Origin: Macrostomum lignano
Lineage: Eukaryota
DNA: 64,000 bases
Direction: 5' to 3'
Assembly (NCBI GenBank): GCA_002269645.1
Contig: NIVC01002100.1
Coordinates: forward strand, 124,001 to 188,000
The notes beneath the pieces were generated by a model. That model had not been told where the DNA came from, made no database searches, and worked only from the letters and a program-made list of their open reading frames with translations. The translations under genes and the position numbers were made by a program. Positions 1-64,000 of the stretch are shown here, in pieces (position 1 is the stretch's first letter; each line of letters starts with the position of its first letter).

Positions 1-3000
1 CTGCTTGCAGCAGCAGTTGTACTCGAGCAGCAGTACGAATGCAAAGTACACAACACTTTCCACTACCATACAGAGCAGATATCGTCCTGTAGCATTCCAT
101 GCGCTCTGGTGCACGTCGAATCCCATAAACCGTTTTATTGGAGCAGATTTAAGTCTGGAATCTTTTAGAAGTGTGCCGAACCTGATTGAGACCTGATGGA
201 ACAAATTGTTATTATTACAGATTAGGTTACAATCCAAGAAATGCGAATATATAGCATTATATATATAGATATAATTAGCAATACATTATTCATGCGCATG
301 TCCTAACTGACTAAAGTGTTTTTGGCGTGAATTCTAAATTTTGGTCTGCGCAACTTACCTGATAGTAGACGTTTAACTCCATTAGTGATTGGCCCAAGCA
401 AAAGTGAGGCAGCGGTAGGAAAGCCATTTTCAGAATATCTGCAATGCGGAGAGCTGTGGTGTCATGGTTCTCTAGACCAACCAGTCGTACAATCGCGACG
501 GACATTGTTGTCGTGAACCCGATGCCCAGGTTCAGGCATGACAGCATGGTGAACGCCTTGCTCGGAACGGTCAGCACCCAGCTGAAGGGATACATGAGCG
601 GCGCACTGGCGAACCCGAACAGGACCACGGTCAGTAGGAACGGCACCAGGGACTCCTTTCCAATAAACTCGTAGCTTCTGAATGCAACGAAGATCAAAAT
701 AACGATGGTCAGCGGTACTATGTAGTTCAACAGGTTCCAGATGTGGTTCACGACCCAGTACATAGTCGGGTTGATTCCGGACACGAACTGCAAGTGCTTA
801 GCGTTTGTGGTTTTTTCCGAGATGAGGAAGATCACAAAGCTGGCGGGAATGAATGACAGGGCGAAGATGATGGACACCACTGTCATGGCCGATACCATGG
901 TGTTCGCGCTGAGCACGTTCTGTACGTATGTTGTACGAAAAGTGATCGGGTGAGTCCAGCCTGACACCCCGATCGCTTCTGCCGAGCCGACGCTCCGGTT
1001 GGCGAGAGTTCGCACGATAGAATTGGTGAGCGTATTTAGATATGCAGGGCCAGACAAGTAACCGTGATTGTCGTACCAGACTTGGTTTACAATTGCTTCG
1101 GAACTGCTCTGCTGACGAAAGCTTTTCAGTAGTGATAGCAGCTGCTCTAGGAAACTATAGTTGAAAAACAACACGGCGTGCCATTTATCTTATTTATCGA
1201 TATATTCTTATTTATCTATCTGATTAATCTATCTGTTTATTATCAAATAAACAAATATCATTGGGTTTTGTGACTTTTCAAGCAGGATTTTCAAATAAAT
1301 GTAGGCTTAAATTTACTGTTTAAGTAAACCGATGCTATTGGTCAACTAAAATATAAAATAATAATTGATATTGGAATAAACTATACAAGTAGCATACACA
1401 CCCATCCTTTCGTTTATCCTTCATGCTTGCTAAATTTTCCAGAACGTGCTGGGTTTCGACATTAGCATTGTCTTCGTCCGCATTAACTGGCTGCGAGTCG
1501 TTCACGAACAGCGTGTAGCCTCCGAACCTCTTTCGGTAGTACTCCATCACTGTCGACTGGATGTAGTTTGTCAGGTTGTAGCCCTGCATGCTCTCCACAA
1601 TGTCGGAGCTCATCAGAGACTTACGAGCTGGCGTTGGCCAGTCAACGCACTTGGCGCTGTTCGGGTAGTCCTTGTACGAGCACTGACACCACGATGTGTT
1701 GCTGGGCAGGTTGCTGGGAGTCTCAGACCACACAGAGCCTCGTCGCTGCGTCTTGCACGGGAAGTCGGGGTTGCTGAACACATCCTCTCGCATGCAGCGA
1801 GTTCCGAGGAAGTCCGTGCTGTTCATGTGCAGCATCAGCCGGTTGGACAGGTCGGTCAGGCTGTGGTTGTTTGGGTAGGCGGTCAGGCTGCGGCTCTGGA
1901 ACACTGATAGGTCCTTGAGGCGAGATCGCTCTGGCTTGCCGAGCATGTACCAGGGCGCCAGCTCCATCGGTGGACTGTCGCCGTCTTTGGGCACAATTTG
2001 CAGCAGAGCAAGGGTCAATAGGATAAAGACTGCAGGCAGCACAAACTCGGCGAGGAATCCGATCTTTGAGCGACGCAGAACGTAAAAGCGTTTGAACCAG
2101 AGCGCCTTGATCTGCTGCCACATCGGTCGGGTAGTCTGACGCAACCCTTTTAGAGCTGATAGATCTAATGTAGTATTTCTGGACGATAGACGAAGTTTTG
2201 AACTGGATAAAAGTTGCCTTTTTTCATTTAGCTTGCTTCCACCAATTGATTCTGGAATCTCCACGAGAGAGGATTTCGGTGTTTCTCCAACCCATTCTGA
2301 TTCGTAGCCAGTTACAGAGAGGAAGATCTCCTCAAGCGAGCTGTCCTCAATTCCATACGTTGCAATATGAAGATCTGTCATTCTTTTTTCCAAATTACCA
2401 AATAGAGAGGCCAACTTAGTCTCGGAAGTGTATGGCAGCTTTACGTTTATTTCACTGGAAGTACAATCTCCTAGAAAAGCATCTGGAACCTTGGACTGCA
2501 CCAAATCCAGTACTTTATCCGTGTCGCACTCTAAGGACGCCTTTACCAGAGTCAGGGTGTAGCCCTCACCAAACACCCTTTTTAGGAATGTAGGAGAGCC
2601 TGAGCACACGAGACGGCCTTTGTTAATGATGCAGATTCGGTCGCCCAGAATGTCCGCCTCGTCCATGTGGTGGGTAGTCAGGATGATGGTGCGGCCCTGA
2701 CGGAACTTCGCCAACACGTCCCAGATCGAGCGACGCGCGTGTGGGTCGACGCCTAAAATTCGCAGTTTTATTTTTGTCAAACGGATGTTGGCTGAAAGAA
2801 ATATCTTGTCGGTACAAAACCGCCGACTCACCAGCGGTTGGCTCGTCCAGTACGACGACCTTCGACCCGCCGACAAACGCCATGGCGACAGACAGCTTTC
2901 GCTTCATCCCGCCTGACAGATTCTTGCTTATTTCGTACTTCTTTTTCTGTAGGCCGACGTCTGCGATGAACGAGTCAACCTGCCGGGCGACCTCCGCCCT

Positions 3001-6000
3001 GCTGAGGCCTTTGAGCATGCCGTAGAAGTAGATGTGGTCCTCCACCGTCAGAGTGTCGAAAAGCACATTGTGCTGAGGACACAGGCCGAGTTGTTGGCGA
3101 ATCTGGTCCATCTCTGTGCGGATGTCGTACCCGCCGATAAAGGCGGTGCCCGATGTTGGTGTGTACAAACCCGTCAGAAGGGACATTGTAGTTGTTTTGC
3201 CTTAAATTAAGTGCATGCCCAAATATTTCATTTTGTTTTCAAAAATCAATTTGATTTTAAAAACTACTTTTTTAAATTTAGACTAAAATTTAGACTTTCC
3301 TCCATCATCACTTACCAGCACCATTGTGGCCCAAAAAAGACGTCACTTGACCTTCAAAAAAATTGTAGCTGAGGTTTTCTACGGCTGAGATCGTCTTTGC
3401 CTTTTGACAGGGCCAGTTTCTTGATGAAAATATCTTGGTCAAGTTTTTAATCGCAATGCCAACCGGAAGATATTTTGGCTCCGTTTCAAAATGCTCAGGA
3501 TTCAGATTATGAACAGTTTCGTCACTCAGTGGAAGTCCAGGACTCGATTCGTTTATGATTTGTTTATGGTCGATACACTCCTGAGCCTTGTCCTTCGATT
3601 TGCTGGTTAGTTTTTCTGGCTTGCTATATTTCCCGCACCAAAACGAGGGCTGGAATGGAAAGAACCATGGCTTGGGCACTCCGAACTCGCCGGGGAAAAC
3701 TTTCTCAAGGTACCAGGTCAACAGCATGAAAATTGCGGAGTCTATCCATAGCATTAGAATTACCTGAAAGAGCAATGACGGGCTCTGTAAGATTAATGCG
3801 CAAAAGCTAAGATTTGAAATCGGTTTTATCGCAATGAGACATTTTTTGACACCACACTATCCCTAGATCGTTATCCAGACTCAGCTTGAGGAAACGAGAT
3901 CTTGTGAAAACTATTCAAGTAGTTTTTTTATTTCAAACAGAAATGTTCTCACCAGGCCGAAGGACAGCTCTCCATTTGCGGCAGGAGAGTCAAAAAAGTT
4001 GTCATACTGCAACCCCACGGAAGCGAGCTCCCAATTGCTGATGAACTTGCAGCCGACTCCGAAAGCCAACTGGGGGATGAGGCAGCTCAGAATGTAGTGC
4101 GTCCGAGTCATGCTGTTGCCAAACGTTTCCAAAAGGTTGAAGGGTAGGTAGCCGGCGAAGTAGATCACTCTGGCAAAGGCAGCTGCTACGCTCGAGTTTG
4201 AGAAGAAAATTGACATGAAGAAGGCCTCAAAAATTGTGCTCACAACAAAAGACACGATGAAAAAGAACAGCAGAAGTGGGTTCGAGTAAATTATAATTTT
4301 TCCCATCGATAGCAGCAAGGTCATCAGGGCACTGGCGATAGACATGATGGCAAGAGAGGTGATGAACCAGGAGATCCAGTGCACTCCGTCAGACAGTCCC
4401 ATGATCTTCATCATCTCTTTCAGCCGCGTCTCTTTCTCGTAGACAATGGCGTTTACTAGCAGCGACACGTTGTAAATCCAGGATACAGTCATGAGCATAG
4501 GCAGGAAGGAGCCCATGGCGCTTATGAATTTGTCGTCAATGAAGCAGGCAGTGGGTAACATGGACATGTAGGTCTGGATCGGCGCGTCCACGCCAGAAAT
4601 TGCAGCCTGGATTCCCTGTTCCAACAGCTCCTGCAGGAGAGATCAGGTTTACCTTATCTTTATGGCGGAATTCTAGTAATGCATGTGAATGAATAATGTT
4701 GACAGCTACTTTATGCTTTTGGGTACGTTTCACGCCATTGCTTGGCTTCACTCGTTATATTGACGAGTCGATTGGAACTTATCTGATGGATCAGAACGGT
4801 AGCATTTCGTAAACTTTACTCACTACGAGCTATCAGCAAGTTCTCACCTGGATGTGCAGAAAAAATGAAGTGAAGTACTTGAAGTCTGTGGGAAACTTAG
4901 TCCTGGACGTCTCGGTGTACTTATCGTCGATGACATGAAAATACCGAGTGTCATCCACGTCATCCTCCGGAAAACGCAGCCGGTACTTCACGAAGCCAGA
5001 CGTCTGATTGTCGAACAGCAGGGACGCAATGAAAAGCGGCTTTTTAGCTTCGCTGTGCTGGCCGAACTCGTCGATGAGGTAGCGGGTGTAGTTTTCCAGA
5101 GTCTCCAGGCTGCCGAAGCCGGGCAGCTTGTTCAACCGGAAGCAGGCTGTCATGTAGTACAGCCGGCGCATCAGCGAGTTTGTCAACTTTATTAGACCAC
5201 GCCAGCTGCCGAAGCTGCCACCGGGGTCGGGCTTGGGCGCCAAGAATTTCAGCAGGCTGAGGCACATTTCGCCGTTCGACTTGCTGCCCAGAGTTCCGTG
5301 GCAAGCCAGCAATGCAGCCTGGGGTTTTCATTATGAATTGAAGAATGAGAAACTGCAGACTCACAGCCGCTACATCTTCGTGTTGGACCTCATGACTGTC
5401 TAATTCCCCCCCTCAGAGTCATCGAGTTCATGGAACCCTCTTCCGCTCTCCCAATCTCTGGTGTGCACTCACCCTGATCAGTCGCATCCGATTGCTTTTG
5501 CTCACAAACTCTTCGAGCTCGGGACTAAAGACCTGAGTGAAGCTCTCAGCCAGGTAGGACAGCCTGCTCATGCCTTGTAGAGTCCGGTTCAGCTGCAGGG
5601 TTTGGGTACGGAATTTTTATGACCATCAGCACAGTTATTAAAACATAATTCAACATCGAGTACGAAATACAATGCTCACTTTTTCGAGAAACTTGCGCGT
5701 CCTTGGGGTGTCCGGATAGAACGGGATGACGCCGAACATGACTTTGAGAATGCTGCCGAGCCCGATATCCGGCAGGACGTAGCGCAGCGATCCAAAAATG
5801 GCCGACTGAGAATTCCGATCGAGACAGACTGGGGAGTTTAAGCGGTATAGCCGGATGTCGCGCTTTGTTAATGCGTGTAGTTTCTTCTTTTTTTAACCGC
5901 TGCACAATGTTTACAAAGGTCTTCTAAATTTAAGTTCAAAGATGAACTTACGATAGGTTACTCTGCAATTCCTACTCTCTTTTAGACGATCTCTTATTAC

Positions 6001-9000
6001 AGAAAACGAGAGTAAAAACTACCGGAATGATTTACATTTGTTTGAATTCTTACATTTCTCAGGCGGAACAAACTGCTCTAGCAAATCAGCAGCTTGACCC
6101 TCCTGATTTTTCTGCTTTAGCTTTTTAGTATCGTTCCTCCTACTTTGCTGCGCTGCCGCCGCGGCCGCACCGACGTCTCTAGCCTTCCGGTGCAGCGCCC
6201 TGGCCGAGTCGTTGCCGTGTGTGCTGCCCTTCAGCGAGGCAAACTGCTCGACCGGCAGCGACATCAGCGGCTGCAGCTGCTTGCGCAAGCGTTTCGCCAC
6301 CTTGCTGAACACGGAGCGGCCGCTGCCGCACAGCACTCGGCTGAGCCGCAGAATCCCCCGCGTGGCCTGGTCCGAGTTGCCGCCGAGCCCGCCAGCCAGC
6401 GAGGCAGTCAAGTTCCACAACTCGTCGAGGGCGGCCAGTCGACCGTTGAGTTTCAAACTTTTCAGCTGCGGAGGAGCAGCGGTTGTTGGTATGGCCTTGG
6501 CTTTACATGTGCTTTTATGCGCACTGGTTCGCAAATACAAACTTCTGCTCAGTTCCAAGCGTACGCAGTGGCAGCACTGGATGACAACGACCTGTATTGT
6601 CTTTCGGTAAAAATTTCAGGTCGTCAGTGGAATTCAATTTCTACTCACCCCAGAAAGCAGCGTCTTCAAGTTAGTCAGGTCACTGAGTTCCAGTTCAATT
6701 AGATGTGGATTAGTTTCGGTGGAAACCATCTGGGTTGAGTAGCGAAATATCGATATCTGTATTATTTGTACTTCGTATATGTATTGTATACGTGTTATTT
6801 GTATCTATAACATATCTATAAGTTCAGCTTCTGGAACTCCATCTGTTCATTTCGTCTTACCTGATCCAGGGCGGCATCCATGTCGAACTGCGACTTCAAA
6901 TTTTCACGGAATTTTGCCTGTTCACAGAGTGTCGCCACAGTCAGCCATCCGTCATCGCCTCCGCCACCGCTGCCACAGACTACGGCTGGTAGCGTTTCCG
7001 TCATCCGCATCAGCGGCTCCAGCATCAGCCGTTCCACCGGGCCTGCAGACAAATGCCAGCGCTGTGGGTTTTGGGCACGAGTGAGGGGCTGCATTGTGCG
7101 GGGTTCGGGCACGAGTGAGGGCTGCATTGTGCGGGGTTCGGGCATGAGTGAGGGTTGCATTGTGCGGGGTTCGGGCATGAGTGAGGGTGCATTGTGCGGG
7201 GTTCGGGCATGAGTGAGGGCTGCATTGTGCGGGGTTCGGGCATGAGTGAGGATTGCATTGTGCGGGGTTCGGGCATGAGTGAGGATTGCATTGTGCGGGG
7301 TTCGGGCACGAGTGAGGGCTGCATTGTGCGGGGTTCGGGCACGAGTGAGGGCTGCATTGTGCGGGGTTCGGGCATGAGTGAGGATTGCATTGTGCGGGGT
7401 TCGGGCATGAGTGAGGGTTGCATTGTGCGGGGTTCGGGCATGAGTGAGGATTGCATTGTGCGGGGTTCGGGCATGAGTGAGGGTTGCATTGTGCGGGGTT
7501 CGGGCATGAGTGAGGGTTGCATTGTGCGGGGTTCGGGCATGAGTGAGGGTTGCATTGTGCGGGGTTCGGGCACGAGTGAGGGCTGCATTGTGCGGGGTTC
7601 GGGCATGAGTGAGGGTTGCATTGTGCGGGGTTCGGGCATGAGTGAGGGTTGCATTGTGCGGGGTTCGGGCATGAGTGAGGGTTGCATTGTGCGGGGTTCG
7701 GGCATGAGCGAGGATTGCATTGTGCGGGGTTTGGGCACGAGTGAGGGCTGCATTGTGCGGGGTTCGGGTATGAGTGAGGGTTGCATTGTGCGGGGTTCGG
7801 GTATGAGCGAGGGTTGCATTGTGCGGGGTTCGGGCATGAGCGAGGATTGCATTGTGCGGGGTTCGGGCACGAGTGAGGGCTGCATTGTGCGGGGTTTCGG
7901 GTAGAGGCAAAATGCAGACAGACCAGATGCTCACTTTTGGAAATCGAAATTCTGCCTTTGCAAAATCTTTTTTCTGCGCTTCCGTCGCGTCCACCCCGCT
8001 AAGCAGGGCCGTTGCGCCGCCGAACACCGAGCTGAGCTGTATAAGCTTCATGTCTGGGGAAACAAGGGAATGGATTTTCTCTGATCTTCTACTGTATTTA
8101 AACGTTAGTTTTCTGAGCACTCTCTTTGCTTCCACATAAGCTGTGTCGTTGCTCACTGCTCACCTGTGTCATTGGCACCGGCGGGCACGGCCATGACAGC
8201 CTTCGCAAACTTCCTGACCGTGGGGTTGGTCAGCACCAGGTTGGCTGCTCGCAACACCTGGGTTATGTTTCTGAACCTGGAATATGCAGGAATGAGGACA
8301 GACAGGTACACCAGCTAGATTGGGTCATGGAAACCCAGACCTAGAAATAGGAAAGGTTACGAGCTTTTGCTGACCCAACAGCAGCAGCCCGACCGGATCG
8401 GGGAGTCTTTGACACTAATAAATAGAATTGGAACTGCTGCTTCACCAGTTAAATTGGCTCATGTAGCTCGTAGTACTAGAGATTAATTAACTGGAATTGA
8501 AACGCCAATAAAGTTTGCCTTGCTGGCTCCTTACTCGGTGTCGTTGAACAGCCCCGCGTCCGAGCTGAAGTTCTGGTCGCCCTGCTGGCAGACGCCCAGG
8601 TGGCAGAAGGCCCGGAGCGCCGCCAGCGGCCCCTTCGAGGCCAGGGCGGCCGGCTTGAACTGGCAGGCCGACGAGGCGTGCCTGAAGTCGCGCGAGTGCC
8701 GGACAATCAGCAGGAGAAGGAATGACAGCAGCGGGGCCAAGATCTCTAGCGCTGTTGCGCCCTGGTGGGGTGAGAGAAGGAAGTGGGTGCTACTTCACAG
8801 CCGCAGCCCACTGAGCTACGGATTGCACTGAGCCCTGTGACTGAAAATCCTGTCAGAAGCACAGAAACTGAGCCCTGTGACTGGAAATCCAGTCAGAAGC
8901 ACAGAAACTGAGCCCTGTGACTGAAAATCCAGTCAGAAGCACAGAAACTGAGCCCTGTGACTGAAAATCCAGTCAGAAGCACAGAAACTGAGCCCTGTGA

Positions 9001-9636
9001 CTGAAAATCCAGTCAGAAGCACAGAAACTGAGCCCTGTGACTGAAAATCCTGTCAGAAGCACAGAAACTGAGCCCTGTGACTGAAAATCCAGTCAGAAGC
9101 ACAGAAACTGAGCCCTGTGACTGAAAATCCAGTCAGAAGCACAGAAACTGAGCCCTGTGACTGAAAATCCAGTCAGAAGCACAGAAACTGAGCCCTGTGA
9201 CTGGAAATCCAGTCAGAAGCACAGAAACTGAGCCCTGTGACTGAAAATCCAGTCAGAAGCACAGAAACTGAGCCCTGTGACTGAAAATCCAGTCAGAAGC
9301 ACAGAAACTGAGCCCTGTGACTGAAAATCCAGTCAGAAGCACAGAAACTGAGCCCTGTGACTGAAAATCCAGTCAGAAGCACAGAAACTGAGCCCTGTGA
9401 CTGAAAATCCAGTCAGAAGCACAGAAACTGAGCCCTGTGACTGAAAATCCAGTCAGAAGCACGGGAGCCCAAAAGTCAATCGTATTGCGATTTTCCTGAC
9501 CCCCAGTGGCACAATTGATGCCCTGGTCCTGCCTGGTGCTTTGTAAAGCGAGGCTCTAAAAACTTACAGGATTTCGCTGCTTCAGCTTGAAATTTTTCCA
9601 CTGCAGGATGTAGATCTTCTTGAGAAAGCCCAGCAT
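1..9636 (-). CDS. ABCA1-like: ABCA-subfamily full transporter, paralogue A (3' end runs off the window)
   Basis: Exons traced with GT/AG ends and consistent phases: 9636-9568 ([23 protein letters not shown]), 8761-8535, 8276-8164, 8053-7935, 7061-6861, 6729-6649, 6465-6054, 5828-5680, 5592-5473, 5318-4848, 4630-3953, 3763-3316, 3200-2832, 2752-1402, 1154-359, 192-<1. Sum 5796 nt, open frame. Motifs: N-terminal Lx[22 protein letters not shown]1 Walker A GHNGAGKTT, signature LSGGMKRKL, Walker B VVVLDEP, H-loop [11 protein letters not shown]2 KHLQFVSG. Confidence 0.93.
7075..7900. repeat. 33-bp minisatellite, about 25 copies, filling intron 4 of gene A
   Basis: Unit GAGTGAGGG(C/T)TGCATTGTGCGGGGTTCGGGCA(T/C); gives 11-aa periodic ORFs. 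Confidence 0.97.
8828..9462. repeat. 40-bp minisatellite, about 16 copies, intron 1 of gene A
   Basis: Unit CTGAGCCCTGTGACTGAAAATCCAGTCAGAAGCACAGAAA, nearly invariant. Confidence 0.97.
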
Positions 9637-11318
9637 AGTCGGCAGAGCAGCTTGGAGTTATGCAGCTGCAACTCAGAAGCGGTGACTTGAAATCGCGCAT
9701 GAATTCATGCTATTGAATTAGATTCGCAACGCTATCTGCTGATGACAGGAGCGCTTGGACTGAGCATTCTAACAAATTAACAAACCTGATTGCACAAAGC
9801 GTCAGAAGTTACTAAAAGCAGAATGAGCTTTCTGGCCATAGACGCTAAAAAAAGACTCGCAAAAATTGGTACGAGTAAAAATCAGGTTGGCGAAAAACTA
9901 AGAAAAGCCTTAATTAGTACAAAGGTAAACTTGACAAGTTGACAACTTTAACCAGGATTAAGTTGTCCTTGCCTTAGTATTGAAATTGCTCGGACAGTCA
10001 CAGAGAAGGCTGGGTACACATTAATTGTCAATTTGGTGGCAGACTATAGTGGCAGACTCTTGTGACAGACTCTTGGATCGGGAGGATGTGAGTGCACATA
10101 TTCTAAATAGTTAGTCGCGGGGAGGCACTAACCAAGCAATGCAGTCGACCCGCATCAAAAGATCGAGGTGGCAATAAAAACATTTCTATCGAAGACAAAT
10201 ATTTTTGTCAACGTATTTGCTTATCACTTAAATGATAAAAACCTGATAAAACAATTTTGCATCGAGAATTTAAAGTTAGTCTGCTGTTTATTCAAAAGTA
10301 TGGCATATGATTTCCTGTTTTTTTCAAAAAATAATTATGCGGTTTTTCGATATTTTGTTTATTTAAGTTGCGATAAAGTTATGTATCATTTTGAACAGCG
10401 CTTGTATCTAAGAAACAGTAAGAAACTTCTCCGCTGATCAAATGGTATTATTGTTCTAATTGTAGTATAATAAAAAAATAGAAAGTTTGCTGAGTACTCT
10501 GAAAATTCTCCTAGAAGCTTACTTCAAACAAGTGCGGGTTTTTCATTTCGGTATGTACAATATATTTTCTGATAAATGCCACCCATACATGTATGGAATG
10601 TTTAAATAAATTAATATAGCCTACATATATTAACATAAAAGCGAAAAGGTGAATGAAACGAATAAATTAATTTAATTTAACTCTCTTGCATTATTGAATA
10701 TTGTCTTTCTAATACCAGTATTTTCACTTTAGTGATTCATTGTATGGTTGTATTGAATATCATTTTCTTATGCATCATGATTGTGGGAGATGGTGAAATT
10801 CCTTTGCTTCATTCAAGAATTTTAAGCTATTTATCTTTATCATCATATTTATCATCAATGGTTTTTATTTTGCTTAGACAGTGTATTATTTAATCTATTA
10901 TATTTTGTAAATTTAGGTATATTTTTTTAAATCTCTCATCAATATATCTACAAACAAATATTTTATTTCTAGCATATTGGATTTGTTCCAGTTTAGCCAT
11001 TTTTGCTGATCAAAGAGTCCATATTTGTGATAATTTTACCTTTGCTTCTATTTTTAATTTTAGGGAATAATCTATAGTATATGTACATATGGCTGTTAGG
11101 CATAGCTTCTTCTACTTTGGTAGCTATATGATTGATTAAATAAATTTTTCAAAGCACATTGTGTTTGCTGTTCATCATCATTATTTGTTTTGTGATTATT
11201 TTTTAACAGAAATCAATTTTTGTTAGCTATAGAAAGTGATTTATGCATCATCATTATCTGCCATCGCGAAACCTTAAGTATTGAGCCAAGTAAGCGAAAT
11301 TTACTTTTTAGAATCGAA
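9637..11318. promoter_or_regulatory. Shared divergent upstream region of genes A and B (candidate bidirectional promoter)
   Basis: The start codons of A (9636, minus) and B (11319, plus) are head-to-head, 1682 bp apart. This is positional evidence only; no core promoter element was assigned. Confidence 0.5.
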
Positions 11319-14300
11319 ATGAAAGCCTTCTTCAGACACATCTACCTGCTGCAATGGAAGAACGCCAAACTCAAACAGCGAAACAAGGTATTTGAGAAAT
11401 TAAATATTGTTCTCATCATCAGGAAAACTTTCAGGTGCAATTCAATTCACTGCTTTCCCTCGCAGGTTCGAACCCTGTTCGAGGTGATCGCCCCGCTGCT
11501 GTCCTTCCTAATCCTCATTGCCGTGCGCCAGTCCCAGGACTTCTACCAGCAGTCCCCGGACTGCCAGTTCAAGCCGACCGCCCTGGCCTCCAAGGGCCCC
11601 CTAGTGGCCCTCCGCTCCTTCTGCTTCCTGGGCGTCTGCCGCCAAGGCAACCAGTCTTTCGGGGTCGATTCCGGCCTGCTTAATGACACAGAGTGAGTCC
11701 TGTTCTCAGCATGCAGTACATTTTAATCAAAACGGTCGTTTTCGTTTCCTTTAACTCTAATAAGGCAGAGCAGCGTTTCTTATTTCATGACTGCCTGCAC
11801 TTTTGCCATGATTTAGCACGAGTTCTCTACGTCTCTGCCCCCACTCTCTCTCTATTATAAATCATAATTACTTTGGCCATTCCAAGTTCGCGTGCAAAAA
11901 TAATTTTCGCACAGTTCTATCCGCGCTGCGTCACCGGCCACTGGCTCCGGCCTCTGCACTTTGCCCTCCACCCGACACACACAACAGTGTAGATAACGCT
12001 ATGCACTGGGCCTGCTCTTATCTCTGATCGACTGCCGCACCTCTGCCCTGCCTCTCTGTCCCATCTTGTCTACCTCTTCGTGTACCTCAACTTTCTCTCT
12101 CTCTACCTTTCTATCTCAATGCCATCGCGCTCCTTTCTGCCCTCCTTAGTGGGAGCTCCATTGTTTTTATCGGGGCCATCCAGTCTGAACTCGCCCTCGG
12201 CTCGGTCAACCAGCCTTTGAGAACAATTGGGCGCGCTTAATGGCCCCGAGTCGCTGTTATTTTGTCTAGCCCCTCCACCCCCCTCCGAGTGCTCGGGCAT
12301 GATCGGAGTGCCTCAAGGTTTTTTCGTCTCTTTTCGGTCCTGTCGCTTTGCTGTTAGCAGGCCCAGGTATAGCTCTCAGTAAACCAGCTGAGGGCTGCTG
12401 CTCTGGGCCTGGCTGTTGATGAGAACCCTTCTGGAGCAGGTCTAGATAGTTTATACTTTTGTCACAATAATCAAATGGATTCTAGTGCTTTCAGCTTGTT
12501 GATTAACTGGTTATTAGTGCGTCTGTCCGTTTGAGTTCGTCACAAGATGAAGTGTTTTGAAATTTAGAGTGTCAAAGCACTTGGCTGAACAGGACAGACG
12601 GGTCCAGTTCTCTGCAGCCCAGCTGCTCTATCACATCCATGCTGGTCCAGTTCTCTGCAACCCAGCTGCTCCATCACATCCATGCTGGTCCAGTTCTCTG
12701 CAGCCCAGCTGCTCCATCACATCCATGCTGGTCCAGTTCTCTGCAGCCCAGCTGCTCCATCACATCCATGCTGGTCCAGTTCTCTGCAACCCAGCTGCTC
12801 CATCACATCCATGCTGGTCCAGTTCTCTGCAACCCAGCTGCTCCATCACATCCATGCTGGTCCAGTTCTCTGCAGCCCAGCTGCTCCATCACATCCATGC
12901 TGGTCCAGTTCTCTGCAGCCCAGCTGCTCCATCACATCCATGCTGGTCCAGTTCTCTGCAGCCCAGCTGCTCTATCACATCCATGCTGGTCCAGTTCTCT
13001 GCAGCCCAGCTGCTCCATCACATCCATGCTGGTCCAGTTCTCTGCAGCCCAGCTGCTCCATCACATCCATGCTGGTCCAGTTCTCTGCAGCCCAGCTGCT
13101 CCATCACATCCATGCTGGTCCAGTTCTCTGCAACCCAGCTGCTCTATCACATCCATGCTGGTCCAGTTCTCTGCAGCCCAGCTGCTCCATCACATCCATG
13201 CTGGTCCAGTTCTCTGCAGCCCAGCTGCTCCATCACATCCATGCTGGTCCAGTTCTCTGCAGCCCAGCTGCTCCATCACATCCATGCTGGTCCAGTTCTC
13301 TGCAGCCCAGCTGCTCCATCACATCCATGCTGGTCCAGTTCTCTGCAGCCCAGCTGCTCCATCACATCCATGCTGGTCCAGTTCTCTGCAACCCAGCTGC
13401 TCCATCACATCCATGCTGGTCCAGTTCTCTGCAGCCCAGCTGCTCCATCACATCCATGCTGGTCCAGTTCTCTGCAGCCCAGCTGCTCCATCACATCCAT
13501 GCATCACAGTCTACCCGCTAATTATGATGAGTTTCGCTGGTAAAACGCAACCGCAGGTACCGGAACTTGTCCAAGACGCTGCAGTTCGCCAACGGAGCGC
13601 TGGCCAACCCAACCGTGCGGAAGATCGCCGGAGCGCTCGCCTCGCTGCCCACCAACTGGAGCGACCCGAGCCGTGAGTGCCTTGAGCAGCAAACAGTCTG
13701 CGTTGCTGTCTTCGTTTTTAGCATTTATTTGTTTAATGAGAACCGCAACCGATTGCAAACCTGCAGAGGCCAAACCGATCCTCCTGGGCTCGTTGTTCAA
13801 GAGCAACTCGTCCCAGCTGTTCGACGGAGTCGCCGCCACGGCTGAGCAGCGGCAGGCTGTCTATGCTGCCAGCTTCCCCTTCCCTGCGGTGAGCGCTTCA
13901 GAGCCTGCAGAATCCCTTAGCTGCTCAGTCTGGTGACTGCAGAACCCCAGCTGCTCAGTCTAGTGACTGCAGAACCCCAGCTGCTCAGTCTGGTGACTGC
14001 AGAACCCCAGCTGCTCAGTCTAGTGACTGCAGAACCCCAGCTGCTCAGTCCAGTGACTGCAGAACCCCAGCTGCTCAGTCTGGTGACTGCAGAACCCCAG
14101 CTGCTCAGTCTAGTGACTGCAGAACCCCAGCTGCTCAGTCTGGTGACTGCAGAACCCCAGCTGCTCAGTCTAGTGACTGCAGAACCCCAGCTGCTCAGTC
14201 TAGTGACTGCAGAACCCCAGCTGCTCAGTCTGGTGACTGCAGAACCCCAGCTGCTCAGTCTGGTGATTGCAGAACCCCAGCTGCTCAGTCTGGTGACTGC

Positions 14301-15066
14301 AGAACCCCAGCTGCTCAGTCTAGTGACTGCAGAACCCCAGCTGCTCAGTCTGGTGACTGCAGAACCCCAGCTGCTCAGTCTGGTGACTGCAGAACCCCAG
14401 CTGCTCAGTCCAATGACTGCCACCCCACATCACTCCCGCAGCGCTGGGACCTGTCCGTCAGTCCGTCGGTTCGAGTCACCCTGTCGATGGCACTGCTCAG
14501 CTCCGGTGCGGTGCCCACCCTGGTGTGCTCGGGCGCCAGCAGCGGCGTCAAAAACTGGATGGACGTGAAGGCTCTGTGCAACCAGACCGCCTTCAGGAAC
14601 AATCTGAAGGATCAGTTTGAGCTAGACAAAGCTCTGGACCAGGTGAGACGCTCTCCCATGCAGTTCTAATTTACATCTCCTTTCTCAGCACACCAAGTCA
14701 CCTACCTTTGCTGTTCTGTCGTTCCAGATGACCTCAACTTTGCCCAACAAGCAGACGATCAGCGTGGAGCTGTCCGACGTCACCAACATTGTGCTCCTCT
14801 TTCAGGAGGTCAGAAAAAGCTTTGCTTTTGCGTGTTTCACTTTCTTATTTTAAGGAAATCTGCTTCTGCTTTCCAGACTACTGATATAAGTAGCAATCCT
14901 CGCATTTTAATATTAAAATCTAAGAAACAATGAAAGACAACCTTGTTGGATTCATTTCCGTAGAACTTGTGCCGCTCATTCATCTTCTGATTCAGTTCGA
15001 CCAAATTAGAAAGGACGGCACGCTGAATGTCTTCAGCGACATCTACAGAAACTTGAGAGCTCTGAT

Positions 15067-15110
<44 letters not shown>

Positions 15111-18100
15111 GCGGCAGCAGCGGCAGCAGCATAACCCAGCTGCTGGATATGATCGACAGCCTCAGCCGGCTGGTGTGCGGCAGCGGGGCGACTGTCTTCA
15201 CTCAGTACGCCGATGTGCGCGCTCGCATGGTGACGCCACAATGCCGCCCACTACTGTTGCTGGCAGCAACTCGTCCATTGACCTCAGCGTCCTGGCCGGA
15301 GGACTGTGAGATTGTTGGGGAATTCCTTTTGTGCTCTTGTTTCTCTGAATGGGGCTGGGTGGCCCCGGCTTATCTGGCTGGGGCTGGGTGGCCCCGGCTT
15401 CTCTGAATGGGGCTGGGTGGCCCCGGCTTATCTGGCTGGGGCTGGGTGGGCAGTGGCCCCGGCTCTAACAGTGAATCTGATGTCTGTATATTGGCTTAGT
15501 GTTCCATTTTTGCTTCACATGACCATGTAAAAGTGGTCTTCCTTGTTTTCATAGCAAGCATTTTTTGCTCCATCGACCGCCTGCAGTTTGCTACAACACG
15601 AAGTACCAGAATGCCATTTTCGGCGGCATCAAGCAGCTGGCGTCTTCGCTAGGATTTGGCAGCATCTTCGACATCATTTTCGGCGTCATTCCCTATTATC
15701 CTGACGTGCCCCAGACTCGAAATTTTCTTTCAAAGGTAAGCGGATAATATATAATAGGGTGATTAGTCTTTTAGAAACTTTTTAGCCCTATATTTCACTT
15801 CTTTGGTGGATTTCAGTTAAACGAAACGTTTTTGAGCATGAGCATGACGTCGTATTTGGCGGAGAACTTTACCCAGGATGAGAGTCCGCGCATTGCCAAC
15901 TTTCTGGCCAACAGCAGTCAGATGGAGTCTGTCAGGGTGAGCAGTTTTGCTAGAATTGTACTAATTAACCTGCGTTTAAGTAAATCGTTTCACGTACGTT
16001 GCTCCGTGAGAGCCAACCCTATCTGCACACTGTGTGCGCTTCCTGACGACGAGAAATTCAGCGATCCTGTAGACGTACAGCCTGTGTAGAGTGTTCACCA
16101 GCGACGTACCTGTGTACAAGTCAAATGCCGCCTTTATTTTTTCACAGTACCCAAAATCCCACCTGTTTAGATGAACAGATGCATGGCTTGGCTCACGTTT
16201 GACTGTACAGTATCCAGATGCCAAAGGCTTATGGAGGCTAATTTATTCCTGGACAGACTGTGGTCCCGGTCCCGTGTTGCTACGAATTGTCTCGTGTTAT
16301 AAATATAGTAACTATAATACATGAAGCTAAAAGGGGCGTCTCACTTACCCATGACAACTATCTATCACATTACCACCGCAGAACGCTCTGACCACATGCA
16401 GCAACGTGCTCGGCAGCACACCGTACGGTCTGCTCTGCAGCAATTTGTCAGTATTTCTGGCTCCATACCCGGACATTGAGCCGCCCTCTGTTAGCATGGG
16501 CAACTGGCGAGACCTTCTGGACACGGTGGACTCTCTAATGCGCAGGTTGTACTTCTCTACCGCCTGCTTCCGCATGAATAAACTGTACGGCTTCGAGAGC
16601 GAGCCGCTGCTAGAGAATTACACCAACTTCCTGATTGACGAGTTCGGCAAGAATAGAGGCGTAACAAAGCCGAAGTTCATTGCCTCATTGGTGTTTGACA
16701 AACTGACGCCCAGCTTCACGAAGTACCGGCTGCGATACGAGCAGAAGTCGGTGGACGGCACGCGAAACTTTAAAGTGTTGGACCGCACATTTAGACCCAG
16801 GCCGAGGAACTCTTTCCCTACCGATTTCAAGTACTTCACTTCCTTCTTTTTGCACATTCAGGTGAGTCTCTCAGCATTTCAGTAGTAAAGTATCTTGTCC
16901 TGAATTCCCATGCCTACTGGACAATTTAAAAAATCTATTGCTTCTTGCCTGAAAAAATAAAGTTTATTAAACATTAAGCATCTGATTTGCTCATCCACAG
17001 GAGCTGCTTGAGCACGGCATCCAGGCAGCCGTGACTGGTGTGAACGCGCCGTTCCAGACCTATATAAACATGTTCCCGTCGGCCTGCTTCCAGCAGGACA
17101 ACTTCGCCAACGTGATGGGCTCCTTCCTGCCCATGATCATGACCATCTCCTGGATTTACAACGTGTCGCTGCTAGTGAACGCCATTGTCTACGAGAAAGA
17201 GACGCGGCTGAAAGAGATGATGAAGATCATGGGGCTGTCTGACGGAGTGCACTGGGTCTCCTGGTTCATCACCTCTCTGATCATCATGGTTATCGCTAGC
17301 GCTTTTATGGTTCTGCTTCTGAAAACCGGGCAGCTTGTCGTGTACTCAGACCCTCTGCTGTTGTTCCTGTTTATCGTGTCGTTTGTTGTGAGCACAATTT
17401 GTGAGGCCTTCTTTATTTCAATTTTCTTCTCAAACTCGAGCGTGGCGGCCGCCTTCGCCGGCGTGATCTACTTCCTCGGCTATGTGCCGTACAGCGTGGT
17501 TGACAGCTTCTCGGACAGTATGACTCGGCCGCAGTACTTGTTGAGCTGCCTTATTCCTCAGCTAGCATTTGGAGTGGGCTGCAAGTTCATTGGCAGCTGG
17601 GAGCTCGCTTCGGTCGGGCTGCAGCACAAAAACTTTTACGATTCACCGCTTGCCACTAGCGAATTTACATTCAACCAGGTTGGTTTTCCGAAAAATAATT
17701 TGTAGTTCTTCGTTAACAACTATCAGGTAACTAAGTCAAAGAACCGTTACTTAGCTGATGCTATCATATACCTAATACGTTTCAAAATCCTCAGGTAGTC
17801 GTTATGATGTGGATAGACTCTGGCATTCTGATGCTGCTCACCTGGTACCTGGAGAAGGTGTTTCCGGGAGCCTATGGAGTGCCCAAACCGTGGTACTTTC
17901 CGTTCTCGCCGTCTTACTGGTGCGGTCAGTCAAAGAAAGCTCTGACAGTTGATGTCGAAGGTGGCATTGACAATCTGGGCGCCTCTGCCTCATCCCTGGC
18001 ATCGTCCCCAGTGTCCGACTCGTCCAGATCCTCCCAAGAAAAGCCTGCTTCAAACGGAGTCACGGCTGGTGTAGAGTTGAATGGTCACAACTCTTCGCAC

Positions 18101-21100
18101 TTCGAAGACGAGCCAAAGCACCTGAGCGTTGGCATCAGCGTCAGGAACCTCACCAAGGTCTACGAGCCCGGCAGGTGCGCCTGCAAAAAGAATGCGAAGC
18201 CCTTCACGGCTGTGGACAATCTGAGCTATAATTTCTACGAAGGACAGGTCACCTCGTTCCTTGGTCACAATGGCGCTGGTAAATCCAATGCAACAGATAT
18301 TATTACTTCCAAGGCTCGTAAATTTAACACACGCGAAATTTGATCTCTGAATAACGGTATATACCTTGTGTTCTAAACAGGTAAAAGCACGACAATGTCC
18401 CTTCTGACGGGTTTGTACACACCAACATCGGGCACCGCCTTTATCGGCGGGTACGACATCCGCACAGAGATGGACCAGATTCGCCAACAACTCGGCCTGT
18501 GTCCTCAGCACAATGTGCTTTTCGACACTCTGACGGTGGAGGACCACATCTACTTCTACGGCATGCTCAAAGGCCTCAGCAGGGCGGAGGTCGCCCAGCA
18601 GGTTGACTCGTTCATCGCAGACGTCGGCCTACAGAAAAAGAAGTACGAAATAAGCAAGAATCTGTCAGGCGGGATGAAGCGAAAGCTGTCTGTCGCCATG
18701 GCGTTTGTCGGCGGATCGAAGGTCGTCGTACTGGACGAGCCAACCGCTGGTGAGTCGGCGGTTTTGTACCGACAAGATATTTCTTTCAGCCAACATCCGT
18801 TTGACAAAAAAACTGCGAATTTTAGGCGTCGACCCGCACGCGCGTCGCTCGATCTGGGACGTGTTGGCGAAGTTCCGTCAGGGCCGCACCATCATCCTGA
18901 CCACCCACCACATGGACGAGGCGGACATTCTGGGCGACCGAATCTGCATGATTAACAAAGGCCGTCTCGTGTGCTCAGGCTCTCCGATGTTTCTCAAGAA
19001 AGTGTTTGGTGAGGGCTACACCCTGACTCTGGTAAAGGCGTCCTTAGACTTCGATACGGATAAAGTTCTGAGCTTAGTGCAGTCTGAGGTCTCAGAGGCG
19101 AGCCTGGGGGAGTGCACATCCAGCGAAATCAGCATAAAGCTGCCATACAGCTCTGTGCCTCTGCTTGCTGGCCTGTTTGCTAGCCTTGATGAGAAAATGG
19201 CCAACTTAAACATAGCAACTTATGGTATCGAGGACAGCTCGCTTGAAGAAATTTTCCTAGCTGTGACGGGTTGCAGCTTGGAGAACAGCGAGGAGCTGCT
19301 CGATGATCCCTCTGTTGTCGGTTTCCGGCCGACTCTGCGGGAAAGTGTCCGGCGTAGGCAGCTGCAGCGCGCGATGCTCGGCTGCAGAAGTGCCGCTGAC
19401 AGCGTTGTTGGAGCCGCCTCAGAAGACACTCCTAGTGAGCTTCCTATCAACTCCAGCTCCGAGTGCATCTGCCCTTACGATCCTGTCGATGATGTGGTTT
19501 CTTCCGTGGCCTCTGCAGTGCCTTCAACTGAGCCTGCGTCCTTGCGAAAGCATGAGCCAAGCCGAACGCGTCGGCCTTTGTGGCAGCAAATCAAGGCGCT
19601 CTGGCTAAAACGCTTTCACGTTCTGCGTCGCTCAAAGATCGGATTCCTCGCCGAGTTTGTGCTGCCTGCAGTCTTTATCCTATTGACCCTTGCTCTGCTG
19701 CAAATTGTGCCCAAAGACGGCGACAGTCCACCGATGGAGCTGGCGCCCTGGTACATGCTCGGCAAGCCAGAGCGATCTCGCCTCAAGGACCTATCAGTGT
19801 TCCAGAGCCGCAGCCTGACCGCCTACCCAAACAACCACAGCCTGACCGACCTGTCCAACCGGCTGATGCTGCACATGAACAGCACGGACTTCCTCGGAAC
19901 TCGCTGCATGCGAGAGGATGTGTTCAGCAACCCCGACTTCCCGTGCAAGACGCAGCGACGAGGCTCTGTGTGGTCTGAGACTCCCAGCAACCTGCCCAGC
20001 AACACATCGTGGTGTCAGTGCTCGTACAAGGACTACCCGAACAGCGCCAAGTGCGTTGACTGGCCAACGCCAGCTCGTAAGTCTCTGATGAGCTCCGATA
20101 TTGTGGAGAGCATGCAGGGCTACAACCTGACAAACTACATTCAGTCAACAGTGATGGAGTACTACCGAAAGAGATTCGGAGGCTACACGCTGTTCGTGAA
20201 CGACTCGCAGCCAGTCAGTGCAGACGCGCAAAGTGCCAATGTTGAGGCGCAGCATTTTCTACGGACTTTAAATAACCTGACAGTCGGGAATTCAACAGAC
20301 TGGTAAGCAAAACTTGTTTACGTTTATTGATAAACGGCTCTGTAATATCCTGCGGGCCGTTGAAAGCGCAATAGTTTTAAGTTCTAAAACTTCAAAATTT
20401 TGCTGTTTAACAGGTTCATTGGACAGGTTTTGTCTTATCTTGAGAGCGTCCGGCTGCCAGCTAATCTGAGCTCCATTGTGAACCAAGTCTGGTTCGACAA
20501 CCGGGGCTACGTGTCCGGGCCTGCCTACCTCAACACCCTCAGCAACGCCATCATGAGGGCTCTGGCTAACAAGAGCATCGGCTCGCCTGACCAGATCGGC
20601 GTGTCCGGCTGGACTCACCCCATCACGCCTCGAACAACCTACATAAAGAATGTTCTTAACGCAAACACGGTAGTATCAGCCATGACAGTGGTGTCCATTA
20701 TCTTCGCCCTGTCCTTCATCCCCGCCAGCTTTGTGCTCTTCCTCATCTCGGAGAGAACCACAAACGCTAAGCACCTGCAGTTCGTGTCCGGAATTAACCC
20801 TACTACGTACTGGATCGTGAACCACATCTGGAACCTGTTGAACTACATGGTGCCGCTGACCATTGTGATCCTCTTGTTCGTGGCATTCAAGAACTATGAG
20901 TTCGTTGGTTCGCAGACCATCGGACCGTTCCTGCTGACCATGGTTCTTTTCGGGTTCGCCAGTGCGCCGCTCATGTACCCCTTCAGCTGGGTGATGACCG
21001 TTCCGAGCAAGGCGTTCACCATGCTAGCCTGCCTGAACTTGGGCATCGGGTTCACAACAACAATGTCCGTCACAATTGTCAGGATGATAGGCGAGCAAAA

Positions 21101-24100
21101 CAACGATCAGAGCATGATAAACACCGCTGATACTCTGAAAGCCGTTTTTCTTCTCCTGCCGCACTTCTGTTTGGGCCAGTCTCTCATGGAGTTAAACATC
21201 TACTACCAGGTATTGCTGGTCAATTGCAATTTAATTTTTTTGCTGCTTTAGAAACATTTAGGGACTACATTAATGATGGCACACTTTTCCTGCAGATCAA
21301 TGTCAGACTGGCGGAGCTGATGAAACAGACTGGAGCAAGTGCCTCTGACTTGAGCAGGTATGTTGAAGGTTTCGACGCGTATGACAACCCCTGGAGCGCC
21401 TCTGGCCGATATCTGGCCTGCCTTGTGGCGCACAGTGTTGTGTACTTTGCGCTCGTGCTGCTGCTCGAGTACAACTGCTGCTGCAAGCAGGGCCTCGTGT
21501 CCTCGCGCTTCTTCCGCCTCTTCTACCGCGCCGAGTACGAGCGCGCGCTGCGGCAGCCGGAAGCAGCGGAGATCGACGATGACGTGCTCGCTGAAGCTGC
21601 CAAGGTTGACGGAGCCGGCGCCAGCTCCTACTTGCTCGAACTGCAGCGGCTCGTCAAGATTTTCAGCACCAGCTCCGGACCGAGAGCCGCCGTCAAAGGC
21701 ATCAGTCTGGGAGTGAAGTCTCAGGAGTGCTTCGGCTTCTTGGGCGTCAACGGAGCTGGCAAGACGACCACGTTCAAGATGCTGACTGGTGAGTCGCTGG
21801 GAGCAGATGCTGTCCGTAGGTTCAAGAGGTCCTATCGATTTGCTTTTTGCACTTTAAATGCTCAATGCATGCATTTTCACCCTCGATGCCTCGATGACCT
21901 CAGGTGACCTCACACCGACGAGCGGAGACGCTCGAGTCGGCGGCTTCTCAATCCTGACGGAGGCTCTCGAGGTGCACAAGCAGCTGGGATATTGTCCCCA
22001 GTTCGATGCGCTGCTGCCACTACTGACCGGCAGGGAGACGCTGCAGCTGTACGCGAGGATTCGAGGCGTGGAGGAGGAGGACATCGACCAGCTGGTGGAG
22101 ACCATCTCAAAGAGGTTCGTCACCGATCTTGCTCTTGCTCGCGTTACTCTAATAAGTGAAACGATGGAAGTGAAATTGAAATTAAATGAATGTTACTCTA
22201 AAAAGTGCGCTTTTGAAATGAGAAGATTGTACGCAGGGCCACCTCGACACCGCAGGGTGGGCATCGAGGCGCACCTGGACAAGACCACTCAGGAGTACAG
22301 CGGAGGCAACAAGCGCAAGCTCTCTTGCGGCATCGCGTTCATCGGCAACCCGCCGATCGTGTTCCTGGACGAGCCAACTGCCGGCATGGACCCTGGAGCT
22401 CGCAGATTCCTTTGGCGCTGCATCCAACGCATGGTCACTGCTGGCTCGTGCGTCATTCTCACAACTCACAGCATGGAGGATTGCCAAGCGCTGTGTCACA
22501 GGCTCACCATCATGGTGAGAGCAGCTCAGTGCTGGTATTGCAGCTCATGCAGCAGCCAAGCAGCTCACTTTCCCCACCATACCTTCACTAACATCTCACA
22601 CAGGTGAACGGCAGACTGCAGTGCATCGGCAGTCCTCAGCACTTGAAGAACAAGTTCGGCCAAGGGTTCACCATCTTCCTGCGCGTTCGTCAGCCGCAGT
22701 CGCAGGAGGCGACATCCGCCTCTGCCTCGGCCTCCGCTACCATCGATAACACGGAAGGTCAGCTGGAGAGAGCTCACGAAGCGTTCATATCGGCCTTTCC
22801 GGACGCCATGCTGTGCGAGAACCACGCGGCTGTGCTGCAGTACCAGCTGAAGCAGACCGTGAGGCTCAGGACCATCTTTGAGAGCGTCCAGAGGCTCAAG
22901 GACAACGGTCTGGTGCTGGACTACAGCGTCAACCAGACCACTCTGGACCAGGTAACCTCATTGTTTAACCTCACAAGTAAAGCGTTTTTGCTGATAGCCT
23001 ATGACAGTGCATGCCAATTCCGGTGCTGCAGGTGTTCATCAACTTCGCCAAGAACCAGACGGAGACATCCGAAGAGACCAGTCGCAAAGACAAGGGTTTG
23101 CTGAAGCGGCTAAAAAGTAAGTGGGGGTGTTTTGACACTTGACCTAAGTCATGGTTTCAGCTGGTAGCATCTACAGACGACGTCAGCAGTGCCTGTATTG
23201 TTAGGGTAGTCTGAGGCTCCAACTGACCTCTACCTGACCGCCCCGACCCTGACCCTGTCGCTGCTCTCTTTAGGACAGCGCGCTTTTGTTTTCGTTGCTG
23301 TTGTTGGTGGTGGTGGTGGCGGTGGTGGTGGCGGTGGTGGTGGTGCTGGTGCTGGTGGTGGTGGTGGTGGTGGTTGTGGTGGTGGTGGTGGTGGTGCTGC
23401 TGCTGCTGCTGCTGCTGTTGGTGGTGGTGTCATTGTTGCTGTGGTTACTGTAAATGCAGGTCATCTTTGATCAGTGTCCCTATGCAAGCGGATTCCTATT
23501 TGGCTCCACGTCAAGAGCATCTCAGCCAGACTTTTTTCCTTTTGCCCAGACTGCATGAGCTCAAGGAAAGTCAGCGACGCGAAATTGTCAGACGAGGATG
23601 AGGCCGATGGTGCCCACAGCGGGTGCTCACGTGAGGCGGCATGGGCGGCCCCGGTGCTCAATGGTAGCGATATCAGTTTGAAATCAATAAAAGGCATGAA
23701 TAGAGCCGCTTTCAATTGTTCGCAAGTATCAATACTTATCGCTGATCAATTATGAGTTTGTCTCGTGATTCACCGCGCAAATTATAGAAAAATATTTCTA
23801 GTATTATGGATATGAGCCCCCGCTTCTCACTACTTCTTGATTGATTTGCTGCTTTTAATGCATACCAGAGTACACCGATATAGTTCCGGTGCATGCATTG
23901 TCCTGTTTCTAACAATGAAGTTAACATGCTCTTTTGACTTTGACAGAGCTGGGCCGCAAGAAGCCGGCGGCCCGCTACCAGCCTTCCAGCCAGGCTGCCG
24001 GCCCGGCGCCCCCGGTTGCTGCCAGCGGCGACGGAGCTCGGAGCGGCGTCTGCGATAGTGGGGACGCGGCGACTTGTGAGTTGGTTTTGTTAGTCTGCCG

Positions 24101-24368
24101 GGTTAGGTGTAACAGGTGATATTCAGTCTGCTGTGCCTTCTATGTTGGCTGGACTAGCAATCCAATCTACTGTAATATCCATATTGGCTAGACTAGCAAT
24201 CCAATCTACTGTAATATCCATATTGGCTAGACTAGCAATCCATTCCACTCCCTCATTCCAGTCGCCGGCCGCCAGAACGCGGCCTTCAGTGCCGAAGAGA
24301 CCCCCAAAGAGCCGCCTGCTGCCCCGGCCTGCAAGTGGGTGGACTTCAACGAAGACTCAGTGGCTTGA
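11319..24368 (+). CDS. ABCA1-like: ABCA-subfamily full transporter, paralogue B (about 2460 aa with the inferred tail)
   Basis: Exons: 11319-11387 ([23 protein letters not shown]), 11466-11692, 13557-13672, 13767-13888, 14442-14642, 14728-14808, 14996-15305, 15587-15735, 15817-15936, 16382-16861, 17001-17678, 17795-18278, 18381-18749, 18826-20302, 20414-21209, 21296-21788, 21904-22114, 22256-22514, 22604-22951, 23032-23116 (VFINFAK motif). Inferred tail exons: 23550-23630, 23947-24075, 24262-24368. Both NBDs are intact ([22 protein letters not shown] and [27 protein letters not shown]). Unspliced read-through of exon 20 would stop at 23142 instead, so the 3' end is less certain than the core. 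Confidence 0.9.
12599..13503. repeat. 43-bp minisatellite, about 21 copies, intron 2 of gene B
   Basis: Unit GCTGGTCCAGTTCTCTGCA(G/A)CCCAGCTGCTC(C/T)ATCACATCCAT. Confidence 0.97.
13919..14420. repeat. 30-bp minisatellite, about 16 copies, filling intron 4 of gene B
   Basis: Unit CTGCTCAGTCT(G/A)GTGACTGCAGAACCCCAG. Confidence 0.97.
15068..15130 (+). repeat. Coding (GGC)13 plus AGC/GGC repeat giving poly-Gly/GSS in exon 7 of gene B
   Basis: In frame within exon 14996-15305: ...RALI-G13[13 protein letters not shown]... Confidence 0.9.
15342..15465. repeat. Short nested duplication (about 59 bp x2, built from about 29-bp subunits), intron 7 of gene B
   Basis: CTCTGAATGGGGCTGGGTGGCCCCGGCTTATCTGGCTGGGGCTGGGTGG occurs twice. 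Confidence 0.85.
23295..23432. repeat. Compound (GGT)n/(GCT)n trinucleotide tract
   Basis: Direct reading: ggtggtggt...gctgctgct. Confidence 0.93.
24150..24245. repeat. About 41-bp tandem repeat, 2.3 copies
   Basis: GACTAGCAATCCAATCTACTGTAATATCCATATTGGCTA repeated; lies between inferred tail exons of gene B. Confidence 0.85.
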
Positions 24369-24699
24369 AGTGCTCAACTTTGAGATTGAAGCTCATGCAG
24401 CGTGTATAATTGTCACTTTTTTGTACCCTGTTGATCTCTAAAACTATTGCTGACTCATATTGATGCCGTTTTAATGATAACTTGCCCAAAGCACTATTAA
24501 CTAAACAAAATATTTTGCAACTGGTGAGATACGTAATAATCACAATTATTTTGTACAATTTTAGGTATGCATTAGAGGTATGTTCCGTGCTCTTCTGCGT
24601 TAAATCAGTGTCCACACCTTGCAGGCATTCGTGCATTCATGCGACATGTGCTGGTTGAATTTGGGAACTTATAGGCCAGTTGGGACACTTTTTAGACTG

Positions 24700-25670
24700 T
24701 TCAGACAGTATTGGGACTGTCCGGATATTATTGGGACTGTCCGGACATTAGCGGGACTGTTGGGAAAATATTGGGACTGTCCGGATATTAGCGGGACTGT
24801 TGGGAAAATATTGGGACTGTCCGGATATTAGCGGGACTGTTCGGAAAATATTGGGACTGTCCGGACATTAGCGGGACTGTTGGGAAAATATTGGGACTGT
24901 CCGGACATTAGCGGGACTGTTCGGAAAATATTGGGACTGTCCGGACATTAACGGGACTGTTCGGAAAATATTGGGACTGTCCGGATATTAGCAGGACTGT
25001 TCGGAAAATATTGGGACTGTCCGGATATTAGCAGGACTGTTCGGAAAATATTGGGACTGTCCGGACATTAGCAGGACTGTTCGGAAAATATTGGGACTGT
25101 CCGGACATTAGCGGGACTGTTCGGAAAATATTGGGACTGTCCGGACATTAGCGGGACTGTTGGGAAAATATTGGGACTGTCCGGACATTAGCAGGACTGT
25201 TCGGAAAATATTGGGACTGTCCGGACATTAGCAGGACTGTTCGGAAAATATTGGGACTGTCCGGATATTAGCAGGACTGTTGGGAAAATATTGGGACTGT
25301 CCGGACATTAGCGGGACTGTTGGGAAAATATTGGGACTGTCCGGACATTAGCGGGACTGTTCGGAAAATATTGGGACTGTCCGGACATTAGCAGGACTGT
25401 TCGGAAAATATTGGGACTGTCCGGATATTAGCGGGACTGTTCGGAAAATATTGGGACTGTCCGGACATTAGCGGGACTGTTCGGAAAATATTGGGACTGT
25501 CCGGATATTAGCGGGACTGTTCGGAAAATATTGGGACTGTCCGGACATTAGCGGGACTGTTGGGAAAATATTGGGACTGTCCGGACATTAGCGGGACTGT
25601 TCGGAAAATATTGGGACTGTCCGGACATTAGCGGGACTGTTGGGAAAATATTGGGACTGTCCGGACATTC
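24700..25670. repeat. 40-bp minisatellite (dimer of two related 20-mers), about 24 copies
   Basis: TTGGGACTGTCCGGA(C/T)ATTA + GC(G/A)GGACTGTT(C/G)GGAAAATA. Confidence 0.97.
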
Positions 25671-26009
25671 TTGACTGTCTTAACTTTCTTGACCGTGTCA
25701 AATTCAGATGGCAATTGAAACCATTCGCAAATTCTTTTGAGGTGTTTGTTTGTTAAATGTCTAAATGTATTGCCTTAATCAAAAGATTCGATTTTTTATG
25801 CGTTTCTTAGATTTTGTTTATTTTTTTATTCAGATATTTCTGTGATATTAAATGCACATTCTGAGACCTGCAGTAGTTCTTCTTTTGCCAACCAATATAA
25901 ACCGCGATCAGCCACTTTCAAGGAAACCTCTGTCACAAGTTCTATTCCAAATTGTTGTGAAAATTTGAATTCAACTGATCTTTGTTCAAGCTCTTTTCGC
26001 TGAAGTTCA

Positions 26010-27480
26010 CCCCATTGTACACTCACCCCATTGCACACTCACCCCATTGTACACTCACCCCATTGCATACTCACCCCATTGCACACTCACCCCATTGCAC
26101 ACTCACCCCATTGCACACTCACCCCATTGCACACTCACCCCCTACTGCACACTCACCCCATTGCACACTCACCCCATTGCATACTCACCCCATTGCACAC
26201 TCACCCCATTGCATACTCACCCCATTGCACACTCACCCCATTGCACACTTACCCCATTGCACACTCACCCCATTGCACACTCACCCCATTGCACACTCAC
26301 CCCATTGCACACTCACCCCATTGCACACTCACCCCATTGCATACTCACCCCATTGCACACTCACCCCATTGCACACTTACCCCATTGCACACTCACCCAC
26401 CCCATTGCACACTCACCCCATTGCACACTCACCCCATTGCACACTTACCCCATTGCACACTCACCCCATTGCACACTCACCCCATTGCACACTCACCCCA
26501 TTGCACACTCGCCCCATCGCACACTTACCCCTTTGCACACTCACCCCATTGCACACTCACCCCATCGCACACTCAGCCCCTACTGCACACTCACCCCATT
26601 GCACACTCACCCCATCGCACACTCAGCCCCTACTGCACACTCACCCCATCGCACACTTACCCCATTGCACACTCAGCCCCTACTGCACACTCACCCCATC
26701 GCACACTTACCCCATTGCACACTCAGCCCCTACTGCACACTCACCCCATCGCACACTTACCCCATTGCACACTCACCCCATTGCACACTCACCCCATTGC
26801 ATACTCACCCCATTGCACACTCACCCCATCGCACACTTACCCCATTGCACACTCACCCCATTGCACACTCACCCCATTGCACACTCACCCCATTGCACAC
26901 TCACCCCATCGCACACTCACCCCAACTGCACACTCACCCCATTGCACACTTACCCCATTGCACACTCACCCCATTGCACACTTACCCCATTGCACACTCA
27001 CCCCATTGCACACTCGCCCCATCGCACACTTACCCCATTGCACACTCACCCCATTGCACACTCACCCCATTGCACACTCACCCCATTGCACACTCACCCC
27101 ATCGCACACTCAGCCCCTACTGCACACTCACCCCATTGCACACTCACCCCATCGCACACTCAGCCCCTACTGCACACTCACCCCATCGCACACTTACCCC
27201 ATTGCACACTCAGCCCCTACTGCACACTCACCCCATCGCACACTTACCCCATTGCACACTCACCCCATTGCACACTCACCCCATTGCACACTCACCCCAT
27301 TGCACACTCACCCCATTGCACACTCACCCCATTGCACACTCAGCCCCTACTGCACACTCACCCACTACTGCACCTCACCCCCTGCTGCACCCTTATTGCA
27401 TACTTCACCACATTGCACACTCACCCCCTACTGTACACTCACCCCCTGCTGCACCCTTATTGCGTACTTCACCACGTTGC
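26010..27480. repeat. 16-bp minisatellite, about 90 copies, degenerating at its right end
   Basis: Unit TTGCACACTCACCCCA with variants (TCGC, CTTA, CAGCCCCTACTG); explains three long 16-aa periodic ORFs. Confidence 0.97.
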
Positions 27481-27925
27481 AAACTTGCAATATGAGACAC
27501 TTCGTACATGCACTACGTAAAGCATAAGTATTGATATACCGCATAGTAGACACTTGGACGGCAGAAGATGAACTCTACAATGCGACACAGTAACATATAT
27601 TTGTGAATCAATGCTGACAGAGCCGCTACAAAAGGACAGGAAAATAAAATTAATTTAGGAATGCAGCTGTTGTACTTCTACCTGCATGTTCTGCTTGCAT
27701 ACTAGTAGCTAAAAACATTCTGCATTTTTGAGCACCTACGGGCGTAAATAGAGGAACCAGCAGTGGAGTAAAATCTTATTGCTAGAGGGCTAAAACTGAC
27801 TTCATTTGACTTATCTGGCATGTACAGTGACTAAAAGCAACACTGAAACTTCGCGTCATATTTCATCATTTCACGCGCGAAAGATTTAAGCAGGAGAATT
27901 CCGACTGGAGTTGAATGTCCAGCCC

Positions 27926-30900
27926 TCATGTGGCCATCTCTGACTGATTCTTAGCGAAATTGATGAACACCTGGAAAAATGAAACAAGATTGAAAATTTC
28001 AACTAAACCCATAAAATATGTTGCTCGCTCTTGACAGAAGTACCAGTTTACCTGGTCGAGAGTGGTCTGGTTGACGCTGTAGTCCAGCACCAGACCGTTG
28101 TCCTTGAGCCTCTGGACGCTCTCAAAGATGGTCCTGAGCCTCACGGTCTGCTTCAGCTGGTACTGCAGCACAGCCGCGTGGTTCTCGCACAGCATGGCGT
28201 CCGGAAAGGCCGATATGAACGCTTCGTGAGCTCTCTCCAGCTGACCTTCCGTGTTATCGATGGTAGCGGAGGCCGAGGCAGAGGCGGATGTCGCCTCCTG
28301 CGACTGCGGCTGACGAACGCGCAGGAAGATGGTGAACCCTTGGCCGAACTTGTTCTTCAAGTGCTGAGGACTGCCGATGCACTGCAGTCTGCCGTTCACC
28401 TGTGTGAGATGTTAGTGAAGGTATGGTGGGGAAAGTGAGCTGCTTGGCTGCTGCATGAGCTGCAATACCAGCACTGAGCTGCTCTCACCATGATGGTGAG
28501 CCTGTGACACAGCGCTTGGCAATCCTCCATGCTGTGAGTTGTGAGAATGACGCACGAGCCAGCAGTGACCATGCGTTGGATGCAGCGCCAAAGGAATCTG
28601 CGAGCTCCAGGGTCCATGCCGGCAGTTGGCTCGTCCAGGAACACGATCGGCGGGTTGCCGATGAACGCGATGCCGCAAGAGAGCTTGCGCTTGTTGCCTC
28701 CGCTGTACTCCTGAGTGGTCTTGTCCAGGTGCGCCTCGATGCCCACCCTGCGGTGTCGAGGTGGCCCTGCGTACAATCTTCTCATTTCAAAAGCGCACTT
28801 TTTAGAGTAACATTCATTTAATTTCAATTTCACTTCCATCGTTTCACTTATTAGAGTAACGCGAGCAAGAGCAAGATCGGTGACGAACCTCTTTGAGATG
28901 GTCTCCACCAGCTGGTCGATGTCCTCCTCCTCCACGCCTCGAATCCTCGCGTACAGCTGCAGCGTCTCCCTGCCGGTCAGTAGTGGCAGCAGCGCATCGA
29001 ACTGGGGACAATATCCCAGCTGCTTGTGCACCTCGAGAGCCTCCGTCAGGATTGAGAAGCCGCCGACTCGAGCGTCTCCGCTCGTCGGTGTGAGGTCACC
29101 TGAGGTCATCGAGGCATCGAGGGTGAAAATGCATGCATTGAGCATTTAAAGTGCAAAAAGCAAATCGATAGGACCTCTTGAACCTACGGACAGCATCTGC
29201 TCCCAGCGACTCACCAGTCAGCATCTTGAACGTGGTCGTCTTGCCAGCTCCGTTGACGCCCAAGAAGCCGAAGCACTCCTGAGACTTCACTCCCAGACTG
29301 ATGCCTTTGACGGCGGCTCTCGGTCCGGAGCTGGTGCTGAAAATCTTGACGAGCCGCTGCAGTTCGAGCAAGTAGGAGCTGGCGCCGGCTCCGTCAACCT
29401 TGGCAGCTTCAGCGAGCACGTCATCGTCGATCTCCGCTGCTTCCGGCTGCCGCAGCGCGCGCTCGTACTCGGCGCGGTAGAAGAGGCGGAAGAAGCGCGA
29501 GGACACGAGGCCCTGCTTGCAGCAGCAGTTGTACTCGAGCAGCAGTACGAGCGCAAAGTACACAACACTGTGCGCCACAAGGCAGGCCAGATATCGGCCA
29601 GAGGCGCTCCAGGCGCTGTCGTGGATGTCGATTCCCCCGATAATTTTTTTAAACACTGCGCTGCTGAGTCCGGTTTCAATTCTCATTTTCTCTAGCTTGA
29701 CCGATACCTGCGCCAAGATCAAGGCAGATGTTTTATTAATTTCTGAATGGTTTGAAGCACCGGTAGCAGGCCCTCAGAATAAAATTATGCATTTATTCTG
29801 CGCAGTTTCTCTGGAGCTTCTCAAGCTCCATGGAGACAGTAGGGACCAACTTGAGAAGGGGTCGGCAAACCACAAAGTCTAAATAAAGAATCCAGCTCAA
29901 GGCTGCGTGCCATGCCCAGATGAGAGAAGAAATGAGAAAATAGATGAGAGAATGAGAGAAAAGTTAAGAGGAGATGAGTGGACGAGAGAAGAAGAGAAGA
30001 CATAAAAACATGAGAAGAGTCCTTATCGTAAACCTTAAGAGGGCCAGCCTGCTTATGGCCTGCTATGGTGAAGTTTCAGAGAACCTAAGGGCCTGATGGA
30101 GAAGCATCGCGGGCCCCATCTGGTCTGAATCAGAGGCTCAGACCCAGTCAACTGCGTGGCTTTTCCCTGCTGCAATCGGAGTTTCGACTTGAAAGACTTT
30201 CTACGGCAAAATATACATGCTACGCGGATTATCAGACTGAAGCGATGGTAGGATTAGCAAATTTCAATATACGAGTTATGATAAAAGCAGCAAATGCGTC
30301 ATGACTGCGACTGGCCGAGCTCTCACCTGATAGAAGACATTCAGTTCGACTAGCGACTGGCCCAGACAGAAATGTGGCAGCACGAGAAATGCGTTCTTGA
30401 GTATGCCCGCCACGTGCAGCAGTGATTCGTCATTGTTTTGCTGACCGATGAGTCTGACAATGGTCACTGACATTGTGGTCACGAGTCCAAAGCACAAGTT
30501 CAGGCATGACAGCAAGGTGAACGCCTTGCTCGGAACGGTCATCACCCAGCTAAAGGGGTACATCATTGGTGCACTGGCGAACCCGAAAAGTATCATGGTC
30601 AGCAGGAACGGTCCGATGGTCTGCGCACCAACGAACTCGTAGTTCTTGAATGCCACGAACAAGAGGATCACAATGGTCAGCGGCACCATGTAGTTCAACA
30701 GGTTCCAGATGTGGTTCACGACCCAGTACAGAATGGGGTTAATTCCGGACACGAACTGCACTTGTTTAGAATTTGTACTTCTCTCGGAGATGAGGAAGAG
30801 TACAAAGCTGGCGGGAATGAAGGACAGGGCGAAAACAATGAACACAATTATCGCGGCGGACATTGCCACATCGTTTTTAAGTACGTTTTTTGCGTGCTTC

Positions 30901-33900
30901 AGCCGAGAAGTGATGGGGTGAGTCCAGCCGGACACGCCGATCTGGTCAGGCGAGCCGATGCTCTTGTTAGCCAGAGCCCTCATGATGACGTTGCTGAGGG
31001 TGTTGAGGTAGGCAGGCCCGGACACGTAGCCTCGGTTGTCGAACCAGACTTGGTTCACAATGGAGCTCAGATTTTCTTGTTGTCGACTGCTCTCCAGCCA
31101 ACTGTACAGCTGCTCCGTGCTCCTAATTGGGGATCAGATATTAGCGATTCGACTGACTGACTGACTGACTGACTGACTGACTGACTGACTGACTGACTGA
31201 CTGACTGACTGACTGACTGACTGACTGACTGACTGACTGACTGACTGACTGACTGACTGACTGACTGACTGACTGACTGACTGACTGACTGACTGACTGA
31301 CTGACTGACTGACTGACTGACTGACTGACTGACTGACTGACTGACTGACTGACTGACTGACTGACTGACTGACTGACTGACTGACTGACTGACTGACTGA
31401 CTGACTGACTGACTGACTGACTGACTGACTGACTGACTGACTGACTGACTGACTGACTGACTGACTGACTGACTGACTGACTGACTGACTGACTGACTGA
31501 CTGACTGACTGACTGACTGACTGACTGACTGACTGACTGACTGACTGACTGACTGACTGACTGACTGACTGACTGACTGACTGACTGACTGACTGACTGA
31601 CTGACTGACTGACTGACTGACTGACTGAATTAAAGGAGCCTACCTGTCAGAAGTATTGCTGCCAATGAGCGTGTCCATTTGCCTTAGCACCAACGAAGTC
31701 TCCTTTCCAGCGCGGGCCGCGTCTGCACTGACTGGCTGCGAGTCGTTCACGAACAGCGTGTAGCCTCCGAACCTCTTTCGGTAGTACTCCATCACTGTCG
31801 ACTGAATGTAGTTTGTCAGGTTGTAGCCCTGCATGCTCTCCACAATGTCGGAGCTCATCAGAGACTTCCGAGCTGGCGTTGGCCAGTCAACGCACTTGGC
31901 GCTGTTCGGGTAGTCCTTGTACGAGCACTGACACCACGATGTGTTGCTGGGCAGGTTGCTGGGAGTCTCAGACCACACAGAGCCTCGTCGCTGCGTCTTG
32001 CACGGGAAGTCGGGGTTGCTGAACACATCCTCTCGCATGCAGCGAGTTCCGAGGAAGTCCGTGCTGTTCATGTGCAGCATCAGCCGGTTGGACAGGTCGG
32101 TCAGGCTGTGGTTGTTTGGGTAGGCGGTCAGGCTGCGGCTCTGGAACACTGATAGGTCCTTGAGGCGAGATCGCTCTGGCTTGCCGAGCATGTACCAGGG
32201 CGCTAACTCCATCGGTGGATGTTCACCTACTTTAGGCACAATCTTGAGCAGAGCGAGGGCCAGGAGGATAAACATTGGAGGTAGCACAAACTCGGCGAGG
32301 AATCCGATCTTTGAGCGACGCATTACGTGGAAGCGCTTGAGCCAGAGCGCCTTGATTTGCTGCCACAAAGGCCGCCGCGTCCTTCGTACTTTCTGCTGAC
32401 TCTGAGACTCTGCTGATATATTTTCTCTTGAACTGCGGCTGCTCTCACCGCCTTCTGTATTGCTACTCATCGCTTGTTCCAAGTACCGCCGTCGTACACT
32501 TTCCCTATAAGACGGGCGAAACTCGACAACGGAGGAGTTACAGAGCAGTTCCTCTTTTTTTTGATCAGGCAGCCCAGTCACAGCGAGAAAAATCTCTTCG
32601 AGGGAGCTGTCCTCGATACCGTATGAAGAGATTCCCAGCTGTAGGTGAAGTTCGTCCAAAGTTTCAAACAGGTCAGCAAATAGAGGCACAGAGCTGTATG
32701 GCAGCCTGATGTTGATCTCACTGGATGTGCACTCAGCCAGATTTGCCTCTGGGACCTCAGACTGCACCGAATTCAGCACTAAATCAAGCTCGCAGTCTGG
32801 CGAAGCCTTCACCAGAGTCAGGGTGTAGCCCTCACCGAACTCTTTCTTCAGAAACATCGGAGAGCCTGAGCACACGAGACGGCCCTTGTTGATGACGCAG
32901 ATTCGGTCGCCCAGAATTTCCGCCTCGTCCATGTGGTGGGTGGTCAGGATGATGGTGCGGCCCTGACGATACTTTGCCAATACGTCCCAGATCGAGCGAC
33001 GTGCGTGGGGGTCCACGCCTGAAGTTAAATATAATGGAGTACAATGGAGAATTCAAGAATTGGATTCCAAACGCAGACATTTCATACTTTATGTCGAAGG
33101 AACGCTTCATCTGGTTCTGAGACGGTCTAAACCCACAAAGTTTTGTCAATACAAAAGACTTCAAGAAAAATGGCGTAGTATAATTAAGTCAACTCTATTG
33201 GTTAATTTAACGAAATTTTGCTGATTCTGATAATTAAACACAGACAAAAATTGTTGAACTTCATGGAAACAACATGAAGCGGCGGTATTATAGTTGCAGC
33301 ATATTCTGGTCAACAGGGCTCTCTCTTTTTCTCGCTTTGTAAGAGAGAAAAATGTCTTCAAATGTCACCCAGGCCACCCGCAGAGCTCACCGGCAGTTGG
33401 TTCGTCCAGAACAACGACTTTCGATCCGCCTATAAATGCCAGGGCAACAGACAGCCTTCGCTTCATCCCGCCTGACAGATTACCGCAAATCTCGTGTCTC
33501 TTTTTTTCGAGGCCCACATCGGCGGCCAAGAAGTCAATCTGTACGTTCAGCTCCGCCCTGCTGAGGCCCTTCAGCATGCCGTAGAAGTAGATGTGGTCCT
33601 CAACCGTCAGGGTGTCGAACAGCACATTGTACTGAGGACACAGGCCGAGGTGCCTGCGAATCTGGTCCATCTCTGTGCGGATGTCGTACCCGCCGATGAA
33701 GGCGGTGCCCGATGTCGGCAGAAACAATCCAGTGAGAATCGACATTGTCGTGCTTTTTCCTGTGGCCAAAAGGTTACGTAAACTTTAATAGATCTGAGTT
33801 TGAATCAGCATACGAAAATGAATATCGGGTTCAGCAGCAGCAGAGCTTCGAGAACTAAAATCAGATTTGTCAGCGGTGCAACTCACCGGCGCCGTTGTGA

Positions 33901-36900
33901 CCCAGAAAGGAGGTAATCTGATTTTCGAAGAAGTTGTAGCTGAGGTCGTCAACAGCAGTGAGAGGCTCGGTTTGTCTCCGGCAGGAGAAGCAACCCGGCC
34001 GGTAGATCTTCGACAAATTCCTAATCGCAACGCCCACTTCCAGGTTCGCGGGCTCGTCTTCGAATTGCTGCTTGCTGCTTTCATTGGAATCCACTGAGAC
34101 TGATTCTACTTTGCCATTGGAAAATGCCAGGCTGCTGTCACTGACACCATGTTTGCTTGTGTTCCCGAACCAGAAGGAGTGCAGGAAAGGAAAGTACCAC
34201 GGCTTCGGGACTCCGTACGGGCCGGGGAATAACTTTTCCAGGTACCAGGTGAGCAGCATTAGAATGGCGGAATCGACCCACAGCATCAGAATCACCTAAA
34301 TTCGTTTGAAGGCGAGTTGACAATACAGATAGAAATATTTGATTAGACAGAAATTATTCAGTGGGGGACTCTCAATCATAAATTTTTCATGACGCATAGT
34401 TTTAGTAGTATATTAAAATCAGTATGTACTGCATAAAGCTGTGCTAAAATATCCATAATTTTAGTCCCGCAAATCGGTCAAAGCAAAATCTTACCAAGAA
34501 AAATGACAGCTCCTCACTCCAGAGCGGCGCGCTGAAAAAGTTATTGGCCTGCAGTCCGATCACGGCCAGCTCCCAGTTGCTGATGATCTCGCTGCCAATG
34601 CCGAATGCAATCTGCGGAATCAGAAAGCTCACAATGAAGTGGGCTTGCCTCATGGTGCTGGTGAACTGTATGACCACCAGGTAGATCACGTAGCCGACAA
34701 TGTAGGCCACGGCTGCGACCGCGGCCGCTACGCTTGCGTTGGAGAAGAAGATCGATATGAAGAAGGCCTCACAAATCGTGCTGACCGCGAATGAGACGAT
34801 GAAAAGGAACAAAAGCCCAGGATTTGAGAGGCCGATTATTTGCCCAGCCTTCAGCATCACTGTTATCAGAGTGCCCGAAACCAGCATGATTGCAAATGAG
34901 GTGATGAACCAGGAGACCCAGTGCACTCCGTCGGACAGTCCCATAATCTTCATCATCTCTTTCAGCCGGGTCTCTTTCTCGTAGACAATGGCGTTCACCA
35001 GCACGGACACATTGAATATCCACGTGAAAATCAAGAGCATGGGTAAGAAAGCATTGGTGACTTTGGCGAAGGTGTCATCCATGTAGCACACTGATGGGAA
35101 CATTGTCAAGTAGGTCTGGAGCGGCGCGTTCACGCCTGTAACTTCTGCTTGAATTCCGTGTTCGAGCAGCTCCTGGTGTAAAATGAGAAAATTAAAAAGA
35201 ACTGCGAGTTAAAACAAGACGCGTCCCAGAGTCGTTGCAGGTCACACAGGTAAAATAGAAAAGAAGTGACTCTAAAACGAGCGACACAAGTGACTCTGGG
35301 GCGCTTCTATAATGATGGGCAGTAAAGTCGAACCTGAGGCGTGCAAGAGTCGCTGAAGAGTCACTGAATTGTGTCTAAAGCGCATCTGAGTCACTCTTTG
35401 AAATAAAAAAGTGCATTTCAGATTTTTAATAACTTTACGAGTGTACTTAGTCTGCTTGAGTTAGTAGAAAGGCCACCCCCAGGGATGGGCAAGCTGACCA
35501 CCCCGAACAACATCCGTGATCTTCGCGACTTGGTCCGAGATATCGGCCGGATGAAGGTCGCCGATGCCTCCTCTGTGAACCTGCCGACTACTTGCGGGGC
35601 TAAACCCTCGCACCAGGGTTAAACCTTCGTTTCATGTAAGTAAGTAAGGTAGAAAGTTAAGCGCTAACACAACGACTCTTATACTAATTTTGCGACTCTT
35701 TTACGATGTTACAGCTCCCGTGTTGCTCTCGTGACTCAACAGTGGCCTCTGCATTACAGTCGTTTAAGTACTCGCATTTTTAAAAGTCCCAACAGGTACC
35801 CCAGAGTCTCTAGAGTCACTAGTGAGTTGTTTACTATCACCCTTCATCGGTTCTTGTCACGGTTGCTTTTTCAGTGGGAGTAGCTGGTATGCAGTTTGAA
35901 ATCAGTAATCAATTTTTTCCAGTGAAAATATTTTTCTTGAATGACCTAATGGAAGAAAAGCTCACCTGAATGTATATGAAGAAAGATGTAAAGTACTTAA
36001 AATCGGTTTGAAAATTCGTTCGAGGCTTTGGTTTGAAATGGCTGTCCAATACTTTGAAGTGCCTGGTGCTGTCAATAGAGTTTTCTGGAAATCTTAAGCG
36101 GTACTTCACGAAGCCCGGCGCCAGCTTGTCGAAGAGCAGAGACGCAATGAACAGCGACTTGTTCACTTTCTTGTAGTCTTCCAGTTCGTCGATGAGGAAG
36201 CTGGTGCGGTTTTCCAGCGACTTCTCGGTGCTGAAGCCGCGAAGCTTGCTAAGGCGGAAACAGGCGGTGGCGAAGTACAGCCTGAGCATTAGTGTGTTCG
36301 TTGTATTCAGGGAGTCCTTCCATGTAGAGCTGGTATTCGACTGAGCGGAAGGCGGATCTGGCTGCAGAAACAGCTCCAGGTTCTTGCAGTTGCGACCGTT
36401 GGGCTGCCCGGCGTAGTAAATTTGGCAGTGACTCAGCAGTGTCTGAATGTGTGAAACGAAGGCATACGCATCGAATGCAGACACGCAGTACAACCATATA
36501 GTATAAGGCAGCCCAGGCTCACGGGCTAAGGTCTGCGGTACTACACACGGTCCCTCTCTGTTTTGGTGTAAGAATGGGTAGAGAACCTTCCTCCATGCTG
36601 ATTCACAAGCCGGTCTAGGGGTTCGCCTCCAGCATATGCTTAATGAGGCTGGACTGACAGGGCTCCAGTGGGGGGCAACCCATCCGTGGCCTTGACTTTT
36701 GATTTGGTCATGTTGGGTACGCGGGTTCTCCTGGAAGTGTACCTTTGCGTATCAGGTGCCTCTGGCTACGGATCTAAGGGACTGGTGTTGCCTTTTGAAT
36801 TTAACAGGGTATGCGGCCAGCCCACCAGCCTCTGGAGACAGCCTCTTTGTCTATCAAGAGCCCAGTGTAGCACCGCACTGATGGTCTTTTGGCTCAGCCT

Positions 36901-39900
36901 CTTACCAGGTTCTTAACTGAGGAGTTTCTCAGTTGCTAGCCAAGAAGAAACGCAAAAGCAAGCAGGAAAGCCAAGTCCGACAAGTGTCACCAATACTGCA
37001 CGGAGCTGGAGGGCGCTACTTCACGCGTGGTCAAGACCCTCACTCTTGACGAGATGTCAAAGCTCTTAGTTCTCAAAAGATCAGGTGTATTACCCTCCAG
37101 TACGTGCCCAAGGCCCGGAAAGAGGCTACGATTGTTTTCATTTCCAAAGCTGGGAAGGGAGACTGTGAGTGCATCACTCTGCCAAAGCCTACCGCCCCAT
37201 CAGTCTGACGTCCCTCGTACTCAACCAGAATGCTGTTCGATCTGGATGTTTCATCGAAAGCGCTGCACGCCATTGCCGACAAGCTCATGTTAATGTGCCG
37301 TTTGAAACCTTTAGATGAGGCTTAGCTATGTGCGCAACTTATGAAATTTCCACCGTGGAAAACTTTGAGGTTGGGAAAGAATATGAAATTTCGAGCTTAT
37401 GAAACACCCGGCCCCCCTCCCGCCGAGGGTTTGCGGAATGAGCGGTGATGATTCCGCTCATGATGCATCCGGATGCCCAAAGACCCCTGCAGCTGATTCA
37501 AACTTAATATACGCAAAGAATCTTTGCTGTTTCAGAGGCAGCCAAGTCAGCGCAATGCCCAAACCGTTCAAAACACCCGAAACAAAATCGCACCAACCCG
37601 CATATTCGCCATCTCGCTGCTGTTGGTGATGAAGTTGGCGATGCGAGGACTCGTTGACTTCACGAAGTTCTCCGCTATGTAGGATGCCCAGGACGCTGCA
37701 ATAAGGGTCTCGTTCAGCTGGAGTGTTGAATTGTAGGTGTAAAGATGCTTGCATTGTTTTCAACTCTCAAAATTCAGTTTGTTTGCTTCATCGGCTTACT
37801 TTCTTGAGAAACTTTCGCGTCCTTTCTGATTCAGGATAGTAAAGGATTTCTCCGAACATGAGCCGTTTGAGGCCGGAGAACCCGAGCTTGTCGAGCAGCC
37901 AGTCAGGAAGCAGCAGGATGGCATTCTGATAGCGCTTGTCTGAGCAAACTGCGGGTGAGAAACGTCCTCTCTCTTCTTGCATTCAAAATTTAAAACTCTT
38001 TACTGCACAGTGAAGAGATCAGATAAAAATGGCACAAATATTTTTGATTTCCAACTCTAGAAGATAAAATCAGGTGATAGTTGAATGTCTTGATGATACT
38101 GACTGTGAGCAACACGACAATGAAAAGTCGCCACTCTATGCGCCAGTGAGCAATTTCTCTTGGACTATTCTGAAATAAAATATACGAGAAAACTGATCGG
38201 GGCAGCTTTAATCCGTCCAATCCTCGCACAACGCTCCCCCCCCTACTTCATTTCTCAACTTAAGTCTGCCGCGGCGTAGCTAAGATGCCTCACCTGCTAA
38301 GATTGAGACTTTACCTGCCCTCATAAAAGTGGCGACCACAGACAGAATCTTCTGTGATGGCGAAATTTTGATGTTGCTGAGTATCAATAGAAGATGCAAG
38401 TTGAGATAATTCTTGGGCTGCAGGAACACCCAAAGTGCTCCGAAAGCATATAAAAAACGTGAATTCTGAGGACTGCATTAGAAAACAAGGTGCTCACACT
38501 CCTCTGGAGGCACAATGGTTGTCAGATTGACTGTCTTCTCTGAATCGTTTGTCGATTTCTCGATTAATTCGTTTGGCTCGAAGTCTTCGGCTACGTCTTC
38601 GACCATCTCGCGGTCCAGGTAGTCCGACAGGACGTTCTTGCCGGAGCCGCAGACATGGCCGGCTAAGATCTTTACAGACCGCAGCCAGCCCTTCAGTCTG
38701 CTGCTCGACAGGCCTTCAGTCACATTCACGGCGAGGTCGCGCATCTTTCTAAACACGAGCAGCGTTCCATCGTTGCTCATCTCGTTAATCTGCGGGATAT
38801 TTTAATTCAACGTAATGTACGAAAGAAGAGCCTCGTAAGAGCGTGTGTTGTGCTGTCAGATCTACCATGATATCTATTTCAATTTGCCAATCTTCAACCA
38901 TGGAGCTTACCTGAGAAAGAAGCATCTGCAGACTCTTGAGGTCACTGGGGTTGAGCAGAACGCTGCGCTTGTTGCTGTCTGTAGAGGCCATCTTTTAATG
39001 AAAATGATTGGGTTGGAGTTGGAGTCACAAGGCTTAATTTGCTGCTAAGCTCTTTAACGCATAGGTAACCTCTAGTCTCTGGAAAGCACAGCTCTAGACA
39101 GGTGTCAAGAACTCCATCTCTCTCACCTGGGCCCGAACCGCGTCAAAATCCAGCTGAGACCGGAGGTTTTCGCGGAACCGCGGCTGCTTGCAGAGCTCCC
39201 GCACTGCCCGGGTCCAGTTGGCGGTGGCGCCGGCCCCGCTGCACAGGATATTGGGCAGCCCGCTCTGCGACAGCATCAGGCCAGCCATGCCGGGGCCCAT
39301 GGACAGGTCCAAGAGCTGCAATGGGTGATGTCTAATTGTACAAAATTCTAACACGGAGTCCCGTAGGAAGTGGTGAGCATGTCCTAAGACTTTATCCGTA
39401 CAGCTCATAGTTAATACTTAATAGTTAATATTTCATTGTTCTCAGTTCAGAGGCACATTCAGGCAGTGAAATTCAGCTAATTTTATTCCACTTTACCTTG
39501 GGAAACGGCACTTCCGCCGTCTCGAAAGACGCTCTCTGCTCCTTTGTTACCTTGACGCCATCGAACAGCGCGCTGCCGTTGTTTTTGAAAAGCGAGCGGA
39601 GTTTGATCTTCTTCATCTCTGCAATGTCATGACCCATTTTCATGCAGGGACGGGTGATTGCAGGGATAGGAGAGAGCAGGGATAGGAGAGTGCAGGGACA
39701 GGAAAGAGCAGGGATAGGAGAGTGCAGGGACAGGAGAGAGCAGGGACAGGAGAGAGCAGGGACAGAAGAGTGCAGGGACAGGAGAGTGCAGGGACAGGAG
39801 AGAGCAAGGACAGGAGAGTGCAGGGACAGGAGAGAGCAGGGACAGGAGAGAGCAGGGACAGGAGAGAGCAAGGACAGAAGATTGCAGGGACAGGAGAGTG

Positions 39901-41391
39901 CAGGGACAGGAGAGAGCAGGGACAGGAGAGAGCAGGGACAGGAGAGAGCAGGGACAGGAGAGAGCAGGGACAGGAGAGAGCAGGGACAGGAGAGAGCAGG
40001 GACAGGAGAGAGCAGGGACAGGAGAGAGCAGGGACAGGAGAGAGCAGGGACAGGAGTGAGCAGGGACAGGAGAGAGCAAGGACAGAAGATTGCAGGGACA
40101 GGAGAGAGCAGGGACAGGAGAGTGCAGGGACAGGAGAGAGCAGGGACAGGAGAGTGCAGGGACAGCTCAGCTCAGCTCACTTGTGGGGTCGGACAGGGCA
40201 GGGCGCGTGGCCGAGGCGGCGAGTGACAGCTTCTTGATGGTGTTGTGGTTCAGCCAGAAGTTGATCGCGCCCATCACCCGCGATATGTTTCTGAAACTGG
40301 AACGAAGCGAATAATAAAATTAGCTGGAACTTTTCGCATTGACCAAGGAGAGATCTCACCCCTCGTCAGTCACGAGGTCTTGGTCTGTGTGGAAGGTCTG
40401 GGCTCCCTCTCGACAAACTCCCAGGTGACAGAAGGACCTGAGCACCGCACCCAGGCCGCTCGAAGCCAAGGGGGACGGTTTGAACTGGCAGGCCGACGAT
40501 CTCTGAAAGAAGTCCTGCGACTGCCGGATGCCGATGAGGATGGAGATGATCACCAGCGGAGCGAGCAGCTCCATCAAAGTGGAGATCTGCAGAGTTTGAG
40601 CGGCGGTGTTGGATGATTCAGCGCTGAATTCGGGGCAGCCTCATCACTGCGAATCGGGGCAGCCTCATCACTGCGAATCGGGGCAGCCTCATCACTGCGA
40701 ATCGGGGCAGCCTCATCACTGCGAATCGGGACAGCCTCATCACTGCAATTCAGGACAGCCTCATCACTGCGAATCGGGACAGCCTCATCACTGCGAATCG
40801 GGACAGCCTCCTCATTGCGAATCAGGACAGCCTCATCACTGCGAATCGGGACAGCCTCCTCATTGCGAATCAGGACAGCCTCATCACTGCGAATCGGGAC
40901 AGCCTCCTCATTGCGAATCAGGACAGCCTCATCACTGCGAATCGGGACAGCCTCATCACTGCAATTCTGGCTGGTTAAGGAGGCCGTAGCCCAGTGGTCA
41001 AGTGCGGCGCTCTTATGTGCCAGCGGCCCAGGCTCAACTCTTATTGAACATAAGAGCTCAAGTGCAGTCACATTAATTTGGGGCTCGGTTGGAATAACGG
41101 CTTGGGACTACTTGTGCAATCAACGCAATTGAGGGCAAACCTCCGAGGCACAGCCTAACGATAAACGAAGTTAGGGCCGCTGTACACTCCTGCCTGTGTG
41201 CCTGTGTGTATGACTGCGTACGTATCCGCGCTTGTGCGCCTGCTCAGGGGGATTTCAGGAAGTAGAAATGTAAAACCAATGAAACCAGCGCGTCACAAGC
41301 GTTGCACACCGCGCGGACTTACCGGCCGTCTCTGCTTCAGCTTGATGTCCTTCCACAGCAGCACGCAGATCTGCTCACAGGCAGTCACCAT
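27926..41391 (-). CDS. ABCA1-like: ABCA-subfamily full transporter, paralogue C (2274 aa)
   Basis: Exons: 41391-41323 ([23 protein letters not shown]), 40586-40360, 40296-40181, 39618-39497, 39315-39127, 38991-38911, 38789-38498, 37948-37800, 37717-37598, 36442-35966, 35172-34495, 34295-33887, 33759-33391, 33018-31644, 31122-30327, 29707-29215, 29099-28889, 28747-28489, 28399-28052, 27970-27926 ([14 protein letters not shown]). Sum 6825 nt, open frame, both NBDs intact. Confidence 0.93.
31151..31628. repeat. (GACT)n microsatellite, about 119 perfect copies, intron 14 of gene C
   Basis: Uninterrupted gactgact... between exons 33018-31644 and 31122-30327. Confidence 0.98.
35472..35648 (+). mobile_element. 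5'-truncated non-LTR retroelement fragment with (GTAA)n tail
   Basis: Flanked by direct repeat GTAGAAAG (35464-35471 and 35649-35656) and ends in GTAAGTAAGTAAG. Short tandem-repeat tails are typical of RTE-type LINEs; the clade assignment is inference. Confidence 0.55.
39657..40165. repeat. 16-bp purine-rich minisatellite, about 32 copies, filling intron 3 of gene C
   Basis: Unit GCAGGGACAGGAGAG(A/T). Confidence 0.97.
40625..40968. repeat. 24-bp minisatellite, about 14 copies, intron 1 of gene C
   Basis: Unit CACTGCGAATCGGG(G/A)CAGCCTCAT. Confidence 0.96.
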
Positions 41392-42943
41392 GTTCGTCTG
41401 TTTACTTTGAGAAATGCCGCTTCAACTCCGAGAGAGCGAGAGGCAGATTTTATTCTCCGAGCAGTGTAGCTTATTGCGTCAGAGCGGCTCTGAGAGCACG
41501 AAGCAAATTGTTGGCTGTGATGCACGCTGCCGCTCGCCAGTGAGGCCGATCCGGACTGAGAGAAGTGACGGTTTCAGCCGTAATTAAGCCATTTCGACTA
41601 ATTGGCGCCGTGCTGCTCCTTCGGCCACAGACAAACTAAAATGCGAGCCAATTAGGCAAACGGCTGCGAACTAAACTGCTTGCTTTTTATTTATTGCTGA
41701 GATTTGAATTGCTATTCCTACCTGTTGCAGCAGCTGTATTGTGTTGCGTTGCGTGTATTGTGATCGGGCCTTTGGTGCACTTTACTCTCAAGATTTATCA
41801 ATTCAATTCAAATGGGAGGCCCGTTCCATTTTGTACACCAAATCGATTGCCTTGTACATCACACTGGGGGCGTGAGCCTCGAGGGTTGCTGCACCTGCTG
41901 ATGAAGAGGGAGAGTCTAATGAATTTACATAGGAGTTTTTACTCATCTAGACCAACACAAGTTGAGACCTGAAAAACCAACCGTGCTGCCATTTGAGTCA
42001 GTGCGATTTCAACAGGTGAGTCGTGCGCATAAGACTTGCGATTGAGCAGCTTGCAAGCACGTAGATATGTACGCTTAGCAACCCCATCGCTGGGGTACTT
42101 AAAGCGGCATTGTCACACAACCGGCGAGAGGCATTGCTGCCCATTCCGCCGACTCCCCGAGCAGTCAGGCGCATAAGCACACACTCGCACAGGAGTGTAC
42201 AGCGTTTATTATTTACGGCGTTGGTTTATTGTTGGCCTTGGGGTTGGCTCTAAAAGGCGTTAATTTACGGACAGAATGACTGAAAGAATTTTGATCGCGT
42301 TTCCTGCAATAGATGTCACAGCATTCAGGCACCTTTCGCAAAAATTTAGTCAATCTGCGTCATATATTTGCTTGGTGTGGTTACTGACTGTCTGAAATTG
42401 AACTAAAATAGATTACGTCATTGCTTGCAGGCAGGTGAAGACTGTGCATTGGGGCAGAGTGCAATTCTGGCTGGGTGCAAAAGGTGAGAATGGGTAATCA
42501 AGGGTGTCCAAAGCATTGCGTCTTCTTTGCATAGCTCTGGTTTTGCTAAATTTCTAAAGACTGATACTGACTGCCTGTGAAATCTATTACGCCATAAGTG
42601 CTTCCTTTAACTGACTTGATGTGAGAACAAATTTATCGGGAGACCCAGCCTAGATGTGAACAGACTGGACTGCTGATGCAGCGAGCAGGGTTAGAATTTT
42701 GCACACGTTAAAACACCTGTTTTTATCGGTTTTTAGCAGTACACCGATACAAATCCTGACAGCACAAGAGAATTTCTGACTATAGTGCTCTGTGAAATTT
42801 TTGAGAATCATCTGTGCTGTCACACTGGGCACAACACTGCACAGAGCATTGCGCAGTGCATTGCACGTGCACGTTAATGGAAGGTTAATATGAAGCGAGA
42901 ATTAAAGTTAATGGCCAAATTGCCACTTGTGCGCTGAAGCGCC

Positions 42944-43140
42944 AGCACCAGGGGCGCCAGCACCAGGGGCGCCAGCACCAGGGGCGCCAGCACCAGGGGC
43001 GCCAGCACCAGGGGCGCCAGCACCAGGGGCGCCAGCACCAGGGGCGCCAGCACCAGGGGCGCCAGCACCAGGGGCGCCAGCACCAGAGGCGCCAGCACCA
43101 GGGGCGCCAGCACCAGGGGCGCCAGCACCAGGGGCGCCAT
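42944..43140. repeat. 15-bp GC-rich minisatellite, about 13 copies
   Basis: Unit GCGCCAGCACCAGGG. Confidence 0.97.
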
Positions 43141-43818
43141 GTCTGAACTAGGACTTTCAGTTAATGACCATTCTTGACCAGCCATTAAGCAGAGGTCATT
43201 ACCGTGAAGTGACATTTCGATCAATGCCAATGCTCAAGGGCAAGTTGCTGAGATGTCAAGGCCATGGAATTCTAGATATTAACCTAAATTAACCTTCCCG
43301 GATGAAGTCATCGTCCTTGAATTGCAAGGAGCAAAATCTTGATTGTTTTCTTGGGCTGCATTTTTATCTTTGAATGCGTTGCAGCAATTCTAGGAGAAGC
43401 AGTGGATTCGTGTACAGGAAACCCAAACAATGAAATTCTGCTGTCCGTTTCAGGATTCTCAGTGAAATTTCTTTGCAAGTAGCCGCCAGACTGACAGTTG
43501 ATTGCAGCACATCTGTAGCCCATGTTTACAATTCTCAGAGAAAGAATCTTTCTGCAATCGCAACCCTGAACAAGTGGTCCTATTGGACTTTCAAGAAAAA
43601 TGGGGGCTCAACTCAAAAGCCCAGGTTTTCTGGCTGTACATTTGTGCAGTCCTTTGTGCAAAGCTAAGTACGTTCAGCTGCTGGCCCAGCCAAGGAAATC
43701 TAGATCTAGTATCTGGAATAGCAACTCTTGAGTGGAGGCGCTCGGACCCGGACCCCAGTAGGCTGGTGCGAGGATAGAGAAAAATGGGGGAAGTCCGTGT
43801 GGGAAGGGGGGGCAGGCA

Positions 43819-44832
43819 CAGACCAATAGCAGACAACAGACCAATAGCAGACAACAGAACAATAGCAGACAACAGACCAATAGCAGACAACAGAACAATA
43901 GCAGACAACAGACCAATAGCAGACAACAGACCAATAGCAGACAACAGACCAATAGCAGACAACAGACCAATAGCAGACAACAGACCAATAGCAGACAACA
44001 GACCAATAGCAGACAACAGACCAATAGCAGACAACAGACTAATAGCAGACAACAGACCAATAGCAGACAACAGACCAATAGCAGACAACAGACCAATAGC
44101 AGACAACAGACCAATAGCAGACAACAGACCAATAGCAGACAACAGACCAATAGCAGACAACAGACCAATAGCAGACAACAGACCAATAGCAGACAACAGA
44201 CCAATAGCAGACAACAGACCAATAGCAGACAACAGACCAATAGCAGACAACAGACCAATAGCAGACAACAGACCAATAGCAGACAACAGACCAATAGCAG
44301 ACAACAGACCAATAGCAGACAACAGACCAATAGCAGACAACAGACCAATAGCAGACAACAGACCAATAGCAGACAACAGACCAATAGCAGACAACAGACC
44401 AATAGCAGACAACAGACCAATAGCAGACAACAGACCAATAGCAGACAACAGACCAATAGCAGACAACAGACCAATAGCAGACAACAGACCAATAGCAGAC
44501 AACAGACCAATAGCAGACAACAGACCAATAGCAGACAACAGACCAATAGCAGACAACAGACCAATAGCAGACAACAGACCAATAGCAGACAACAGACCAA
44601 TAGCAGACAACAGACCAATAGCAGACAACAGACCAATAGCAGACAACAGACCAATAGCAGACAACAGACCAATTGCAGACAACAGACCAATAGCAGACAA
44701 CAGACCAATAGCAGACAACAGACCAATAGCAGACAACAGACCAATAGCAGACAACAGACCAATAGCAGACAACAGACCAATAGCAGACAACAGACCAATA
44801 GCAGACAACAGACCAATAGCAGACAACAGACA
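43819..44832. repeat. 18-bp minisatellite, about 56 copies
   Basis: Unit AGACCAATAGCAGACAAC; source of the (RPIADN)n and (LLSAIG)n pseudo-ORFs. Confidence 0.98.
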
Positions 44833-45441
44833 ACTGTTTTTGGCGTTGTGAAATTTAGATCTTATGAAGCGCCCCCGCTGGTAATATGCGAATGCAGATT
44901 TATCCATCCTCATTTAATGCAAAACTGTAAGGCCGTTGCCATAATTATACATTTTGCATGCAATAAATAAGAATGTGTGTGCTTTTATTAATTATCTAAA
45001 AAATACAAAAATACAATATTCGTTTCATTTCCATACTTGAAAATCCGATATTAGTTTCTAGCGAGCATCTCATAGCCAAATATTTGTTCAAAGGCAAAAG
45101 CATGTGCGGCTGTGTGGGGTTTCCCCAGTCAGCCTACTAGCGTACGGGGCCAAAGGAGTTCCGGGAAGACTCCAGGTTCTAGTTCTAGATCTCTATGATC
45201 CAATGTACGCTCGTACAAAGACCCATATTTTCATAAAGCTGCACATTTGTCAGGCTCGGTGAAACATGCTGTACAATTTCATTCACTATATGGACTGTTG
45301 GGGAATTGGGATGAAATGCAGAGACCATCTTGACACGGGTTTGAACACCCAATGGCCGTGGACTAGTCAGACATTCCACTAAACAAAAAATACCTGACTA
45401 AGTGAGTCCACGTGTGGAGCCACGAAGACCAGTCTGTGAGA

Positions 45442-45859
45442 GGGGGGCGCTTCATAAGACCTAAATTTCACAACGCCTAAAGCACATGACTTCACATCAC
45501 CTAAATTTCATAACGCCCAAGTTTCACAACGCCTAAAATCGAAAATGCAGCCTCCTTCACAACGCCTAAATTTCACATCGCCTAAATTTCATATCGCCTA
45601 AATTTCATATCGCCTAAATTTCATAACGCCTAAAACCAAAAATGCATCCTACTTCATATCGCCTAAATTTCATATCGCCTAAATTTCACAACGCCTAAAA
45701 ATCTGCATGTTCTTTCATATCGCCTAAACTTCATATCGCCTAAATTTCACAACACCTAAAACTGAATGTGAAGGAGAGAAGCAAAGATTTTAGGCGTTGT
45801 GAAATTTAGGCGATATGAAATTTAGGCGTTGTGAATTTAGGTCTTATGAAAGCGTCCCC
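45442..45859. mobile_element. MITE/foldback-type non-autonomous DNA element (418 bp)
   Basis: TIRs of about 40 bp (left GGGGGGCGCTTCATAAGACCTAAATTTCACAACGCCTAAA; right end reverse complement GGGGACGCTTTCATAAGACCTAAATTCACAACGCCTAAA), internal AAATTTCA(C/T)A(A/T)CGCCT subrepeats, perfect flanking duplication TGTGAGA (7 bp, or 8 bp CTGTGAGA). Confidence 0.85.
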
Positions 45860-46078
45860 TGTGAGAGTCCGATCAGGTGATAGTGCACACGATATGCCAA
45901 GGAGCGCTGCCATTGGTCCGCGTGGACTGGACTGCAGCCGTGGACTCGGGCTTCTCTGGGAATGGGAGAGCTAAAAATAGACTCATTGGCTGAGTGGGCC
46001 AGTGCGTCTGACTCGTAGTTAAAAGGTCGGAGGTTCGAATTTTGCTAGAGAAAGTATTATGTAAATGTAAATAATATC

Positions 46079-46079
46079 A

Positions 46080-46106
<27 letters not shown>
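46079..46106. repeat. (TA)n microsatellite
   Basis: Direct reading. Confidence 0.95.
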
Positions 46107-46110
<4 letters not shown>

Positions 46111-46749
46111 CAAGAAAGCAGAAAATACAATAAATTTTAATTTTAATGAACAAACTTGAAACTATATTTGCTAAGATTGTTAGATTACTAAGGATTATAA
46201 CATTATTAAGATTAAGGCCTCGAAATACAAGCATAAGAAAAGTAGTATTGAAAGAGTATAAATATTATTATTACAACATAAATATTCAAAAAGTGAAAAT
46301 ACTTTTTTTAAGTGTTAGAGTTCGTATTCGTACTTCTTCATCTGTAATCACAATAGCTTGAATCAACAGCTCATTGCTGGATTGTATCAATAGAATTTTA
46401 GGGATTGAAACAAAATTATTGCTTTCCACAACGGGTCGCAAGGTGGGGGTCCGGTAAGGGGGGCAAAGCATTGTCATGTTCCCCCTACAGCTTTTACTGA
46501 GGGACATGTCCCCGCCGCTGGCGACGCCCCCGGTTATTGTCATGCATTTAACACAATAAAGTAAGGTAAAAATTATTTAGACAGGTACGAATTTCTCAGA
46601 GACCACTAGCAGTATATGCAGGACGCTGCACTCAAAGATAGTGCAATTTTATTCGTGGCCGATTCCCTGGCAATAAATTTTAACTTTCTTATAAGTTTCG
46701 AAACAGTTTTTCACTCTTTCCAAACCTAGCGGTCGGTCCCGAGTCCATG

Positions 46750-47035
46750 CAGGGAATTCTCTAGACCTGGACGGGGAATTCTCTGGACCTGGACAGGGAA
46801 TTCTGTATACCTGGACAGGGAATTCTGTATACCTGGACAGGGAATTCTGTATACCTGGACAGGGAATTCTCTAGACCTGGACAGGGAATTCTCTAGACCT
46901 GGACAGGGAATTCTCTAGACATGGACAGGGAATTCTCTAGACCTGGACAGGGAATTCTCTAGACATGGACAGGGAATTCTCTAGACATGGACAGGGAATT
47001 CTCTAGACCTGGACAGGGAATTCTCTAGACCTGGA
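46750..47035. repeat. 22-bp minisatellite, about 13 copies
   Basis: Unit CAGGGAATTCT(CTAG/GTAT)AC(C/A)TGGA. Confidence 0.95.
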
Positions 47036-47222
47036 AGTGACACTGGCCAATGGGGGCGGGCCAAGTCAGGCCGACCTCTTCCGAGCCTGAGCCCAGCCCA
47101 GTTCATGCATATTGATGTTGCAAGCAAATAAAAAAGACCTTAATTTGTTACTTAGAAACATCAAAAATTATATACTGCACACAATAGAAATAGCATCAGA
47201 TAGTAGGCATTGCCATTCAAAT

Positions 47223-48790
47223 TTACCAAAAACTGTCAAAAGCCAGGATATGAAGGGAAAAGCAACGGAGAGAAGTGGTCCGGAACTGGGGGTTCAACTT
47301 GGCAATTTTTCGGCAGCTGTCGTTTTCTTTCAGGCCATCAGTTCTTCGCTTGCGAACGAGGGAAGGACGATTGATCTCTGTAGTGAAGTTCTTAAGAAAG
47401 CAGTTGAGAAGGCGGAAGGAAAACTGCCGAATCACTTGCCTGAGAGAGTGCTTAGAGCAACGAAAGCGACGCGATGCGAATTCAGCTGAATTCTGCATCT
47501 TGACAATGACCAGTGCAGCAAAGCCGCTGAGAAGCTTCTTCCAGATCGCTGCAGCCTCGAAGGTTCTCAAAAGCCACCTGTCATCGCTGCTGAGACCATA
47601 TATGGAGTCGCAGTTAAATTCCACTCTCTTCGCGGTGGTCACCTCGTCGATGATGAGGACCACATACTTCTCTCGAGGGTCAAGCGATCCTGCCCGCAGC
47701 TGAATGTACGCCTCCTCCACGATGCCAGACTCCTTGGAAAGAACGGATGTCAGCCTAACGAGATTCCTGATAGAGGGCAAGTAAACGGACCCATCGTCCA
47801 GAATCGCCTTGTAGGCAGCGCGGCTAGTTGAAAAAACCAAATACGCCAGTACTGTTGTTGTTGGCGTATAGCGACGAGACGGCCCCGGGTGTGGATCAGG
47901 GAAAATTGCTCGAGAAGGAACTTCACTTGTCCTTGAACATCTGATTCATCGCTCAGAGATCCGAGGTAGCTCCTCAAAACTTCCTCCACGAAATCAGACG
48001 ACGTGATGGGATCACGTGTCTCTCCTGTCTGGGCCAGAGATTTGAGGAATGTCAGCAGGTTCTCAGAAGGGGTTGCCTTCACAAACGCGAAATTTCACAA
48101 CCGCTAAATCACCTACTTTCATAAACGCGAAACTTCATAACCGCGAATCTTCACAACCGCTAAATCACCTACTTTCACAACCGCGAAACTTTATAACCGC
48201 GAAACTTCACAACCGCTAAAAAGACTGCCGTTTATCAAAGTAAACGCAAAAATTTTAGCGGTTATGAAGTTTCGCGTTTGTGAAGTTTCGCGTTTATGAA
48301 ACCCACCCCTCAAAAGTGGAGAACAGATGGAGGGTGTCCTGCTGCTTTGGAAACAGATGTCCAAGCATGCTGCTAGTACAGTGAAGGCCATAAACAAATG
48401 CCTGATACGTGAGATCTTCAAAGACAGTCAGTGAAGCTGTGAGGTGTGGAGCGGAGTCTGAGATGGATGTGTCGATCAGGAAAAAGGAAGCTAATCCAGC
48501 GTTGGTGCTTCTTACAAATCCGGATGGAATATTGGCCGAATCCAACTTGTCTAGCAGGTCACTGAGTCTAGGTGGTCGGTTGATTCTCTGACGAAGTCAG
48601 CTTCCGTGAAGTGCTTCGAGCAGACACGCTGAGAAGACGTGGCCTTCAGGTCGGCGGTTGGTATAGCACGAAGCCACTGCTGTCTCAGTACAGGATGCTT
48701 TGGGAAAGCATAATACTCGTAGCTTATTCCCACAGTTCCTTCTGGCGAACAGCCTGATTTGCAGCCGAACACACAGCACTTGTAACCCAT
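47223..48790 (-). pseudogene. Disrupted THAP-domain P-element-like transposase
   Basis: THAP C2CH zinc finger at 48790-48551 (MGYKCCVFGC...YAFPK...QWLRAI...VCSKHF...DF). There is a frame change after THAP, a MITE insertion at 48069-48309, a frameshift near GRR/Y at about 47880, and a first catalytic Asp motif IIDEV. Most of the catalytic core is missing. Confidence 0.8.
48069..48309. mobile_element. MITE (about 240 bp) inserted in the P-like transposase
   Basis: Ends GGGGTTGCCTTCACAAACGCGAAA and (reverse complement) GGGGTGGGTTTCATAAACGCGAAA; internal TTCA(C/T)AACCGC subrepeats; imperfect flanking duplication (C)TCAGAA/(C)TCAAAA. Removing it fuses FSTFE to NLLTFL in frame. Confidence 0.8.
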
Positions 48791-49233
48791 GATTTATCTT
48801 TGCAAGTAACACAAAATGAGCAACTTGGGAACTTTGCGAAGACTTATACGACCGTAAAAAGAACGTACACCCGAGAAGGGCAAAAGTTGGTAGGCTGTGC
48901 ATAGAACTTTTTGTCCCGCACAATGTACAATTGTGCAAAATGTCTTTGTCTGCAATCTTCCTCAGTTCCTTTTCTTCTTTCCCAAATGCAAATTTCTTCC
49001 TTCCCTTCTTATCTTACACCCCCCCCCATCTTCTTATCATTCACTCTTCCCCTCAAGCCTATGGTTTTTTCTAACATGTCTTAGACTCAGTCGGTTCCTC
49101 TCTTGTCCCTTCACAGCCAAAAATGAATGGCCTGACTTGGCCTGGGCACCCCGGCCCAGGGAATACTCTACAGAGTATTCTACAGAGTACTCTATAGAGT
49201 ATTCCCTAGACAGAGAAGCAAGGCCTTTGTGCC

Positions 49234-49850
49234 ATGCTACAAAGAGTTTTACAGGATATTCCGTCACATCTACAAGCAAGAAGAAGAGAGGAACTAGCCA
49301 CCTTTTTTGGTCTAGAAACTGGCGACCTACCAATCGAGTTTTTCGCCATGGCCCCTGATGATATCGCCGCAGCGAATGAAGCGCAAAATGTGAGTAGCGA
49401 AGAGAAGAAGATGGCGGATCTGCAGAAATTCAGGGAGAAGCTGTACGCATCCCGCGTAACACTAACTGATCAGCTGATGGATGCTGTTGATCACCAGCTT
49501 CCATCTAGCGAGCAGAACATCATCACTAGGGTCAAGGCGGCTCTAGCAATGTACAAGAAGACTCAAATTGGAGGTCTACATTGGATTCTCGAAGTTGGGC
49601 GGCTGCTTACAACTTATCGCACCAAAGAGAAAAAAAGAACTTTGAACAAGGTGTTAAAGTGCGGTTCGCCCATTTGTGCAAAAATGTAAACATCCAGCAA
49701 TCAACTGGCTATTTTTACATTCGTCTGTACAAACTGTCTGTTACCTACCCAGGCTTGAGACAGGTGTCGATGCCAATTAGGGAATTAAACTCTAAGATGA
49801 AGTTTCTAGAAGAAATTTTAGCCCGTGATCCTGCGTGGAAAACTGTGTAA
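49234..49850 (+). pseudogene. Intronless frameshifted ORF of unknown function (probably mobile-element derived)
   Basis: Overlapping ORFs 49234-49689 and 49581-49850 lie in different frames. They are non-repetitive, with charged, helical-looking composition, and sit amid transposon debris. No family recognised. Confidence 0.4.
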
Positions 49851-49998
49851 TTTTAAATTTAGTTCATTTAGAATTTTTCTAACGCGTTAGAATTCAAAGA
49901 GAAGATTCAACTACTAACTGGAGGCAACCGATTGGTTAAGTAGAGGAGGGAAGCAATTTTCTCAGTGCTGCGTACAGCTCAATCGGGGGGTTTGGAAT

Positions 49999-50092
49999 TC
50001 TAACGCTGTTAGAAATTTCTATGTGAAAAGTTTCCCGCAAGATAAGCTTGGGCACACCAAATGTTCACATAGAAATTTCTAACAGCGTTAGA
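49999..50092. repeat. Perfect 29-bp inverted repeat with 36-nt spacer
   Basis: TCTAACGCTGTTAGAAATTTCTATGTGAA (49999-50027) and its exact reverse complement (50064-50092). Confidence 0.9.
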
Positions 50093-50549
50093 GAATCTAG
50101 CTGCTGGCTCACAGGAAAGCTAGGCTGGCTCAGTATGTTGTTGAAAAATTCTAACGCGTTAGACAATTCTGAGAGCCTACATAGTGTCTGTTTTTTTCTA
50201 TCAATTTTTTATAATCTTGTAATAGTTAATAAATATATAGTTCTAAATAATTAATAATAAAATTAATAGGCAAGCTATAAGAAAAGTATCCTCTTCCTTC
50301 TCTTCAAATTCACTGTTATTTTTGCAATTTGTAGAATGAGCTCTCAATAATTCTCTCTTAACTCATAAATTCCTTTCTGTTTTACTTCCTCAATCTGTTT
50401 TGATTTTCTAGAAAACGTCTTTACTAAAAACTCTGCAGCTGGAGGACAAATGCTGGTAGAGAAACCAAATCCAGTGAAAAGAGTTGTATTGAGTAATTAA
50501 TAAGGAGATTCACGAGATTGTGCTACAGTTTGAGACTGAAGACTAGCAA

Positions 50550-51740
50550 TCTACGCCCCCCGTTGGGGAGCCAAAGAAATGCAATACACGTTTTTTTAAT
50601 AAGCTACATGTATCCTTGAAATCTTAAAAAATCTCCTGTCAAACCTTGTAAGCCTTGACATGTCAGTTATCCCCCCCACAAGCTTTAACATATCAACTTC
50701 CCCCCTTGACATCTCAGCAATGCCCCCAATAAGCCTTGGAAATCTAAAAATATCTGTCAACCTTCTAACCCTAACCCTAGCCTAACCCTAACCCTAACCC
50801 TAACCCTAACCCTAACCTAACCCTAAAGCATTGAAATTTCAGTAATTCTCCCTAAGAGTCATTATAGCACTACTACAGCATTATAGCGATTCCTTGCAAG
50901 CCTCGACATCGTAGGGATTCCCAAATGAATCTCTTAACTTCGACATGAAGCTTCTTTTATTTTTTACATTACGCTTTTTTATCAGCGATCCCTCCCCTAA
51001 GGAGGCATCAAATAATGTAATAAAAAGTTTTCAATAAACTACATGTAGCTTCTGACTTTAGCCTTGAAATCTCATTTATACCCCCGTGAGCCTTGACATC
51101 TCAGCTATTCCCCCCGTAAGCCTTGACATGTCAGCAATGGCCCCATAAACCTTGAAATCTAAAAAATCCCCTGTTAACCTTGAAACCCGATAAAATATAA
51201 CCCTCAACCCACACCTGACCTAAACCTAACTTTAACCCAACATAAAGCCTTGAAATCTCAGCAATTCTTCTCCCCTAAGGCTTGACATTTTAGTGATTCT
51301 TTCTTTAAGAATCACAGCACTATAACGATTTCCACCAAGCTTTGACATCGTAGCAATTCCCAAATGAATCTTTTAACTTCGACATGACTTTTCTTTTATG
51401 TATACATAGTGCTACTTTTATTTTTTACATGACTTTTCTTCTATCAGCGCCCCCCCCGTGACGAGCCAACAAAGAATGCAATAAAAAAATGGAGTAAAGT
51501 ACATGAACTTTGAAGTAGCTTCTGACTTTTGCTTTGACATCTCAGAAACCCCCCCCCCGTAATCTCAGTTATTCTCTGAGAGCCTTGACGTCTCAGTTTT
51601 TCTCCCCAGCACAGCATTATAGTTGCATTTAATTTTTACATGAACCCTTCATGTCTGACATGACGTTTCTTTTATTCTACCGTGACGCTTCTTAATTTTT
51701 TAAATGACACTTTCATTAGTTTTTAAATGAGGCTTCTATG
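50550..51740. repeat. Diverged tandem repeat of a roughly 450-bp unit (about 2.6 copies)
   Basis: Homologous anchors: CCCCCC..GAG(C)CA..AA..TGCAATA at about 50553, 50990 and 51447; TACATG at about 50605, 51039 and 51499; TTAACTTCGACATGA at about 50935 and 51373. Confidence 0.75.
50765..50826. repeat. Interstitial telomere-like (CCCTAA)n tract, about 10 units
   Basis: ctaaccctaaccctagcctaaccctaaccctaaccctaaccctaaccctaacctaaccctaa. Confidence 0.92.
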
Positions 51741-54700
51741 ATTTTTTCTTGATGCTTCTATGATTTTTACATGACGCTTCTATGATTTTTTACATGACGC
51801 TTCTATGATTGTTTACATGACGCTTCTATGATTGTTTACATGACGCTTCTATGATTTTTTACATGACGCTTCTATGATTTTTTACATGACGCTTCTATGA
51901 TTGTTTACATGACGCTTCTATGATTGTTTACATGACGCTTCTATGATTGTTGACATGACGCCTCTACGATTTTTTACATGACGCTTCTATGATTGTTCAC
52001 ATGACGCTTCTATGATTGTTTACATGACGCTTCTACGATTTTTTACATGACGCTTCTATGATTGTTTACATGACGCTTCTATGATTTTTTACATGGCGCT
52101 TCTATGATTGTTTACATGACGCTTCTATGATTGTTTACATGACGCTTCTAAGATTTTTTACATGACGCTTCTATGATTGTTTACATGACGCTTCTATGAC
52201 TTTTACATGACGCTTCTATGATTTTTTACATGACGCTTCTAAGATTTTTTACATGACGCTTCTATGATTTTTTAAATGACGCTTCTATGATTGTTTACAT
52301 GACGCTTCTATGATTGTTTACATGACGCCTTAAGATTTTTTACATGACGCTTCTACGATTTTTTACATGACGCTTCTATGATTGTTTACATGACGCTTCT
52401 ATGATTGTTTACATGACGCTTCTATGATTGTTTACATGACGCTTCTACGATTTTTTACATGACGCTTCTATGATTGTTTACATGACGCTTCTATGATTTT
52501 TTACATGGCGCTTCTATGATTGTTTACATGACGCTTCTATGATTGTTTACATGACGCTTCTAAGATTTTTTACATGACGCTTCTATGATTGTTTACATGA
52601 CGCTTCTATGACTGTTTACATGACGCTTCTAAGATTTTTTACATGACGCTTCTATGATTTTTTAAATGACGCTTCTATGATTGTTTACATGACGCTTCTA
52701 TGATTGTTTACATGACGCCTTAAGATTTTTTACATGACGCTTCTACGATTTTTTACATGACGCTTCTACGATTTTTTACATGACGCTTCTATGATTTTTA
52801 TATGACGTTTCTATGATTGTTTACATGACGCTTCTATGATTGTTTACATGACGCTTCTACGATTTTTTACATGACGCTTCTATGATTGTATACATGACGC
52901 TTCTATGATTGTTTACATGACGCTTCTATGATTGTTTACATGACGCTTCTAAGATTTTTTACATGACGCTTCTATGATTTTTTACATGACGCTTCTATGA
53001 TTGTTTGCATGACGCTTCTATGATTGTTTACATGACGCTTCTATGATTGTTTACATGACGCCTCTACGATTTTTTACATGACGCTTCTATGATTGTTTAC
53101 ATGACGCTTCTATGATTTTTTACATGACGCTTCTATGATTGTTAACATGACGCTTCTATGATTGTTTACATGACGCTTCTATGATTGTTTACATGACGCT
53201 TCTATGATTGTTTACATGACGCTTCTATGATTGTTTACATGACGCTTCTATGATTTTTACATGACGCTTCTATGATTGTTTACATGACGCTTCTATGATT
53301 TTTTACATGACGCTTCTATGATTTTTTACATGACGCTTCTATGATTGTTTACAGTACGCTTCTATGATTTTTTACATGACGCTTCTATGATTGTTTACAT
53401 GACGCTTCTATGATTGTTTACATGACGCTTCTAAGATTTTTTACATGACGCTTCTATGATTGTTTACAGTACGCTTCTATGATTTTTTACATGACGCTTC
53501 TATGATTGTTTACATGACGCTTCTATGATTGTTTACATGACGCTTCTATGATTGTTTACATGACGCTTCTACGATTTTTTACATGACGCTTCTATGATTG
53601 TTTACATGACGCTTCTATGATTTTTTACATGACGCTTCTATGATTGTTTACATGACGCTTCTATGATTTTTTACATGACGCTTCTATGATTGTTTACATG
53701 ACGCTTCTATGATTGTTTACATGACGCTTCTATGATTGTTTACATGACGCTTCTACGATTTTTACATGACGCTTCTATGATTGTTTACATGACGCTTCTA
53801 TGATTTTTTACATGACGCTTCTATGATTTTTTACATGACGCTTTTATGATTGTTTACATGGCACTTCTATGATTGTTTACATGACGCTTCTATGATTGTT
53901 TACATGACGCTTCTAAGATTTTTTACATGACGCTTCTATGATTGTTTACATGACGCTTTTATGATTTTTTACATGACGCTTCTAAGATTTTTTACATGAC
54001 GCTTCTACGATTTTTTACATGACGCTTCTATGATTTTTATATGACGTTTCTATGATTGTTTACATGACGCTTCTATGATTGTTTACATGACGCTTCTACG
54101 ATTTTTTACATGACGCTTCTATGATTGTTTACATGACGCTTCTATGATTGTTTACATGACGCTTCTATGATTGTTTACATGACGCTTCTAAGATTTTTTA
54201 CATGACGCTTCTATGATTGTTTACATGACGCTTCTATGATTGTTTGCATGACGCTTCTATGATTGTTTACATGACGCTTCTATGATTGTTTACATGACGC
54301 TCTACGATTTTTTACATGACGCTTCTATGATTGTTTACATGACGCTTCTATGATTTTTTACATGACGCTTCTATGATTGTTTACATGACGCTTCTATGAT
54401 TGTTTACATGACGCTTCTATGATTGTTTACATGACGCTTCTATGATTGTTTACATGACGCTTCTATGATTGTTTACATGACGCTTCTATGATTTTTTACA
54501 TGACGCTTCTATGATTGTTTACATGACGCTTCTATGATTTTTACATGACGCTTCTATGATTTTTTACATGACGCTTCTATGATTGTTTACAGTACGCTTC
54601 TATGATTTTTTACATGACGCTTCTATGATTGTTTACATGACGCTTCTATGATTGTTTACATGACGCTTCTATGATTGTTTACATGACGCTTCTATGATTT

Positions 54701-57700
54701 TTTACATGACGCTTTTATGATTGTTTACATGACGCTTCTATGATTTTTACATGACGCTTCTATGATTGTTTACATGACGCTCTACGATTTTTTACATGAC
54801 GCTTCTATGATTGTTTACATGACGCTTCTATGATTTTTACATGACGCTTCTATGATTGTTTACAGTACGCTTCTATGATTTTTTACATGACGCTTCTATG
54901 ATTGTTTACATGACGCTTCTATGATTGTTTACATGACGCTTCTATGATTGTTTACATGACGCTTCTACGATTTTTTACATGACGCTTCTATGATTGTTTA
55001 CATGACGCTTCTATGATTTTTACATGACGCTTCTATGATTGTTTACATGACGCTTCTATGATTTTTACATGGCGCTTCTATGATTGTTTACATGACGCTT
55101 CTATGATTGTTTACATGACGCCTCTACGATTTTTTACATGACGCTTCTATGATTGTTTACATGCCGCTTTTATGATTTTTTACATGACGCTTCTAAGATT
55201 TTTTACATGACGCTTCTACGATTTTTTACATGACGCTTCTATGATTGTTTACATGACGCTTCTAAGATTTTTTACATGACGCTTCTATGATTGTTTACAT
55301 GACGCTTCTACGATTTTTTACATGACGCTTCTATGATTGTTTACATGACGCTTCTATGATTGTTTACATGACGCTTCTATGATTGTTTACATGACGCTTC
55401 TAAGATTTTTTACATGACGCTTCTATGATTGTTTACATGACGCTTCTATGATTGTTTGCATGACGCTTCTATGATTGTTTACATGACGCTTCTATGATTG
55501 TTTACATGACGCCTCTACGATTTTTTACATGACGCTTCTATGATTGTTTACATGACGCTTCTATGATTTTTACATGACGCTTCTATGATTGTTTACATGA
55601 CGCTTCTATGATTGTTTACATGACGCTTCTATGATTGTTTACATGACGCTTCTATGATTGTTTACATGACGCTTCTATGATTGTTTACATGACGCTTCTA
55701 TGATTTTTTACATGACGCTTCTATGATTGTTTACATGACGCTTCTATGATTTTTTACATGACGCTTCTATGATTTTTTACATGACGCTTCTATGATTGTT
55801 TACAGTACGCTTCTATGATTTTTTACATGACGCTTCTATGATTGTTTACATGACGCTTCTATGATTGTTTACATGACGCTTCTATGATTGTTTACATGAC
55901 GCTTCTATGATTTTTTACATGACGCTTTTATGATTGTTTACATGACGCTTCTATGATTTTTTACATGACGCTTCTATGATTGTTTACATGACGCTTCTAC
56001 GATTTTTTACATGACGCTTCTATGATTGTTTACATGACGCTTCTATGATTTTTTACATGACGCTTCTATGATTGTTTACAGTACGCTTCTATGATTTTTT
56101 ACATGACGCTTCTATGATTGTTTACATGACGCTTCTATGATTGTTTACATGACGCTTCTATGATTGTTTACATGACGCTTCTACGATTTTTTACATGACG
56201 CTTCTATGATTGTTTACATGACGCTTCTATGATTTTTTACATGACGCTTTATGATTGTTTACATGACGCTTCTATGATTTTTACATGACGCTTCTATGAT
56301 TGTTTACATGACGCTTCTATGATTGTTTACATGACGCTTCTAAGATTTTTTACATGACGCTTCTATGATTGTTTACATGACGCTTTATGATTTTTACATG
56401 ACGCTTCTATGATTTTTTACATGACGCTTCTACGATTTTTTACATGACGCTTCTATGATTGTTTACATGACGCTTCTATGATTGTTTACATGACGCTTCT
56501 ATGATTGTTTACATGACGCTTCTAAGATTTTTTACATGACGCTTCTACGATTTTTACATGACGCTTTATGATTGTTTACATGACGCTTCTATGATTGTTT
56601 ACATGACGCTTCTAAGATTTTTTACATGACGCTTCTACGATTTTTACATGACGCTTCTATGATTTTTACATGACGCTTCTATGATTTTTTACATGACGCT
56701 TCTATGATTGTTTACATGACGCTTCTATGATTGTTTACATGACGCTTCTATGATTGTTTACATGACGCTTCTATGATTTTTAATGACGCTTCTATGTTTG
56801 TTTACATGACGCTTCTATGATTTTTATGACGCTTCTATGATTGTTTACATGACGCTTCTAAGATTTTTTACATGACGCTTCTATGATTGTTTACATGACG
56901 CTTTTTGATTGTTTACATGACGCTTCTACGATTTTTATATGACGCTTCTATGATTTTTTACATGACGCTTCTATGATTTTTTACATGACGCTTCTATGAT
57001 TGTTTACATGACGCTTCTATGATTGTTTACATGACGCTTCTATGATTTTTTACATGACGCTTCTACGATTTTTTACATGACGCTTCTATGATTGTTTACA
57101 TGACGCTTCTACGATTTTTATATGACGCTTCTATGATTTTTTACATGACGCTTCTATGATTTTTACATGACGCTTCTATGATTGTTTACATGACGCTTCT
57201 ATGATTGTTTACATGACGCTTCTATGATTGTTTACATGACGCTTCTATGATTGTTTACATGACGCTTCTATGATTTTTATATGACGCTTCTATGATTGTT
57301 TACATGACGCTTCTACGATTGTTTACATGACGCTTCTATGATTGTTTACATGACGCTTCTAAGATTTTTTACATGACGCTTCTATGATTGTTTACATGAC
57401 GCTTCTATGATTTTTTATATGACGCTTCTATGATTTTTTACATGACGCTTCTATGATTGTTTGCATGACGCTTCTAAGATTTTTTACATGACGCTTCTAT
57501 GATTGTTTACATGACGCTTCTATGATTTTTTACATGACGCTTCTATGATTGTTTACATGACGCTTCTATGATTGTTTACATGACGCTTCTATGATTGTTT
57601 ACATGACGCTTCTATGATTGTTTACATGACGCTTCTATGATTGTTTACATGACGCTTCTATGATTTTTACATGACGCTTCTATGATTGTTTACATGACGC

Positions 57701-60700
57701 TTCTATGATTTTTACATGACGCTTCTATGATTTTTACATGACGCTTCTATGATTGTTTACATGACGCTTCTATGATTTTTTACATGACGCTTCTATGATT
57801 GTTTACATGACGCTTCTATGATTTTTACATGACGCTTCTATGATTGTTTACATGACGCTTCTATGATTGTTTACATGACGCTTCTATGATTTTTACATGA
57901 CGCTTCTATGATTGTTTACATGACGCTTCTATGATTTTTACATGACGCTTCTATGATTTTTTACATGACGCTTCTATGATTTTTACATGACGCTTCTATG
58001 ATTGTTTACATGACGCTTCTATGATTGTTTACATGACGCTTCTATGATTGTTTACATGACGCTTCTATGATTTTTTACATGACGCTTCTATGATTTTTAC
58101 ATGACGCTTCTATGATTGTTTACATGACGCTTCTATGATTGTTTACATGACGCTTCTATGATTTTTACATGACGCTTCTATGATTTTTACATGACGCTTC
58201 TATGATTTTTACATGACGCTTCTATGATTTTTACATGACGCTTCTATGATTGTTTACATGACGCTTCTATGATTGTTTACATGACGCTTCTATGATTTTT
58301 ACATGACGCTTCTATGATTTTTACATGACGCTTCTATGATTTTTACATGACGCTTCTATGATTTTTACATGACGCTTCTATGATTGTTTACATGACGCTT
58401 CTATGATTGTTTACATGACGCTTCTATGATTTTTACATGACGCTTCTATGATTTTTACATGACGCTTCTATGATTTTTACATGACGCTTCTATGATTTTT
58501 ACATGACGCTTCTATGATTTTTACATGACGCTTCTATGATTGTTTACATGACGCTTCTATGATTTTTACATGACGCTTCTATGATTTTTACATGACGCTT
58601 CTATGATTTTTACATGACGCTTCTATGATTTTTACATGACGCTTCTATGATTTTTACATGACGCTTCTATGATTTTTACATGACGCTTCTATGATTTTTA
58701 CATGACGCTTCTATGATTGTTTACATGACGCTTCTATGATTGTTTACATGACGCTTCTATGATTGTTTACATGACGCTTCTATGATTGTTTACATGACGC
58801 TTCTATGATTTTTACATGACGCTTCTATGATTTTTACATGACGCTTCTATGATTGTTTACATGACGCTTCTATGATTTTTACATGACGCTTCTATGATTT
58901 TTACATGACGCTTCTATGATTTTTACATGACGCTTCTATGATTGTTTACATGACGCTTCTATGATTGTTTACATGACGCTTCTATGATTTTTACATGACG
59001 CTTCTATGATTTTTACATGACGCTTCTATGATTTTTACATGACGCTTCTATGATTGTTTACATGACGCTTCTATGATTTTTACATGACGCTTCTATGATT
59101 GTTTACATGACGCTTCTATGATTGTTTACATGACGCTTCTATGATTGTTTACATGACGCTTCTATGATTTTTACATGACGCTTCTATGATTGTTTACATG
59201 ACGCTTCTATGATTGTTTACATGACGCTTCTATGATTGTTTACATGACGCTTCTATGATTTTTACATGACGCTTCTATGATTGTTTACATGACGCTTCTA
59301 TGATTTTTACATGACGCTTCTATGATTGTTTACATGACGCTTCTATGATTTTTACATGACGCTTCTATGATTGTTTACATGACGCTTCTATGATTTTTAC
59401 ATGACGCTTCTATGATTTTTACATGACGCTTCTATGATTTTTACATGACGCTTCTATGATTTTTACATGACGCTTCTATGATTTTTACATGACGCTTCTA
59501 TGATTTTTACATGACGCTTCTATGATTGTTTACATGACGCTTCTATGATTTTTACATGACGCTTCTATGATTTTTACATGACGCTTCTATGATTTTTACA
59601 TGACGCTTCTATGATTGTTTACATGACGCTTCTATGATTGTTTACATGACGCTTCTATGATTTTTACATGACGCTTCTATGATTGTTTACATGACGCTTC
59701 TATGATTTTTACATGACGCTTCTATGATTGTTTACATGACGCTTCTATGATTTTTACATGACGCTTCTATGATTTTTACATGACGCTTCTATGATTTTTA
59801 CATGACGCTTCTATGATTGTTTACATGACGCTTCTATGATTTTTACATGACGCTTCTATGATTGTTTACATGACGCTTCTATGATTTTTACATGACGCTT
59901 CTATGATTGTTTACATGACGCTTCTATGATTTTTACATGACGCTTCTATGATTTTTACATGACGCTTCTATGATTGTTTACATGACGCTTCTATGATTTT
60001 TACATGACGCTTCTATGATTTTTACATGACGCTTCTATGATTTTTACATGACGCTTCTATGATTTTTACATGACGCTTCTATGATTTTTACATGACGCTT
60101 CTATGATTTTTACATGACGCTTCTATGATTGTTTACATGACGCTTCTATGATTTTTACATGACGCTTCTATGATTTTTACATGACGCTTCTATGATTTTT
60201 ACATGACGCTTCTATGATTTTTACATGACGCTTCTATGATTTTTACATGACGCTTCTATGATTTTTACATGACGCTTCTATGATTTTTACATGACGCTTC
60301 TATGATTTTTACATGACGCTTCTATGATTGTTTACATGACGCTTCTATGATTTTTACATGACGCTTCTATGATTTTTACATGACGCTTCTATGATTTTTA
60401 CATGACGCTTCTATGATTTTTACATGACGCTTCTATGATTTTTACATGACGCTTCTATGATTTTTACATGACGCTTCTATGATTTTTACATGACGCTTCT
60501 ATGATTGTTTACATGACGCTTCTATGATTTTTACATGACGCTTCTATGATTTTTACATGACGCTTCTATGATTTTTACATGACGCTTCTATGATTTTTAC
60601 ATGACGCTTCTATGATTGTTTACATGACGCTTCTATGATTTTTACATGACGCTTCTATGATTTTTACATGACGCTTCTATGATTTTTACATGACGCTTCT

Positions 60701-63700
60701 ATGATTTTTACATGACGCTTCTATGATTTTTACATGACGCTTCTATGATTTTTACATGACGCTTCTATGATTGTTTACATGACGCTTCTATGATTTTTAC
60801 ATGACGCTTCTATGATTGTTTACATGACGCTTCTATGATTGTTTACATGACGCTTCTATGATTTTTACATGACGCTTCTATGATTTTTACATGACGCTTC
60901 TATGATTGTTTACATGACGCTTCTATGATTTTTACATGACGCTTCTATGATTGTTTACATGACGCTTCTATGATTTTTACATGACGCTTCTATGATTTTT
61001 ACATGACGCTTCTATGATTTTTACATGACGCTTCTATGATTTTTACATGACGCTTCTATGATTTTTACATGACGCTTCTATGATTGTTTACATGACGCTT
61101 CTATGATTTTTACATGACGCTTCTATGATTGTTTACATGACGCTTCTATGATTTTTACATGACGCTTCTATGATTTTTACATGACGCTTCTATGATTTTT
61201 ACATGACGCTTCTATGATTTTTACATGACGCTTCTATGATTGTTTACATGACGCTTCTATGATTTTTACATGACGCTTCTATGATTTTTACATGACGCTT
61301 CTATGATTTTTACATGACGCTTCTATGATTTTTACATGACGCTTCTATGATTTTTACATGACGCTTCTATGATTTTTACATGACGCTTCTATGATTGTTT
61401 ACATGACGCTTCTATGATTTTTACATGACGCTTCTATGATTTTTACATGACGCTTCTATGATTTTTACATGACGCTTCTATGATTTTTACATGACGCTTC
61501 TATGATTTTTACATGACGCTTCTATGATTTTTACATGACGCTTCTATGATTTTTACATGACGCTTCTATGATTTTTACATGACGCTTCTATGATTTTTAC
61601 ATGACGCTTCTATGATTTTTACATGACGCTTCTATGATTTTTACATGACGCTTCTATGATTTTTACATGACGCTTCTATGATTTTTACATGACGCTTCTA
61701 TGATTGTTTACATGACGCTTCTATGATTTTTACATGACGCTTCTATGATTTTTACATGACGCTTCTATGATTTTTACATGACGCTTCTATGATTTTTACA
61801 TGACGCTTCTATGATTTTTACATGACGCTTCTATGATTTTTACATGACGCTTCTATGATTTTTACATGACGCTTCTATGATTTTTACATGACGCTTCTAT
61901 GATTTTTACATGACGCTTCTATGATTTTTACATGACGCTTCTATGATTGTTTACATGACGCTTCTATGATTGTTTACATGACGCTTCTATGATTTTTACA
62001 TGACGCTTCTATGATTTTTACATGACGCTTCTATGATTTTTACATGACGCTTCTATGATTTTTACATGACGCTTCTATGATTTTTACATGACGCTTCTAT
62101 GATTTTTACATGACGCTTCTATGATTTTTACATGACGCTTCTATGATTTTTACATGACGCTTCTATGATTGTTTACATGACGCTTCTATGATTTTTACAT
62201 GACGCTTCTATGATTTTTACATGACGCTTCTATGATTTTTACATGACGCTTCTATGATTTTTACATGACGCTTCTATGATTTTTACATGACGCTTCTATG
62301 ATTTTTACATGACGCTTCTATGATTTTTACATGACGCTTCTATGATTGTTTACATGACGCTTCTATGATTTTTACATGACGCTTCTATGATTTTTACATG
62401 ACGCTTCTATGATTGTTTACATGACGCTTCTATGATTTTTACATGACGCTTCTATGATTTTTACATGACGCTTCTATGATTTTTACATGACGCTTCTATG
62501 ATTTTTACATGACGCTTCTATGATTTTTACATGACGCTTCTATGATTTTTACATGACGCTTCTATGATTTTTACATGACGCTTCTATGATTGTTTACATG
62601 ACGCTTCTATGATTTTTACATGACGCTTCTATGATTGTTTACATGACGCTTCTATGATTGTTTACATGACGCTTCTATGATTTTTACATGACGCTTCTAT
62701 GATTGTTTACATGACGCTTCTATGATTTTTACATGACGCTTCTATGATTTTTACATGACGCTTCTATGATTGTTTACATGACGCTTCTATGATTTTTACA
62801 TGACGCTTCTATGATTGTTTACATGACGCTTCTATGATTTTTACATGACGCTTCTATGATTGTTTACATGACGCTTCTATGATTTTTACATGACGCTTCT
62901 ATGATTGTTTACATGACGCTTCTATGATTGTTTACATGACGCTTCTATGATTGTTTACATGACGCTTCTATGATTGTTTACATGACGCTTCTATGATTTT
63001 TTACATGACGCTTCTATGATTTTTACATGACGCTTCTATGATTTTTACATGACGCTTCTATGATTGTTTACATGACGCTTCTATGATTTTTACATGACGC
63101 TTCTATGATTGTTTACATGACGCTTCTATGATTTTTACATGACGCTTCTATGATTTTTACATGACGCTTCTATGATTTTTACATGACGCTTCTATGATTG
63201 TTTACATGACGCTTCTATGATTGTTTACATGACGCTTCTATGATTGTTTACATGACGCTTCTATGATTTTTACATGACGCTTCTATGATTTTTTACATGA
63301 CGCTTCTATGATTTTTACATGACGCTTCTATGATTTTTACATGACGCTTCTATGATTGTTTACATGACGCTTCTATGATTTTTACATGACGCTTCTATGA
63401 TTGTTTACATGACGCTTCTATGATTTTTACATGACGCTTCTATGATTTTTACATGACGCTTCTATGATTGTTTACATGACGCTTCTATGATTTTTACATG
63501 ACGCTTCTATGATTTTTACATGACGCTTCTATGATTTTTACATGACGCTTCTATGATTGTTTACATGACGCTTCTATGATTTTTACATGACGCTTCTATG
63601 ATTGTTTACATGACGCTTCTATGATTTTTACATGACGCTTCTATGATTGTTTACATGACGCTTCTATGATTTTTACATGACGCTTCTATGATTGTTTACA

Positions 63701-64000
63701 TGACGCTTCTATGATTTTTACATGACGCTTCTATGATTGTTTACATGACGCTTCTATGATTTTTACATGACGCTTCTATGATTGTTTACATGACGCTTCT
63801 ATGATTTTTACATGACGCTTCTATGATTGTTTACATGACGCTTCTATGATTTTTACATGACGCTTCTATGATTGTTTACATGACGCTTCTATGATTTTTA
63901 CATGACGCTTCTATGATTTTTACATGACGCTTCTATGATTTTTACATGACGCTTCTATGATTTTTACATGACGCTTCTATGATTTTTACATGACGCTTCT
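51740..64000. repeat. Large 22/23-bp satellite array (roughly 540 monomers, continues beyond the window)
   Basis: Monomer ACATGACGCTTCTATGA followed by TTGTTT, TTTTTT or TTTTT. The ORF track shows no ORF here. Confidence 0.99.

What the first reader, a model, noticed from the sequence alone, without database searches (positions are those of the whole stretch)
1..41391. Three inverted ABCA paralogues form a mosaic: ATPase and ECD2 modules homogenised, ECD1 strongly diverged
Seen: exons 1-12 of A, B and C keep the same intron positions and phases but have clearly different proteins and unrelated introns (exon 6: [27 protein letters not shown] / [27 protein letters not shown] / [27 protein letters not shown]). 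Downstream, sharply bounded blocks are almost nucleotide-identical, and the identical pair changes by block: NBD1 A=B, ECD2 A=B=C, ECD2/TMD2 start B=C, NBD2 B=C and probably A. One duplication history cannot produce this. Established knowledge: ectopic gene conversion acts between clustered or inverted paralogues, and the ABCA1 ECD1 carries a lipid-binding tunnel. Inference: conversion keeps a shared engine while the extracellular specificity module diversifies, a modular concerted-evolution system for a lipid-exporter cluster.
Basis: partly seen in the sequence, partly recalled or inferred. Interest (0 to 1): 0.8.

Follow-up and report, generated by a model that had tools for sequence, protein, structure and literature searches.

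The report
Gene-conversion mosaic in three ABCA genes
Three old, neighbouring copies of an ABCA1-like lipid-transporter gene have recently copied short stretches of DNA onto one another in their 3' 40%, while the 5' part that encodes the first extracellular domain has diverged too far to be overwritten; it is a very clean new example of a well-known process, not a new kind of system.

Summary
The window carries three 20-exon ABCA1/4/7-like genes: A (minus strand, cut off by the window start), B (plus) and C (minus). A and B lie head-to-head; B and C lie tail-to-tail. All 19 intron positions and phases match.

- **Old background:** exons 1-10 share 45-50% amino-acid identity, synonymous sites are saturated, and 15 of 19 introns show no similarity.
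- **Recent tracts from exon 13 on:** sharply bounded tracts are 98-100% identical, introns included.
  - A=B across most of NBD1 plus intron 13.
  - A=B=C across the N-terminal part of ECD2 (335 nt perfect in all three).
  - B=C in two short tracts in ECD2/TMD2.
  - B=C over 1,555 nt with one mismatch, running through NBD2 and introns 16-18.
- **Incongruence:** site patterns flip between blocks (93:1:5, then 1:0:43). Permutation gives P<1/2000.

Repeated ectopic gene conversion between inverted neighbours is the best explanation.
- Tract edges do not follow that division. ECD2 is homogenised, while TMD1 and the start of NBD1 are not.
- ECD1 exons now share at most 20 identical bases in a row, so they are passively out of reach.

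Assembly collapse is unlikely but cannot be tested without reads. I file this as a new member of a known kind.

The parts
1..9636 (-). Gene A: ABCA1-like full transporter. Exons 1-16 are visible; the 3' end is cut off by the window start (at least 1932 aa).
   Evidence: Gene model and translation with no stops, canonical GT-AG at every junction. Walker A, signature and Walker B motifs of NBD1 are present.
11319..23142 (+). Gene B: complete ABCA1-like full transporter, 20 exons, 2366 aa.
   Evidence: Gene model. Pfam: ABC_tran x2, ABC2_membrane_3 x2, R1_ABCA1. Best solved relatives are ABCA1 (1288 bits), ABCA4 and ABCA7.
27926..41391 (-). Gene C: complete ABCA1-like full transporter, 20 exons, 2274 aa.
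   Evidence: Gene model. Both NBD motif sets are present.
9637..11318 (.). A/B head-to-head spacer between the two start codons, AT-rich (GC about 0.37).
23143..27925 (.). B/C tail-to-tail spacer, holding a 40-bp (24695-25669) and a 16-bp (26007-27445) minisatellite.
4848..9636 (-). A exons 1-10 (TM1 + ECD1): the old, unconverted part. Counterparts are B 11319-16861 and C 35966-41391.
   Evidence: ECD1 amino-acid identity 45-50%, pS about 0.65 (saturated). Introns unrelated. Longest shared exact string is at most 20 nt.
4360..4516 (-). Older A-B tract in exon 11 (TMD1), equal to B 17115-17271; 94.9% A-B against 83% for either with C.
2629..3200 (-). Tract 1, A copy: exon 13, intron 13 and the start of exon 14 (NBD1 after Walker A).
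   Evidence: 98.4% identical to B 18381-18950. Site patterns AB|C 93, AC|B 1, BC|A 5. Exon 13 dS is 0.029 for A-B against 0.54-0.59 with C.
18381..18950 (+). Tract 1, B copy.
   Evidence: As for the A copy. Intron 13 is 96% identical over 79/76 nt and differs by one indel.
1486..2121 (-). Tract 2, A copy: TM7 plus the N-terminal two-thirds of ECD2 (exon 14).
   Evidence: 481-nt perfect run with B 19618-20098. A 1958-1624 is perfect with both B and C.
19580..20215 (+). Tract 2, B copy. From 19743 onward all three genes are identical (468 of 473 columns).
31731..32203 (-). Tract 2, C copy (the three-way identical part).
20463..20626 (+). Tract 3, B copy: C-terminal part of ECD2 (start of exon 15), equal to C 31073-30910.
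   Evidence: 98.8% B-C against 73% with A. BC|A 43, AB|C 1.
30910..31073 (-). Tract 3, C copy.
20815..20940 (+). Tract 4, B copy: within TMD2, equal to C 30721-30596.
   Evidence: 98.4% B-C. BC|A 25, AB|C 0.
30596..30721 (-). Tract 4, C copy.
21390..22944 (+). Tract 5, B arm: exon 16 (part), introns 16-18 and exons 17-19 (NBD2 + R2).
   Evidence: 1 mismatch in 1555 nt against C 29613-28059. Introns are 100% identical. It ends within 7 nt of the exon 19 donor site.
28059..29613 (-). Tract 5, C arm. With the B arm it forms an inverted repeat around a 5.1-kb spacer.
1..57 (-). Last visible 57 nt of A exon 16, where A becomes nearly identical to B and C.
   Evidence: 54/57 identical to B and 55/57 to C, after 81-82% over the whole 101-nt block b11. 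This is too short to show that A shares the NBD2 tract.

Best explanation
Three ancient ABCA1/4/7-like paralogues sit next to each other in alternating orientation (A minus, B plus, C minus). They repeatedly exchange short stretches of DNA (about 80-1,600 bp) by non-allelic (ectopic) gene conversion.

**Shown:**
- The genes are old. Synonymous sites are saturated, introns are unalignable, and site patterns in the unconverted parts are star-like.
- At least five tracts are very young (98.4-100% identical). They include introns, and adjacent tracts support incompatible pairings.
- There are also older tracts at 86-95% identity.
- Pair-specific tracts are found only between the inverted neighbours A/B and B/C. 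None is found between A and C, the direct-repeat pair about 30 kb apart.

**Inferred:**
- Conversion is confined to stretches that still have enough uninterrupted identity to start recombination. It therefore sustains itself where it already acts.
- The ECD1 exons, the R1 linker and the middle of ECD2 drifted past that threshold long ago and now evolve independently.
- Heterologous introns (12, 14, 15, 19) act as barriers that set several tract edges.

On this reading the mosaic is a by-product of homology-dependent repair between inverted repeats. It need not be a selected design.
For: - **Gene models:** identical intron positions and phases in all three genes.
- **Per-exon NG86:**
  - dS is about 0.6 to not computable in exons 1-12.
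  - dS is 0.029 for A-B in exon 13.
  - dS is 0-0.012 for B-C in exons 17-19.
- **Control for protein constraint:** the last 30 codons of exon 12 are 80-87% identical in amino acids but only 30-53% identical at third positions. Protein conservation therefore does not produce silent-site identity here.
- **Introns:** 13 (A/B) and 16-18 (B/C) are 96-100% identical. The other 15 introns give no hit.
- **Perfect runs:** 481 nt (A-B), 335 nt (all three) and 1487 nt (B-C).
- **Block site patterns:** 93:1:5, then 1:0:43 and 0:1:25. Unconverted blocks give roughly equal thirds.
- **Permutation:** P<1/2000 for A-B and B-C; not significant for A-C (P=0.17).
- **Graded ages:** tract identities of 100, 99, 95, 92 and 86%.
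- **No substrate in ECD1:** the longest exact shared string in exons 1-10 is at most 20 nt, against 205-481 nt in converted exons.
Against: - No reads, no second assembly and no orthologues could be found. Donor, recipient and non-reciprocity are therefore not shown, and assembly effects are not excluded.
- The N-terminal part of ECD2, identical in all three genes, is only weakly conserved against human ABCA1. [quoted passage not shown] is thus not the whole story; self-perpetuation or selection must be added.
- TMD1 is well conserved (A-B nucleotide identity 77%, with a 56-nt exact match) yet carries only an old tract.
- No clear GC-biased conversion signature was found.
Confidence: 0.75

Rival explanations
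1. Selected modular concerted evolution. Conversion is favoured in the ATPase, membrane and ECD2 parts because a common engine is advantageous. Selection removes conversions that touch ECD1, so three transporters keep different extracellular specificities.
For: - ECD1 is the least similar large domain (45-50% amino-acid identity). ECD2 is 80-86% and NBD2 is 100% for B-C.
- The homogenised N-terminal part of ECD2 is not a strongly conserved region family-wide, so something other than constraint keeps it uniform.
- A review argues that ABCA diversification is ECD1-driven on a conserved TMD-NBD engine (PMC13161189).
- All three genes are intact.
Against: - Tract edges do not match an engine/specificity split. 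TMD1, the start of NBD1, R1 and parts of TMD2 are unconverted, while extracellular ECD2 is converted.
- ECD1 and ECD2 co-fold as one unit.
- pN/pS in ECD1 is about 0.55 with saturated pS, so there is no sign of positive selection.
- ECD1 exons share at most 20 nt of uninterrupted identity, so no present-day selection against conversion is needed.
Confidence: 0.15
2. Assembly or polishing artefact. The identical tracts are a shared consensus (a collapsed graph node threaded into two or three places, or short-read polishing across paralogues). The real copies differ more.
For: - Several tracts are exactly identical (335, 481 and 1487 nt), which is what a shared consensus would give.
- No reads or independent sequence could be consulted.
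Against: - The contig runs through 12.3 kb of a 23-bp satellite and about 15 minisatellites. That points to long reads, which would span tracts of 0.1-1.6 kb together with unique flanks (inference).
- Tracts have graded identity (86-99%) and scattered single differences, not all-or-none.
- Flanks are unalignable. Mis-mapping could at most raise about 97% to 100%; it could not create shared introns 13 and 16-18.
- Edges fall at biologically sensible places such as intron boundaries.
Confidence: 0.07
3. No DNA exchange. Either a recent duplication was followed by very fast divergence of the 5' part, or strong purifying selection on protein or RNA keeps the 3' blocks identical.
For: NBDs are the most conserved parts of any ABC transporter (NBD1 is close to human ABCA1 in the alignment).
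Against: - Silent sites and 15 of 19 introns are saturated or unrelated, so the genes are old.
- Identity in the tracts includes introns and all third positions.
- Conserved protein stretches outside the tracts have saturated third positions.
- Adjacent blocks support incompatible pairings.
Confidence: 0.03

Closest known systems
Interlocus gene conversion with sharply bounded tracts in duplicated genes (classic case: human gamma-globin HBG1/HBG2; also RHD/RHCE, CYP21A2/CYP21A1P, red/green opsins).
   Same: - Old duplicates.
- A discrete stretch is near-identical, introns included, next to diverged flanks.
- Tract edges fall at heterologous or simple-sequence DNA.
   Different: - Three genes rather than two.
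- At least five young tracts with changing partners.
- Inverted rather than tandem orientation.
- Background divergence is far greater: silent sites are saturated.
Arm-to-arm gene conversion in palindromes (human Y-chromosome ampliconic palindromes). From my own knowledge.
   Same: The B and C 3' ends form an inverted repeat (1555 nt, 1 mismatch) around a 5.1-kb unique spacer. Inverted orientation allows conversion without deletion of the intervening DNA.
   Different: - The arms are only 1.6 kb, against 9 kb to 1.45 Mb.
- They are the ends of two otherwise very different genes.
- Further tracts lie 10-19 kb apart.
Domain-restricted conversion or exchange in receptor families (primate Siglec-11/16 paired receptors; plant NLR clusters). 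From my own knowledge.
   Same: Only part of a multidomain gene is homogenised, while another part stays distinct.
   Different: In those cases the pattern has been tied to selection on ligand-binding domains. Here no selection test is possible, and the converted set mixes cytosolic, membrane and extracellular parts.
ABCA1/ABCA4/ABCA7 group of ABCA lipid transporters
   Same: - Same domain order: TM1-ECD1-TMD1-NBD1-R1-TM7-ECD2-TMD2-NBD2-R2.
- Best solved-structure matches are ABCA1 (1288 bits), ABCA4 and ABCA7.
- Large ECD1.
   Different: - The organism is unknown and has no close relative in the searched protein collections.
- The N-terminal half of ECD1 is not alignable to human ABCA1.
- No function has been tested.
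Gene conversion or concerted evolution reported in other ABC transporter families (bird ABCG2/ABCG2-like, PMC7362505; human ABC pseudogene paper, PMC2329642). Both were found by text search only and not read.
   Same: They are papers on ABC transporter paralogues or pseudogenes in which the term "gene conversion" occurs.
   Different: I found no paper describing conversion among ABCA1-like paralogues.

Membership tests
ABCA subfamily full transporter (ABCA1/4/7-like) | Two ABC ATPase domains with Walker A, signature and Walker B motifs | tested here: met
   Pfam ABC_tran x2, E=1.1e-58. GHNGAGK / LSGGMKR / [10 protein letters not shown] and GVNGAGK / YSGGNKRK / [10 protein letters not shown] are present in B and C. 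The NBD1 set is present in A.
ABCA subfamily full transporter (ABCA1/4/7-like) | Two ABC-2-type membrane domains, each with a large extracellular domain between its first two helices, plus ABCA-type regulatory domains | tested here: met
   ABC2_membrane_3 x2 and R1_ABCA1. Near full-length alignment to ABCA1 in five stretches, including the C-terminal half of ECD1 and ECD2; the N-terminal half of ECD1 is not alignable.
ABCA subfamily full transporter (ABCA1/4/7-like) | Closest relatives are ABCA1, ABCA4 and ABCA7 rather than ABCA3 or the ABCA5 group | tested here: met
   1288, 1210 and 1121 bits against 943 for ABCA3. No phylogeny was built.
ABCA subfamily full transporter (ABCA1/4/7-like) | Lipid export or flipping activity | not testable with these tools
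   Needs expression and transport assays.
Interlocus (ectopic) gene conversion / partial concerted evolution | Discrete tracts much more similar than their flanks, beyond chance | tested here: met
   Sliding window and perfect runs. Permutation P<1/2000 for A-B and B-C.
Interlocus (ectopic) gene conversion / partial concerted evolution | Similarity extends to silent sites and introns (a DNA-level event, not protein constraint) | tested here: met
   dS is 0-0.03 in tracts against about 0.6 to not computable elsewhere. Introns 13 and 16-18 are 96-100% identical.
Interlocus (ectopic) gene conversion / partial concerted evolution | Incompatible groupings in adjacent segments | tested here: met
   AB|C: AC|B: BC|A = 93:1:5, then 1:0:43 and 0:1:25.
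Interlocus (ectopic) gene conversion / partial concerted evolution | Non-reciprocal transfer with identified donor and recipient; tracts group by species when compared with orthologues | not testable with these tools
   No orthologues or related genomes were found.
Interlocus (ectopic) gene conversion / partial concerted evolution | Tracts are real in the genome, not an assembly consensus | not testable with these tools
   No reads are available. Indirect arguments only.
Selection-maintained mosaic (a specificity domain protected from conversion) | Evidence of diversifying or positive selection in the unconverted domain | tested here: inconclusive
   ECD1 pN 0.35-0.38 and pS about 0.65 (saturated). 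With three sequences and no outgroup, no valid dN/dS test is possible.
Selection-maintained mosaic (a specificity domain protected from conversion) | Converted versus unconverted boundary coincides with functional module boundaries | tested here: not met
   ECD2 is largely converted. TMD1, the start of NBD1, R1 and parts of TMD2 are not.
Palindrome arm-to-arm conversion | Inverted arms with more than 99.9% identity around a unique spacer | tested here: met
   B 21390-22944 against C 29613-28059, 1 mismatch in 1555 nt, 5.1-kb spacer. The arms are much shorter than in known palindromes.

The most novel reading that the evidence does not exclude
The cluster could be a selected cassette arrangement. 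Conversion between inverted neighbours would keep one common ECD2/NBD/TMD2 chassis, and purifying selection against ECD1 conversions would preserve three different extracellular heads that must all co-fold with the same ECD2. That would be a natural domain-swap experiment for how ABCA1-like transporters choose lipids or acceptors.
Probability: 0.15. Interest if true: 0.6.

Novelty: new member of a known kind. Interest (0 to 1): 0.4.

Why it matters
**For molecular evolution.** This is an unusually clean case. Saturated and zero silent-site divergence lie side by side within one gene. At least five young tracts involve changing partners. Exchange is seen only between inverted neighbours. That makes it a useful test bed for tract length, homology thresholds and intron barriers.

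**For ABCA biology.** It offers three natural chimeras, with different ECD1 on a nearly identical N-terminal part of ECD2 and, for B and C, an identical NBD2. These could be used to ask what ECD1 contributes.

**For annotation and phylogenetics.** Whole-gene trees of such clusters will be wrong, because domains must be analysed separately. Short-read mapping to the identical tracts will also be ambiguous.

Tried and rejected
**Organism and orthologues.** Three protein searches found nothing closer than 30-39% identity over long stretches, or nothing at all:
- A exon 14.
- B, C-terminal ECD1 plus TMD1.
- A transposase-like ORF downstream.

The taxon therefore stays unidentified. It looks metazoan, given the ABCA1/4/7-type ECDs and a THAP-domain ORF.

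**GC-biased conversion.**
- GC3 is high everywhere, at 0.6-0.9.
- Converted introns 16-18 are somewhat GC-richer than other short introns, but that is only three introns.
- The strong/weak asymmetry in B=C tracts (46:18) is confounded by gene A being AT-richer everywhere (122:73 in unconverted blocks).
- Result: inconclusive.

**Minisatellites as coding repeats.** The 33-bp and 30-bp arrays in A and B lie in open frames, but they sit inside intron 4. The junctions are canonical GT-AG, and in C the frame requires the intron.

**Automatic frame choice from paralogue HSPs.** This failed inside the near-identical tracts because all frames match. I fixed it with external ABCA proteins.

**Literature.** Searches for ABCA-specific gene conversion found nothing pertinent.

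**RNA genes.** Rfam and tRNA scans of the window were empty.


Full report
**What is there**

The window is eukaryotic. A self-comparison shows three related stretches in alternating orientation, plus many tandem repeats. I built gene models in three steps:
- stop-free segments were compared between the copies;
- frames inside near-identical parts were fixed with external ABCA proteins;
- GT-AG junctions that keep the frame were enumerated and compared across the three copies.

All three models are open and use canonical splice sites:
- A: minus strand, ATG at 9636, cut in exon 16 by the window start, at least 1932 aa.
- B: plus strand, 11319-23142, 2366 aa.
- C: minus strand, 41391-27926, 2274 aa.

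A and B lie head-to-head, with 1.7 kb between the start codons. B and C lie tail-to-tail, with a 4.8-kb spacer. Every shared intron lies at the same codon position and phase.

Protein B has two ABC_tran domains, two ABC2_membrane_3 domains and an ABCA1-type regulatory domain. Its best solved relatives are ABCA1 (1288 bits), ABCA4 and ABCA7. These are ABCA1-like full transporters. Lipid export is inferred from family membership and was not tested.

**The observation**

Exons 1-12 are old:
- Amino-acid identity is 28-74%.
- pS is 0.43-0.86, so dS is about 0.6 to not computable.
- At domain level, ECD1 is 45-50% identical, with pS about 0.65 and pN 0.35-0.38.

Of the 19 introns, only intron 13 (A/B, 96%) and introns 16-18 (B/C, 100%) give any similarity, even with 7-base words. 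Where no tract is present, site patterns are close to equal thirds. Exons 1-10 give AB 296, AC 260 and BC 254, so the three genes separated long ago and at about the same time.

From exon 13 on, a genomic three-way alignment shows the mosaic:

| Tract | B coordinates | Content | Identity | Site patterns AB\|C : AC\|B : BC\|A |
|---|---|---|---|---|
| 1 | 18381-18950 | exon 13, intron 13, start of exon 14 (NBD1 after Walker A) | A=B 98.4%; C 82-83% | 93:1:5 |
| 2 | 19580-20215 | TM7 and N-terminal two-thirds of ECD2 | A=B, 481-nt perfect run; from 19743 all three identical (468/473 columns, 335 nt perfect) | nearly invariant |
| 3 | 20463-20626 | C-terminal part of ECD2 | B=C 98.8% | 1:0:43 |
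| 4 | 20815-20940 | within TMD2 | B=C 98.4% | 0:1:25 |
| 5 | 21390-22944 (= C 29613-28059) | exon 16 (part) to exon 19, introns 16-18 (NBD2, R2) | B=C, 1 mismatch in 1555 nt | A is cut off at B 21490; 0:1:18 over the 101 nt still shared |

Further points:
- Between tracts 3 and 4, and after tract 4, A and B are the closer pair at 86% and 92%. These look like older events.
- Exon 11 (TMD1) also has an older A-B tract of 156 nt at 94.9%.
- Identity drops to 40-60% within 30-60 nt at tract edges.
- Several edges coincide with unrelated introns: tract 1 starts at the intron 12/exon 13 junction, and tract 5 ends within 7 nt of the exon 19 donor.
- Permuting the 2273 variable sites gives longest agreeing runs of 28 (A-B) and 18 (B-C) against a null maximum of 13 (P<1/2000). 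A-C has none (P=0.17).

- Exon 11 is not free of exchange.
- The first strand of NBD1 (exon 12) is not homogenised.
- The middle of ECD2, around intron 14, is hypervariable.
- The claim that A shares the NBD2 tract rests on the last 57 nt of the window only (54/57 and 55/57 identical).

**Why this is DNA exchange and not constraint or a young duplication**
- Identity inside tracts includes all third positions and whole introns.
- A conserved protein stretch just outside tract 1 serves as a control. The last 30 codons of exon 12 are 80-87% identical in amino acids but only 30-53% identical at third positions. Selection on the protein therefore does not produce silent identity in these genes.
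- A young duplication is excluded by saturated silent sites and unrelated introns in the same genes.
- No single tree can give 93:1:5 in one block and 1:0:43 two blocks later.
- At least five recent events are needed, plus several older ones (identities of 86, 92 and 95%).

**How it most likely works**

*Shown.* Tracts are short (82-1555 nt). Pair-specific tracts occur only between inverted neighbours, so B is the hub. The ages of the tracts are graded.

*Inferred.* This is ectopic gene conversion during repair between inverted repeats, where crossing-over would invert rather than delete the intervening DNA.

Exons 1-10 now share at most 20 identical bases in a row, against 205-481 in converted exons. 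From general knowledge of homologous recombination, 20 bases is far below what efficient exchange needs. ECD1 is therefore out of reach today without any protection.

Conversion is self-sustaining where it already acts. This would explain why the N-terminal part of ECD2 stays uniform even though it is only weakly conserved against human ABCA1.

The gene-conversion part is well supported. The "shared engine versus diversifying specificity module" part is not shown:
- The converted set includes most of extracellular ECD2. It omits TMD1, the start of NBD1, R1 and parts of TMD2.
- ECD1 and ECD2 co-fold into one base-tunnel-stalk body, so the tunnel is not a property of ECD1 alone (PMC13161189).
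- The same review does argue that ABCA diversification is ECD1-driven on a conserved engine, so the idea is reasonable at family level.
- With three sequences, saturated silent sites and no outgroup, selection on ECD1 cannot be tested here.

I give the adaptive reading about 0.15.

**Artefact?**

I cannot see reads. Four points argue against collapse:
- The contig runs through a 12.3-kb satellite and many minisatellites. That suggests long reads, which would span these tracts together with unique flanks.
- Tract identities are graded and carry scattered single differences.
- The flanks are unalignable, so mis-mapping could at most polish about 97% to 100%. It could not create shared introns.
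- The exact figure of 100% may be inflated, but the mosaic itself is very unlikely to be an artefact (about 0.07).

**What led nowhere**
- Identifying the organism or finding orthologues.
- A GC-biased conversion signature.
- ABCA-specific literature on gene conversion.
- RNA genes in the window.

**Verdict**

This is a real and very clean case of partial concerted evolution by interlocus gene conversion among three ancient ABCA1-like paralogues. The process is well known, and the example is new for this family as far as I could find. I classify it as a new member of a known kind, with interest 0.4.

Noticed in passing
window 51683-64000: 12.3 kb of a 23-bp AT-rich satellite (consensus TGACGCTTCTATGATTTTTTACA, about 545 copies, 94% matches) running to the end of the window.
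   Followed up: no
window 7066-7901, 8827-9462, 12601-13502, 13905-14410, 39644-40165, 40630-40962, 24695-25669, 26007-27445, 42939-43139, 43818-44831, 46750-47035: Very high density of unrelated minisatellites (periods 15-43 bp). Several fill introns 1-4 of the three ABCA genes at different positions in each copy. None lies in a converted tract.
   Followed up: partly
window 7062-7934 (gene A intron 4): This 873-nt intron, mostly a 33-bp (11-codon) minisatellite, is stop-free and in frame with exons 4 and 5 (one open frame 8159-6819). Retention would insert 291 residues into ECD1. In B and C the equivalent intron is not in frame.
   Followed up: partly
window 31151-31628 (gene C intron 14): A perfect (GACT)n microsatellite of 478 bp, 100% matches and no indels.
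   Followed up: no
window 47223-48790, minus strand: A THAP zinc-finger ORF (48551-48790, Pfam THAP E=2e-13) is followed by ORFs that look like remnants of a P-element/THAP9-type transposase. A second THAP-like start (MGYRCAAINC...) lies at 43523. The THAP9 resemblance comes from memory of the motif only. Pfam gave no hit for the downstream ORFs, and a protein search found nothing.
   Followed up: partly
window 15080-15140 (gene B exon 7): B's ECD1 carries a run of 13 glycines followed by SSGSSGSS, which is absent from A and C. A has its own low-complexity insert (AAAAAAQQ, lysine-rich) in the same exon.
   Followed up: no
window 23032-23142 versus 27926-27970: The last exon differs between B and C. 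The 1.56-kb identical arm stops at the exon 19 donor. B then has a 36-residue tail after VFINFAKNQ, and C only 5 residues. B's tail contains a possible further donor (AAAAGTAAGT), so its true end is uncertain.
   Followed up: partly
window 36443-37597 (gene C intron 9) and 11693-13556 (gene B intron 2): These two introns are unusually long (1155 and 1864 nt, against 80-250 nt typical). I did not examine the content of C intron 9.
   Followed up: no

Follow-up and report, generated by a model that had tools for sequence, protein, structure and literature searches.

A 1566-bp tract of probable interlocus gene conversion, introns included, in an ABCA gene cluster of Macrostomum lignano

Why do two convergent genes of Macrostomum lignano share 1566 bp of almost identical sequence, three introns included, while the rest of the pair has diverged? 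The question is raised by a stretch of 64,000 nucleotides (positions 124,001 to 188,000 of contig NIVC01002100.1, assembly GCA_002269645.1), which is called the window below and from whose first letter all coordinates are counted. Three related genes were modelled in the window:

1–5318, minus strand: gene A, modelled part of 7 exons, 3′ end lost at the left window edge
16382–23142, plus strand: gene B, modelled part of 11 exons, 1901 aa, open to the stop codon
27926–36442, minus strand: gene C, modelled part of 11 exons, open to the stop codon

The three models are all open and have a common exon structure. Their orientation alternates, so that A–B is a head-to-head pair and B–C a tail-to-tail pair, with A and C in direct orientation. 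Upstream coding blocks were found by tblastn at about 11463–16300 for gene B, and those of C and A extend to about 40589 and about 8770, respectively. The exon numbers 16–19, given for the tract by an earlier sequence-only reading, equal the provisional model numbers plus 2, which would fit the roughly nine upstream coding blocks. The Pfam scan of the open stretches at 41.6–49.7 kb revealed no neighbouring genes or transposons.

The Pfam analysis assigned ABC2_membrane_3 to two stretches (E = 2.7e-45), ABC_tran to two stretches (E = 7e-59), and the C-terminal regulatory domain R1_ABCA1 (PF23321) with E = 4.6e-13. The best PDB matches were ABCA1, ABCA4, ABCA3, and ABCA7 (E = 1e-156 to 1e-132). 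Since two membrane domains and two nucleotide-binding domains occur together with R1_ABCA1 and with structural matches to ABCA proteins, the genes belong to the ABCA subfamily. Judged by their sequences, A, B, and C are bona fide ABCA (ABCA1/ABCA4-type) lipid-transporter paralogues and old copies. Like human ABCA1, ABCA4, ABCA3, and ABCA7 (PDB 7tdt, 7lkp, 7w01, 8edw), they probably have the TMD-ECD-NBD-R order twice. The human transporters are only distant homologues, as the nearest proteins among 5.8 billion are 41–52% identical. Neither the protein searches nor a metagenome scan found a relative above 52% identity over an extended alignment; the loci of the metagenome scan reach 46% at most, and the top protein matches are scattered among molluscs, vertebrates, arthropods, and cnidarians.

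The shared sequence forms the two arms of an inverted repeat in the 3′ parts of genes B and C. The arms were delimited by an inverted-repeat search, by self-BLAST, and by an ungapped antiparallel register in which the two positions sum to 51003:

21390–22955, plus strand: arm 1, the homogenised tract in gene B, with exons 21296–21788 (3′ part only), 21904–22114, 22256–22514, and 22604–22951
28048–29613, minus strand: arm 2, the homogenised tract in gene C, with exons 29707–29215 (in part), 29099–28889, 28747–28489, and 28399–28052
21789–21903, plus strand: intron of 115 nt, 100% identical to C 29214–29100
22115–22255, plus strand: intron of 141 nt, 100% identical to C 28888–28748
22515–22603, plus strand: intron of 89 nt, 100% identical to C 28488–28400
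22956–28047: spacer of 5092 nt, holding the terminal exons of the two genes (B 23032–23142; C 27970–27926), the diverged introns before them, the flanking 3′ sequence, and a set of five tandem arrays ((TGG)x41.7, 39-mer x2.7, 40-mer x24, 16-mer x88, and 64-mer x3.4)

When 21390–22955 is compared with the reverse complement of 28048–29613, the 1566 bp differ by 2 mismatches and 0 gaps. The inverted-repeat search gave slightly longer arms (21372–22958 and 28045–29631, 99% complementary, 5086 nt apart), as did self-BLAST (21383–22958 against 29620–28045, 99.68% identity, 5 mismatches, 0 gaps). In the ungapped register, the sole mismatches inside the tract are at 21457 and 22945. The nearest outer ones are at 21389 and 22956, beyond which the identity in the register falls to chance level. 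Thus, the alignment reproduced what a sequence-only reading of this DNA had described, namely colinear, indel-free arms containing three whole introns. The two differences it had reported, GTG/GTA (Val) and CTG/CTC (Leu), are indeed two in number, at third codon positions and synonymous, although the first lies 2 nt from the place it gave (near 21459).

Both ends of the tract were also recovered as that reading had placed them. The tract starts in mid-exon, at a CCC/GCC (P/A) codon preceding W-SASGRY, and ends 4 nt inside the next intron (GTAA|C versus GTAA|A). Only 10 bases match beyond the second mismatch, at 22945. They comprise the exon end and the splice donor, where chance or constraint could have conserved them, and the converted tract proper may be 21390–22944 with a single difference. 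The divergence of the next intron and the last exon was likewise seen in the spacer, which has no similarity between its two sides except for about 36 nt of the terminal exons.

How far does the tract stand out from the rest of the gene pair? Outside the tracts, the exons of B and C are about 69% identical and their synonymous sites are saturated. Synonymous differences per 40-codon window are mostly 0.3–0.96 there, while they are 0–0.07 in the 1566-bp tract and zero in all of its windows except the two end windows. In a permutation run test (Sawyer-type) on synonymous-capable codons, the tract has 373 successive codons free of differences, whereas the longest run in any of 5000 permutations was 60. 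The introns point in the same direction. All 345 intron bases of the tract are the same in B and C, while alignment fails for the other seven pairs of homologous introns, whose lengths differ several-fold (139, 116, 102, 76, 111, 86, and 80 nt in B; 793, 199, 127, 372, 521, 619, and 81 nt in C, in the same order). Since introns and synonymous sites are identical in a pair that is saturated elsewhere, protein-level selection cannot account for the identical arms, as had been argued from the introns at first reading.

The GC content is also higher in the tract than in the rest of gene B, both in exons (0.60–0.62 versus 0.52–0.56) and in introns (0.43–0.53 versus 0.34–0.41). Over just three introns and four exons, the shift hints only weakly at GC-biased conversion, and it may simply be the composition of that part of the gene.

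Is the 1566-bp tract the only one of its kind in the cluster? At least three homogenised tracts among A, B, and C are statistically supported, of which the 1566-bp B–C tract is the largest and youngest. The others, together with a candidate and the fragment of gene A at the window edge, are as follows:

B 18392–18985, plus strand, matching A 3189–2593: second tract (A–B), 597 aligned positions, 5 substitutions, one 3-nt indel
19618–20228, plus strand: third tract, nested and three-way, inside one large exon
B 20463–20626, plus strand, matching C 31073–30910: candidate short B–C tract, 164 bp, 2 mismatches, borderline (P about 0.04)
1–57, minus strand: last 57 nt of gene A in the window, matching the C arm at 55/57 positions and the B arm at 54/57

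The second tract spans a whole intron (18750–18825; 76 nt in B and 79 nt in A) that is near-identical in the two genes. Thus, the effect is reproduced in an independent gene pair. In the third tract, A and B match over 598 bp with 4 mismatches (19618–20215 and A 2083–1486), B and C over 486 bp with 4 mismatches (19743–20228 and C 32203–31718), and A and C over 473 bp with 2 mismatches. In the same run test, no permutation came up to the A–B runs (156 and 101 codons) or to those of B–C and A–C (103 codons). Two other stretches, A–B 17148–17278 and B–C 20815–20942, were rejected as tracts, being non-significant in the run test (P 0.55–0.9) and consisting of the most conserved protein motifs. The closest pair therefore changes along the genes: it is A–B at 18392–18985 (99%, versus 73–92% for B–C per 100-column window), all three genes are equally close at 19797–20097, and B–C is the closest pair from 21390 onward. 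Gene A may share the B–C tract beyond the window edge, to judge from its last 57 nt in the window, which follow 18 nt (positions 75–58) of only about 50% identity (9/18). It was discarded as an outgroup for the direction of conversion, as it overlaps the tract by only 101 nt and resembles both arms.

In summary, the cluster has a run of significantly low divergence, homogenised sites that are free of protein selection (synonymous sites and introns), and segments supporting different relationships among the three genes, each of which is a mark of gene conversion. It is thus very probable that the 1566-bp identity results from recent, and probably recurrent, non-allelic gene conversion within the three-gene cluster. 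Of the simple processes, only conversion between the inverted copies replaces a segment in register and without indels, between limits set by homologous exon sequence. A DNA break in one copy would have been repaired from the other copy, 5–8 kb away on the same chromosome, and the repair would have copied 1.5 kb in register with its three introns. The ends of the tract would be confined to exon sequence that is still homologous. Since such ends need homology, this accounts for the start in mid-exon and the stop at the exon-intron junction where the diverged final intron begins. Once the arms are identical, further conversion would become easier, and repeated events probably maintain the identity. 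Other events in the cluster, the older A–B tract and the three-way block, would have produced a mosaic of concerted and divergent evolution. B is the likely donor, as the tract introns have B-like lengths. One point tells against this explanation: the first event must have spanned three introns that were presumably heterologous, from exon anchors of about 70–85% identity, which is demanding for homologous repair.

Similar events are known from other animals. Interlocus conversion has been described for adjacent inverted paralogues in Caenorhabditis, including hsp16, hsp70, and other pairs (PMC3966223), and for Drosophila duplicates (PMC3924832). As in those pairs, neighbouring head-to-head or tail-to-tail paralogues have sharp-edged, near-identical tracts and a diverged remainder, the tracts run through short introns, and some parts of the genes are unconverted. 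In contrast to them, the present genes belong to the ABCA family, the tract is 1.57 kb in length with three introns instead of the typical few hundred bp, and three paralogues are involved, with one block common to all three. A literature search on gene conversion specific to ABCA genes found no relevant report.

The sequence-only reading had likened the arms to palindromes with arm-to-arm conversion. The in-register tract bears out the conversion, but not a process specific to palindromes. Palindromes of the sex-chromosome type are defined by arms longer than 10 kb with more than 99% identity (10.1101/800185, PMC5997626), and large ones are known as P1–P8 on the primate Y (PMC8600007), on the primate X (PMC8327919), and on the mouse X (10.1101/800185). 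The locus resembles them in its inverted arms of more than 99.9% identity, its unique spacer, homogenisation by conversion, a crossover that is expected to invert the spacer, and possibly GC enrichment, since GC bias is known from palindrome conversion (PMC8981503). However, the arms are 1.57 kb in length, neither above 10 kb nor even several kb at more than 99% identity throughout, and they start and stop within genes, holding only 3′ parts and no whole gene. They also lie within an old inverted duplication of about 12 kb per gene whose exons are otherwise about 69% identical. Moreover, A and C are homogenised in direct orientation. Thus, the process is general interlocus conversion and was not created by the palindromic geometry.

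Could the identity have been made by the assembly? Collapse, a chimeric join, or polishing with mis-mapped reads might have given both paralogues the sequence of a single arm, the true arms being as diverged as the rest of the genes; repeats of near identity are well known for such errors. This is nonetheless quite unlikely: the arms are not byte-identical but have 2 differences, their ends keep register with the reading frame, and the models of both genes are open. Other pairs in the cluster carry older tracts that have diverged by 0.4–0.8%, including one with a 3-nt indel, and tracts of differing divergence are predicted by a biological process acting at different ages, not by a one-off error. 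In addition, the contig crosses a 12-kb satellite (23-bp unit) and many minisatellites with zero N, which speaks for assembly from long reads, and a single such read would cover the 8.2 kb of arm, spacer, and arm.

Alternatively, the 3′ part of one gene may have been replaced just once, by a template switch during replication (FoSTeS/MMBIR-type) or by a partial inverted duplication of recent date, with neither recombinational conversion nor ongoing homogenisation. This would also yield a contiguous young segment with introns, and the divergence of 0.06–0.13% is compatible with one recent event. This too has a low probability. In-frame, indel-free ends at homologous positions fit homology-guided repair and usually not microhomology switching, and several tracts of different age among three copies speak for a recurrent, homology-driven process. 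In either case, the result would operationally be a conversion.

It is also conceivable, though hardly to be expected, that the arms are selected as a recombination switch of terminal exons or as a source of hairpin RNA co-regulating the paralogues. If the arms crossed over, the 5.1-kb spacer would be inverted and the two terminal exons would trade places, a geometry known from human inverted repeats that toggle their spacer by inversion, those of the FLNA/EMD region and of F8 intron 22 (as cited by PMC8327919). In contrast to the human cases, the predicted inversion would disrupt nothing here: in silico, it swaps the terminal exons and 3′ flanks, and the frame of gene B stays open to a stop codon; by symmetry, that of gene C should also be open. 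If the switch were real, crossovers would exchange alternative tails (36 aa versus 14 aa) and 3′ UTRs between two ABCA genes. If the hairpin were real, convergent read-through into the opposite arm would give a 1.5-kb hairpin RNA. In either case, selection would maintain the identity of the arms together with repair mechanics, possibly in all three genes.

Finally, nucleotide-level constraint, such as an embedded RNA or regulatory element preserving the arms without copying, is barely credible: the tract does code for NBD2 and the R domain, where the protein is most conserved (the 473 aa encoded by the tract match ABCA1 residues 1834–2236 with E = 2e-156), but 345 intron sites and about 370 synonymous sites are unchanged in a gene pair saturated elsewhere, NBD1 of B and C has synonymous differences of 0.2–0.5 despite protein conservation equal to that of the NBD2 region, and no Rfam family matched anywhere when the entire window was scanned for embedded RNA.

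Gene conversion as such is an ordinary process whose mechanism and consequences are already textbook knowledge, and the locus is a clean, well-documented example of it. It is a tidy natural case of several whole introns being carried by conversion across paralogues of about 30% divergence. In practice, B and C are indistinguishable over their 3′ 40%, where reads, transcripts, and peptides are ambiguous, and trees or duplication dates drawn from the three genes depend on the segment chosen. The homogenised parts are the nucleotide-binding domains, the R1_ABCA1 domain, and part of extracellular domain 2, and the remainder is distinct. The ABCA genes of this cluster thus form a mosaic of three genes: their ATP-binding modules evolve in concert, while the membrane and extracellular parts diverge.

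A repeat search of the window recovered 21372-22958 and 28045-29631 as an inverted pair, 99% complementary and 5086 nt apart, and self-BLAST of the window aligned 21383-22958 with 29620-28045 at 99.68% identity with five mismatches and no gap. Read in the ungapped antiparallel register (p+q=51003), 21390-22955 shows mismatches at just two positions, 21457 and 22945. Flanking mismatches lie at 21389 and 22956, and outside them the register identity is at chance level. The two arm differences, GTG/GTA and CTG/CTC, are each at a third codon position. Three whole introns are included in this 1566-bp main tract:

Introns of the main tract (coordinates of the gene B arm)
21789-21903, first intron, 115 nt, GT..AG ends, no difference between the arms
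22115-22255, second intron, 141 nt, GT..AG ends, no difference between the arms
22515-22603, third intron, 89 nt, GT..AG ends, no difference between the arms

The identity stops 4 nt inside the next intron; the 10 identical bases past the 22945 mismatch are the end of the exon and the splice donor, and may lie outside the converted tract. Thus, the sequence-only reading, which had described colinear, gap-free arms with two silent differences, identical whole introns and this end point, was borne out.

The arms are the 3′ parts of two of three ABCA1/ABCA4-like paralogues, which were modelled by translation and by splice sites guided by the paralogues. The models of A, B, and C share their exon structure, and their frames are open.

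Modelled genes
5318 to the left window edge, minus strand, gene A, truncated there mid-exon
16382 to the stop codon at 23142, plus strand, gene B, eleven exons modelled
36442 to the stop codon at 27926, minus strand, gene C

Thus, A and B are head to head and B and C tail to tail. Further upstream, coding blocks extend to about 8770 (A), about 11463 (B), and about 40589 (C). Between A and B, the outermost homologous coding blocks are opposed across about 2.7 kb (8770-11457); this stretch, in which a 40-bp x16 tandem array sits, may be a bidirectional promoter region common to both genes. The B protein has two ABC2_membrane_3, two ABC_tran, and one ABCA1-type R domain, and its 473 C-terminal amino acids, encoded from the first tract exon onward, match the human ABCA1, ABCA4, ABCA3, and ABCA7 structures (E = 1e-156 to 1e-132). 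The coding part of the main tract corresponds to the last portion of the second membrane domain, the second nucleotide-binding domain (NBD2), and the regulatory domain. The top database matches are animal ABCA proteins with 41-52% identity, and no close relatives of the three genes were found in protein, metagenome or other collections.

Outside the homogenised segments, exon nucleotide identity is 69% for B-C, 68% for A-B, and 64.5% for A-C. In 40-codon windows, most values for the proportion of synonymous differences lie at 0.3-0.96, largely saturated. Homologous B and C introns outside the main tract are unalignable, with lengths several-fold apart. The first intron past the tract, with 80 nt in B and 81 nt in C, has diverged, as have the terminal exons.

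Lengths of the seven other introns
Gene B: 139, 116, 102, 76, 111, 86, 80 nt
Gene C: 793, 199, 127, 372, 521, 619, 81 nt

Thus, an old duplication contains the 1566-bp identity as a young island. A run test considered only codons whose amino acid is shared by the two copies and which can vary synonymously. The main tract contains 373 such codons in a row without a difference; when the same differences were permuted 5000 times, the longest run never exceeded 60, and its median was 25. This null is conservative, since it includes the invariant codons of the tract itself.

Are further segments shared among the three genes? I performed a three-way alignment and a segment scan, which gave the following tracts.

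Further homogenised segments
B 18392-18985 versus A 3189-2593, A-B tract, 597 aligned positions with 5 substitutions and a single 3-nt indel
B 19618-20215 (A 1486-2083), three-way block, A-B, 4 mismatches, nested, in the large exon
B 19743-20228 (C 31718-32203), three-way block, B-C, 4 mismatches, nested, in the large exon
473 bp, three-way block, A-C, 2 mismatches, nested, in the large exon

The A-B tract begins 11 nt inside an exon and spans the entire following intron, which is 76 nt in B and 79 nt in A but 372 nt in C. A, B, and C are identical over about 300 bp of the three-way block. The runs of 101, 156, and 103 codons in these extra tracts are longer than in any permutation; for a short patch shared by B and C (20463-20626) the result is borderline (P about 0.04), and the remaining high-identity patches among the paralogues were not significant in the run test. 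The last 57 nt of gene A in the window (1-57) are identical to the C arm at 55 of 57 positions, while the preceding 18 nt (75-58) show about 50% identity. Thus, the main tract may be three-way, but gene A leaves the window at this point. Divergence is 0.06-0.13% in the main tract, 0.4-0.8% in the three-way block, and 0.8% plus an indel in the A-B tract, which gives a relative order of the conversion events.

The tracts bear the signature of non-allelic gene conversion, since the replacement is sharp-edged, in-register, and indel-free, covers introns and synonymous sites, changes its closest pair from segment to segment, and left tracts of differing age. The explanation by conversion between the arms in the sequence-only reading was correct. 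The left end of the main tract lies within an exon and the right end at the final exon-homologous bases before a non-homologous intron, where homology-guided repair has to stop. One copy would have suffered a double-strand break or gap that was repaired off the other, and the identity once made would favour repeat events. The donor was probably B, because the tract introns are essentially within the B range (76-139 nt), while just two of the seven other C introns are that short. A and C share a tract although they lie in direct orientation, so the process does not need a palindromic arrangement. One replication-based template switch would be expected to give the same end product but leaves several tracts of unlike age unexplained. 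An assembly or polishing artefact would also make the arms alike; it is unlikely, since the arms differ at two sites, both frames are open, the other pairs hold independent, older tracts (one with an indel), and the contig crosses a 12-kb satellite and many minisatellites free of N, which implies reads long enough for the whole 8.2-kb structure. Nucleotide-level constraint on the arms is excluded in practice, since the first nucleotide-binding domain of B and C is equally conserved as protein yet shows a synonymous difference of 0.2-0.5, and an Rfam scan of the window gave no family.

Spacer inversion by a crossover between the arms is described for palindromes (PMC8327919), and the inverted geometry here would allow an arm crossover to flip the spacer of about 5.1 kb. 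When the spacer was inverted in silico, the frame of gene B stayed open and gained the terminal exon of C. Thus, the inversion would be structurally harmless, exchanging C-terminal tails and 3′ flanks.

In the ABCA cluster, both introns and intergenic DNA are unusually dense in minisatellites (periods of 15-43 nt, 13-88 copies each, match mostly 91-99%), and two large arrays are located in the spacer.

Minisatellites
7066-7901
8827-9462
12601-13502
13905-14410
24695-25669
26007-27445
39644-40165
40630-40962
42939-43139
43818-44831
46750-47035

An intron of gene C contains a pure (GACT)n microsatellite (31151-31628, 119.5 copies, 100% match) that is absent from the homologous B and A introns. 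Downstream of the cluster, 47226-49686 has several long open stretches (100-240 aa) on the minus strand and one on the plus strand; none has a Pfam match, and a gene missed by annotation or a decayed mobile element may account for them. The final 12.3 kb (51683-64000) consist of an AT-rich satellite with a 23-bp unit (consensus TGACGCTTCTATGATTTTTTACA, about 545 copies, 94% match), which continues past the right end of the window. Its self-BLAST gave matches in many shifted registers, a hint of higher-order structure.

Neighbouring inverted paralogues are well documented to undergo conversion with tracts that enter short introns, for instance in Caenorhabditis (reviewed in PMC3966223) and Drosophila (PMC3924832). 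The comparison with converting palindromes in the sequence-only reading holds for the mechanism but not for size, as such palindromes are defined by arms of >10 kb that are >99% identical (10.1101/800185, PMC5997626; compare PMC8600007, PMC8981503). No report of ABCA gene conversion of this type was found in the literature. The process at work in this cluster of three ABCA genes is thus a known one, mosaic concerted evolution through gene conversion, of which the case is a new example. In mapping, the 3′ part of B is indistinguishable from that of C, and for dating both are misleading; the 3′ part of gene A may be likewise.
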